In this document: positions 1 through 64,000 of the stretch, piece after piece
How the letters are laid out: every line of letters begins with the position of its first letter
Numbering within the stretch: the stretch's first letter is position 1
Assembly (NCBI GenBank): GCA_964036045.1
Contig: OZ038378.1
Span: 8,866,001 to 8,930,000, forward strand
Length of the DNA: 64,000 nucleotides
Source of the DNA: Eutreptiella sp. 'Long Island Sound 2002'
Lineage: Eukaryota; Protista; Euglenida
Direction: 5' to 3'
Made by a program: the position numbers and the translations under genes
The notes under the pieces: generated by a model
Database searches by the model: none
The model's input: only the letters and a program-made list of their open reading frames with translations
What the model was told of the DNA's origin: nothing

Positions 1-89
1 GAAGAGTGGGTGCCTCGTCGTACGTCCACAAGATCATTCTCCGGTTTTCGCCTAAAACTCTTAACAAAGCATATGCATTTCATGTTGTT

Positions 90-587
90 TCACATGCCAT
101 GGTGCCCACCCTGCCCTGCCCATTGTCGTCCCTGGTCGTACCACAGCTTGACTGTATGTAAAGGTATGACATGCAACAGGTTTCGTGCCTTGAACCGCAC
201 CCGTATGTGCATCCACCACCACCCCCATCTATATTTCTTGAAGCCACACCCTTGGATAATACATCGGACATTAGCCTCTAAAGATCTGAGCGACCCATGT
301 AGCTGGAATGTCTTATGTGTTAGGGCAGGAATCATAGATTGTAACACAGATGGGCAGTTTGGCGACCAAGGGTCAGGCCAGCGCTGCCAGAGCCGCACAG
401 CAGGTCCCATGCCATGGCATATAGGCACCCCCTTTATACACATGTCAAAGCAGGGCTCAGTAAGCAGGCGGGTGTCACACCAATCGGCAGCTACTCCTGT
501 GGTTTCCCACTTCATTGGTATGTCATAGATGGCATGGTGCAGAATTTCAACAAACAGAGCAACTACTCCTGTCTTGTTTGTCTGCAA
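90..587 (-). mobile_element. C-terminal fragment of a Penelope-like reverse transcriptase (relic)
   Basis: RWPDPWSPNCPSVLQSMIPAL...EANVRCI...KKYRWGWW aligns with the C-terminus of the 846-1955 RT (RYPDAHAPKAKGTLKSLVPTL...QQNVNLI...KGYPHSWW). Confidence 0.55.
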
Positions 588-845
588 AACCCAGTGTCCT
601 CTTCAGTGGCACACAAGCACAGCACAAAGCGCCTGGAAGGCCATAGGATCCATTTTCTCTGCGGTGAAACAGTGCAGGATCAACTTTCAGTACGCTGTGA
701 ACTCTGCCCTGCTGTGTGGTGCAGTGCTGGTTCAGTGCAAGTGGGCAAACAGCAAAATCGGTCTGCAGAATGTGACTGTGCACTGTGGTGCTGTGTCTCA
801 GTCTGTCATTGTATGCATGCACACAATTCGACTCTCACTTTATTG

Positions 846-2366
846 TTACGTGCTTGGTGACAGTCCCCACTTTCGCAAGCTTTTGTGTAGCAGGGGTGTC
901 CACCAGGAGTGTGGGTAACCTTTGATAGCCAAGTCGGCGGTGATGAGGTTGACATTCTGTTGTGCATCTGCCCTAGTGTCTCTATAATATCCTGAATTTT
1001 TTGCCAGTGTGGGTACGAGGGATTTCAGCGTCCCTTTGGCCTTTGGTGCATGGGCATCAGGATAGCGCATGAGGAACTGGTGTGGGGCTGTGTGTTTGAG
1101 GCTTTTGTCTGCCAAGCGGAGACACACACGGGGTGGATGATGGGCTGGGTTTTGGGGCTCCATAGTCATGTCTCCCTGCAGGGTGATCCAGTGGTCACCC
1201 CCCCCCTCCCATTGGAGGTCCAGGTTGTAGATACCTTCAAACGTCGCTTGCAGCAAATCTACTGGGGTGTCAGCAAACATAATGCCATTTATGTTATCTC
1301 GGAATCGCCCCGGTGTGGCAGGTAGGTGACATGGATGTGTGGTGAGTGGGGCTGCAGGTGCAAAGGGTAAATACAGTGGAAAATACAGGTGCTCACTGAG
1401 CATGCATTTGGCACTGGCCAGCTGTGAGGAGCAGGGTCCTCCTATCGCCAGGCCTCGTTTTTGACGGAGAACCCAGTTGGAAAACACAAAGGCATCATTA
1501 CAGAATATGTCAAAATAGACATAGCGGAGCACTTGGTGAATGTCGATGTTCTGGTACAAATCTGGACTACCTGATCCTATTCTATCAAGTTTGTGATCTA
1601 TTCGATTCACTGCAAAACGAAGTAGCCCTCTCTGCGGTCTTCCCCGTGGTCCTGGAGCCTGGGCCACTAAAGCAGCAATAGTGGAGATGGACGTCCAGAC
1701 ATCATTTCTATCAAGGGAAGGGAACATAGCCTTTATGTCCAATTCAAAGAGTGCGACAGGTCTATTCAGGTCACCCTGTTGCCACTGTTCACATAGTTGG
1801 TGGTTCCACAGACGGACGGTGGGCAGGAGGTCTTTGCGGTGAGGCATTTCTAGTGTGTTCAGGACACGAGCACCCTCGGTTATGAGCATCTGGAGGCAGC
1901 GGCTTATGTGGCGACCTCGCGCGCGCAGGGGGTGGCGGTAATGTGAAAAAACCAATCTAGTCTTTCAATCTATGGGGCGTAGGGGCGATAGCAGTCTAGG
2001 GGCAGTACCCCAGTGGTCAGGGAGGTGACCTGGATGGTCTACAAGGCGGTAGATTAACGTGCTGAGGCGCCAATGCAATCTGTCCCACGGCTCGAAGCGC
2101 GTGGTGTGCAGGATTTGTCGGTTAGCCCACAATAGCATAAAGGAGTTGGCCACACAAAGGGACCAGAATGCCGGTATGTCACTGAGATATGGCCATATGG
2201 CAACCCTCCAGAGGTGAGCAGGGAGCACATCAATGCAGAAGGGCTGTGGGGGCACGCGCCAGTTTTTCAGTTCGTCAAGCTTGTTTTTTGGGACATCGCG
2301 GACTGTGGGGGGGCCTTTCTTTTTCCCGTCCACCCAGTGGCGGTCCACCCCGTGTAGTGCAGCCAT
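846..2366 (-). mobile_element. Penelope-like element reverse transcriptase, pseudogenised
   Basis: Motifs LDIKAMFPSL, DAFVF...RQKRGLAIGGPCSSQLA and RFRDN at the YxDD position. ORFs 1965-2366 and 846-1955 are in the same frame, split by one TGA at 1965-1967. Confidence 0.75.
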
Positions 2367-2405
2367 ATCTTATGATGTGTCGCATTGCCCATGCGCGCGC
2401 ATCAC

Positions 2406-3852
2406 TGAGGTGTTGGCACTGGCTGCCATGTGTTGTGAGGGCATGGGGGGAGTTGAAAAGGGGGTTTGAGGTGTTGGCACTAGGTGAAATGTGTTTTCAG
2501 GGCAAGGGGGGAGTTAAAAAGGGGGTGTGAGGTGTTGGCACTGGGTGACATGTGTTTTGAGGGCATGGGGGCAGTTGAAGAGGGGGTTTGGGGTGTTGGC
2601 ACTGGGTGAAATGTGTTTTGAGGGCATGGGGGGAGTTGAAAAGGGGGTTCGAGGTGTTGACACCGGGTGAAATGTGTCTTCAGGGCATGGGGGGAGTCGA
2701 AAAGGGTGTTTGAGGTGTCTAGGGTGTTGGCACTAGGTGAATTGTGTTTTGAGGGCATGGGGGGAGTTGAAGAGGGGGTTTGGGGTGGTGGCACTGGGTG
2801 GAATGTGTTTTCAGGGCATGGGGGCAGTTGGAAAGGGGGTTTGAGGTGTTGGCACTGAATGAAATGTGTTTTCAGGGCATGGGGGTAGTTGAAAAGGGTG
2901 TTGGAGGTGTTGGCACTGGCTGCCATGTGTTTTGAGGGCGTGGGGGGAGTTGAAAAGGGGGTTTGAGGTGTTGGCACTGAATGAAATGTGTTTTCAGGGC
3001 ATGGGGGTAGTTGAAAAGGGTGTTGGAGGTGTTGGCACTGGCTGCCATGTGTTTTGAGGGCATGGGGGCAGTTGAAAACGGGCGTGAGGTGTGGGCACCG
3101 GGTGAATTGTGTTTTGAGGGCATGGGGAAAGGTGGAAAGGGGGTTACAGGTGTTGGCACTGGGTGAGATGTGTGTTGAGGGCATGGGGGCAGTTGAAAAG
3201 GGTGTTTGAGGTGTTGGCATTGGGTGAAATGTGTTTTCAGGGCATGGGGGGAGTTGAAAAGGGGGTTCGAGGTGTTGGCACTGGGTGAAATGTGTGTTGA
3301 GGGCTTGGGGGCAGTTGTAAAGGGTGTTTGAGGTGTTGGCACTGGGTGAAATGTGTTTTCAGGGCATGGGGAGAGGTGGAAAGGGGGTTACAGGTGTTGG
3401 CACTGGCTGCCATGTGTGTTGAGGGCATGGGGGCAGTTGAAAAGGGTGTTTGAGGTGTTGGCACTGGGTGAAATGTGTTTTCAGGGCATGGGGGGAGTTG
3501 AAAAGGGGGTTTGAGGTGTTGTCACCAGGTGAAACGTGTTTTCAGGGCATGGGGGCAGTTCAAAAGGGTGTTTGAGGTGTTGGCACTGGGTGAAATGTGT
3601 TTTCAGGGCATGGGGGGAGTTGAAAAGGGGGTTCGAGGTTTTGGCACTGGGTGAAATGTGTTTTGAGGGCATGGGGTTATTTGAAAACGGGGTTTGAGGT
3701 GTTGGCACTAGGTGAAATGCGTTTTGAGGGCATGGGGGGAGTTGAACAGAGGGCGTGAGGTGTGGGCACTAGGTGAAATGTGTTTTCAGGGCAAGGGGGG
3801 AGTTGAAAAGGGGGTTTGAGGTGTTGGCACTGGGTGAAATGTGTTTTCAGGG
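2406..3852. repeat. G-rich 61-bp minisatellite, about 23-24 copies
   Basis: Unit GGCATGGGGGCAGTTGAAAAGGGGGTTTGAGGTGTTGGCACTGGGTGAAATGTGTTTTCAG; period 61 measured at 2407/2468/2529 and 3208/3269. Confidence 0.97.
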
Positions 3853-3867
3853 CCGCGCATTGGCCAC

Positions 3868-4860
3868 ATGTTGCTTATTCCCATCTTCAGTTGGCCAGTC
3901 AAACCGAAGCCTGCAGGGGATCCTACAACGTTCGACGTTCGCTGGTTGCTGATTGCGTCACCGGATAGCTGGTCGAGAAAGGTATAATTCCCTCATTACG
4001 TCCGCTCTTTGCGCGAGGCCTCGCGCAATAACTTCTCCCTCATTCATCCCGCAGATTCCGAATTATCTGACGTTTGGACCTACTCAAGTAGAGGAGATGG
4101 ATCCTGTTGAATTTGGCGGTCACCTTCCGATAACGACGGTTATGTGGTATTTCGACACTCACCTCTTTCACCTGAAGCAGGATAAGAGCTTCAAGCCTGC
4201 GTTTGTGTTCATTGATCATCAGCCGGATCTGGTGTGCAAGATCGCGGCCATCGAGCCGGATTCTCGCATGTACCTTCTTGGTGTTACCTCCGACAATCTC
4301 TCCGATTGGGTCAACAGAGTGCAGACTCAGTTGAACCATGTATAGACACAAGAGTCGAAACTGCACGCATCTGGTGATTGGGACCAGCAAGCCAACGGGG
4401 CAAACCGTGGTATTCCCCTTTGGGTTCGCGATGACAAGGTGGGTTCTGATGCGTTGTCGCTGAAGGAGGAAGAGACTGTTGAGAAAGGTCAAGCTGCAGA
4501 AGCACTGGCCCCTGCAAAGCGGAAGTCTACTGGTGGGGAACCAGCCCCCAAGAAGAAGAAGACTGCCTCCAAGCCTCAGGCAGCGAAGTCGGTTACCGGT
4601 GCAGAATCCGACGAGAGCGATGGGGATGAAGAGGAGGAGAGCGAGGAAGAAGAGGAGGAGGAAGTGCAGGTCTCCCAGGGCAAGGCAGCGAAGAAAGTGG
4701 CAGCGAAGCCGAGGTCCGAGGAAACCGGGGCCCGAGCTCCATTCAAGCAGCCAGCCCGTCAGTCCCAACCAAGAAGCGCGCCCGCAAAGCCACCGCCTAA
4801 GGGTAACACGTCCGTTGCTAAGGCACTGGGTTCTAAGATGCAAACTGTTCCGAAGAAAAA
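3868..4860 (+). pseudogene. Spliced hypothetical protein (globular N-part plus K/E-rich low-complexity tail) interrupted by one in-frame TAG
   Basis: Exon 3868(or 3891)-3980, GT-AG intron 3981-4053, exon 4054-4860 with donor GTAATT. ORFs 3953-4345 and 4439-4864 are in the same frame, separated only by TAG 4343-4345. Confidence 0.5.
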
Positions 4861-5362
4861 GTAATTTCTTCGCTTGTTCTCATATATTATGCGCGAGGGC
4901 TCGCGCTATGCATTCCTCTTCGCCGACCTTTATGCTGTCACCTTGTGCGGCACATTTTTCTCTGTGATGCATTTTATTGCGCTGTTGTGTTGGTGTTTGC
5001 GCGAGGCCTCGCGCAAAGAAGGGGTGCCAAAAAATGCTTCCTGTCGTGCAGCGTGCAACATGGTTTTTGAAAACTGGTTTTCCAAAAGATTGAAAGCTCA
5101 CGGGTGTTTTTATTGTAAAGCATAAGTGGTATAGGAAACAAAAAGTCGTGGTTTTCCCAAAAAAGAACTTCATTTTGGTGGAAAGAAATCATTTTCCCGG
5201 GCAGTCGGTTTTGTTGAAAATAAAGGAATATGGACCAGTTAATTGCTTTTCACGGGATTTTTGGTTCTTGTGTTTTACGTCCCCCCCAAAAGGACTATTT
5301 TTTCGCAGTGCCGTGGAGAGGCAGTTTTGGGCGCATTTTGACCATGCAACTTGAGCCGCCTA

Positions 5363-5520
5363 AGGCATGGGGGGAGTTGAAAAGGGGGTTTGAGGTGTTG
5401 GCACCAAGTGAAATGTGTTTCCAGGGCATGGGGGCGGTTGAAAAGGAGATTTGAGGTGTTGGCACTGGGTGAAATGTGTTTTGAGGGCATGGGGGCAGTT
5501 GAAAAGGGGGTTCGAAGCCC
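5363..5520. repeat. Further copies (about 2.5) of the 61-bp minisatellite
   Basis: Same unit as 2406-3852. Confidence 0.9.
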
Positions 5521-5959
5521 CCTCCCCCCCGGGGTGGGGTGGGACTTTGTGGGGGCCCTTGGCTGTATCGAGCCAGTGCCACTTCTTTCTTTCTTCTGTT
5601 GCAGGTTCCATGTAACATGTTTATTTATGGTGTGTTTAAATGGCATTGCATATCACGTGTGCATGCCCCACGCCCATAAAGGGGCTAGGATGCTTTGTCG
5701 TTTGTGCTGGATGCGAAGGGGGCAACGCTAGAACCCCACAGTTCCTCTGTCTGCCCCACGCCCATAAAGGGGTTACGATGTTTTGTCGTTTGTGCTGGAG
5801 TTGGGTACGTGGGTGGGTGGGTGGGTGGTCGGGTGGGTGTCAGACCCACCCCCCCCCCCCCCGGGGGGATGGGACATTTGTCGGTCTGTGGGTATGCCAA
5901 AATTCTGGGCGGGTGGATCCCTGAATTGACCCCTCCCACCCCTCGGAATCCTCGGAATC

Positions 5960-8900
5960 CTGTCCACTGTAGGTATCTAACGCACTGGACAAAAGTCAAA
6001 AACTCGGCATCCTTACTACCGGGGAGAGGGCATGGGATGGACAGAGCCGGGGTTGTACCATCACCCCAGCATAGTATTGCGGCTGAGCTTGTCGGGAGAT
6101 CATCCCAAGAGCCATCTAAATAAACCCTGAGCCACTGCGCTGCTCCGGGATGAGACCGGGCTTTTAAGACACTTGCGCATCCCAACTCGGAGAGCGAGGG
6201 AACTTGTCGGTTGCGGTGGAGGTCCGAAATAATGGAAGATGTGTCCATAAGGACTGAACTCGATAAACTGAGATGAATAGGGGAACGGGGGATGTATGTC
6301 GCGGTACGTCTTACGGACCATTATAATGTTAAGTTCGGGTAAGGAGGAAGTGGGGGTGGGACTGAAAGCATGGAGGGAGGCAGGGCTAGGTGTCGATGAG
6401 GGGAGGGTGCATCAGGTTAGGGTTGGGGTAGGAGGTGCAGCGAAAAATTGTGCTGCCAATCTTTGATGTGGAATTCAGTTGAATCGACATCGAATTTGAC
6501 AAGAGCACCGTTGGCCTGTACGTCGTGCTTGAGAGTTGTGTCTGTGTACCATCTTGTATTGAATTCTACATACATTTTTTCTCCGGGTTTCAGGTGGGAC
6601 ATAGGACAAGGGCTCCAGGGGCCAAAGCCGTGGCATCTGCCCCCAAGGGAGATGGTGGATTCAACAAACTTGACGTGCAGCCAATTTTCTTTGGGAGCTT
6701 TGAGTGCTTGCTGTACAAAATGGTTTTTTTTTTAATGTTCTTAACCGCATCAACTTGTTCTGGGGCTGACGTGCTGTACAAAATGGTTGGATTGGGTAGG
6801 CCCATCGCCATTAAGGTACCTTATGGAGTACTTGTACACTTGGGAATGCATAAAGGTCTGGAAAGGGACGAGCTTAGGTGAGATGTGCCGATCCTTTGGA
6901 GACATGGCTCTGGGTAGTTTGCAATATTTACACAAATTGTACCAGGTGGACTACCGGAGAGAGTTTAACTGTGTGTTAGTCACCGGTTCTGCAAGGAGGC
7001 GGTACGCCGGAGTGGGGTATGCACAATTAATTCCTTGACGGTCAGAGGGAGTGGGGCTAAGCGAGCAAAAAAAGAGTTGATGGTCGCTTTAACATATTGC
7101 AACACTTGATGAGAATGACCAGTAGTGTAAAAATACGCGCCTAGCTATTTGTATACTTGATGCGGGGTACCGTCAAGTTGGAACGTAGACAAAACCCCTC
7201 CCTACCGAGAGTGGACCATTGTGTCAATTGAGCCACGGAGCATGTGGAGCTGTATCTTACCTATGTCAAGGCACGTGCCGGGCCATCAAATGCCTTGTAC
7301 GCTGCGTTGATGTCTTGGATGGATCTGGCGCGGAGGAGTATGTCATGTACAAAAGCATGGATGCTACACTCTAATCTCCGGTTCATGAACTAGTCCATGT
7401 GCAAGAACATAAGGTTAAGGTATAGTATGAATAGTAGAGGACTAAGGGGGCATCCTTGGCGGACTCCCCTCCGTTGCAGGTGGCCCCCAGCAGGTACACC
7501 GTCAACAAGGGACTGATGCACTGCGTGTATGTACATGCATTGAATAGAGGATAAAAGGGTGTCCATGAGTCTATAGCCACGGATGGGTTGCCAAAATGCT
7601 GCCAAGGGGACAAAAATGAAGGCTTTATTAAAATCAATATAAAGATCGTAAAGCCTCTATTTAGGAATTAACATCCGGAACACAACGCCGTAAATGTGGT
7701 CCCCGCATGTGTATTTTGTTTGGCCGCCATGCTGAGAGGGGTGGATTAACTTGTGTGTCTGTGTAAGGTTAGTCAAGATGGAGCATTGCCAAGCAGCCGA
7801 CAGTTTAACGAGCGTTTGAACTAGGCATATGGGCCTATAATTTGTCGGTTGGTGTTTCTTCCCTTTTTGAAAGAGGAGGCACACACTGTAGCCTAGGAGG
7901 GGGGGGGGGGCTCGAAGGAGGATGTGATGAATTGCAGAAAGAAGGACTTACTCTAGCTCAGGAGGAAGTAAAGATACGAGGTAGTAATTGATTTCGTCCT
8001 CACTTGTTGCCTTTGCCGGATGGGCTCTTTGTGTGCTGGTCTGTAGGCACTTAAAAAGGGGAGGGGGTCATCCGCGATCTCACGTGCGCACCTCGGAAGG
8101 TTGCAGATGAAGTCACACAGTCTGCTATCGTTGACTTGAACGTCCAGATCGCCCCCCAACCCCTCCAGGCACTTTGAGAACATGTTCCCCATTCGATAGG
8201 GCTCTGTTTTGAGCCTCGGCGGATTGCAACTGCTGTCAATGAGTTGGATAGAGGAAGCTTGCGCGGGGATGGGGGCTTTGTGGACAGCCCTTTTGATGTT
8301 GGCTCCCTTGACCATTGAATAATGGATTTTGCGCTTTTCCCTTTTGTGCTGTTTGTCCTTTCATTTTTGGTTAAGCGTTTGAAGGTGTTTCAGAACTTGA
8401 GATTTCTCCTGCTGATTGGAGGGCAGCCCGGACAGTAGGTTTTTGAACTCTCACTCCACGGACGTTTGGCGGGATTCCTCATGGGGGCGTGTCATATTGT
8501 GAAATGCTTGGGTTATATGGGGCACCACGGTATTGTTGACCCAACTCAGCAGGAGGTCGGGGGTCACCTAGAAATTGGGAAGCGAAGAGGCTCATTGACT
8601 GATGGGTTTGATTGTCTCATCAAGCTGCAACTCTTCTGCTCTTGTAAGATGTCTGAAGAGGCTGTGGGGTGGGGGCAGGGGGTGAACCGGGCTGAATGGA
8701 CGGCTGAGAGAGGTACACATAGGGTGGTTGTCAAAGGACCTGTGCTGTTGGAGAATAGTGGCATCTTGCAGTTGTAAAGAGGGGGTGGTGATTAAGAGTT
8801 GAGAAAACAGGATCAGATCGATGCGTGTGTCACAAAAAAAAAGTGCATTGCGATAACGGGTGAATGTGATGGCGTCGTTATGGAGTGAGCGGAAAGGGTC

Positions 8901-9180
8901 AATGGCGTCTTTCTTCTCCTAAATGAGGGAAGTCAGCCAGTGCCACCTGTTGACAGTGTATCTTCCACAGTGAAGATTTTTTGTTGGGTTTTGAGCAGCC
9001 CTTCAGTTTTTTACTCTGCTTTGGACCTATTGTAGCGAAGTGCGACAGACGTCGCGTAGTTGTTCGTTGAGTCTCCTTCAATTTTGATTTGAAGACAACC
9101 TCAATAGTTGTTTCTTGCCGCGGCAGCTGAGAGTTTCAGGTAATTCACCCACAGAGTGAGCGCGAAGCTTTTCCAAAAAA
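5960..9180 (-). mobile_element. Decayed non-LTR retrotransposon (APE endonuclease - RT - RNase H)
   Basis: TRIDLILFS (about 8805-8830, APE); KGKKHQPTNYRPICL and HPSQHGG (7657-7884); RGVRQGCPLSPLLF (about 7430-7480); AFVHD for FVDD (about 7340); RVYLDGSW...KDAEF RNase H (about 5970-6140); many stops and frameshifts. Confidence 0.85.
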
Positions 9181-11341
9181 AAGTGTTTCTATAGGGCACC
9201 CCATAGAGCCGGCACACCCCATAGGGCCCGGTGACCTGTGGACAAAGCGTACTATAAGTGTACTATTGGGTGCCCGAGTTCATTATTGCTGTACTATTAA
9301 GTGCCCAAGTTCACTATTAATGTACTATTAGGTGCCCGAGTCCACTAGCAAAAAACAACCTATGATACATAAATTCCAGCGAAAACGAAAAGCCAGGCCA
9401 CACGGAACAAAAAGAGCAAACCCAACAAAAAATCAACGTTCCAAAGAAAACAGACGGGTCAAAGCGATGGAGGAAACAAACAGGATCCAAGAAATCAGAA
9501 CCCAAATAGAGTATTTCGGCCCTTAATCAATTAGGGCTACAAATCACGGAGCCCAAAGATAGCCCACCACAGAAAAACCTAGAAGATTTCCAATGGCCAG
9601 GTTCCATATAGTTCCAAAGTAAACCACGGCAATTGAGATTCGCATAGTACTTATTTTATTCATTGGACTTCGGACTAGCAGTGCCTTTATTTAAAAAAAA
9701 ACAGGACCATATTCCAACAGATGTACTTGTGAATCAGCAAAGCCTTCCCGGCCAGCAAAAGAAGACACATGGCACGGCATTCCCTAACTCATTGTGAGCA
9801 TTTTCAATGTAAACAACTGGGGGGGAATCAAGTGTTTTGCAAATTTTCCAGGCTCAAAAAATTCTCTGGGCGCCGCTAGCACCCAAGTTGCCAGTTCTAA
9901 CCAAGTGCTGACTAGATGGGTTGGGGCGTCCAGAGGGGGGGGAAGGGGAAGGTTGGTGTCAGGCCTCACAGGTAAGCGCCCCCCATGTAAAAACGGCCAG
10001 GTCAATCTGATAACATCCAGTGATGTAATTTGCACTGTGGATTGTGGCACACCCTTGCATGATTTCTGGCTGCCTGAATACATATCCAAGCTGGCGTCCA
10101 AAATCTGTAACACACTGCTGTTGGCTCCACCAAACTCTGTCCTACTGTCAAACTCAACCCATTCTGGTCTGGCAACAACACTGTGAGAAAGCATCAACCC
10201 ACCATCTGTATTCACTGGACAGAAATATCCGCCATCTGACTAGCGTTGGTTGCAAAGAAAAAATTCTAGACATGCATAGCATCCCCATATCACAGACACA
10301 CTGACCTACTAAAAGCAGTCATCAAATAGACAACACAGCGGAACACTTGGAAATCATCCATTCAAATGTGTACTTGCAATTTGCGCAGTATACTCCTGTC
10401 CCCTCAAAACTTCCAAAAAATCAGTCCTACGATGGACACAATCAGATGACAGATGACACTGTCATATGTCATATGACAGTGTATCACCTGCATGGACCTG
10501 CATGGGTACGTATGTGTGCATATATATATGTGCGCCTTCAAGCAGGTTGCCAGTGCAAAGCAGGGCACGCAATCCGACCCTGTCTGCTGTTCAGCCTGTG
10601 CCTGTGTCTGAACCAGTCAAAAGTGGTAGCACTACGCTTCACTTGCACGCAGATGATGGGAGAACAGCCTCGCATTGTGCTACAATCCGCTGAAACTTGA
10701 GGTCCTGTTGTAAAAGAAGGTCAAAAAAACCACTGGAGCCCTCTGAAGGGACAACATCTGTTCCTGCCTGAGGGGGGATGTTTGCCCGGCGCGCTACTTT
10801 TGTTTTTTACTATCCTGACTGTAACCCCGGATTTACCCTCCCCTAGAGGAGCCCCCCAAGGCGGCTAGAGTGGACCGCAAACCTTCCCTACAAAGCACAG
10901 TACATAAAGCGAAATGGAGAAATTCAACATCAATGTGCATTACTCATGTATTGGTGAAATAACAATTTGTTCCCCACAAGTACTTGGCACTCACCACAAG
11001 CTGTGATGGTGGCACGCTTCTGACAACACAAGACACACACATTTGCCTCATCCTCTCCTTCATCTTGCATGGTGGCCGGGTTGCTTTTATCAGTCCAAAC
11101 ATTATGCAGGACATGGTCCCATGGTCCATAACGAAGGTGACAGACCTGCCTCTGAATGCAAAATTGCGTGAAATGCAACAAAAGAAACACAGACTGGTGC
11201 AACTCATCAAGGCCGCCACGCCAGATGTGCCACAACTGTTCAAACAGATGCTCAATGTGTTCCCATGCACATCATTGTACGACTGTTGCCGGGCCGTCAA
11301 AGTTCCATTCTTTATTCCAATGAAAGTAAAAGCAGGGGTCG

Positions 11342-11453
11342 GTCCATATCCCCAACCGGAAAGGGGCCAGTCCATATCCCCTACTGGAAAGGGGCCAGTC
11401 CATATCCCCAACTGGAAAGGGGCCAGTCCATATCCCCGACCGGAAAGGGGCCA
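11342..11453. repeat. 28-bp tandem repeat, 4 copies
   Basis: GTCCATATCCCC(A/T/G)AC(C/T)GGAAAGGGGCCA at 11342, 11370, 11398, 11426. Confidence 0.95.
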
Positions 11454-13387
11454 TGCAAAAAGCATGGATTAGGGCTCCGTATTAAAAGTGGCCCAAAAAG
11501 AGTGCTGTTGTAAGACTTCATGTAGCTTCGGAGCCAGTGCGTGCGTGCACTACTGGGAGATTGGGGTATGAGGTCCTGTGAAAGCGTCGATGCAGTCCTC
11601 TACAGTCCTCTAGTACTCTGCAGGGGGGACTTGCTGTGCAAATGCTGTGGCCAATGCATCTTACAGCACATAAAATCGTAGCAGGAATAGCAACCAGAGG
11701 GCACCTGTGTTCATCTGCTGCGGTACACCTTTGGAACAAAATGGCAGCTGAAGGAGCCGTCCAAAGCATGTGAAGGAACTCAGTAAGCTAACAGGCAGAG
11801 CCTGTGATGTGCGTACTCGGTGCGCGAGAGCGAGTGATGTACAGCGGACCTGCAGGTTCAATTTCTTCGCCCCTGCTCAGGCCCCCCTTGACCCAATGTA
11901 CACACAAATTGATTCCTCCTCAGATCAATGACTGGCCAACCTAGAGCATACTTGGTCCGCTGTTGTACCCTCTGGATTAATAATTTAAGGCCCTAGACCC
12001 AAGAAACAGCATGCACACGTTGGAAGTGGGGAGTGCGGGGGCCATTTGGAATGGTCGCGGGGTGCAACCTGGACAAGCAGCCTAATGAGACGCATGTGCA
12101 GGCGGAGCAGTGTGTGAGGTTAGAGCGCTTCGTTAAATCAGGGTATGTGAAAGGTGGCTCTGTTACTAATCCAGAGGGGGCAAAAACACAGCTGCTGTGG
12201 GCAGGCATTTGCGCCACTGCTCATTGAATGCAAATGCTACTCCCAATATGGGGGGTATGTGAAGGCCTGGCAAAACATGCCTGTCCTGGGCACTGACACT
12301 GCTATTGGCAATAGACAAGAAGACAGAGGCAGTAAGGTGGATGCACATGGATTATCAGCCCGCACATACCTGCGCACATTGAAGATGACGCAAACAATTG
12401 AACATATCCCACAACAGTGTGTGTGTGTCTCTCTCTCTGTTTAATGAATCACGTGCTTGCATGTTTCGCAACAGTCCCGGCTTCAGGACCAAAGGATGGG
12501 TCATACTCAAGCCTCAGCCTCCGCCCATTTGGTCACACGATCTTGCATATCTATGTCACTCATGTCAAGATATTCCTTCCAGTGCAAGCACTGCATTTCC
12601 TAAACGAAGCAACAAGGGGAAACTGGATATAAGAATAGCAAATGATAGGGCCAGAACCCACAACTTGGGTGTGCATCGGCACAAGCAGTCGCAGTGCCTG
12701 GTGCCTACAAAAAAAAACCCACTTTCGCAAGAAACCCTACGAAATTGTACCATAAATCCCCCACTCTTCACCAAAAAGGCCCCCCAAATCCCAAGTCAAC
12801 CACCCTCCTGCCCCAGGCTACTTGAACCGGAAAAAAACCATTCCTCGCAAAAAAAAACCCATTCCTCACGCACCCTCCATTCCTTACCAAAAAGCCCAGA
12901 ACCCCCCATCCCACCCCCGGAGGGGGGTTGCCTGGGACACAAAAAAACGGGCTTCCTCTTGGTACGCACCAATAGTAGTGCCTGAGCTGGAATCAGAGCT
13001 GGCGATAAATTGTTGTTGGGCGTAAGAAATTGGTTCATGAAGCTCAGAAATGTACGTCACATGGTTTTGGAGTCCTGTTTTTTCCCCTTGCGAACGTGAC
13101 CATCAGCCGCCATTCGTTCACGGTGGCCACGGTCAATTTACTAGTCGGTGCTTGTCTATCGCCACCTGCTGCCTTACCATGGAAGAACTCTCGCGCAACC
13201 CTGAACTACCATCGCCCAACCACTGGCGAAGCTCGGGAAAATGACAGACGTCTCGATATCAAATCAACCTCGACACCAAAGGGCTGCACCCCACGCTTGG
13301 TCACTTTCTCCGGTAATTGTGAAAAATTGACGTCTTTAAATGAGGGCAGATTGAAACATGACAACTTTGGGGGAGAGGGAGAAGCAC

Positions 13388-13507
13388 CTTCACTCTCTTC
13401 AAGGACTGGACAATCAGCTTTGCACATCCCATGTTCGTGACGAGAGGTACCAAATAATCCACTGCAGCTCTGCGCAGCTGATATGCTGTGATATTCTCCT
13501 TCTTGTC
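13388..13507 (-). CDS. CPS-like exon, end of MGS domain ([40 protein letters not shown])
   Basis: Acceptor gatcattcag; probable donor GTGCTT at 13387, or read-through to the stop at 13301. Confidence 0.88.
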
Positions 13508-16500
13508 CTGAATGATCAAAGAAAGACTGGGTGAGAATGTAGATCAGCTGGCCTTCATGCGGCATACAACCAATCAGCAAAAGTGCAACAACACAATAAA
13601 TGTATGCATGGGGGACACGCTCACTCGCTCCAGATGTCGCACTGGGCCACATGCGTGTAACTCCATGCAGCAAGGCGCATGGGGAAGAGCAGCCCACACC
13701 TCACACACCCAACCCAGCAACTTGCCTGCCTGTCACTGCAGTAGCAACTTTGGCCCAACCGAAGATCTGAGAATACATGTGCCAAATGAATTTTTTTGGC
13801 TGGCAGAAAAACGCAAAATGGTGAGAGATGCCAAAACGTGCCAGAGAGCTGTGTTTTTTCAGACAAACAATGACAGGATGTGAGAGGGTGGTGTCTGGTA
13901 GTTGAGTCAAAGATTCATTTTACCATCTCAAGCATCCCTGTCCCTGACCCTACTCCTAGCCACTGAGGCACAGACCATGGTGGGAATGTTGATGACAAGG
14001 TCAATCTGGTGCTTCTTGACCAACTCAAGGGCCTTTTCTGCTGGTACCATTGTCAACGGGTAGCCCTGATCCCCGTAGAATGCTGCCGTTCCAGTGGTCC
14101 CATACAACTCGTAACCAAGGCTCTGAAGAATTTGCATATGCTCCAAGAAATCCATTTTCTGATCCAGTGGACCTGCACTAATGAGAATTCTGCCACCTGC
14201 ACAAAGATGTGAAGAGTAACAAGAGGGAAGGGGGAGACATGAAAAGGGGCAGGTAGGTTTGCCGGTCGGTACTTCTGGTTTCACACATTTGGTTGTATTT
14301 TGTGCAGACATGCCTCCAGACCGTGCACCACACGAACAAAAGACAGCAGGGGCGACACGCCTCTGTAACATTGTTAACCAGATATGTGTACGTGAGGCAA
14401 AGGCCGAAATATTACTCCAGGAATGAAGGGCTGTTGGGAAGTGTGCGGCCCGTTAATCAGCGACACTTTTGGAGCCCAGGTGCCTTGGGCTAAACTGGTT
14501 CACCACTCCATGTGTGTCTCCCCCCTTCCCAATTTTGATCAGCATGACAGCTTAGGGCACACAGCACAGTTTCCTGATTACCAGTTTGCAATGCCTTGTT
14601 TTGCGGGCTATCTTGGACGTGATGCCAAGGCCCAGCGAGGGCCAGAACAACGTGCACTCGGAATGTACCTTTGCACACAATAGGTGCTCGTAGATCAAAA
14701 AAACAAGTAATGTATGAATTACATCAGCAGGTTGTGCATGTGATATGTACACTTTTTTTTTTGTAAAATCAGTGGGACTTTAGCCTGGCCCATGCGTTTT
14801 CTGCTGGTAAATGCAAAGAGCATGTGTGTGATCAATGTACGTGAGTGATTGCGTTGCAGGGTCCAGAATCACCCGGCCAGGGAGGGAGGTAATGCACCTG
14901 CGGAAAAATGGGGAAACAGGAAAACTGGAGGGAAATTGGGGGAAACGGGGCAAATGGGGGATATGGGGGGAAATGGGGGTAAAAGTGGGCAACAAATAGT
15001 CTACATGGGTTGGCCCAAAGATAGCAATTTTTTTGGGCGACCCTTGACGACCTCCAGAAACCCTTGGGCCAAGCTTGCGTGATCAGTTCATTACAATGGG
15101 ACCACATATGCACCCATGGGGAGCCATGTAGCACCAACCAAGCCCTCCTTGTGGTGTTTATTGGGCCCTAAAAGCTTTGCACCGTGGTGGGCCTATGCCG
15201 GCAAAATGGTTGGCCTATAGCCGGCACTATGCGCCAATTGGGACCATGGTCAAATTCCACTTTATTTTTTCTGTATGGAACCCCTAACTGATGGTGGGAT
15301 GCCAGGCTGTTACCTGAATTGGCCCCTCCTGTGGGGCCCCACCGGTGAGGATGTAGCCATTTGCAGACCGGGTGACCTCCAACAACCCCTGGGAACCCTT
15401 GACCTGCATGGGCAATCATTCGGTGACAATGGAAGTACATATAACCCATAGGAAGCCATGTTACCAATTAGGCCCTCCTCGTCCTGTTTATTGGGCCCAA
15501 AAAGCCTTTTGGTGCTTGTTTGCACGGTTGCGAGCAAAACATGGTTGGCCTATAAACACCACTGTGTGTAGATCCAAACCTTGGCTGCATTCCTCTTGTT
15601 TCTTGTATGTTGACCCCTTTATCAATGGTGGGGTCCCAGGCTCTACCTCTGGGTACCCCCAAAAGCCCTCCGTATGGGGCCCCACTGGTGAGGGTTTAAC
15701 CATTTTGGGGCGAGCATGGGTGGGGTGATAAGTCGTGATTTCGCTGAGTGGCTTTGGTGCAAGCTTGGGTCATCATTTGGTGACAATGGAAATACAGATA
15801 AACCCCTGGGGAAGCACCTGGCACCAATTAGGCCGACCTATGGGGTGTCCAATGGCCTAGGGGAGGGCTAGTTCTGAGCAACATCAGCCCACTCTGGGGC
15901 CACTTGGTGGTGCATTGCTCAGGGCGATTCTTTGCAAGGTGACCTTGCCAAAAGCAATAAAATTTTCAATTTTGAGCCAAAAAAAGCTTTGTTGGGTCCA
16001 AAATCTGTGTGCACACAGGAAGTGTGGGATGTTGCGGTTCTTTGCCATTGTTGCTCACACGTTGGGATGTGGCAGCCTCGATGACCCTGTGGCATTCCCT
16101 TAGAGGGGTGAGATTGGGGATGTGGCGACAGTATACGCATGGTAGGATGCAAAAGGACACGCTTTGCAGCTTCTAGTCTTGCCAGGGGCTCACAAAATCA
16201 CTGTTTGCACTGACAAACCCCCGTTGCGAAATCTGCTGAGACAGGATTTCATCAACAACTAAAAATATTGGCCATTGTTGCTGTTGTTACAACCAGTTCG
16301 CTGCAAGGTGGACTTCCCAAAGGCAATAGCACGTGGAAATACTAACAGTAAGCATGGCGCCCTTGGGGAGCAGCAAAATCTACTTGAGAGGGAGAATGAA
16401 AGTGGAATGATGATTCGGGCATGCCAGATATGAACCTTCCGTGCACCAGGTCAGGGTGAGGCAGCACCTTTTTCAGGCAGACTGAAGCCAGTTCCCATGA

Positions 16501-19500
16501 TAGCAGTCAGGAAAGCATCATACACCTCCTCACCAAAACAGGCCACTGCCCCTGTAGACTGCATCTCAGCTCCCGCCACTGGGTCCATGCCCGCATGCCA
16601 TGTAGTTGCAAAGATGGGGGCCTTCACAGCCACATAATCCAATTCGTACGTGTTGACAAACTGGGTCTTCACCAAGCGGTCCAAGGCACATCGTGTGGCC
16701 ACACTCGCAAAATCCACATTCAGGACCTGCAGCCCAGCACAATGGCAGCACGACGATGCAGGCCCGTTGCTCATTGCTGGCATTCAAACCCCAGTCCACC
16801 ATAGCCACCGACTGACCATCAACCACTCATCAGTTGGCCACCTTTCGCCCCAAGAGAGCAGGCCTTGTCGAACTCACCTCGTTTCCTTCCAAAAGTCCAG
16901 GTGCTCCCATCCACATGCCTGTGCATTTCTCAATCCGGGAGAACACTTCTCTCGGTTCATGTTACTTCAAAACGGCCACAGTACCACAGCACAAAAGCTC
17001 TCCTCCACCACAACAGGGATACTACTGATGTACTGGGCCCGGACCTCCATGCCCCCCAACCAGTCCGAAGGGGTTTTGTGTTTCATTGTGTTTAGTTTCG
17101 TAAGCACCATTTCTGCCTCGCAGCCGCATGCGTGTGTACAGCTGGGGCAGAGTTGCACACCTTTGAGGTAAATGCCAAAGTGCGACTAGCGTAGGGGTGG
17201 AAATCCGAAACGTACAACACCGTTCCTGAGGACAGCGCCAAAGTGCATTCATGCAAGAGTCTCAGAAGACACAATCAGCCCTACACATCACGCCGGAGAG
17301 ATATCAAAAAAGATGTTTGGTGACGGGGACACAAACAGAGGTGCGGCCTCAGACGCTGTTGTAATTGCAAGCGGGCGCAGAGTGCCACAAGAAATGGGAG
17401 GTTGCAGACTGCTGTCAAGTGTTGTTGCCCAGTGGTGACCCAAAGTCGGTGCTTCCCGTTGATTGACGTCGGTTTGCGTCGTGACTGCCGTACTGTTCAA
17501 CTGCGACGGATTTCAGGCTTCCTGCCAGAGTATGCGTGATATGAACAACAGCGAGGGGTGAGGTCGTGCACCAGGGGCCGAATTCTCGCGTTGCCCAGTT
17601 CCCGTTCTAGGTATAGGTATCGTAGAGGACATGCGAAGTGACCACTGCAAATCAGGTCAGGGTAGTGGCTCAGCCTTTAGGTGATGCTGCAAACACTACT
17701 TCATGTGGACACGGCCAATGCCATGCACAAACGATTGCTGCAGACAACCAGAGAACGGAAATACCTTTCTCAAATATGTGCATTTTGAATGGTCCATTGA
17801 TCTTCAGAGCTGATGCGAGCTGATGAGCAATCTTTTCAATGCGGCGCCCAGTCTCGACACGGACCTTCTGCGCGGGCAACACCAGTGTAGCATCGCCGGC
17901 ATGAATGCCTAGGAAAAGGGGGCCAGGTTTCAGATTGGCACTGGGCTGCGTGGACACATCCCAGGAGCTGGTGTCAATTGCACAACATCGGGACATGCAT
18001 CCCGAATCATTGTTAGGCCTCTGCACAACGGAATTCAGCGTTGTTGAGTATACACACCCGTCTTTTCGACGTGCTCGATCAAACCAAATACAACCACACG
18101 ACCATCACGGGCCACAGCATCCATCTCAATTTCCTGCAATGAATAAAAAAGGGGGGAATACAATCAAGACACACGAACGATGTGGGCGTCGGGGAACTGT
18201 AGCTGCAGGGCTCGCACATCCTCCTGTGCGCATTTTGTGTATTCACCCGAATTACCAGGTTGCTGCTCTAATGTATCTGGTATTGTTCCACAGGATCAAC
18301 AGCAAAGCAAAAACTGCCTTGATATACTCCACGGGGGTTGCTCAGGGCACATACCTGAGCACCTGCAAGGATCTCAATGACCATCATTGGGAACTCCTTG
18401 CTGACCACAGTGCGAGACAAAAAGGCGCCGAGCTCCTCCGGCCAGTACACAATCTGGCGCTTATCCTCCCTCATTGAGGGCTGCACCATACAAGGATACC
18501 CAATCGCTTTGGCAGAGGCCATTACAGCTTCATGGGACTCCACAAGTTCCCTGTGAAAGAGAGTTCAAATGCAGCAGCCACATCTAATTCCATTGCAACG
18601 GCAATACATAAGCACACATCAATGCACTGGGCAGAATTACCAGCATGAGGGAAACAAATAATCTTTGGCTTGCATGCCTGCTAAATGCTTAGTGTGTCCT
18701 GCCATAACCTCCTGTCTTCTCATATGCAAGCAGCCCAAAACAGCTATTTTTTGGTGATATTTCTTAGAAAAATTTTGTCGCCAAAAGGGGGGGTTGGGGG
18801 GGGATTCCCCCCACCTTGTATCTATCACTCTACCAATAGCTGCTGCACTAGAGACACGCCCTGGGCAATTGTACACAATGCTGGCCTCTGCAGGCTGTGG
18901 GCATTGCGCAGCATGCCCTGCGGGGTGACTCTTGGCCAGATCATGCCTTGGCCGATGATGAAAATCTTTTGCACATGGCATCCCTTCCCCCCATGAGTCA
19001 TACTGCTCAGAATGACCCCTCAAGTATCTGCCTGTCTTTGCTGTTGGGATCCCAATCCCTGGGGAGGGATAACATGATGTTGTGCCATGTTTCATGCCCA
19101 CACATGCCTGTTCAGCGCGACATGGGGAGCATCTTGACAATATATTTTGGGTTACCTGTGACCCTCGCCCCCTCTGCTGACAACTGTCCTCCTCTCGTTT
19201 ACCAACATACGTCACTGAATGTGAAGCCTGCTAGCACTGGCAGGGGAGTGGACACCCAGTGGGCAGACTGCTGCAGTGGGACAGACATTCCACTCTCACT
19301 GAACCCCCCTCACCCCCACAATCCCCTAGAACTGACCTTGATCAACAAGGAGGTCATACAAAAACCACTGGTTGTACTGTAACTGGAACTGCCAGAACTG
19401 TACTATTGCCACTGTCACCATCACTGGTGGAGGAATCTGCAGAATTAACCCCAACATTGGCAGTTACAATATCCTGCCCTGTAACAGCAATTCATGCAAA

Positions 19501-20479
19501 CACTGAAGCCACAATATCCTGCCAAAAACATCAGGTCACATCTGACAATTGATTTCGGTCTCAGGATTTGGAATTTCCAACTGTGGCCCCTTATAAGTAT
19601 TGTGACAAGTCAGAAAAAACAGACCCCCCCCCCAGTGGCGCCAAAATTCTATTGGCTTCGGCAAGGCACCTCAAAAAGAGACGACTAACTGTTGGCCAGA
19701 GACGTCCTTGGGGGCAGGGAGGGGTTTCAGTGGCCAATGGACCGGGTTATATGGGCCTAGCGGCCAATATGTGGGTCCCCATGGGTGCTCAAGTACCCAT
19801 CTTGTCGCCAAATGACCACCCAGACCCATCCCAGGGGCAACAGGAGGGTTTCGCAAAAACCAAAATTCCCAAAAATTTTCAGGTGCCATCAAACAACTTA
19901 AACACAGCAATTTCAGGGCTTTCTGGGGGGCCATGGCCCGGGCTACATGGGCCTAGTGGCCACTGTGTGGGTCCCCATGGGTGCTCAAAACCATATTGTC
20001 ACCAAATGACCACCCAAACGAATCCCGGGGGGATTGAAGGGTTTTGGAAAAAGCCAAATTTTCAGAAATTCAGGTGCATAACCAGCGCAAACACTAGCAA
20101 TTTGGGTTTTCGGGGGCAATTTTGGGGGGCCATGGCTACATGGGCCTAGCGGCCACTACGTCGGTCCCCATGAACACTTGAGGACCCGTATTGTCACCAA
20201 AGGACCACCCAAACCAATCCTATGACCAATTGTGCACCAGATTGGTGCATTGTCCCCAGTGGTAGATGCACTTGCCTACACAATCAAAGAGGTGGGTTCA
20301 ATTCCCGCCATTGGAAGTTGTTGGGGCGCTTTTTTTGGCCGAAAAGAAACAGTCAGCGGTCGAGCAGTATAACACTCACCCAACATTTGGCCTAGCGTCG
20401 GTTCGAATCCTGGCCAGCGACCGAGATGATTTTTGCAGCCAATTTGAAACGCGAAGTTTCCCACGAGCTTGACTAGCCG

Positions 20480-20555
<76 letters not shown>

Positions 20556-23500
20556 ACCGGATTTCATGCCAACACGGAGCGTTTTCAGGGGTTGGTGCCT
20601 TTCTTGCCTCATTTGTGCCCGCTGACTGTCCCAAAGGGGGGGGTATGTGGGGTATATTTGGAAAGCCCTTGAAAAGGGCTATTTGGAACACCTGGGTTCG
20701 CATGGTGTACTAGCGACATGTTTGAGAGGTTCGTCCGTTTTGGACAGCATGTGTACTGCCTGCTGCCTCTCTTTGTCAACAGGCAGCTACTATGTCTATA
20801 TACAAATTCACGCAACGTGCTGTAGCGTCCCCTGACGCACCACAAAAACCTTTGGTGCGCAAAAGGGCTCGCTCTGGGGGTGCAGAGTGGGTGTGTGTGA
20901 CTCGGGGTCCTGCCAGGCAAACGCAAGGTCAGGCTCACCAAACAACGGAATGTCGACCTCACAACAGATGGTCTTTGGGCAATGCCTCTGAATTCAGGGT
21001 TGGTACCGGTAAAGAGTCGCAGGCTGCAGGATTGGCAAAAGCTGAAAAAATATGTTCTAAACAATAAGCATGGTGATGTTTGCCCAAATGGGGTCCCAGC
21101 CCTGCCTGAAAAAGACAACGCAAATGATGATTCGGAATAAGCGAGTGTGACATATTCAGTGCATGTTTGCATGCCGGCTTTGCAGCAGCCCGGGGGTCAA
21201 AACTCTGAAAGACCGAAAAGTTTGGCTTCAGTACTGAAAAATATGGTCAGCTACCCCCCTCTAACCCATACATTTCTGAAACAGCCTTTTCTCACAGATT
21301 TCAAAAAGTATACACATACCCCCCCCCGACAGAATGAAATTTTGGTGCTTTGGACAAAAAATTGAGAAAAACCTGAAAAAACACGAATTTGCTCCGCGTT
21401 GGCATGTTATGAATGTCCCCGAGAGATATAGCCACTAGACTAACCATGTATTGCTGCAGCTCACATACAAAGTGTGGTACATCCATTCTATTGGCCGAAT
21501 TCCGAATTTCTGCAAACATGCACTGCAGGCACACCGTGGTAACGCCCTACTACACGGGAGTACTTCCCCCAGGGCTATGGCACGTGAGGCAGTGTGTCCA
21601 ATCCCACAAACCGCAGCATTTTCAATTGTGGCATCAATATTTTCATTTCCCAAAAGACTGTGAGCATTTTAAAGTATTGTTAAGGCATGTGAATGGCATT
21701 TTTGATTCCAAATGTACATGAAATGAAATTTTTGGCGCCTTCACAAATGGGTGGTAGCAGGTAGGTTTGCTGCAAAGGCTGAGTAAATGTGCCCGTTGGG
21801 ACTTCCCGATGTACGCACAAATAAATTGCTTACATTGGGGAAGCGGCCGGGGAAAATACTTTTAGTCAGCGAGAGTAGGATATCCCTCTATTACCTCTAC
21901 CATTCATTCTCTGTGGCACCTCTCACACACGAATGCTGCCTCTGCCCCTCAGCATCCCCCCATGCCAATGCCGGCATGCTTCACCTTCAGCCATTCCCAT
22001 GACAGTGAGAGTGCTCACCACTACTGATGTGGGAAATGTAATGAGCGATGCGCAACATTTCCAAGCATTTTGCTGTTGGGTTTTGTTTTCACATCCATGT
22101 GGTGTTCCAACAGCAACGGCATTTAGATGGCATCACAGCTCCATAGCAGTGATCAAGGGCGGATTGGATCTACCCAAAGAGGGGGGAGGTGGCGGCACTT
22201 GGGGGGGGGGGGGTTGGCATGAAGCCTGGCTGGATTGCTATGTGAGGCCAGCNNNNNNNNNNNNNNNNNNNNNNNNNNNNNNNNNNNNNNNNNNNNNNNN
22301 NNNNNNNNNNNNNNNNNNNNNNNNNNNNNNNNNNNNNNNNNNNNNNNNNNNNNNNNNNNNNNNNNNNNNNNNNNNNNNNNNNNNNNNNNNNNNNNNNNNN
22401 NNNNNNNNNNNNNNNNNNNNNNNNNNNNNNNNNNNNNNNNNNNNNNNNNNNNAATTTCCAGATGGTTTCAGGTTCAATTCACCGGTATGTCAGAGAAATG
22501 GGTCCGAGACCGTGTCTACTTCGTGTTTTAGCCTCTGGTACCTGCGCTGCGCTGCACTGTTTTGTCGTGCACCCTGCCCCATGTTGCCTTTTTGCCCCTC
22601 CCCATTTCCTTTGCACATTTTGTTTTCAAGTGACCACCACAATGTCAAAACGCACAGCCACAGGCCCCTCCGGGTAAAACAGTGCCCGGGATAACCAAGT
22701 CCTATTCATGGAGGTGTTGCCACGACGAAGACCGAATCATGCGTCGCCGGTTGCCCTGCTTTTGCAGCAAGTGTGTCGCGGGAGATTGGGATGCATGCAA
22801 AAATGCCCTAGTTTCTGGGCCTTGGGATTCTTGTAAAGTTCGCGAAAAGGCATCCAATGCATCCCAAGACTCCGAATGTGCTTCCCAAGCATCCGATTTG
22901 TCGGACATGTCGGACGATTCGTGTTTTGCATAAATCTGCTACCACCGTCCACATGCCCTGTCTGCTCGTACTGCCCTCCAGAGCGAAATTTTTGATGGTT
23001 CCGGCCATTTTTCTCAAAAATATGGTCACCTACCCCCCCCCCCCCCCAACCCATACATCTCCGAAAAGCCCTTTTCAAGGCCATTTCAAAAAGGTATAAT
23101 ATACCCCCCCCTACGAGACACGTAGCAACGGGAAAAAGGCCAACACTGGCAAAAATCCATCAAAACCATCAATGACCCCCCCCCCCCCCCGGTTTTCGGA
23201 CATATATATACCAGAGGCTAAAAACACGAAGTAAACACGGTCTCGGACCCATTTCTCTGACATACCGGTGAGTTGAAACCTGAAACCATCGGCAAATTAA
23301 AGCCATTTCCAAGGGCTTTCGGAAAAATATACACATACCCCCCCTATCGAACAATATTTTTGCGCCCCGGACCCGAAACCATCAAAACCACCGAAAAGGG
23401 CCAATGACCCCCCCCCCCAGGTTTTCGGACATATATATACATATATATCTCTCGGCATCATCGACTGTTGCGCCAACTCGGTGGGTTTTCGGAGGTCGGT

Positions 23501-26500
23501 GCCATTGTTGCCTCATTTGTGCCACTGAGTGTTCCAGGGAGGGGGTGGCGAGTGTGGGGTATATTCGGAAAGCCCTTGAAAAGGGCTATTCGGAACACCC
23601 TAGGTTTGCATGCTGTACTGGCGATATGTCTGAGATTTTGCCCTTCTTCTCATCTCCCTTCTTCTTCTGCCATGCCTTCCACACATGCTCTTCCAGCTGC
23701 CGCACCCACCTGACTCCGGCAGCTACTCCGCCATCGCCACCTCCTTGAAGGCCTTCTTGGGTCGCGCTATCTGCGACACCAATTTCCAGCGGTGCTGGAA
23801 GTCTTTGTTAGTCCAGCGCTCCTCCGCCACCTCCAGCCATTCCACCAGCCATTGGGTGGCTTCTTGCGTGGGACCCGACGAGTTTGGCCACGGGGCATGC
23901 ATTGAGGCCCAGCCACACAGGGAATAGCCCGGGGTCCAGTACGTGTTGCCATCATCGACGACCTCGTTCCTACGCCACCCCAATTGCTCCGGTTCCTCTT
24001 CCGTCTCCTCTTACTCCTCCTCTTCCTCCTCTTCTCTTCCCTCCTCGTCCCCATCACCATTTCCATCACCGTCACCATCACCATCCCCATCTCCGTCACC
24101 ACCTCCATCACCATCCCCATCTCCGTCACCACCTGCATCACCATCTCCATCACCATCTCCATCACGATCTCCGTTGCCTCCCCCTTGCTGCGGCGGAACT
24201 CCTTCTTCTCCAGTTGCGGCTGCTGTTGTCCTTCCCCTTGTACGGGCTGTTGTCCCCCTTGTTGCCCCCCTTGAATGGGCTGCTGCTGACCATCCCCTTG
24301 TTGTACAGGCTGTTGTCCTTCCCCTTGTACGGGCTGCTGCTGACCTTCCCCTTGTTGTACAAGCTTTTGTCCCCCTTGTTGTACGGGCTGTTGTTGCTGC
24401 TGCTGCTGCTGCTGGGTCTGCAGCTGCGGCGCTAGCTCAGGGGCCTTCTTGGGGGCATAATTTCCCCCGCAACATGAGAGCCCTGGAAACGAGCACCAGC
24501 ATGTCGCTGACTACAACTGAACATTAGGGTTGGCACTTACAGCTACATCAGCAACAAGATCGGGAGGTGGCAGTTGCGGAGGGAGTGGTTGATTCTTGGC
24601 TTTCTCCGCTTGTTGCCACATTAGCAACCGAAACAATTCAGTTTCGTACAAAACATTTGAAGCGATTGATATTGGTCTATTAGTGAGCAATATCCACAAA
24701 ATCGTGCTACAATGTGGCCAATCCAGCGGTCGAAAGCATCAAGATGATATGATGAACCATGAAAGGAGCTTGATGAAGATCCGTATAAGATATGCTTGAT
24801 GCTAATATTTTGTCATGACAAGTCAAGAATGCAAGGATCAATGGTTGGGTGCGGCGGGGGGTAGGGCGCACAGCGCGAACTCCACGGCCCAAAAAAAAAA
24901 CCATGCTCACGTCCCGTACTGGGTGGCAGTACAACATTCCGTGAAAACTGACCCTGTGGGGCCTCGTCCCAAACCTCTCATGCCCCGGCCTCCTCATCCA
25001 CCCTCCCCGGCGGCCCACACTGCTCCACAACGTGGCAGCCAGTGATGCTCGCACGCCGGGGGTCAAGCACCCTACCCATAACCTCATCTGCCAAGGGATC
25101 ATTTATAATAACGCGCAATGCAACAAACTTAATCATTACAAATGAAACAGGAGGGAAAACAATGTTGCAGAGGGAGACATTTTTGCTGCGCTTCTTCACG
25201 TCAACAGCAATAAACCAACCCTGCACTGTTGCCCAATTCCACTTGCTAGCCCGGACCACCTGCTCAGGGTGGGCTGAGAGGGCTGAGCGGAGGGTATGAT
25301 ATGATACATCTGGTGGCGCTTTTCCTCTACCGGATCGTCGAATACGCAGTCACTGGCACATTGCCGGGGGGGGGGGGGGGGGGCATGAATTTCGATGTGC
25401 CGGTACCGAATCCCGAACGAAAATTCGTGTTTCGAGGGATTGGTGTTGCCGGCCGATTCGCGGGTGGTCCTATCTTTTACATCCAGGCGGTGACCCATTT
25501 CTATAGCCACCGTGGTGTCTCCTTCCTTGCGCTTAAGATGGGGGGGGCAGAACCCAACCCACGAAGACTCCGATCATCTTAGGCTCCAGCCCTTGGTACA
25601 CGCTAGAAGACCCAATCTCGTTCTAGCCTAGATGGCACTAGAAGGCTAGAACGGAAAAAAGTGGTGGTCCCCCCCCCCTGGGGGTACGTGGTGGGTACTT
25701 TGAGGATTGTAACCTGGACCCCCCTATCCGTACTCGGGGGCCCATGGTTTTTTTTTCACAATCTCACTGTTTTCACCTGAGTTTGGAGTCAAAATTTTTT
25801 TCGTTCTCGCGGCGTTCTAGCGAGCGCCGCTAGAACGTCGCTAGAATGCCGCTAGAACGCTTTGCTAGAACGTCGCTAGAACGATACATATAAATGCTCC
25901 GCCACTCCTCAAAGAGAAGCTGCCCCAGCTACCATGGCCAGCCGTGGCCAATCACAGGGCCGCGATGCTCGACCCGACTCACGGAGCGCCGGGTTCCCCC
26001 CCCACCCCCCGGTTAGCCTGGTTAGCCCCCCACCCACCGAATAGGTCACTTGGAAGGTCACTTGGCGGGCCGGCGCTGGGTCACTTGGTGGTGGGTTAGC
26101 CCAATTAGCCCGGTTAGCCCGATTAGCTCCCCTGCCCCCCAGCCCCCCTTTCGCGAGTTGCGACACGCAGGCTACCCCTCCTACGTGGTGGGTCAATTCC
26201 TGCTGTGGATCGGCGGACATGGTGCCGAAGAGTGTGTCCAAGATAAGTGGCCGTGGCCCCTCCTCACCTCCATGGCATCCCTGCCCGGGCATGGAACTTG
26301 CGACCGTGCCCCCCCGTGCACAACCCATGACACGTCGAAGTATGCAAAAAGCCATGTCATACATTGTGCTTGCACACCGGCCTCCCTGTGGATGGCCGAC
26401 CATTTACGCGATTGCTGTGCTCGTTATGACCGTGTTTCAGAAAGCGGTTGATGCTTTCTGAAATGTCACCGCAAAACATGGCCAACCCTAATGGCGAAAT

Positions 26501-29500
26501 GTTCTGCAACATGGCATCTACATCATGCTCCAGGCTTAGTAAATACCATGATGCCGTACCAACAGTACAATGACGGCGGAAATCCTTTGCCACTGCGGCA
26601 CAGTTCAACAGGTTAGGGCCCTGATATGTACAATAGAGGGCCTGCAGCAAGTCCCACAGGTTCGTGATGGCCTTGTACTTGGCCGAGCTCGGCCTGATGC
26701 CAAGGCACCTAGCAATATCCGGCCATGCCTCAAAAAAATTGGCCGTTTCTTCCCCGTCCGGGGAAGCTGACCCGTAAACCCTCCAACCTGCACGCCTCTC
26801 CGACAGGAGGACTTGCAGGTCTTGACGGAGCAAAGGGGTGACCCCCCTAGCCTCCCGGTCGACAAACTCCCCCAACAAGCGACCCATGGCCATCGTCAAA
26901 GGCAAAATGCACAAGACGACCCAGGCACGTGGCAATTTCAAAATCCGCCGCATACTGCAACCAGCGGCTTGTAAAGAAGGCGTCCCAAGGAGGAAGGCCG
27001 TGTAGTGGCCTCATCACCCTCCATGGTCCGCGGGATAGCACTATATCCCCTCGTTGAACATGGAGCCCACTTGGGGGCATGTGGACACCCCGATCACCCT
27101 CCGTGTCTACGGTTGATCCCCCCCCCCCCCGAGGATCACCTTTGCCTCCTCCTTGGAGGCCCCCCATTGGACGAGCCCCGTGTTGATGATCTCTTGAATC
27201 ACCTAAACATGAGACATTGGGGGTGGTTCATTTCGTTCTAGTCTAGTGTAGCCTCGCTTCTCGCGAGGGCTAACTAGAACAAAACTAGACCAAGTGAAAG
27301 GCACTAGGTGAGAGGAGTACCTCCCAATTGCTCTTCCACAACGTCCCAAGGGTGTCCATGGCCTTATCATCGCAATTGGCCATGCTCAACACCCAAAGGC
27401 CCGCGGGGGAGCGGGCCAAGCGGTCAAAGTTGGCCAAGGAGATGGTGAGCTGGGTCCAAATGCCCCCGGCCACGGGGTAGGCATCCCCCTGGACGATGAA
27501 TGGCGGGGAGAGGATGTACTTGACCCATGAGGCGAAGGGCCATGAGATCCCGGTGGCCTTGGGCAACACCGTGGCAACGGGGGGATCCAATTCCACGGGG
27601 GCAACCAACTCCTTCCAACGGGCTTGGAAGTCCCGCTCGGTGCAAATTGGACGGGAGTCGGGACCACCGGGAACGGTGCGGTGGTACTCCAACTTACGGA
27701 GCATGTACAGCTCCGAGAGGGTCTTCCATGAGGACTTGGGGGCCCTCATGTTGAGCACAAGTTCACACATGGCGGTGGGGCGGAGTAGGGAGGTGGTGTA
27801 TGCCTCAACGGCGGCCTTGCATGCCTCACCCGTGGTTTGGGTGGAAGTGGCGATGTTCACATATTGGACGGCGTTGTTGAATTGCCGCCGTGCTCGGGGG
27901 CATGATAGCGCCAACGTGGCCAAGTAATGGCCCACCCGCTCATGCTCGAGGCTAGAAGCCCCACTCAAGCTCCGTAGTGCCTCAGACAAGAGGGAAGTAT
28001 CCTCCCTAGTTGAGGAGGGAGCAAGGGGGGAAGTGGCGGGGCGTTTCATTGCAAAGAAATGAGAAATATCTAAGCGTGAGAGAAAGGACCATGGCACAAT
28101 GCACTCTGGGCAATAGCAAGCATGCATAGCGGAACAATGAAGGAAATGGCACTTCTTGGTGGACATTGTATTGTTCTAGTATTGATCTAGTCTAGACTAG
28201 AACATCTAGACTAGAAGTTCTAGGCTAGAACGAAATTGGGTCTTCTAGCGTGTACCAAGGGAGGTAGCACATGGGACGGTGATTGAAACACAGAGCCGCT
28301 AGGGCATGCTGGAGTGCGGCTAGGAGGTGGCTAGGAGGGGGGGACTCCTTAAGTGGTGCATCGGCATCCACACAGCCTAGGTCAAAAACGTCCCCAACCT
28401 CAAGCCCACTATTTAGACATGCTAGTGCTAGTTCCATTACGTGGGGCGGCGTAGTAAAAAACCTACGGGGGGAGGCGCCAGTCAGGGGTCTCAAGCCACC
28501 ACTAGCAAAGGGTCAGGGCCATGAAGTGGGGTTGTGCAAAGGTGTAGGGGTTCCTGTGATGTGGAGAAATGCAGCAAAAAGTCAATACACCGAGAGCAAT
28601 TGGCACAATGGCGGACGGCACAGGACGGGGGGGGGGGGCAAGAGCAAACCTATGGGCGACGGATATAGGTACGGATGGGGCGGCCACGATGTGGAACGGT
28701 GGGGGTGACCACGACGATACGGGTGATACCGTGGCCGAGGTGCGGGCGCGGGCTTGGGTTTGGGTTTGGGTGGGTCACCACGGCCCATGTGCGTCAGGGT
28801 GCGCGTGTCTGGGCCCAGACGAAGGCGCCGCCTGACGGGTGGCTGGACAGGTGGGGTTGCTGGTGCTGGTTTTGGGTGCCCTGGTGGCAGCGACGTCCGT
28901 GGGCGGGGGGGGGGGGGGGCGCAGGGGCAGCAATGAGGATCGTTGGTGTGCGACCAGCCCTGGCAATGTTGCTGGCCCGACGGCAAGGGTGGCCTTCCTT
29001 GAGGGCATTTGGGGACGGCAGGGCGTTGTGCACGGGGAATTGTCTGCGCCAGGATGGCCCTCGCTCTCTCGAGGCTTCGGTCAAGGAAGTGTGACCTGGA
29101 CACGCGTTGTCCCCCCGCCCCCGCGGCGCAAACTGGTACCGCATTCACCCAAGGTCGAACAGGCGATCTAGGGTTGCTAGGGGCTGTGACAGCCACTGTT
29201 CGGTTGTTGGGGTGATGGGGTCGGTTGCCCTGGCGAGGGGGGGGGGGGTTCCTGTTGGGGTGGGAGGATCTTTGGTGGGGGGGTGAGGTAGGGTGGTGAT
29301 GGGAGATTTCGGTGTGAGGATGGACCGTAGGATGGTGCTGAGGGGGATGCTGGTGTGGGGGTGTGGGCGGGGGGGGGGGGGGTTGGCATTGGCGGTTGAG
29401 GCGAAACCAGCTTTGCGAGGCTCTTCGCGGCGTCAAAGTCCCACGGTGATTGGTCCCCATGATCGCCATGCACCCTACTGAGGGGGGAGACGCCAGGGAT

Positions 29501-32500
29501 GAAGGCAAAAAAGGCAATGCTTGTGATAGATTGAAAACATGTTCCGCCATTGTCCCCTGGAGACAGGTGCCGAGCAAAAACGGTCAAGGACAAGAGGAGT
29601 GGAGAGGCAAAGCAGTTGTGTGCATGGGGGATGGCTTGCTTACCTACTAGCTGCTGGGCCCTGCATGCAGCAGCATGATGAGACGGACGAGTGGTTGGGG
29701 GGGCCTCCTCCGACTACCACATGGGCCGCCCACAACCGCCCCGGTGCCCTGCCACTCCGGCAGCTCCGCTGGTCTGGGATCCCGGTATTCGTACTCGAGC
29801 ACCGGGGGGGGGGGGGGTGCCACCATCGGGCCCTGCCACAGACATGGTGTGCTAGAAAGAGAAGTGGCTTGTGTCCCAAAACCCATTCCCAACCAACATT
29901 CTCAATGAGCAACGGCAGCAACAAAGATAATGGAGAAATATGGAACAAAAAAAATATCAGTTCGTTTTGAGAAAAAGCGACTGTCAACCATGCCCCGGAC
30001 AGACCACATGAATCCGTGCATAGCTCATCCCCACTGGCATCCCACGGGTTAGTCGCGCCACCGGGACTCCACGGATTCCTTTTCAAAGGGGGGGCGGGGG
30101 TGGGGCGGTGACCTGCCAAAAGTAGGAAAAAAAGAAGAAAAGAATTTTGCTTTGTGCGCCACCAAATTTGGGGGTTGAGGGGGGGGGGGGTTGTTTCAAT
30201 GTCCACATAGGGAAACATGTTTGGGCAGTGTCACTGTCAATGGTGACGCAAGCGGTTTTGAAAACGGGGCATGCCGGACGGCAACAACATCTATTTGTAT
30301 GTCTGGTCAACTAGTCATAAAAGACAAAAGAAAAATTCACACCTCGTCCACCAAGCAACCTGAACCGGGCTCCATGTGACAGCCTGATTGGCCCAGGAGT
30401 CGGGCCCGACATCGGAGGAGAAAATTCACCCAAAAATTTCTGGGCTCCTTGGAAAAAAACTTTCCACCCATGTTGGACCATGCCACGTGGCACCCAAACA
30501 AGCCCGACAAAGAAAAATCGGGAGGAAATACGGTCAGTGCACCGCATGGTACGACTATATTCTGTGCTAGGCTCCAGGCTACCTATGTCAAGATGCGCAA
30601 CTGGTGCTGAGTGTCACTGTCAACATCATGGAACAAGAACGCCTCAAACGGCCGCTTGTGTGACTTCTTCGTGGCACCATCCAAAAGCATGACCCAGCCC
30701 ACGGAATCCTCCAAAAAACTGCCCGTGATGCTAAATTCCTTGTTCGCCATAAAGTCCATGAGACGATGATGTGAAACACGCTATCACCTCGAGGCACAGC
30801 AACAACAGGCCCACCCTTTCGATCTTTGGTGTTCCACTCATCAGAACTGAGAATGTCGGGATGGCGGGTATATGGCATGTGGGTTTGTTTACCCATCAAC
30901 GTTGCTCGGCACTCGATGCGAAGTTCAACACGAACATCCTTCAAAACAACACGACCAAAATCTCGTACAACAAATGGGACGTCACAACGGGGATGCCTCA
31001 GCTCCTGTGCAGCTTGAGTCAACTCAAACAAGTGGGCAGCAAGTTCTTTCTTATGCAGCGGGGATGCAAACTCCTGTGCCTTGTTGTGCTGCTCACTCTT
31101 GGGAACAGCGGACATGTCGGCCAAAGCCTTGATTGCTTTCACAATTGCATCGTACGATGGTTTCTTGGTGGTGGGCGTTTGTGGGGTGGGCGGGGCAGAG
31201 GGTGTGCTGGGTGTTGTTGTGGAGGTTGTCCTGGGGCTGGATTGCGTTGTTGTTTGTGTAGTGGCTGTGTTGTTGTTGGTGGTGGCGGTGGTGGTGTTAG
31301 CTGGTTGGGACCCTACCGCGACTCCCTGAGGCCCGCTGGCAATCTCTACAGGAGTGCTGCCTTGTGCAGAAATGGCACTTTGTGGTGCACTTTTGCTCCG
31401 TGTCAAAAATCAAAGATCGGCAACGTGATTGCCAGAACAGCACACACACACCACACAAATCGAGATTCTTGACCTCTAAAACCGAGCTTTACAAATTTTG
31501 TCCACAATGAAGCTCGTAGCCCTTAAGCTGCAGTTAATGTACATGTGTTCAAATTCGCGACAAGAGCATCTCTAGTGAGCAACAGAAGCAGGTCAATCTC
31601 GCTGCATAGATAGTGGGTCCGGTGCTACCAATTGGATGGCAGCAGCGGGGGAACGTTGGTTCCGAGCTGAGGCGCCGTGGCAATAAATGAGGTGTGGACA
31701 ACTTTCTTTGGTGCCATGGTTGTAGTATGAAAAAAATGCATAGGTGCCGTGGAAAAGAGATGCCGAGCATTGATAGCAGGTATGCTGGATGGCTGGGGTG
31801 AGGTTGGCCCAAGAACGGGTATTCGATTTCTAGGGTGGCAAAGAAACCACCTATGTCATGCTGATTATGTATGTTAACTGATCATTCATTCATGCTCCTG
31901 TTGATTATTGGACCATCGTTCTCCTACCAATTTTCCATGTACCACTTTTCCGTTGTTTGATTGTGCTAAATAGGGATCATTTGTCACCCTCTCTTGTTTT
32001 CTTCTCGTTTCCTTTTTGTGTCTTGACCTTTCCCTAGCAACAAAATGAACAAGAACAAAAAACAAAAACAAAAACAAAAAGTCCAACATCACACACACCA
32101 CACTCCCATTGTGCTGAGGAATTCCACTACTGGGTTGTATGTCCCCATTGGCCCATAGTCTGAAGGCTGGGAGAATGGTTGTACCCTCTTTCTACTCTTG
32201 TGGGGATTTCTATGCTATTCCGGGCGCCCAAAAGGGAGTGAAATCAGAAGGCCTATGTAACCCGTGCCTTCTAAAGGGGCCCATAGTGCAAATTTTTTCT
32301 ACTCCTGTGTATTTTTCGTTCCCCATGGATGTTTCCTGCCCTTGCGGGTCTTTCCAACCACATGGTGCCTGTAGCGGGGTAATATGGCTACAATGCGCCT
32401 GCCTACTCAGGGACCCCATGGCGGGGAGAAATGAATACATCTACATAAACCCTGCCTTCTCGGGGTCGCCATACTGGGGAGAAATCAATATGGCTACACA

Positions 32501-35500
32501 AACCCTGGCTCATCGGGGTCCCCGTAATGGGGGCGAAATCAATATGGTTATATAACCCATGGGGACCCCACAGCAGAGACAGAATGTGGCTATATAACCC
32601 CGACCTTCTTGGGGCCCCCTTAGTGGAGACCTCGAGGCCAAAGTGGTGGGGGGAAATGAAAGATTTGAACTCACCATTCAAAATGGAGCATTTTGGGTAT
32701 AAACACATTCGGTGGAATTAATTTTCCAACGCTTTCACCAAAGGCCAAATGGCTGTTTCCTATTGCCACAAATTGGTGTGGGCTGGGGGTCCAGGGGGGG
32801 TAGGCGCGGCAACAAGCACACAACTTTGGTGCCATATTTGGAATTTCAATGAAAATTTTACATCTGATGAAATAAATGAAATAGTGTCATTGTGAAAAAA
32901 ATATCGGGGGCGGGGGGGGGGTTTCCATGTTTCCATGTTTCCATTGCAGCTGGCACTCCCTGTGGCATGTGCTTAGAAAGATCGAGAGCAGGGGCACAAA
33001 TCTGCAATGGGCTGACCCTCATGCGGCCGAACCCTAACCCACATCACATGCATTTTGACAAGAGAAAAAATTCATCCAAAAGGGCCAGAAATCCAAAAGC
33101 TGGTGTACGCTACACCCATCCCCCCCATACCCCCCTGAGGGGTCACGACCCCATGTGATGCAAACAAATGCCAAATGCAGCAGCCTCCCACTCTGCAATA
33201 CAAGGCATCCTCAGCGAACTGGGCTCCCTGTTGCACACAGACATACTGAAAATATCCGCCAAATACTCAACTCGCTCCAGGAACCAGCGGTCAATCTTGC
33301 AGAAGCCATAAACCTCATCCACACTCCAACCTGTGCAACACAAGGCAAACCAATGTGGACCCACATGACATCCTCTGATGACCCGTTTCTGCGTTGAGAT
33401 CAATATGGCGCGTAGTGAAATTGGGCTCAACACACGAAGATTGCCGAGTACACTGAATACATTGACGCCTATCTGCACAAGACTACACCAAACGACGGGT
33501 GGTCTATGTGCCCTCTGTGTATATAGTACAGTTTTTGCCCGAACAGCAAACCAACTCTTCATAGATCCTGATTGACTTCACTGCAATCGCAAGAAAGAGG
33601 GACTGGTCCGCAAGTGTAAATGTCATGACAGAAAATTCCGGCGAGGCGATTGGAATAGCCTGAAAAACTTTCGCAGAAATCCTGAATGAAATGGCATGCG
33701 CGGTGCAGCGAAACACACTCGTGGCCCCAAACCTTCCCATGGCTGTAGTGGGTGGGTCGCTTCTCACCATGGTCAGCACCTCCAGGGAGGAAAAAAATGC
33801 ATGTTGTGTTGGAATGTTCACATGCGACTCTCTTGCAGTGCACAAAGCTGTCCCTCCCAAAAAAATGTGGCTTGCCTTTAGAACACCGCCAGTGTTTGCC
33901 TGATTTTCACAATGGCATCATAACAGGGGGTGAACAATAATATGAGCGGCCAGTGACAGCTACTGCATGCAAGAAAGGCCCCCTGCACATACCCATTTTC
34001 ATGGCCTTGAATGCGGCATAGATCCGATTCTCCGAAGGGGTACTCAAGAGGTCTTCAATTGACTGCTGCAAAGCAGCCTGCTTCTCCTCCTAGAGAGCAT
34101 GATGGAGAAGGGCTGACAGGGCAATGCCGCCGTACGGTAAAACTACAGGAAATACTCAAATCCCATTCATGAATTACGTTGCCTCATTCGCGATTGTAAC
34201 ACCAAAGAAATCCAAATTGTGCCCAAGAAACCAAAACACAGTGGCCCAGCATGATAAAAAACTAGTACCAAGTCATGCCTCGAGTATTCCACGAGTAAAC
34301 TTGAAATGTCATCTTGTGCAGGCAAATTTTTGCACAGTCATTTCTCTATCGATGTGCGGATGGGTGCTGTTATTTCCAGGTGGCTTCTGCACGGTTGCTG
34401 TTGTTTCCTGGAGGCATCTGCGTCGTTGCTGTTGATGTTGAAAACGATTGTAGTGTAAAAAAAAGATAATAAAAATTACAAAAATCTATTTTGGAAAATT
34501 TAATTTTCGACCATCCAATGCTTATCACCAGCAATGGCTCGTGCAGTTTCCATCCTGTGTTCAGTGCATACAGCGATTTGGTACCAAGCTCATGCAAACC
34601 CATGGGGGTCACGTAGCACCTATTTGCCCCCCCCCTATTGGCATCCATTGGCCTCTGAAAAGGCTGTTTTGGAGGATTTTGCAACATGGTAGGCAAAACG
34701 TGGTTAGCCTGTTGCAACCACTATACGTCAATCCAGGTGCCGTTCAACTTGGTACATCCATGGACCCTAACCAATGGTGGGGGGATCGTAGAAACACTAT
34801 GGTGCTTCACCACTGAGGGCTTAGTAGTTTTCTGGGTGGTGTGGGTTGGCGAGAATTGGGCCATTGTGGTGGCATACCAACCCATGGGGAGCCATGCAGC
34901 ACTACTTAGACCACCGATTGGTGTCCACTGCCTCAAAAGGGCTGTTGCATTAGCCCAGTTGTACAGATTCAGGCAAAACATTGGCCTGAAATCAATTCCT
35001 CACCAGTCGACCCCCATAGGGAGGCCGACCAGTACCTGGCAGTAGGACGCCCACCATTGGTTACAGGTTCCATGTTGGAGAAAAAGGTTGAATGAGATAG
35101 CTGCAATACGCTGCCAACGCTTCGTCTACCCCCTCGCACCGGGGGATCCCGAATAAAACTCATTGAGGGATACTGTTGTTGGACAAACACGAAATTTGCA
35201 ATGGGCTGAACACCAAATTGGACCGTTTGGGCTACTGGGCCCCAGAAGCGGGAGTATGTGTTGTGTTCGCCACATGCCTGGTAATTCATGGTTTCGAGGT
35301 CAAAAAAAAAAGGGCGTGACGTTGATTGTTTTTTTGTTTGGCTGCCCTGCCCTCGGGCCATTTACGGGAACTTGGGCCCAGGGGGCGAGTTTCCGGCCCA
35401 AAACTTGGGGACCTGCAATTTCGAAAAAGCCGATTGATACCAAAAAAACATTAACCCCAACCCAGCCCCCAAATCGGCGAAGAAATCCCAACAAATCGGC

Positions 35501-38500
35501 GAACAAATTGGCGGACCGATTTTCGCCAAAACAGGCTCCCAGTGCCCTGGATCTCAGTCCCAGGCCCCAAACACACCTTCTTTTTGGTTGCTCTGTCGTT
35601 GGAGTCATGTGGAAACCCAAAATATCTCGCAATTTTGGAAAAAAATTTTGTCTCTCGGTCTGTACATGGTCCCTGAGCCTTATTATGACAGCTTCAGGCG
35701 GTAGTATAGTGGTATATGCACTGGTCTGTAAGTTGGCTGGCGTGGGTTCAGTTCCCGGCTGTTTTTTTGCATTTTTTTTGTCAAAATTGATTTTCTATGC
35801 ACAAACAAAGCCTGCCAGAAGAAGATGAATGCACACAGGCTTCCCATTTCCATCTCACTGTGTGCTGGGTGGGTGTGCAGCTCTGATCTGCAACCAAAGC
35901 TGTCCTGCAGTAGTCAATCTGATGGGTCTTTTTGTGGGCAGTAAAAACACTTCATGGTGCCAATCTGAACACTCAATATAGAAAGAACAGGTATTATCCA
36001 GTGTCCCAAAGTAAATGATGCACATCTTCGAGTGACGCCTCCAAATCAGGTGTCCTACAATCCCAGAAGCCCCAACAAGTCAGCACAACGAATCGGCCAA
36101 ATCACAGAAACCCCACAAATCGGCAGAACAAATCGGCGGAATTCAGAACCCCAACAAATCGGCGAAATTGGCCGAATTCAGCCGCCAATTTGGGGGCTGG
36201 GTTGAACCCCCCCCCAAAAAGAAAAAGCAGTGGCACATCTGAACCCAGTGTAACCCCAGAACTTTTGGGGCGGGGGGGGGGATTACCCATCTCCCTTCCC
36301 ACACAATACAATGTCGGTTTGCCCTTGCTCTCGTGTTAGAAGAGAAGAGGGTCAGGATCAGAATGGGAGTGTGCCAACCTCATTGGCAAACGTCTTGAAA
36401 GGATCCAGGAAAATCGAAGGATTGCCATCCAATCCATCAACTTCGGGGTTTGCCATCCGCAATGCCTTCTGAATCGTCTCACTGAAGCGGGATCCAAACG
36501 CCAGCACTTCACCAACAAAACCGCCTCGTTCTGTATGATGGGCGACGTCTGTTGTGCTTTCCTCTCTCTTGACGTAACATGGGATTCTGCAAAAGAAATT
36601 GATGGCTGGACACATGCCTGACCCTTTTCATCCCTCTTAGAATATTTCTCTGCCTGTTTGAGCGAGGGTTCTGTACATGCATGCCAACAGTATCCCGCAG
36701 GGCCCCCTACCATGTGCAACCAGCAATATCAGTTGCTGTTGCATCCAGCAATGAGCAGGAACCAGCTGCGTCTCATATCTGACCTAGTAAGACGCAGCTG
36801 GTCCTCATCACCTGACCCGGCGGACGCTGGTGGTAAATCTGGTGCTATGCCCATCCAATGGCACCAAATCATTGCATCCTTGAGATGGTCTTCCAAGGCA
36901 GCTAATTCAACACCATGACATGCTGAAACCAGCGGGTCTCGATATGGTTGGCCTACATGTTGCGAAATGTTGCAGACGGATGTTGTTCAAGAGAAACAGC
37001 ACTGGAAATGGATCAGCACCAATTGCTTATTCAAAGCAATGCAGCACCACAAAACCAATCCATCTGGGCTCTTTGGACGGGCTGCTGAAAAAGCCATTTT
37101 CCACAATCCTCCCCCCCACGTTCTGGAAGGGCTTATTGGGCCAGTGCCCAAACAGTGCCTTTTTAAGCTTTTTTAAACCAAAAAGTTTCAAAACCATTTG
37201 GGATGGACTACCATTTCTTGAAAATGTTTGCCCAAAATTTTTCTTGGATCCAGAATATTCCAAGATTTAAGTCATCGAGAGCCAACCAAGAATCCATGTA
37301 CTACTACCCGGGGGGGGGGAGGGGACACAAAATTTGGCACAACAAAAGTATGCCAAATTCTGTCATGGCATTTTAAGGTCTGTTTTTTTTTGGCAAATTC
37401 CAAGTTTTGCGCAGCAATTTGACCCAAAAATTAGCCTTTTTTTGCTTTCTTTGTTCGCACATCTTGCGCAACCAATTTCTTTAATACATCTGACGTTGCT
37501 CTTCATGAATGGATGCTTCTGGATTCCTGCTGGTAAATCCTGGATGGTTGCTATTATTTCCTGGTGCACTCTGGATGGTTGCTGTTATTTCCTGGTGGAC
37601 TCTGCGATGTCAAGCGCCATTTGTTGGTGCTGCGGTTCCAATTTTTTGTACTGTTTTCTGGCTTTGGGTGGTGGGACCACTTGCGCCAGGAGCTTCTCCA
37701 CCAACTGGGTTGCAGTAGGCCGAGCAAACAGCGCCACATCAAAATTGCCACGGGTCGTCCAACAGGCCGCCGCGGGGCAGGAGCGGCAGGGATCTCCACC
37801 GCTTGCACCATACCAAGAACAATCCTACAACAAAAATCGGAGATTTCTGCCCTGTGGCCCTCAGCACATTTGCGCGCCCTTGTACCGTTTCCAAGGCCTG
37901 GCCCTGAAAAATTAACTAATTTTTTTGAATCTTTTTTTGCGCATAAACACCACTGTGCCCACAGAATTAACTATTTCCACAAATCTTTGATATTTGTAAG
38001 GCAAAGATGGGCTTGATGAAGAAATCCAAGAATGAGGAACAAATACCGGTTTCATATCTTTGTGTTTGCAAATCCCCAGCCCCGATGCCCGTCATCTGTT
38101 GATTTCATGAGAATGTAAACTGGGAAACCAATACGTTTTGATACTCCCAACCTCCTCACAATATCTCAGATTACTGGGGCAACTGTTTTAGTGTGCAACG
38201 AAAAATTGCAACCACAAGACCAACTCAGCCATGACATGAAGACGGGACGCATACCTGATGGCACAGTAATCCAGACATGGCTCATAGCATGCAGTCATCC
38301 CACGGCACATGGGATTTTGAACCTCTGTCAATGCGTACCCCAGAGATAACTTCGTGGCCACATAACCCAATGGATACCCAGTAGCACGTGAGGCAAAAGC
38401 GGCAGATCCGGACAGACTGGTCCACACAGTGGTCACATAGAATTCCTGCGAAGGATTGGAGGGTGCCAGTCCATTCATTGAAGCATTTTGAAAATATTTC

Positions 38501-41500
38501 TCACCCTTGCGCCCCGACAAATCATCTGCTTCCCCTGTACCCACACAACACATCTGCCTGATGGGTTGCGCCACCTTTGTCTGTCTGCATTGTACCCCCC
38601 ACGAATCATCTGGTGGCCCCAGCATGGCACGTGCACGCACCTCGGACCATTATAGCAATAGCGGACTGAGTTCACAAAAAAAAATTTCAACGCATCCGTG
38701 CATCACTTTGGCAGACCATATCCTAGACTGATTTGCCCAAGCACTCTCATTGATTCATACTCATGCAAACATCACATACGTGTGTGCCTGGAAACAGAGC
38801 AAAGCGCACATGGCAGGAGCCGATCACGTTCAAATGCCGAATGATCTTCAATGCAGCTGTCTGCAGCATCCCCAACTCTGAGCTTCCCAGCGTCTGCGCA
38901 GGCACCACAAAAATGGCATCCTGCGAAAGGACCCTGTCAAGAAAGGGTGTTGGGACAGCAACTTACAACAAGCTTCAAATGAACTGAGATTGGCCCGCTG
39001 AGCACTGCGCACAAAACCTCAAACAACAAAGAACTCAGCCAATGATAAAGATTGAAAATAGTTTCTGGTGCGGGGTTCAAGCCGTCCTCTTGAGCCACTC
39101 AGATGCCCTGAATACCTTGACCAACACAGGCTTGTCATTGCAAAAAGAGGAAGGGAGGGAGGTGGGGGCTGTGACCCAGGTTTTTGCACAAAATAGCGCA
39201 AATTTTTTTTCGTCAGTAAAAAATGGACTGTCCCCCAGAGGACTTTTGTGATGGACACCAGGGGGGGGAGGGGGGGGCACCCTCCTCCCAGCACAGGCCT
39301 GCCAAAGCATGCGCATCATGGTGTTTGTCTTCCGGGCCTGTTTTTGAATACAAAGATTACTGCTTAAATCCGGTGCTCAAGCACAACATACCACTCCACG
39401 TCACACCTGTGCACAGGGTTCCCTGCAAGCAGAGACGCTATATACACAGAAGTCTGCATTAGGTGTCATTGACTTGGGTAATTCCTGAGGCCCTTTTGGC
39501 ACATGCATAATAGGCTTGAAAAAGGCTGGTTGGGACGGGGGGGGGGGGGGGTTGGTGAGTGTGAATATCGTACGAATCCTAGTTTTGCGGAAGCAGTCCA
39601 CAGCACAGACAAGCACCCACAAGCAAGCGTTTCAGCTTGACAGGGCCCACCTCAACGGCACCTTATTTGAAGCATCTAAACATGAAGCAAGGGCGGAAAC
39701 CGAACAAAGGGATGCACCATGCAGCACAAGCAGTTCAAGTCAAAGGGCGGGCGGGGACAAAAATTATTTCTTGTACGATCTTTGTTGGTGGATGTCACTT
39801 TTGTGAAGGGCATGAAGCTGAAAATAAATAAATTTTTTGTGTTCTTTTTTTTTCAGCCTGTGCCGGGAAACCGCAAAACCTTGGGATCGGCACGGTACTT
39901 GCTTGACTGCCTTCTGCGTGGCACCTGGGGGAGGGGGGGGGCAAGGGTGGTATCTGCCAGGCAATGGTAGCCTGGGCCTGTGATCAGTACAGGTGAGGTG
40001 CACAGAGTGGACGCAAGAACATCAACAAGGGGTGCTCCCTTCACAAAACGTCACATGGAGAGACAAAGGAAACTACGGGCACAGGCAAGCATAAGGATGT
40101 GAGCTGCAAAATTGTGTGCAGTGTTCCTTTCAAGATTCCGCAGTGAAAAAAGAGTCGCCAATGGAAACTACCATGACATGATGACATGGGTTGCCTCCAC
40201 TGCCCTTTGGGAATGGACAACAGTGATCGGGGACTCTTCTGCAATGTATAACACACCACCTGCACCCTTTAGCAGCTTGTTTGCACCCTAGAACAGCCTG
40301 GATTGCACATGCCATTTTAGGGGTATTCAAGAACAACAGGTCATTGATTGATTTCTGCCAAAGGGGTTCAGGCACCATTTGTGAGTCTTAAAAAAACAAC
40401 TTTGGGACAGCACTGTTTGGACCATAATCCATTGTAACCCGCTTGGCCCCAGATGAGGGGCCTGAAAACAGCCCCTGTTTCAACAGTCAAAAGCTGGTGA
40501 CAGGAGATTGAATTGCAGAAGAAAGGATGGGGAAAGGTTCATTTGTGGGTGAGTGGGTGAGGGTGAGTGGGGATCACTCAGGCCCCTTTTCCAAACCAAA
40601 CCCACCTCAAGAGGGGCTCCCGTGACCGAGCCTATTTTCCAGCCCCCGCTTCACAAGGGGGATGGGCATTGCGACTCCTGTACAAGGAAAACCTGATGAG
40701 GGGCTCCTCATTCTTCTCTCCCCCGCCCCCTATTTCTGGGGGCTCTAGTGACCGCCAATGAATTTTTCACTTGCCTAAAACACAATCTGCTCTGCATTTG
40801 CTTCTTTGTTTGTTTTGTGGACATTTCGCGTTTTCGGCAACCAAAATCTGCACCCTGATATTTTGTGTAGCGTTGATTTCTTCAGCAGAAATCCGAAAGA
40901 AGTGTGCCTGGAAAACCCATGCTAACGGAACCCAATCCCACAAAATGAACAGGCCCAAGCGTACATTGAGGCATGTTGCACACAGGCATGTGACCCAACC
41001 CTCAAACCAAATTGACCATGCAGGGTCAGTGTCAGAATTACAGGCAAGGTCAAGCGCACAGCTTACCCCAAAGGATACAGATTCTCCATATCACAAACAC
41101 TGATGCAGTTATCCATGCGGTCTCTGAGCACCTCGTACCCGACTTCCTTCCATCCCTGAGAGATGCAGCCGCAAAATATTGACGGGAAATTTAGAAACCT
41201 GCCTTAATTGCGGCTGGTGCTCCTTTGTAAAGCAACTCTTCTCCAAGCAATGCTTTTGGATTGGAACTGTTGTCAATGTGCAAGCGTCCCACATGCCATT
41301 CCACACAAAACACGGACACAGATTCATCACAACGTAACCCACAGACGCACAGCAGCGCATGCACAATCACTGTGAACTTGGGCATCCAGACCAGCATGTA
41401 GACTTTGTTATCTGTACTGTTGTCTGTGTTGCTGTCTCTGTAGTCGTTTGTTTTGCAGTCGGTGTTGTTCTCTGTGTCGTTGTGTTAGCTGCCATGGCCT

Positions 41501-44500
41501 GTGCTGCTAACCACCATTGCTGGGGCACAACTCAGAGGCATGTGTGGGAGGCCTTGCGAGCAACCTTTGTTCGCGAACCAGAGACAAATCAGTCATTCTT
41601 GTGCTTAAGCCATTTCCTCAATGACCTCTGTGATTGCTTTGTGCTTGCTGTCTTTGGGTGCACCCCGACCTATCGACCTATGGTAGTCACAGGACTTCCT
41701 GTGGCACGGCGCTCCCCCTGGTTGAAGTGGTGTGCCAAGGGAAAACTCATTTTGTCATGGACCTCACTTGCGTGCTCGGCAGAAGGAGTTGAGACCTCGG
41801 AGCTTGTGCACTACCAGAGGAGAAACAGGCTCTGAGCCCACTGTCATGGGGAACCATTCAGTTTTGCAAGACCTGCCTCGGCTGGTGGGGAAAAGTGAAT
41901 GCCCAGTTCCGACACCCTGGGGCCCTGGGCCAAAGGTCCAGGCCACACGCCATAACAGTGGAGGTGCAAGTCCTGCAAGCCCACCACCAACAATGGAGCT
42001 CTGATGACATCTCTCCATGAGTACAGTGGTTTCTGTGCCCAACACTGGCGGGGGGGGGGGGGGATACAGCGAGTCCTGTGACTCCCATAGGTTGGGGTGC
42101 ACCCAGAGACAGCAAGCACAAAGCAAGCACTTGTGATGGAGAGTCGCTGCATAGCGAGCAACCTCTGATCACTGATGCAGTAACACAAACGAAAAAGGGG
42201 TTCCTTCTCCTGTGACATTACAAGGAGACAGTGGTGTGGCCCTGCCCTCATACCCTGTCCCGATCTCCTCTCGCAGCAGCCTAAGGGACTGCCTGGCGTG
42301 AGCCGCACCCTCATAACACGCACGTCCGTCACAGCCCGCGCCCTGCGGTGCCCGACATTGGACGGGCATGCCTGGAGGTGTCTTTTAAAGAGGAGGGGGG
42401 GGGTCGCCCGAGTGGTCTTGACATTTTTTGGGGGAAATGTTTTGACCAGCCCAGAAATGCCGTCACCCAGGAACCACCAGCTTCCATACTGTGTTGCACA
42501 ATGGGGATTCCAAGCCTTTTCAAAAATCTGTACAGGCAAAAAGGCCACGGCTTCAGTCATGGCATGCATATCCCCAAGGGGATGCGGACCTGCCGCAGTG
42601 CCATGTATGCTGTCAACTACACGACAAAAATTCCGCCAAATGTGCAGAGGAAAATTGTGCCCAATCACTTCAGAGGGGGGGTGGTCTGGGACCCCCCACC
42701 CAATCCCCTCCCAGCACCAGTGCTGAGTTGGTACGCGGAACTCTGGATGCTACACCAGAAACCATAATGGGGTTTATGTTGAGTGCACTTGGTGCTCCCC
42801 TATGCCGCCTGCATACCCCAAGACCCCCTTGCCCAATACCACACCTGAAGCGACTTCTCGACGGTTATGACTCCTGAACTCTCCAATGCCATCTCCATGA
42901 TTTCGCGCAGCTGTGCACCATCGGAGGCATAATACTGCCGCCCCCCCTCCAGCACCTGTGACACACTGACGGTGACAGGATACCCCAAGCTCTCGGCTGC
43001 CTTCAAACCCGCACTCATGGTCTTCACGACTTCAAAAGGTGTGGGACGCAGCCCAATCTCCAGAAGCTCCGCCGCAAAGCGGTCTCTGTTGTCCACAAGC
43101 TCGGCAGATGACAGGGGAGTGCCCAGCACCTCAATGTTGTACTTGTCCAAAATGCCCTACAGCAGCAGTGGCGTGAAGCAACCACAGCAGACTCACAGAT
43201 CGAAAAAAAGAGGCGGGTCCCCCAGAGACAACGAGTACGATGCAACTCTGGTACGCAGTAGCAACCACCATGCTATCACTCAAATCTAAACTTGACCACA
43301 CAATCCACCACAGTGCCGCATGGTGCATGGATGCAGCAGGCTGCCCAAAGAGAAATCTGTTCATGGCAGTGCATAAGCATGTGTCAGCAGCCCTGAAGCA
43401 GAGAATAGGCTCATCAGTATCCAAAAAACATCTCCCTGATTCTCCCTGTTTGCACAGCCCCCCTCCAAGCCTCATGGGGCCATAGTGTGCAGCAGTTGGC
43501 GGTGCACCACCAACACTCGTGAATCCGTGTGTTGGTAATTGTTGTTTCCATTTCATCACAACCAAATCAAAACATGGTATGACGGTTGCAGAAGCGACGA
43601 ACAACGCATTTTATGTCGGAAACACAATGGGTATGCCGAGTGATGGGGTGATAGTGGTGTATGCTCGATGCTATGCCGTCAGTGTCATTGCGTCAAATGG
43701 TAATAATGACGCCATTCTGTTTCTTGGGAAAATATGCACAATACGCCCACAACATGAAGGCCTGTGGTTGCTGTCCACCAAGAATAATACGAGAGGGTGA
43801 TAGTGCCCCAGATCACTTGATCCACTGTATCCAGCACTGCATTTCCACGCTTTTTGCCCTTCGTCCCCTTCTGGTGTTACTGTGGTCTAATCCTGAGCAA
43901 ATTTGAAGCAGGTGCCTGCTGCTGTGCAATAGGGCCAGGGCCCAGGGTATCAGCTGCGATGGACTGCCCCCATTTGCAAGTGGGCAGCCATGCAAGAGGG
44001 CTAAAAGCGGTGTGTGGGGGAAAACTCAGCTCTGTGAACCAGCATGCCACACTGTCAGTTACGTCAATTGCTGCAGCATCAGATAAAGGGTCTCAGACTT
44101 AAGTCTCAGGGATGGATGTAAAATGGACATCATTATTTTTGGTGGGGTCAGGGGGTGGGGGGCAGCAATTCACAATGGGCTGCGGTCCAAAGCATGCAAC
44201 AATTGGCCTATATGCACCATGTTTCTCCTCAGCCTTGCTGTTCACAAACTCTGTGACAATGTGACAATGTGACACTTTGCTTGCTACATGGTGCGTGCAA
44301 ATGCAAGGTGATTCACACCTGTTGCATATGCCCGCATAACCACCAAAGGCAACACTATGTTATGGGGGTTTTGCCATGAGTGGGTATGGGACCAAATTGA
44401 GGTATTTGACATTTGCAAGGTTACACGTCCCAGCCACTCAGCACACAACAAACTCAAACAAGCAACCTGTACCAGCACATGGGAAAAACCAGTGGTTGGC

Positions 44501-47500
44501 CCACTGGTCTGCCGATCTCCCTCCTTGTAAGTTTTCGGCAACACCAGATGCCTCACCAAACAGATCATCCGGTGGCAGTCCCATCGCCTGCAGTAGTACA
44601 ACCCCAACTACAATAATTTGTTCTATGCACTGCGCGCGCTCCTTCACTGTTTTCCTGAAAAGCTTTTCTCTTGCAGAAATCACTGCCACTCTGAATATTG
44701 TATACATAGCAAACTTGCAACCTTAGATCCACACACTACCATCTTGTGGGACTGCAGAGTTATACAAGAGCGTGAGTGCCTTGGATACTTCAACAACATC
44801 ACCCCAACCAGCATCATTAATGACATGTGGGAATCTGTACAATGGATGGCTACAGACGTTGTTAGAAGCCTGCACAAGGATCATACAGCCTTAGAATGGG
44901 GTGCCAAAAGGCATTAGCCAATGGTTCTATGATTTGGAACACTAGACCTTGAAACACTAACCCTAACCCTAACCCTCACCATAAAAGATGCCACTGGCCA
45001 CCATTCTATCCCTCTTTGTGACGGCTTTGGTTGGTTACTCTGCCGTACAACCAGTGCCCAATGCTCGAGGTCATGTGTGTTTGGGACTGGGAAAGGAAAA
45101 TGCACTTTTGTGGGGGACAGGGGGATGTTCGCACACCATGCTGCAGCATTACTGACCCCATGGCGTCCACTCCCCTGCCGGTACTGGCAGACTTCACATG
45201 CAGTCATTCCCATGATTTTGTCACCTATCCATACCAAGGGGGGGCATACGGACCTTCCACCCTGCTCAGTGAGTTGCCTTCACATCTCTGACAGATATAT
45301 GTACGTCAGATTTTTGACTGCACTACTCGAATGCATCTTGGGACTGAACTTGGCCCGTCCTTTCGTACATCCCTCCTTTTTCTTAACTTGTCTGCCATAA
45401 AAGCACCAATTGGAACACTGTTGATAACCACCACTGCCCAGGAGATTCCTCCCCATGACCATGTAGTCTGACAGGAGCATCTCACGTTGAAAAGTGTGTG
45501 AAAGCATGGCTGTATGGAGGTCCTTTCCATGAAGCAAAAAACCACCAGAGCTGCAAACACGGGGGGTTCCAGCCACAAACTCCATCCAAAGAAATTAGGT
45601 TTTTTTTCGGTTTTGATTCAGCAGCTGCCAGGAAATGGGGATGTGGTACCTCCTTGTCCAGCATGCGACCGCAATCCAGTGCCAATTGGCCGCCCACTGC
45701 CAACACAATGGAGTCTGGACGCTCCCTCTGAATGATCTGCTCCAAGATGGATGGACGGACTGGCTGAAAGTAGACCTTGTCCACCTCATGCTTGCTGGCC
45801 TGCACACTGGCGATGTTCGGGTTCACCAAAACCACCGAAATCTGGGCTTCTCGCAGGGCTCTGATTGACTGAATGAAATTAAGGACGGTCGAAATTCCAA
45901 ATCGTCAAAATCCCCCCAGGCTATGGATTGCTATCGGATTGCTGGGTAAACATGAACAACAACCAGTTTGAAGCCTGAAACATTTCATGCCAGCGCCTGT
46001 TGCACTGCTCTGGATGTCTTGCCGGCCCCTGTCCCAGTATTAAGCGCCATCAATGTGCAGGTTGATGCGGCGACCAGGGAGGAACCACAGGCAGATCTCA
46101 CCTGGATACTGCGCCGCCCCTACGCCTACCTGCCCCCCGGTGAAGTACTGGGATCACTGCCAGCTGGCCCCCACAGACCTGCAGGAGTGGCTGCAGGAGC
46201 AGGCAGCGATCCCTGCTCAGGTACACTACGAGCATTGATGGGGGACGAACTACCGCTGCATCCCAGGCCAACCCCCCATGGCAAACCGAGAAATGCCGTC
46301 AAAAAAGATTTTCAAAGGGTTTCGAAACATCCTTTGCCCCCGCCCCCCCCCCCCCCCAAAATCACGATGGTCAGACGGGTATCACAACAGACGGGTGACA
46401 CAACGCCGTGCCTAAACCCAACTCATGGGCGAGGAGGGATACCCAGTCTCTTTTGCCTGGCTCATTTCGCCCTTTCTCTGTTCCCTTCACCACAGTGTGC
46501 GGTATGCCTTGAGGTCCATAGCACAATGACCCCAACCCCTGCTAGCGGTCATCATGGGTGACCCCAAAATCCAATTTTTCAGCCTTCACAAACGGGTGCA
46601 TATGTTGTTGTTGTTGGGGGGGGGGGGGGGAGGCTGCCTTAAAGGCTGAGAAATAGTGCCGGTTGGTACTTCCGAATGTATGCACTGGTTTGCGTGTTTT
46701 GAATGAAGAGAGGGGGGCGGGGGGGGCTAGGTCTCTGGGATGGTGCACTTCTACTCATATCGCGGGAGAGATGAAAATGCAACAGCAGACACGGAGAAAC
46801 GCTATGCACTTGGCAATTGGCAAGGGTGCGAACCTGGCATCCAATGGCATCGTGCTGGCCTGTTTCCCCGGTTGACACACCGGGGGAGCCGATAACCAGG
46901 GTCTTGCGGCGCAGATTGTTGCGGAGAACTGGCAGCGTATACACTCGCAATGGTCTTCCTGTAAAGGTCAAGATTGGCACCAACACTGCCAGCACTTGCA
47001 ACAGCCTCGCTTACAACGCTTTTTCTCGCTCTTCCAGAGGGACACAATGCACACTCCATGAAATCCGCCTCAATGGGAACCCAGGAAACACGAATGCTCG
47101 TATTGTCCACGGGCGCGCACCGTCGGTGACCCTGGCGAATCCCAAAGGAATGGCCAGGCGGCTCGGATCCAATGCCCTCTGGCACGACCCCGTGGCGTCA
47201 GACCTGTCTGCCAGTCCTCAACTGTGGCCCTGAGGAACCGAGAGCTTAATTCCACACAGGGCCAGGGTTGCGGCGTAGCCGACAGTTTGCGCCGCGTTAT
47301 TCCCAGCTGAGGCCGTTGGTTGTCTGTGGACGCGGCCTGTAAGTGGAAGACACTGTTGCAGGTCGCAGATTGGTATTGAAACGGGCCCGGGGAGCGAAGT
47401 GGAGCGCTCTGCTGCCAGCTCTCTTCTTTGACGCCCCTCGGATGTGGGTGTCTGCTCGTGTTCCACCCTTCTGGGGCCTGGCCCTGTCCTATGGAAACCC

Positions 47501-50500
47501 CGAGAACTGCGTGGGAGATCCTACACACACACAGTGCGGGGCTCGCAGGAGCCGGCAGCGGACAGCTGATCATGGGAGGGCTTCTTGGTGTGTGTTGGGG
47601 GGGGGGGGGGGGCTACCGACCCCCTCGAGTGCCCGTGTGGGGTGTTGGAGGAATACCGGGACAGGATTCTTCCCTCCCCTTGCAGCCCACAGTAGGCAGG
47701 GCGCTGGCGGTGTGTATGTACGCTTTGCGCTGTTGCCATGAGAGAAGGCTGGGATAGAATCACCGATGCAAATCAAAGGGTGCCGCAAGGTCGGTTAAGG
47801 ACGGCGACGGCGGCGATCGCAACCTTGATCGGGAACCTCGAAACGGCTTCGTAAGAGGGAAACCCTTTAGCAACCGGACTCTGCCCTGACGCAACTCCCG
47901 CTCCGTTCACACCTACGACAGTGTCCATGAAATGCCTCAAAATGTAATCGGTGTCAGTGGGGCGGGCATCGGACCCAGGCATGAACTGAACCCCTTGGAA
48001 TGGCTTGGTCAAATGGCAAATACCGTCGCTGGTGCGGTCGTTCAAATTGAGGAACAATGACTTCCAATCTGCAGCAAACGCGAGGACAGGGGGTTTGTGC
48101 TTCAGCAAAATGGAAAGACGGGGTCAACATTTGGAAGAAGAGAGTGAAAAACATGAGGTGGTACCGGTACTGCGACTCATAACGGAAGAAGGACCAAGAA
48201 CATGGAACCAACCATCTGTCTGCCTGCGGTGCTCGGTGCAAAAAAAACAACCCAAAACTGGGCATAGTGTTTTGCCTGAATTGATACCAATGAGCTGATA
48301 TGGTCCAAAACGCCCAGCTGAGGGACCCATTGTGAAACCAACACGAATTGGTGCTACATCGCTCCTCGTGGGGTTGTGCGCCCTCCCCTGTCAGCAAATG
48401 ATGACCCAAGCCCAGCCTAATGCTCCCTAGGGCATGTTGGGGTCTACCCTGAAATGGTGACCGTTCAGCCCACTCATGGCGTTGTGAAACGGGCTAAACC
48501 TTCACCAGCAGAGCCCCATAGAAAGGCTGATCAGGTAACCGAAGATAGGACCCGGCACCCACGCCACCACTTTAATGGGACCTGGGTCTCGGACATGTAG
48601 CAGCTACAATAGGCCGGTAACATGAAATACAAACCCCCAAGGCTGGGTCGTTGCGTCAGACTTCTGTGAGTTCCTGTGCTGTGTCACCAGCAAATATGAT
48701 CCTCTGGGCTGTGGTTCTTCGTGGCAACAACTGGGTTAAGATATGCCCGCTCAGGTCTGACTGCAGTTGCCCTTCATGCTGCGCCGGCTCACTGGCGGCT
48801 CACTGCTGTATGGCCTGATAGATTTAATGCTTAATTCGGAAGTGGAAATTTTGTAGAATCCTTGTTTTGTCCAACAAAGTATCCCCCAATGCGTTTGTTG
48901 GGGAAGCCATGCAGCACCAGTCAGGCCCCCCCAAGCGGTGCCCATTGGCCTTTGAGAGGGCTGTTCAGGTTCTGCACCACGGTCGCCAAAACGCCATGCG
49001 TCCATGCAGAGCCAGACCCGAGAATATTTTTTTGCTTATGGACCCCTGAACCAATGGCGAGGTCCCACCCAACCCCCAGTCCCGAGGGGCATGGGTTGGC
49101 TCAAAAATCACCTTGCAGATGTTGTTCGATCAACACCAGCCGGGCTGCAAACATGGGAACCCCCACCTACCCCCCCCGCCTTTTGGGGCCTACTCCCATA
49201 CCACAATGCGAACACTTAAATTGTGGGTTAAACCGCTGCACAACCTTTATTGTTATTTTTGTGAACAAAAATATCCCCCCATGGGCTTCTGGTCAAAGAC
49301 ACCCCAAAACACAAGCCCCCCCTCAATTTGCTCCTTGTCATCCTCTGGCACATTTAGGGTCAACAACTCATCTGATTGGACAAATTCAGTGTACTCCAGC
49401 AATACAGACTCCAACCATTATTCAGAGGGCTCCAACCCTGAATGGTGCCACACATGCAGTACAGAAAAAGTCAGTCCCAATTCACCTGCAGCAGTCATGT
49501 CCGGGATACAAGGCACAGCCACTTACCCAGTCTCTCATCAGACTGCAGCTCGTAGCGTTGGTGTGGGTTTAGGTGTTCCCATTGTTTCTTTTGGCCCAGG
49601 GAATCTCTGCAGTAGCAAAGCTATGCAGCAGCAGTGCACATTGCACACAGATAGGTCGAGAAAAGGGCGTGTGCAGTGTTTCGCAGAAATGCGGGCCTGC
49701 CTCATTTTGATGGGCGGTTGGATGAAGGTCCAAAAATCGACCCATGATTTTTTTGACCTCACATCACAAACCAGAGGTTGTGACCGCCCGTCCCATCCCT
49801 CCAAACATGGGGTACCTGGTTTCGGTTCCGGGGTGGGGTGGGGGGGGCTTTGTAACTGCAAAAAAAAAAATCGGGACTTTTTTGTCTTATAATTTAATGA
49901 TATTACGAACAAAAACCCTGGAGATTTTACTCCTTCGGGTATGCTTGGGATACCGCCCAAAACTGCACATGTCGCTCAGGCCTGCCCTCTCTTCAGGGTG
50001 ATTCAGGTACAAATATCAACTGGGTCCCTCGAAGCAGTCGGGCTTGTACAAGGGGTTGGCTTGAGACCAGGAAGGAGGGCGGTTCAGGGGAGTCGCTGTT
50101 GCGCGCAGTGCACCAACATCGAAACTTCACACTGATGGCTTGCTTGCATTCACGGTTATGATTCATAACCTCGTGATTCCGGATTCCAGGAGCATATTTC
50201 TGGTGTTTGCTGTTTGCCCACGCATCCATCCATATCTCCCACCAACGAGGGAAATGCACAACCTCTCATGAAAACTTCCTACGGTCGCCAGGCTGACCGT
50301 TCCAGGGCGCCCCTCGCCATACATATCATCCTCTGCAGCTTTCATGGAGAGCATGGCCCAAGAACAGCCATGGACCCTGCAGTCTCCAGAGGACAAAGGG
50401 AGCCCACACCACAGGTTCAGATGCCGCTTCCCATGCCGTCCACATGCCCATCCGCAACGGAGGCCCAATATCAATATCCTGCTGCTGGAAACAGAAATGC

Positions 50501-53500
50501 AATCCCACCGCTTGCCATGCATCTCCGACCCCATCGCACTCTCCTGTAGGCGCCCTTGTCACCTGCTCCAACCTCACACTGCAAGTAACTCTATAGCATT
50601 ACAAAACTAGATAATGTTTACAGATGCAGGTTGGTCTTCTGGGATGGTGATAAAATTGGGGATCGTGGCACAGCGGCGTTGGGCAACCAGGAGCAAATAC
50701 TTCGTGGTGCCAGGTAATGAGGAGCAAATACATGGTGGCACTGGGGAATAAAGAGCAAATGGTTGGATGGCAGTGTGGCAAAGAAACTACACGGAAAATA
50801 TAGCCTTTCAGCACCACAAGATGAGAACATCACCTGCAGGCAGAGTGTCCGTATCGATCTCGTAACCATGGTTCTGTGGGGTGATGTAGCACTTGCCAGT
50901 GCGTAAATCCATGCAAGGGTAATTCAGGCCGCGGTTACCTCTCTTCATGGGCTTGATCTTTGCCCCAGTCGCCAGAGCTATCATGTTGCAGCCTGCAATG
51001 AGATCAGTGTGGCGGATAAAATACGAAAGAGCAAACGACCTGCTTCAGCGAAGGAACTCAAGGGTGTCAAGGAAGGCGAAAGAAGAGCGCACATTCTTGG
51101 ACTCCTCCCTCCCCAGCCGTGCACAGGGGTTTGCAGTGGGGAGGCGACTTCTCATGCGAAAAATGAGATGGGTGGTACAAAGAGACCATACCCAAGCCAA
51201 TGCCCATGATGGGCTTCGGGGGCTCCAAAGCTAGTGCCCGCTTCAAGTTGTTGACTGTTGCTTCACAGAGGCTTGGATGACAGTCTGGCCCAGAAGACAC
51301 CAAGAGCCCATCCCAAGGCTCAGAGAAGATATCATAATCCCAGGGGACGATACGCAGGCGTATATTGAAAGACATCAGGAGGCGGATGAGAGTATTGGAG
51401 ATTCCGCAATCGATGGCCATGATACGTTTCGCGGTCTTGGCATTGAAATGAAGCGGCCTGTAATATGTACCACCAATCGAGCTCTCGGGCATGAGGGCAC
51501 AAACCATTCCGTGGCGCGCAAAAAAAAAACAAACAAAAGCGACCAAGACAAGCAATGGCCATCGCAGCGGACGGCAAAAATTCACGCATGATCACAGAGT
51601 ACAGGCACCAAAGAGGGGGCAGAGGCCTCCCAAACCCACAAATAGGGTTGCCATGGGGCCCACAGTGGGTCATGGTCCTCGTGCACTCGAGATTCGACAG
51701 TCGCGTTTTCTGCACTTTGGCTCTGGAAACCGTGGACATTCTGCTAGAGTCCCCTGCTGCAGAGGGGGGGGGGACCGTGACATACCAAAAAAGCGATGCA
51801 GGCGTCCTGACCAAAATCCATGACGCAAAATGAATGGGGTATCTGCACCATTGAATTTGCAATCAATTACGAAACGATCAAAATCATGTTCATCTGCAAC
51901 TGCAAATCCACCATTCACGAATTCATGGCAGAGATTGAGCAAATGGCATGTAGTGGTCATACTCGGGATCGAACCATCCCATGGCTTGCTGTTGCTGTGC
52001 GGAACGCGCGACGGCATACCTGAAATCCCGCGCGCCAGTGCATGAAACTTCTTTTACCAGGTTCCGGTTTCTGCACTCATCAAATGCGATATCGCCGTCT
52101 TCCACAACCACTTTCCCCTTCATCTCACCCTTGTCCCGAAGCCGTTTGACTAGTGCGCGGGTATCAATGCCACAGAGCCCTGGCACCTGAAGAACGCACG
52201 CACAGGATGAATGTAGCAGAAAGATTTCGTCGCAGGAACCTTCCCCTGTCGTTAGGGAGTAGGTTTACACCCTCCCACATCTGCAATTCCCCGTGCATGG
52301 GCGGTTGAGAGCATTCTAGGGCCTCGTCCCGGGCGAAAGTGAAAACGGCGCGGTCCTCCATAACACGGCGCAACCGAGTGCAGTTGCCCCGCGACGGTGT
52401 CCGCAAGCAAAATCTGAACCTGCCTCATGGGTGCGATGGAAGGCGAGCGTGCATACCCCATTCTCTTGCAGCCACCCATCCAGCGAACGTACGGAGTTGA
52501 AATGCGAATATCCGGTGTGATGGTTGGAGAGCACCAGCGCACAAGCATGGATCTTATCGGACTCGAAATTTTTCTTCAATTTGTACAAATCCACAACGTC
52601 CGAGGGCACTCCATTGTTTGCCTGCGATGCGCGTTAGGGGGTGGGGGAAGGGGCCAATTCAGATGATTGATCGATTACGTGAGAGAAATGATAAACCAGC
52701 AATAAATAGAATTGAGGCAATCCACGGTCTGGAGGGGGTGGGGTGGGTGGGCTCTCGCGTTCGTGGACGCAATGCCCAGAGTGATCCAGGTTCCGTGACG
52801 ACAAAATGGCAGCATAGGCCTTCAATCAAGGTTGCAAGGGCACATGAAACCTCATCAATTCATGTCATGCTTGCCACACGGCAGAAGGACGGCACCAACC
52901 TCGCAACTCGGGACGGGTGATGGTGAAAACGCCGTTGGTCGACGGTCAGTCGTTTGTCTCCCTTGATATGCAACACCCACAAGCATTGAGAGACCAATGT
53001 GCACATTCATCACCGCAGGCGGAGGGGCGAAGGGGGTATTTCTTCGGGAAATGTGTTGCATGCTCGCGGACTTCCCTACTTCACTGGCATGGGTGGCATG
53101 ACCTTCACGACCCAGGTGACGTGGTTTCATCATGATTATTTGCTTGAAAAAAGACAGTTGATACGTGTGCGTATCTAAGAACGATTATTTCGGGGTGGTC
53201 AAAGCGGAAGGGCCAGAGTTAGCCCAAGGAGAAAGAATTAGATCCCTTCCGTGCCGGGGGGTCAAACGGTGCGGATTTCCACAGGGTAGAAACAATGCAG
53301 CGCGGTTGCGTCGAGCTCCGAACGGTGGGGGAAAATATCGTTCTAAAGTGCTGGGGAGGAATAACCAACTCAACCCTCCATGTGGCACCATTCAGTGCAA
53401 TTATTCACTGTCTGGCCGCGTTACAACCTCTATCTTGGTCATGGCACCGGGCCACGACAGAAGAAGGCCTACCTCAGGTGGAACGCAGTCCGCCACCCAC

Positions 53501-54171
53501 AGTTTTGCCAAACTACCGCACTGCGTTCAGGTGACTTGGTCTTTACTCCCAACATTGTGTGGGTTTCACTTGGTCGCGCGACGAGGTCTTGTTGGAGAGT
53601 TGACCCGGTTTTTGAAAAGTTTACTTCGAGCGAAAATTGAAGCATCGTTAAATGTGGCAAGTGATGTCACGGTGGCCAACTCGGTTTGTCACGTCATTTG
53701 CCACGCCATATTTCATATTTTATGTTAAAACGTAAGAAACCGGTACGTCTCATTTGACCCAGAAGGTGAAGAGGGTGGAAACCATTTCGTGTTGAAACTT
53801 GAATGGTCTTGCGGCAAAGCAATCATCACCAAAAGTAGAAACACTCACCGTGTGACTGCAAGGGGTCAACTGCCGGGCAAGCAGAAGGTGCATTGTTGGC
53901 AAAAAACTGAAGATGCGACCGAACTAGGACGAGCGACTGGGACAATTAAGGACTTGGGAAGGGAGAAAGGGGTGCTATACCACAATTGGGTAGGCCAAAG
54001 CTACCACTTGCCCGGCATACATTGGATCCGTGAGAGACTCGGGATGCCCCAACATGCCGGTGTGAAAAACCACAAACCCGGATACGTTTGTCAGAGCACC
54101 GAACGCCTCTCCTTCATAGGTCGTTCCATCTTCCAAAACTAAACGTCCCCTCCGCATTTCCCGTAGTGAGC
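13388..54171 (-). CDS. CPS: Multi-exon fused carbamoyl-phosphate synthetase-like protein (CarA-like GATase + CarB-like synthetase + MGS domain); catalytic residues degenerate
   Basis: 22 exons (listed separately) join through GT-AG introns with matching phases, except across the unmapped 33246-18551 interval. Recognisable CPS motifs in order: [118 protein letters not shown]. The 5' and 3' ends and about 230 central residues are unresolved. Confidence 0.93.
13976..14196 (-). CDS. CPS-like exon, MGS allosteric domain (RILISAG...LYGTTGTA...[10 protein letters not shown])
   Basis: Acceptor ctttgtgcag, donor GTCTGT, 221 nt, phase 1 to 0. Confidence 0.92.
14900..15950. repeat. Dispersed repeat family with diverged internal tandem units
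   Basis: Recurrent GGGCCCCAC(C/T)GGTGAGG, TT(T/C)GGTGACAATGG and CACCCATGGGGA; the inverse complement occurs at 19700-20230. Confidence 0.65.
16468..16726 (-). CDS. CPS-like exon ([11 protein letters not shown]...VAVKAPIF...[12 protein letters not shown]...TGFSLPEK)
   Basis: Acceptor gctgcag, donor GTGCTG, 259 nt, phase 0 to 1. Confidence 0.92.
17161..17225 (-). CDS. CPS-like exon ([22 protein letters not shown])
   Basis: Acceptor gtcctcag, donor GTGTGC, 65 nt, phase 1 to 0; aligns to LKVIECNLRASRSFPFVSK. Confidence 0.88.
17765..17908 (-). CDS. CPS-like exon ([14 protein letters not shown]...[14 protein letters not shown])
   Basis: Acceptor cttttcctag, donor GTATTT, 144 nt, phase 1 to 1. 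Confidence 0.92.
18058..18133 (-). CDS. CPS-like exon ([25 protein letters not shown])
   Basis: Acceptor ttcattgcag, donor GTGTGT, 76 nt, phase 0 to 1. Confidence 0.92.
18355..18550 (-). CDS. CPS-like exon, second ATP-grasp B-subdomain (ELVES...[10 protein letters not shown]...VSKEFPMMV...AGAQ)
   Basis: Acceptor tctttcacag, donor GTATGT, 196 nt, phase 2 to 0. Confidence 0.9.
19700..20230. repeat. About 195-bp tandem repeat (about 2.5 copies) of the same family, inverted relative to 14900-15950
   Basis: ATGGGCCTAG(C/T)GGCCA recurs at about 19751, 19947 and 20141; TTGTC(G/A)CCAAA recurs. Confidence 0.8.
20245..20481 (+). mobile_element. tRNA-derived SINE-like element
   Basis: A-box-like CCCAGTGGTAGA, B-box GGTTCAATTCC (20295-20305), second B-box GGTTCGAATCC (20401-20411), followed by (CT)n. 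Confidence 0.5.
20482..20552. repeat. (CT)n microsatellite, about 35 units
   Basis: Read directly from the sequence. Confidence 0.99.
20636..21327. mobile_element. MITE-like non-autonomous element with G-run terminal inverted repeats
   Basis: Left GGGGGGGGTATGTGGGGTATATTTGGAA; right reverse complement GGGGGGGGGTATGTGTATACTTTTTGAA; left part homologous to 23520-23640. Confidence 0.6.
22253..22452. other. Assembly gap (200 N placeholder)
   Basis: Exactly 200 N. Confidence 1.
22453..23345 (+). mobile_element. Non-autonomous DNA transposon with long TIRs and a Cys-rich transposase C-terminal remnant (Sola2-like)
   Basis: About 90-bp near-perfect inverted repeats at 22453-22540 and 23209-23298 (the left one runs into the gap); internal frameshifted peptide [11 protein letters not shown]...[10 protein letters not shown]...CKN...GPW (22680-22830). 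Confidence 0.65.
23990..24430. repeat. Low-complexity coding-like repeats (CCATC(A/T) hexamers and 33-36-bp units), probably a TE relic
   Basis: The minus strand reads GDGDGDG/EEEE and (TRG...TA)n with an internal stop. Confidence 0.7.
25590..28261 (-). mobile_element. 2672-bp TIR DNA transposon (CMC/EnSpm- or Transib-related) with an intron-containing, disabled DDE transposase
   Basis: TIR CCCTTGGTACACGCTAGAAGACCCAAT(C/T)TCGTTCTAGCCTAGA at both ends; flanked by AG on both sides (2-bp TSD); subterminal GCTAGAAC repeats. Transposase ATG 28049, exon to 27321, intron 27320-27203, motifs [21 protein letters not shown]...[18 protein letters not shown]; stops and a frameshift in exon 2. Confidence 0.85.
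30588..31406 (-). other. Intronic hypothetical ORF (Thr-rich linker plus helical/globular part), probably TE-borne
   Basis: 272-codon ORF with protein-like composition after the T-rich stretch; no recognisable motif. Confidence 0.35.
32380..32640. repeat. Diverged about 50-bp tandem repeat (4-5 copies)
   Basis: Recurrent GGGGAGAAAT(C/G)AATATGGCTAC...AACCC...GGGGTCCCC. Confidence 0.75.
33247..33330 (-). CDS. CPS-like exon ([28 protein letters not shown])
   Basis: Acceptor gtgttgcacag, donor GTATGT, 84 nt, phase 1 to 1. Confidence 0.9.
33993..34089 (-). CDS. CPS-like exon, oligomerisation domain (EEKQ...[18 protein letters not shown])
   Basis: Acceptor gctctctag, donor GTATGT, 97 nt, phase 0 to 1; matches the PTDKRIF-type motif. 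Confidence 0.88.
35458..36204. mobile_element. MITE-like element with CAACCCAGCCCCCAAAT inverted ends and subterminal AAATCGGCG repeats
   Basis: 35458-35480 is the reverse complement of 36181-36204; AAATCGGC repeats cluster near both ends. Confidence 0.65.
35697..35768 (+). ncRNA. tRNA-like (degenerate) Pol III-type cassette, probably a SINE head rather than a functional tRNA
   Basis: GGCGGTAGTATAGTGGTA...CTGTAA...GGGTTCAGTTCCC followed by a T-run; acceptor and T stems do not pair properly. Confidence 0.4.
36379..36586 (-). CDS. CPS-like exon (IPCY...[22 protein letters not shown])
   Basis: Acceptor tttcttttgcag, donor GTTGGC, 208 nt, phase 2 to 0. Confidence 0.9.
38255..38445 (-). CDS. CPS-like exon ([26 protein letters not shown]...[10 protein letters not shown])
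   Basis: Acceptor ccttcgcag, donor GTATGC, 191 nt, phase 0 to 2. Confidence 0.93.
38780..38933 (-). CDS. CPS-like exon ([15 protein letters not shown]...[17 protein letters not shown])
   Basis: Acceptor tttcttgacag, donor GTATGT, 154 nt, phase 2 to 0. Confidence 0.92.
41067..41155 (-). CDS. CPS-like exon ([30 protein letters not shown])
   Basis: Acceptor catctctcag, donor GTAAGC, 89 nt, phase 0 to 2. Confidence 0.92.
42845..43156 (-). CDS. CPS-like exon ([14 protein letters not shown]...NRDRF...LGYPV...VEKSLQ)
   Basis: Acceptor ctgctgtag, donor GTGTGG, 312 nt, phase 0 to 0. Confidence 0.93.
44957..44980. repeat. Short interstitial (CCCTAA)n telomere-like repeat, about 4 units
   Basis: CTAACCCTAACCCTAACCCTCACC. 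Confidence 0.6.
45650..45868 (-). CDS. CPS-like exon ([23 protein letters not shown]...GGQLALDCG)
   Basis: Acceptor tttcattcag, donor GTACCA, 219 nt, phase 0 to 0. Confidence 0.93.
46834..46958 (-). CDS. CPS-like exon, start of synthetase ([25 protein letters not shown])
   Basis: Aligns to [24 protein letters not shown]; acceptor cctttacag, donor GTTCGC, 125 nt. Confidence 0.85.
47913..48068 (-). CDS. CPS-like exon, end of GATase ([11 protein letters not shown]...GVQFMPGS...HFMDTVV)
   Basis: Acceptor tttgctgcag; phase-1 donor GTGTGA chosen to match the next exon (an alternative phase-1 GT lies about 48 nt further on); HPE motif reads MPG. Confidence 0.85.
50834..50992 (-). CDS. CPS-like exon, GATase domain ([10 protein letters not shown]...GNRGLNYPC...QNHGYEID)
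   Basis: Acceptor ctcattgcag, donor GTGATG, 159 nt, phase 1 to 1. Confidence 0.92.
51192..51457 (-). CDS. CPS-like exon, GATase domain (AIDCGISN...SSGPDCHP...IMGIGLG)
   Basis: Acceptor tattacag, donor GTATGG, 266 nt, phase 2 to 1; the nucleophile Cys position is Gly. Confidence 0.92.
52020..52186 (-). CDS. CPS-like exon ([24 protein letters not shown]...NLVKEVS)
   Basis: Acceptor gttcttcag, donor GTATGC, 167 nt, phase 0 to 2. Confidence 0.92.
52457..52621 (-). CDS. CPS-like exon (ANNGVPSD...FESDKIHA...LDGWLQENG)
   Basis: Acceptor catcgcag, donor GTATGC, 165 nt, phase 0 to 0. Confidence 0.92.
53981..54171 (-). CDS. CPS-like exon: small-subunit N-terminal domain ([15 protein letters not shown]...AYPIV)
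   Basis: Acceptor ttctttgttgcag, donor GTATAG, 191 nt, phase 1 to 0. Confidence 0.92.
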
Positions 54172-56799
54172 CTGCAACAAAGAAGTCGAGTACCTGACTA
54201 CAAACTGCATATGGGGGCAATGCAGTTTCGGACAGCCGGTAAGTCGGAACGCTCAACTTCAAATCTGCAAGATCCCCAACCTTTACCAAATGTGTCCACG
54301 CTCAACCACGCTTTCAAAAACCCGAGAGTCCTACTCACCCCCAATCGCATTCTCTGCTATGACATGTTTGAGGTTGGAAACAACACGACACGACACGACT
54401 AACGACACGTCGAAATGGTGTACCCTGTTTGTGTCTGAGTTGCAACCGAACTATCACCTTACTATCAACACGAAACCAAAGAAGACGCGAAAACGAAAAG
54501 CAAGAAGCAAGCTTGTCGTGAGGGCATGTGCCTGCCGCACTACCCGAGGCAACGAGCAAACAGGTGTCAACGGAAAATTAAATTCGCTGGTCCCCGTGGA
54601 ACTGCATGGCTGGTCACGCCGAGCGTGTGAAGCATGCGTTGCCAAAGAGCCAGTTATGAAGTTTAAGTTTGAACTCAGGTATCCATCGTTTCTGCTAACT
54701 GCATGCCCTGGCCTATCTATGTTGAACAGTTCTCTAGAACGCAGTGTTTCGTTGCAGAGAACACTGAGCAACAAGGTCCACCAAGAGCACAGGGGAGTGG
54801 CTCCAGTTGGCTGCAGACAATTGGGCAGACGGTGAACACCATCGTTCACCCAACGCCACGGAGTATTCAGTATTTCGCACATTTTCTGTAGTCTGGTGTA
54901 TTTCCTATGGAAGCTGGATCAAGACGCCTTTCGAAAACAAAGCCGCCCAACACCCAGCCTGTAACATAAATGCTATTAGAAACTTGGGGAGGGCAGATTT
55001 GGGGCTTTAATCACCCTGAGGTGAAATCATACTGAAGGGGCATGAATGAGGTGTGTGCAGGGCCCGCCAAATGGAATCCGTCGATCGTGGTAGTTCTGGG
55101 TTGGGGGTCAGTTAGCTGTATGAGCGTGCGGCGCAACACTTGCCATAGGCGTGTGCATTAGTTTTTGCAGCTTTCAGATTCGTTGCTTCCGTCTAGAGTT
55201 AAGGTGATGTCAGTTTCAGGTTCATTTACGGTACAGGTTTAGCCGTGTGGTTGTTTCGTTTTGTTTTGATTCAATTGTGTCATCTTATTTGTTCAACCCT
55301 TGGCCAAAACGTTTTCCAATTCCGAACTTTTTTTTTCTATTTTCTGAAACCTCTTCCCATGGAAACTAAGATTTTTTTGCTGCAGACTTTTGACTAAGAT
55401 TTCCTTTGTTTTTTTTTAAATATTCCTGTTATTGTCGTAAAGGCCAATAGTTGAGAGCAAGGATTTAGGCCAATGAGGCAGCACGATCTGCCTGGCTAGA
55501 CCGCACTGGTTAATAGGTAAGAAACGTTGAGTAGCCCTGAGTTGCATTGTTACATTGTGAATCGCGATGGCGAGTCATTTTAGGTTGAGACGATCTGAAT
55601 TTCTTTAGGCTCTGCATCAACTCCGTTGATGACCTTATGAGATATGGCGATGATGACTTCCCATTGGTTTGCGATTTCGTTTACTTGTGTTGAGATGCTG
55701 CATGAGTCTGTACATCTCTGCCACCATGTCACCCACCGTCGCCGTTGAGGCATTGAGAGTCTTCCGAGGGTAGTGTAAAGAGAAGTAAGTCGGAGCTAGG
55801 ATTTCAGCCAATGAGGCGACTTTTTCTTACTTCTTCCATCCCATAAATCCATGAAAAAACCCTGTGCAGGACCACAAAAATTCAAATCGTTTGAACCAAA
55901 GAAAACCGCACAATTCACAATAGCAATTCACAATGCAACAATAGAACTCGATGCTACCCAGCACTCATTGTTTTCTAGGAATCGACTTAGAGCAGCTAAA
56001 AATGGGTACGAAAAACGAACTGCGTGCGAACCTAATTGCTTCATATGAAAGTTGATTTGTGAAAGAAAATCACATTTTTGTCGTGCTTTGTCATTCTTTT
56101 TCTTTTTTTTCACTCCCTATTTCGTGGATGATAGAAGGCCCGGAATTGTGATCCGGCTAAACCCTGGTGGGGTGCCTCCACCTACACCGGCTGTCCCCCT
56201 TGAAGGGGATGGTACGCGTTAATGGGCGCATTTGCCTTGGCATTTGCCACGCCTACGCGTATCACAAGTCCCTTGAAGCTGGAAGAGCCCTAGTGGAAGA
56301 GGCGTTGAAGTGGAGGTGGCTGAGGTAGGCGTAGCGGGCGAGAACAAAGCAACTCTGTAACCGGGGCCCCATCCGAGCGCGAGCGCATGTAATTAGTATT
56401 GTAAATACATCGTTGGATGTGCATACAATGCATTGATTTACTGTCATCTGGTCACAAATCATGATGTTTTGGTATGTACTTGTTGTGTTCCTCTGATCCA
56501 TGGTGCAGAGGCAACAATAGAAAATTTTTTTCTGCTGATTACGAGTCCTTTGCCCACTGTGTACTCTGTTGTCTGGGGACCGCGAGATGGAGGATTATTA
56601 TTATTACAATTACGCTGAGCAGCTGCAGGAGCATCATCCTCATCATGGAGGTGTGGTAGTGGGCGCCGTGTCAGTTCCGATGGGAAATATGTGGGTGTGG
56701 GTTCAGTTCTTCTGGGACAAACATGAGGGGCGTAAGAGGATATATGAGTTTATGAAAGGGTAGTTCCGTCACCACATTCTCCATCCCTCCAGAAAATCG

Positions 56800-58506
56800 T
56801 TGGAGGATGCCGTGCTGGTTTCTTTACGCAAGGGATCTTTGGTTGTTTTTCGTTCGTCCTTTCCCAGATCTGTGCGCGTCGTGGTGGCTAGCGCGGAGAA
56901 TCGTCGCTCGCTCGAGTCCTGCTACTACAGCTTGCCGCCGAAGGAATCTAGGTCTCCGACGTCGTCGCCAACGGGATCTCAGCCGCCAACGTCGCGGTCG
57001 ACGAAATCTCAGCAACAAACGCCGCGGCCGCGGGAATTCGGGCTGCCCGCAACGTCAGCCAAGCCGCCGACGTCGCCGCCGACAAAATCAAGGCCACCAG
57101 TGTCGTCGCCGAAGGTATCCCTGCCTGCTGTGTCGCCACCAACAGAATCGAAGTCTCCAAGTAAGAAAAAGTGTATTTCCCTGCCAAAAGGTTAGCTTTA
57201 GTTGTCATAAAGAGGCCTAAAGGCATATCCCATTTTTATCGTAGTATTGGCCTATCCAAAAGGGGTGACAAGACACTTTGACCTATAAAACCAAGCATTG
57301 AACTATGGATGTTGTGTGGACCCCTGACCCCCCAACTGATTGGACTTATACACCATTTCCTGGAATGACTGAGGCGCTGACATTAATCCTGAGCCTATAC
57401 ATTTTTCTATATTTTCTCATGAATGCTTAGCTATCCTAGTGGTATGCACCCTAGGGGGCCGTGGCACCTCTTTTTGAGAGGTCCTGGGTTCAGTTCCCAG
57501 TCAGCCTAGCTAAGTAGGAAGATCCCATCTGACATGGCAGCGACCTCAGCGCCACAAGCCATGCCACCTCAGCACCTATGGGACCCAAAACAAAGAGTGC
57601 ACATCTCTAGATGGCATTATAAAAGAGAGGATGCCCATGTGGGCAGTTTTCACATGATTGTAGGATATTTTCTAACTATCTTTTCTTAACTCTGTAGTTA
57701 TTGTGAGTTTCCTTTGTTGTTACACGATCTCCTTTGACTGCAGCCCTTCATGTTGTGGATTTGATCCTGTGGCCCGTTGCTTGCACTGTGGGTACTTATA
57801 TTTCTGGTTGATTTCATCAAAACATATTTATTTGGAAAAGCTGAACTACATCAGGAAGCAGCGGGAGCAAGCAGAGGCACAAACAAAACAATATCATCAA
57901 AGCAATCAACAGTGAAAGCCTGTTCTAACTTTCTGGTAGCAGAGATTTTCAGTCTTTGCGTACCTGCAACCCCGTGCAATACAACCAATACGTTGAGACT
58001 GACTCCACTGAAGGGCGAATAAATATAACATGGACACCAAGGACAATGCCGAGACGACAGCGCCCTCAGTGGCACCAGCCAAGCCAGCGCTAGCGCCCAA
58101 ACCTGCTGGTGAACCTGAACCTGAGGAGCCTGTACCTTCCGTGCCCTTAAGTGGGGTGGGGGATGATTCCCTGGAGGGCTTGAGAGCTGCCTTCAGTGGA
58201 CTCTCCGTTGGGGGACCTGAAGGCCAAAAGAAGGAGAAGGAGAAGGAAGCAGTGGACATGGGAGCCGAAGAGGTAGATCTTGGAGATGGACACGAACCAT
58301 CCGACGAGGTGCCCTTCGATGACAAACCTGTTCAGAGCGCGCCCAGCGCCTCAGATTACCCTGCAGTACCCTCTCCAACACCCACTACACTCCCAGCCAC
58401 ACATCCAGCTACATCCTCACCCACAACCACTCCACCTATGGCTAAGGGTCTGTGCTTTACTGGTATTCCTTACCCCACCTACGGTGAGAGAAAGATAAAA
58501 AGGTAG
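56800..58506 (+). CDS. Possible exons of a divergently transcribed Pro/Ser/Glu-rich hypothetical protein
   Basis: Strong acceptor (ttcgtcctttcccag, ending 56868) and donor (GTAAGA, 57160) around an S/P/T-rich ORF; second acidic/Pro-rich ORF 58030-58506 with a GTCTGT donor; exon joining not resolved. Confidence 0.3.
57428..57505 (+). mobile_element. tRNA-derived SINE-like head
   Basis: TAGTGGTATGCAC...GGGTTCAGTTCCC, shared with 35697 and 20250. Confidence 0.4.
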
Positions 58507-58845
58507 ACGACTCCTTTTGTAACTTGCTAACAATCTAAAATTATCTGGCATATTCCCCAAAAAGGAAAAAGGGTGTCAGAACGTGAGTGTTCCTTGCACG
58601 TATATCGTGTGTGTATGTATACATGTATTCATGTATTTTGGGAGTGGGCTTGGTAGCACACGAACAAAATAAGTTTCTCTAGAAAATGTGATAACCAACG
58701 ATCAAGCGAACAACAAACAAAGCGAAGCAACAATCAAGAGCAACAATCCCACATTGAGGCCATGCACTCCTCAGTCCGGCATAAGTGCATCTTTATTCTC
58801 TATGCCGTACCTGGTTGAACCTCGAGTCATCCATATCCACACCAA

Positions 58846-61350
58846 ATGGCCCGCAACACCTGCCCCCGGTGGATACTGGCTCAACACGGCGTCTCCACCC
58901 CCGTGGGCACTGGCATCTGGGCCCAGCTACAACTCCTCCTACCGCACCACACACACGCCATCCTCACAAACCACCACTGCGATCAACAGGGGCCACTCGT
59001 GGCCACACACACCGACATCCACCGACACCCGGCAGGCGAGGTGGACACCCTACGCCTCGTAGGGGCCACCATCACCATAGTGTATATCACCCCAACACAG
59101 ATGAAGATCATGGCCCAATGCGACGCCCACCACGCCCCGTTCCTTTCCGACCCACAATGGCCAGCACGCCACGTCTTCCAAGCGTACCTCCGCGCATGTG
59201 CTACGAAGGCAGGACGCGACATGCCGGGGCCCAAGGACATCGACACGGCGTACACAGCCTTCCAGCGCCAGCACCCCCGGCCCCGCCTGAGCGAGCACGA
59301 GACCCCCAACGACGGCGGCACGACGCAGGGAGAGCCCACCCCGTCAGCCGAAGGCTGGACACCACCCACCATCCTGCTGCTAGCACCAAACGGCCACAAA
59401 CATGCTACCCGCACCGTCCAGCGACACCATGCCCCCTGGTCCATCCCCAAACACAATGCACCGGAGACCGATGTACCACCAGTCAGTCACAGTGACCAGG
59501 GCATACCATGCACGTGCTGGCACTGCGGCCCGGCAGCCCTCGACACTCCGTGGCCCCTGCTGCACCTCATCTCCACCCACTACCGCACCCCCACCGCCGC
59601 CGCCACCGCCGACCAGCAGGCATGGCTCTCCCCCTGGTTTCACACGGTACCCCCAGACCACCCGGCGCACGTAGCCTGGACCCGGACACCCACGGCGACA
59701 TGGACGTTCACCAACGAGCGGGCAGACCCGGACAGCATAGCCATGGAGTACGACCGCTGCGACCCACACCGCGCAGGACCTCAGGAGGCACCCATGCGCC
59801 CCCTACAGCACAAATGCCCCACCCTCCGCGGCGACAAAGACGACAAGGAGCGGCGACATACCATCACGTGCCAGAAGTTCCACCCCAATACGGGATACCT
59901 CTTCCACCTGATGTACGCGTATATCACCCAGGGACGCCCAGACAGGGGCCTCCTCCGCCTCACCCCACGAGCCCAGGCCATCATCACCCAGGGAATAGGC
60001 GTCTATGCAGCGCCACTACTGCAACCCACGCAAATCACCGCCAGAACCACCCAGGGGAACCCCATCTACATCTATCACCCCACAGCAATCGCCCGCCTAC
60101 CCATACCCAGCGACACCGACATCATCTACTTCACTGACGCATCCGGCACCCAGCAACGCACCCCCACGGTCGGTTGCGCCTCCGTGCGCGTCACCCGGCA
60201 CGCGGACGGCCTCCACGTGGAACACCACACCGGGACCACCATCTTTGGGGCATCCTCCCACGGCGAACTGCGCACCATGGCAGACGCCGTCACCGCCACA
60301 CCACCACCCACGACGGTCCGGCCCCGCAACATCTGGGTAGTCGTGGACGCCACGGTCGACTTCCACCTCACCAGGCGCCTTGCGGACCTGCCCCTCCACA
60401 AAGCACTCGAGTCCGGCCTCACCACACAAGCGTTGGGACTATGGATGGCCTTCAAGGGCATACACCCCCAGGACGCCCTACACATCATCAAGCAGGAGTC
60501 ACACCGCTACGCATACGGCAATGGACGCGCAGACACGCAGGCCAAACACCAGAACACCAACCACACCCCAGGGCTCGAACGCGTGCGACTGGACACCCCA
60601 CACCACAGCCACCTGCAGCACCTGCCCCCGATACCCCTGGCCACACAGCCCCCCCAATGGATGCCCGAGGACACGCCGTACATGGATCGAGACAAGCAGT
60701 ACCACTACCCCACACCCATCCAGCAACTGGCCACCACACTGGGCCACCCAGCGAACACCGAACTCCTCCGACGCCTCGAAAACTCCGTCCACACCCCCCT
60801 CTACTACTCCGCCCTACGCCCGGATAGCCTCCCGGCACACCTACAAAAGCCCCGACTCCAACTCGCCCTCGAACAACTTCCCCTCCTCACCCGATACCAC
60901 CGATGGTATACGCGCCGCTCGATCCACGTCCCCGCAGGACACACCAAATGCATCTGCAGCCACGCGGAAGAAGAAACATGGGACCACTTCAAGGCGTGCC
61001 CCCTGTACAGAGGACTGGACACCCTCAAAGACTGGAACCCAACCCACACCATCGCACAGCACGCCGGATGGCTGGCGCAGTCCCCGGCGACCCAGCAACT
61101 CACCACCGTCCTCAAGCAGACGGAGGTGCTCGAGGCAGTCCGCAGGGGACTCGTCCCCACTGCCGTCTACACCTTACTACGCACCCACGCGGAGGACCCC
61201 CAGGCCACGGCGGCGCACATGCAGCGGACGGCCGTTGCCAAGACGGCGGAGCAGCTCACATACCGCACCCACAAATACCTGCAGCATGCGGCAACCCTGC
61301 CCCCAACAGACCAATCCCACCTCCTCAAACTCCTGTTCTACCAACCATGA
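58846..61350 (+). mobile_element. 5'-truncated non-LTR retrotransposon ORF: RNase H plus C-terminal CCHC zinc finger
   Basis: IIYFTDASG...SSHGELRTMADA...WVVVDA...KQESH...GNGRAD (RNase H); KCICSHAEEETWDHFKACP (zf-RVT-like); abrupt switch to C/A-rich composition at about 58835; no RT motifs inside the ORF. Confidence 0.85.
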
Positions 61351-61365
61351 GAACCTACCCCGTGA

Positions 61366-62655
61366 CGTACCAACACCGAACCCCCACCACGTCTACACAC
61401 CGTCCACCGAGCACAGCACTGGCACAGCACACACGGGCGCCACAGGCACCGCACACGCTCCCACCAGCATGCGCGCGCCACCAGCCCCCATCCCCCCACG
61501 CCGCCGTCCGTCCACAGGTACCACCAACCACCAGCCACCGCATGTCCCCTCTGCGTTCGCCAGCGGCTACCACAGACAGCCCTGCCCTGCAACCCAGACC
61601 ACTGGGTCTGCCTGGGAGCCGCGCACCGCCTCACCCACTGCCCCCACTGCGGGGACCTCAACCCCCGCCACCGCGAACGGCCCGCGGCCCCAGCCGCACC
61701 CCCCCCCGCCAGCCACCCCAGCTTTTTCGGGTACCTCACCGACACTCTCCGGGACCAACTGGGAGGGTACTACGTGGCGGACGCGGCGGACCACGCATGG
61801 GCCATAGCCGTGGCCGCGGGCAACACACCCCTGCCCCCCCACAGCCCACCCCTACGCCACAGCGGAGGCGGCTTGAACGTGGCGGCCCGCCACATCCTCC
61901 TCGCCCTATACCTCCACCACCGAGACCTACACCTCCCAGACCCACAACTCCCGGCCCCCCAAGCAGCAGCCCTGACGCCGGAAGCGTGGGCCGACACGGC
62001 ACCAGAGGAGATAGCAGCCTACCTCCGAACCACGTGCCGCCGGTTCGCAAACGCCCTCGGCCGACGGAAGGGAACACCCTACCCCCTCAGCGCACTCCTC
62101 TACCCGGCACACCACCCCCACCCCGCACAACAGACGCCCCCGGAGGGCTGGGCGTCTTTTCGGGACGCCCACCTGGCCACCCCCGACCAGGCCACCGCCA
62201 CGCGGATGGGCCTCACGGACCAGGAGGCCTACGTCAGAGGCCTCAAGACGAGCCTCCAAGAGGCACACCGCTGGCGCGCCGCTCCCCGTCGCCCCCACGG
62301 GGACAGGGGGGTTCACCCGCCCCCGACACCCATCAGGCGGAGAAGACCAAGGGGCACCGGCACCAGGGGGCCCGCCAACGCGCCCGCCAGCAGGGCGCGA
62401 CGCCCCGACCAAGGCCCGGGTCCAGCCACACCGCACCGCCCCACGCCCAGACCCCCGGGGCACACCAACAACACCACCACCACCAACGCCCACCACCACC
62501 ACCGTACCGCAGCACCCAAACCCTGCAGCCCAGTCAGCCACCACCGCCCACACACGTCCACACCATGCCAGGACCACCGTACGCGCAGAGCCAGGGGACA
62601 TGGCACCACCAACACCACCACCGCGCCCCCGTCCCTCCCAACCCCTACCCCCTAA
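61366..62655 (+). mobile_element. Open frame with a RING-like zinc finger, part of the same GC-rich element
   Basis: CPLC-x9-LPC-x3-HWVC-x9-CPHC at 61543-61650; frame open from 61366 to TAA 62655 with no ATG before the finger. Confidence 0.6.
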
Positions 62656-62979
62656 TGCCCCCAAGCTACAGCGACCCCCACCAGCTACATCCCCACCACG
62701 CCCCAGCACAACCAGGCCCCGCGAACCACCCACCCCACATAGCGCACATCACCGCACCACACCATCACGTGTTCCACCACCACCAGCCCCTGCCACCACA
62801 CCCACCAACGCCGGGGTACCACACACAACGGGCACACCCTCCACACCACCACCACGCGGTCCAGCACCACCCGCCGCCCCCGCTACACGGGCCCACGACA
62901 TACGAGCCACGGTACACCCCCATGGACCCGCGAGGAGCCGCGCACGCACACCAGCAACACCAGGGCCTAGTAGGAGCGC

Positions 62980-63480
62980 CCCACCACCACCAACAGCCCC
63001 CCCACCCACACCCCATACCAGCGAGCACCATCCACCAGCAGCCACCCATCACATACGGACCACAGGCCCACCCGGGGGCTCATGCGGTCGCCTCCCACCC
63101 GCACCCCGGCACCGCAACCAGTCAAGAACCGCAAGGGCCACACGGCGCACACACACAACACCCACACGACCCACAGGGACGCCCGGACCCCCAGCCGGCA
63201 CAACACCCACCCCCGCCCCCCCCACCCCACCACCACCAGCAGCCCCCCCACCCACACCCCATACCAGCGAGCACCATCCACCAGCAGCCACCCATTACAT
63301 ACGGACCACAGCCCCACCCGGACGCTCATGCGGCCGCCTCCCACCTACACCCCGGCACCAAAACCAGGCAAGAACCGCAAGGGCCACACGGCGCACACAC
63401 GCAACACCCACACGACCCACAGGGACGCCCAGACCCCCAGCCAGCGCAACACCCACCCCCGCCCCCCCCACCACCAACAG
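62980..63480. repeat. 246-bp direct tandem duplication (2 copies plus a partial third)
   Basis: ATACCAGCGAGCACC at 63015 and 63261. Confidence 0.93.
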
Positions 63481-63719
63481 CGCCACCCCCGCACCACCCC
63501 CCCCCGCCCCCCCCCCGAGACCAGGCCACGGACACAACACGCGGCAGCCAGCACCAGCCAATCGACGTCGATACCCCCGCCGACACACGCCACCGCGAAT
63601 CCCCCCTGCCGCGACCGCCACAAGAGACCCCATCACCGGACCCCACGCCCGACAACGACGACCACCCCCCCCAACCCACACCACCCCCCCCATCACACCC
63701 CGCACCACCAGTCGCCGCA

Positions 63720-64000
63720 CCGGCCGAACCCTACGCCCTACACAACCCCGCAGCGGTACGGCAGCACCTCCGGGGACTCGGGGAACAGGACGTCGTGCTG
63801 TACCTCCGCACCTCCGGCACCAGCACCCCCATCCGGGCGGCCACCCTGGTCCAGGCGGCCACCCTGGGGGAAGGCGTCAGAGACTTCCTCTTCGACGCCT
63901 TCCTCCACGTCGCCCGACACGAGCGCCCCCCACGCGCCACCCCAGACGGCGAGAGCCCGCCCCCCACGGGGAGCCGGATCTGGGTGCCCCCCATCGACTG
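63720..64000 (+). mobile_element. Start of a globular domain, possibly a Ulp1/C48-like protease, running off the window
   Basis: LGEGVRDFLFDAFLHVAR...SRIWVPPID resembles the Ulp1 N-terminal pattern L..WL.D.vI..y..ll...r+y; catalytic residues are outside the window. Confidence 0.3.

Follow-up and report, generated by a model that had tools for sequence, protein, structure and literature searches.

The window analyzed here, a 64,000-nucleotide stretch of contig OZ038378.1 of Eutreptiella sp. 'Long Island Sound 2002', carries on its minus strand a gene for what is very probably an expressed, selectively maintained, catalytically dead full-length paralog of the euglenid glutamine-dependent carbamoyl-phosphate synthetase (CPS). 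CPS is a textbook three-site channeling enzyme. As judged from the sequences compared, the encoded protein (P0270, hereinafter dead CPS) is a pseudoenzyme, that is, a homolog of an active enzyme that lacks the key catalytic residues and yet is transcribed and subject to purifying selection. This dead copy is kept and expressed in Eutreptiella and conserved in further euglenids, apparently beside the normal enzyme, and therefore appears to represent an undescribed pseudoenzyme family; our literature search returned no report of a conserved full-length CPS with the glutaminase and both synthetase sites dead, and nothing relevant on dead or pseudo-CPS or on prozymes in euglenids.

Gene structure and expression

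The spliced coding sequence of 4392 nt (1463 aa) comprises 26 coding exons separated by GT-AG introns, each of which has a single GT-AG solution. There are no mismatches between the genomic coding sequence and that of three independent JGI metatranscriptome mRNA contigs (L004-L006), so that full-length mRNAs for the dead protein, with all 25 introns correctly removed, are seen in three samples; in addition, spliced RNA contigs from runs X1, X2 and X4 have their joints at the predicted splice sites. The message receives the euglenid leader by trans-splicing at ~54171, following the acceptor AG at 54173-54172. The 5' ends of L005 and L006 consist of the spliced leader (SL) tail TTTTTTTCG joined to GCTCACTACGGGAA-ATG; L004 has no SL junction and continues into genomic sequence to 54311. 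A mature, spliced transcript, which the preliminary description had left to be confirmed, is thus present, and it is SL-trans-spliced. In the mRNA contigs, the 5'UTR (54158..54171) precedes exon 1 (53981..54157, aa 1-59), with the ATG at 54157. At the other end, exon 25 (13388..13507, aa 1394-1433) is followed by exon 26, the coding part of which (12507..12599) encodes aa 1434-1463 and the stop, and by a 3'UTR (10339..12506) that in the mRNA contigs runs from 12506 to ~11562 and, beyond an intron with variable ends, from ~10766 to 10339. All these features are on the minus strand, as are the other exons of the window described below.

Downstream of exon 15 (33247..33330, aa 829-857), the window contains a gap of 200 Ns (22253-22452), which in an independent second assembly corresponds to 4336 bp (L002, 7546-11881); on either side of the gap, L002 and the window are collinear, at 99.9-100% identity. 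The gap sequence carries coding exons 16-18 (L002 8441-8640, 8843-9041 and 9975-10224), which encode in frame aa 857-1073 (~216-217 codons), namely the end of the oligomerization domain, the second pre-ATP-grasp domain and the start of the second ATP-grasp domain. These exons are present in mRNAs L004-L006, and RNA contig X1 has a loose end at 18551 that continues into exon 18. A very loose tblastn search for the missing ~217 residues in the window between 33.2 and 18.5 kb had yielded nothing because the sequence is absent from the window; the residues were later found in L002. A 200-N placeholder is thus able to conceal 4.3 kb and three exons.

The count of 22 exons and ~1220 codons in the preliminary description is accurate for the range 13388-54171 (exons 1-15 and 19-25, 1216 codons) but not for the gene as a whole, which has 26 exons. 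Likewise, the gene was called intact, and its open frame is indeed unbroken, but it is not complete in the window, with three exons in the gap, and exon 26 lies beyond that range. The introns, described as filled with transposable elements, do contain very high-copy repeats as indicated by read depth; however, when ten long ORFs from the introns and flanks were searched against Pfam, neither a family nor a transposon protein domain was detected, so the label stands on read depth.

Three catalytic centers

Reference residues were taken from E. coli CarA and CarB (NC_000913), and the dead set (P0270, two other "Eutreptiella" sequences and Euglena longa; n=4) was compared with 22 active CPSs. The preliminary description proposed that all three active sites are dismantled, and the comparison bears this out, with the catalytic columns of the active CPSs replaced. 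The E. coli motifs on which that proposal drew are found in CarA and CarB as quoted (GICLGHQ from residue 267, HPE from 353, RPSFTMGG from 169, GIHTGDS from 241, EMNPRVSR from 299, RPSYVLGG from 715, EVNPRAAR from 841, and NVQ from 283 and 827), with the sole exception of the string 'CNVQF', which is absent from E. coli as written. The corresponding motifs of the dead CPS were also correctly placed, as detailed below.

In the glutaminase (GATase), Cys269 and His353 are essential (PMC6245113). The triad Cys269/His353/Glu355, which is C, H, E in every active CPS compared, is replaced by Gly/Met/Gly in P0270 and by Gly, Val/Ile and Gly in its orthologs. The motif GIGLG|CN, with Gly for Cys269, is found in spliced P0270 across the junction of the GATase exons 4 (51192..51457, aa 170-259, ending in GIGLG) and 5 (50834..50992, aa 259-312), and QFMPG (47988-47974) replaces the His353/Glu355 motif in exon 6 (47913..48068, aa 312-364).

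At the carboxyphosphate site, Arg169, His243, Gln285, Glu299, Asn301, Arg303 and Arg306, which together with the Gly-rich loop are assigned to this site on the basis of E. coli structures and mutants, are replaced by S, L, R, T, W, S and G, respectively. Exon 9 (42845..43156, aa 479-582), which belongs to the first ATP-grasp domain, encodes SVSQVLEGG (42967-42941) and has lost both Arg169 and the loop; positions 175-180 of the latter, invariant in the active set, read E-G-G-R-Q-Y in P0270. Exon 10 (41067..41155, aa 583-612) is a 30-residue block with 27/30 positions invariant in the dead family, and its junction with exon 11 (38780..38933, aa 612-663) is spanned by G|VLSQDA, also found in spliced P0270, where His243 is lost; exon 11 further includes CHVRF (38815-38801), with Gln285 lost. 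The four remaining ligands are lost in TVWTSLSG (38430-38407) of exon 12 (38255..38445, aa 664-727).

The carbamate-phosphorylation site has P, Q, H, D, H and Y in place of Arg675, Arg715, Gln829, Glu841, Asn843 and Arg845, and these replacements differ again among the dead orthologs. Arg715 and the Gly loop are lost in QPSMRED (18483-18463) of exon 19 (18355..18550, aa 1073-1138; ATP-grasp 2), Gln829 in KMH of exon 21 (17765..17908, aa 1164-1212), and Glu841, Asn843 and Arg845 in DFHPYASR (17205-17182) of exon 22 (17161..17225, aa 1212-1233). The same region of P0270 retains Glu761, His781 and Glu783 in exon 20 (18058..18133, aa 1139-1164), a 13-residue stretch that includes His788 in exon 21, and Arg848 in exon 22; of these, Glu761, His788 and Arg848 belong to the second ATP-grasp site. 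Given their retention and the Asp/His pair at 841/843 in this species, residual metal or nucleotide binding at this site is conceivable. Three acidic residues that presumably line the carbamate tunnel are replaced as well.

Thirteen catalytic positions that are invariant in the active CPSs are replaced in all four dead sequences (Cys269, His353, Glu355, His243, Glu299, Asn301, Arg303, Arg306, Arg675, Arg715, Gln829, Glu841 and Arg845); Arg169, Gln285 and Asn843, equally invariant in the active enzymes and replaced in P0270, are still present in one or two orthologs. The alignment has 269 universally invariant columns; in 74 of these, every dead sequence departs from the invariant residue, and 141 are still kept. 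Most of the lost positions vary between the dead orthologs, and only 5 of the 20 canonical site positions are invariant across three dead lineages, compared to 47% of all columns. From these replacements we infer that the dead CPS would be unable to make carbamoyl phosphate and probably acts without catalysis.

Domain architecture and predicted fold

Pfam matches to the exon translations and the full proteins reveal the complete CPS domain order: the CPSase small-chain N-domain (assigned to exon 1, after which come exons 2, 52457..52621, aa 60-114, and 3, 52020..52186, aa 115-170), the class-I GATase, two pairs of pre-ATP-grasp and ATP-grasp domains joined by the oligomerization domain, and the C-terminal MGS-like domain. 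The GATase and synthetase moieties are fused, with neither ATCase nor DHOase attached, and all eight CPS domains are kept. The first pre-ATP-grasp domain is encoded in exon 8 (45650..45868, aa 406-478); exon 13 (36379..36586, aa 727-796) leads to the oligomerization domain in exon 14 (33993..34089, aa 797-829), and exon 23 (16468..16726, aa 1234-1320) precedes the MGS-like allosteric domain in exon 24 (13976..14196, aa 1320-1393). The equivalents of Lys954, Thr974, Thr977 and Asn1015, which form the allosteric phosphate pocket, are all kept.

Structure prediction, suggested in the preliminary description, agrees with this assignment. The AF2 model of the dead protein (pLDDT 82, pTM 0.85), obtained from an alignment without the E. 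coli CarB row, matches human CPS1 with a TM score of 0.89 and E. coli CarB with 0.88, indicating that the overall CPS fold is, according to the model, retained.

Orthologs, phylogeny and selection

The dead state is kept in orthologs from at least three euglenid lineages, and four sequences have retained the open 1463-codon frame; the probability of no stop in 1463 codons by chance is ~5e-31. In the phylogenetic tree, the dead clade (support 100/100, stem 0.99) falls inside the euglenid CPS clade (100/100), as the sister group of the active CPSs of Entosiphon, Eutreptiella and Euglena, a topology that implies origin of the dead family through duplication of the euglenid CPS. Two fragments from two NCBI assemblies, P0017 and P0043, are 57-63% identical pieces, and P0043 has the dead-type loop. 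A scan of metagenome contigs with the dead-family alignment (patterns CDMENLY and CKIDRWF) yielded 80 loci, all of them ordinary CPSs with ~30-33% identity, and neither a further member nor a closer DNA pair for dN/dS. In public databases the dead proteins are labeled 'carbamoyl-phosphate synthase (glutamine-hydrolyzing)', and therefore metabolic reconstructions for euglenids may count a non-enzyme as an enzyme.

The dead copy evolves about three times faster than the active paralog (0.69 vs 0.24 substitutions per site since the Eutreptiella-Euglena split), with 55-64% identity between genera compared to 84-89% for the active CPS; the closer pair P0274/P0001 shows 88.5% amino acid identity. 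For the window coding sequence and L003 (1411 codons, Nei-Gojobori), pN is 0.30, far below a pS of 0.76, and because the latter is saturated, dN/dS can be given only as a bound. The selection on the protein that was initially surmised from the open frame is thus apparent.

An active paralog, also anticipated, is available in P0348, an intact CPS that is identical to the Eutreptiella protein of MMETSP0809 and has all tabulated catalytic residues. Its mRNA occurs together with the dead mRNA in JGI sample 3300042019; P0348 comes from transcriptomic data of this sample and of the identically labeled taxon rather than from this genome assembly. Another candidate for the active CPS of this organism, P0153, was ruled out because it falls outside the euglenid clade in the tree.

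Possible functions

Our preferred, if tentative, mechanism for the dead CPS is that of a prozyme-like partner of the active CPS, which the preliminary description gave as an example by analogy with the AdoMetDC prozyme and which is plausible. The dead chain would pair with the active CPS via the self-association surfaces of the allosteric and oligomerization domains, and the pairing would tune the activity, stability or effector response of the active enzyme; the retained allosteric phosphate pocket may bind a nucleotide effector. The E. coli CPS dimerizes via its regulatory domains (PMC6245113). However, conservation within the dead family is lowest in the oligomerization and allosteric domains (47-59% identity), a poor match for a conserved interface in this part of the protein. 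The stronger version, in which the active enzyme would require the dead CPS as an obligatory regulatory subunit ('CPS prozyme') that senses a nucleotide effector through the retained pocket, is possible but somewhat doubtful. If the dead CPS does regulate the active one, control by dead paralogs in Euglenozoa would predate the trypanosomatid prozymes and be more widespread than these, and the family would offer a natural experiment on the parts of the CPS scaffold that matter apart from catalysis.

Nearly as likely is a role as a scaffold or regulator for non-CPS partners, either in a CAD-like complex of the separate ATCase and DHOase or in an unrelated moonlighting capacity, a possibility that we likewise hold with some doubt. 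Euglenozoa have a separate gene for each of CPS, ATCase and DHOase, and complexes have been reported in T. cruzi (PMC7052976). Conservation of the whole multidomain architecture, rather than a single interface, is compatible with such a role. Inactive DHOase-like proteins are known as structural components in complexes of pyrimidine enzymes. Nevertheless, the protein has no added domain or motif suggestive of ATCase or DHOase binding, and the active CPS could itself fill this role.

Compared with the prozyme-like and scaffold roles, it appears unlikely that the family-fixed residues build a new site, making the protein a neofunctionalized enzyme or a ligand sensor. Thirty replaced invariants bear a new residue common to all dead lineages (e.g., G175E, G178R, G180Y, D238Y, E25Q, F26H, R675P and E916A), and these are clustered near the first nucleotide site. 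Candidates for the new site are GETGQHD in the pre-ATP-grasp domain, the Glu/Arg/Tyr residues of the former Gly loop and the Tyr that replaces Asp238. The family-specific GSPG..GETGQHD, in place of GSG..GQAxEFDYSG, is encoded in exon 7 (46834..46958, aa 364-405), and the signature motifs are absent from all others among the 437 proteins compared; the conserved phosphate pocket would also suit a sensor. However, at the metal- and phosphate-ligand positions the orthologs differ freely from one another, so that neither ATP-grasp site shows a shared chemistry, the new residues may merely fill or stabilize an empty pocket, and neither the Pfam matches nor structure comparison of the AF2 model indicated similarity to another enzyme class.

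A decaying, functionless but still transcribed pseudogene might be suspected from the accelerated evolution and the loss of all catalytic sites, but is highly improbable, being already contradicted by the frame open in at least three lineages, the low pN, the 141 retained invariants and the proper splicing and trans-splicing of the mRNA. Finally, a modeling or assembly artifact, with hidden or alternative exons that would restore an active enzyme, can be practically dismissed: the gap does conceal three exons, and one exon was missed in the first model, but the gap exons, known from L002 and the mRNAs, carry Arg675 -> Pro but lack the lost motifs, two active euglenid CPSs used as tblastn queries detect nothing in the locus beyond the 26 exons (best E 0.17), so that there is nothing CPS-like from which a motif could be restored, and the full-length mRNAs encode the dead protein. 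The reading in the preliminary description thus withstood all of its own refuting conditions that are amenable to in silico analysis.

Comparison with known systems

The active euglenid CPSs (e.g., P0348 of Eutreptiella and P0333 of Euglena gracilis) belong to the sister clade of the dead CPS and share its fused architecture (1466 vs 1463 aa, 45% identity), and both Eutreptiella proteins lack an N-terminal extension; the tabulated catalytic residues are intact in the active enzymes and lost in the dead CPS. The herpesvirus vGAT pseudoenzymes (PMC7605207) are also inactive amidotransferase homologs, which act via a cellular active partner, but these viral proteins descend from FGARAT, not from CPS, and differ in their biology. 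The inactive DHOase-like proteins (the fungal URA2 domain and Pseudomonas PyrC') are pseudoenzymes of the carbamoyl-phosphate/pyrimidine pathway that serve as structural partners of an active enzyme; they have another fold and ATCase as the partner. CPS I of ureotelic vertebrates, like the dead CPS, keeps a glutaminase domain that is dead through replacement of the nucleophilic Cys and has a structural or regulatory role, but retains both ATP-grasp sites and is very active, whereas in the dead CPS both synthetase sites are lost too.

A further parallel is with the trypanosomatid prozymes of AdoMetDC and deoxyhypusine synthase, which, like the dead CPS, are dead paralogs that arose by lineage-specific duplication in Euglenozoa and are kept by selection; they are found beside the active enzyme, as apparently is the dead CPS. 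These prozymes are defined by a heteromer with the active paralog and its activation, features that are postulated for the dead CPS; the latter also differs in occurring in free-living euglenids and in being derived from a three-site enzyme of 160 kDa. If the dead CPS is indeed a CPS prozyme, free-living euglenids would share the prozyme strategy of trypanosomatids, which would then also operate at the point of entry into pyrimidine and arginine synthesis.

Gene structure and expression

Searches of the window by tblastn with E. coli CarA and CarB (queries taken from NC_000913) produce collinear, weak-to-moderate matches that run along the minus strand between 54157 and about 14000. Six of the eight sequence motifs listed in the preliminary description are found exactly at their reported places, and the remaining two cross exon junctions. 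Exon 9 (106 aa), compared by phmmer with 1.8 billion representative proteins, has one outstanding match, P0001 (1436 aa, E 2e-34), the other matches being ordinary carbamoyl-phosphate synthetases (CPSs) of at most about 40% identity. A word-index search with P0001 delineates a family of three clusters, namely P0001 itself, P0151 (labelled Eutreptiella gymnastica in UniRef) and P0152 (Euglena longa in EukProt); the remaining matches are normal CPS or CAD proteins of about 40% identity. The window exons match P0151 residue for residue; the full-length member of the same cluster, P0270 (1463 aa), has the ATG at 54157 as its first codon.

The gene model guided by P0270 has exactly one GT-AG solution for each of 25 introns and joins 26 exons into a 4392-nt CDS that agrees at every base (0 mismatches) with the CDS in the JGI metatranscriptome contig L004. 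The 22 exons initially proposed are real and correspond to exons 1-15 and 19-25; exons 16-18, which lie in an assembly gap, had been missed, as had exon 26 (12599-12507, minus strand; 30 aa and the stop codon), which is located, like the spliced 3'UTR extending to about 10339, outside the range originally assigned to the gene. Within 10339-11577, the ends of the 3'UTR intron vary among three mRNA contigs (donor at about 11577/11562, acceptor at about 10760/10766/10745).

Spliced transcripts are represented by the mRNA contigs L004, L005 and L006 from three samples, which show about 100% identity to the exons and skip every intron. The 5' ends of L005 and L006 consist of TTTTTTTCG, which we take to be the 3' end of the euglenid spliced leader, joined at 54172/54171, 15 nt upstream of the ATG. 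The L004 contig reads through this trans-splice acceptor into upstream genomic sequence (54172-54311) and has no spliced leader; unlike L005 and L006 with their leader tail, it is a precursor preceding leader addition. The L003 contig, which encodes P0001, is a partly spliced transcript that retains a 1.2-kb intron (750-1985) after the first coding exon, the other 4.2 kb of the CDS being uninterrupted. Single contigs from two culture RNA runs (X1, X2) and an estuary metatranscriptome (X4) span exons 9-12; their junctions (42844/41154, 41066/38932 and 38779/38444) all read CT..AC on the plus strand and hence GT..AG on the gene strand. Coverage by the DNA run X8 is about 27x in both exons and introns. 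Apart from the 26 exons, the window gave no CPS-like match to two active euglenid CPSs in tblastn searches (best E 0.17), so that no alternative exon can restore the lost motifs.

Introns 9 and 10 carry moderately repeated DNA (39202-40036 and 41540-42708; X8 depth 50-400 vs 27), including a 274-aa ORF (41844-42668) that has no match in a Pfam search. Elsewhere in the window, we observe a 61-bp G-rich satellite (2406-3853; 23.6 copies, 84% match), followed after 1.5 kb by another short array (5364-5507), and an 834-aa ORF (58846-61350, plus strand) in the GC-rich, strongly skewed window end, which matches no Pfam family at E <= 0.01 and contains an RNase H-like 'FTDASG...E...D' stretch seen by eye.

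Exons hidden in an assembly gap

No part of the window encodes residues 857-1073 of P0270, which fall within the interval containing the N run at 22253-22452. A second assembly of the same organism includes the ENA contig ctg10763 (L002), which aligns collinearly with the window sequence flanking this run (L002 1-7545 with window 29990-22453, 99.9% identity; L002 11882-20270 with window 22252-13864, 100% identity); the 200 N thus take the place of 4336 bp. Three exons in this stretch (L002 8441-8640, 8843-9041 and 9975-10224) code exactly for the missing residues. An RNA contig of X1 covers exon 19, its loose end at 18551 extending into exon 18 sequence missing from the window, and DNA contigs enter the gap from 22252. 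The assembly breaks here because the flanks are very high-copy repeats, with word depths from thousands to 64,000 vs 20-30 for single-copy sequence; the two sides are continuous except for the unassembled 4.3 kb, and the reading frame is preserved. The repeats of this intron are located at 19482-21451 and 23028-23618 (word depth 5,000-64,000 in the DNA runs X8 and X10 vs 20-30 in nearby single-copy sequence), and short pieces of them are also present in RNA runs. Adjoining the gap, L002 contains 93%-identical internal repeats (L002 6693-6782 and 7455-7695 vs window 22453-22540 and 23209-23439).

Degradation of the catalytic sites

The alignment combined E. coli CarA and CarB, as many as 21 active fused CPSs (bacterial, protist and animal) and four dead sequences; 13 active CPSs entered the first residue table, and 21 plus E. 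coli the counts of invariant columns. Domain limits follow PMC6245113, where Cys269 and His353 are reported as essential. The view that all three active sites are dismantled is upheld: every canonical residue tabulated is invariant in the active set, and most are replaced in P0270. In the glutaminase, Cys269 is changed to Gly, His353 to Met and Glu355 to Gly (E. coli positions). The first ATP-grasp site has lost Arg169 (Ser), His243 (Leu), Gln285 (Arg), Glu299 (Thr), Asn301 (Trp), Arg303 (Ser) and Arg306 (Gly), and the second Arg675 (Pro), Arg715 (Gln), Gln829 (His), Glu841 (Asp), Asn843 (His) and Arg845 (Tyr). Most catalytic residues are gone from the dead orthologues too, with replacements mostly different from those in P0270 and with Arg169, Gln285 or Asn843 retained in one or two of them. 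Just 5 of the 20 site positions have the same residue in all three dead lineages, vs 47% of all columns, so that constraint at the catalytic positions is now among the lowest.

The 22 active sequences share 269 invariant columns; the four dead proteins all conserve 141 of these and all differ at 74, and 30 of the 74 now carry a new residue common to all dead lineages. These shared changes include the Gly loop 175-180 (now E-G-x-R-x-Y), Asp238 to Tyr, GQAxEFDYSG to GETGQHD, Arg675 to Pro, Glu25 to Gln and Glu916 to Ala. All three of Glu25, Glu604 and Glu916, which presumably line the carbamate tunnel, are replaced. Glu215, Glu761, His788 and Arg848 are retained, as is the allosteric phosphate pocket (equivalents of Lys954, Thr974, Thr977 and Asn1015); Thr977 and Lys993 are UMP-site residues (PMC6245113).

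Selection and origin

Selection on the protein, previously proposed from the open frame, is corroborated by comparison of the window CDS with that of P0001 over 1411 aligned codons (pS 0.76, which is saturated; pN 0.30, dN 0.38; 57% amino-acid identity). The chance of 1463 open codons in a random sequence of the same composition is about 5e-31, and four sequences stay open. By domain, the dead proteins are 47-72% identical to one another, with the top values in the small-chain N-domain and the first ATP-grasp domain and the bottom values in the oligomerisation and allosteric domains.

Orthologues do occur in related taxa: in a maximum-likelihood tree (LG+G4), the dead sequences form a clade (100/100) with a long stem (0.99), nested in the euglenid CPS clade (100/100) as the sister group to the active CPSs of Entosiphon, Eutreptiella and Euglena (95/92). 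This placement implies a duplication that is euglenid-specific and older than the Eutreptiella-Euglena split; a long-branch effect may explain why it seems to precede Entosiphon. The dead Eutreptiella-E. longa pair is separated by 0.69 substitutions/site, and the active Eutreptiella-E. gracilis pair by 0.24. Within the dead clade, P0270 groups with E. longa P0152 (100/99), apart from P0274, labelled Eutreptiella, and its unlabelled cluster mate P0001; this points either to a deep split or mislabelling of these taxa or to the existence of two ancient dead paralogues.

The anticipated active paralogue was identified with the E. gracilis CPS (P0333) as the query: P0348, the Eutreptiella protein of MMETSP0809 in EukProt, known here from transcriptomes, is intact at all catalytic residues tabulated. 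Its mRNA (L007) and a dead mRNA (L006) both come from JGI sample 3300042019. In P0348 and P0270 the first CPS domain lies at the very start, with no presequence in either, which makes a shared compartment plausible.

Predicted fold and possible function

An AF2 model of residues 370-1463 (mean pLDDT 82, pTM 0.85) superimposes on human CPS1 (5DOU) with TM 0.89 and on E. coli CarB with TM 0.88; model confidence is low in two insertions, in the GETGQ stretch and in the loops that formerly closed over the nucleotide (model 175-181, 242-246 and 730-733). The mature mRNA of the gene codes for a full-length protein of CPS shape that is selectively kept and lacks the residues for any of the three partial reactions. 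Such a protein would act without catalysis. The conservation of all eight domains, the bulky residues fixed in the first nucleotide pocket and the retained allosteric pocket suggest that this function requires the whole CPS shape.

E. coli CPS forms dimers via its regulatory domains and tetramers via its oligomerisation domains (PMC6245113), so that a dead chain could replace one protomer. A role as a prozyme-like partner of the active CPS is possible, and we put it forward tentatively as the preferred reading. That the protein instead serves as a scaffold or regulator for other partners is only slightly less likely, and a new ligand-binding or catalytic function is improbable. A functionless relic is hardly credible for a coding sequence under such selection.

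Relation to known systems

P0270 is a member of the CPS homologous family, yet fails all three enzyme-defining tests, and the annotation as EC 6.3.5.5 (UniRef, JGI) should therefore not apply. The public names of P0151, P0274 and P0270, 'carbamoyl-phosphate synthase (glutamine-hydrolyzing)' or 'large subunit/small subunit', are based on homology and probably wrong as to function. CPS, ATCase and DHOase of Euglenozoa have been described as separate genes, with no mention of a second, dead CPS (Butenko et al. 2020, PMC7052976), and full-text literature searches turned up no account of euglenid prozymes or of a CPS whose synthetase sites are dead. Inactive DHOase-like proteins exemplify pseudoenzymes within the same pathway, and CPS I the keeping of a dead glutaminase domain. 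The dead CPS resembles the trypanosomatid prozymes in origin and context; the heteromer by which prozymes are defined is putative here.
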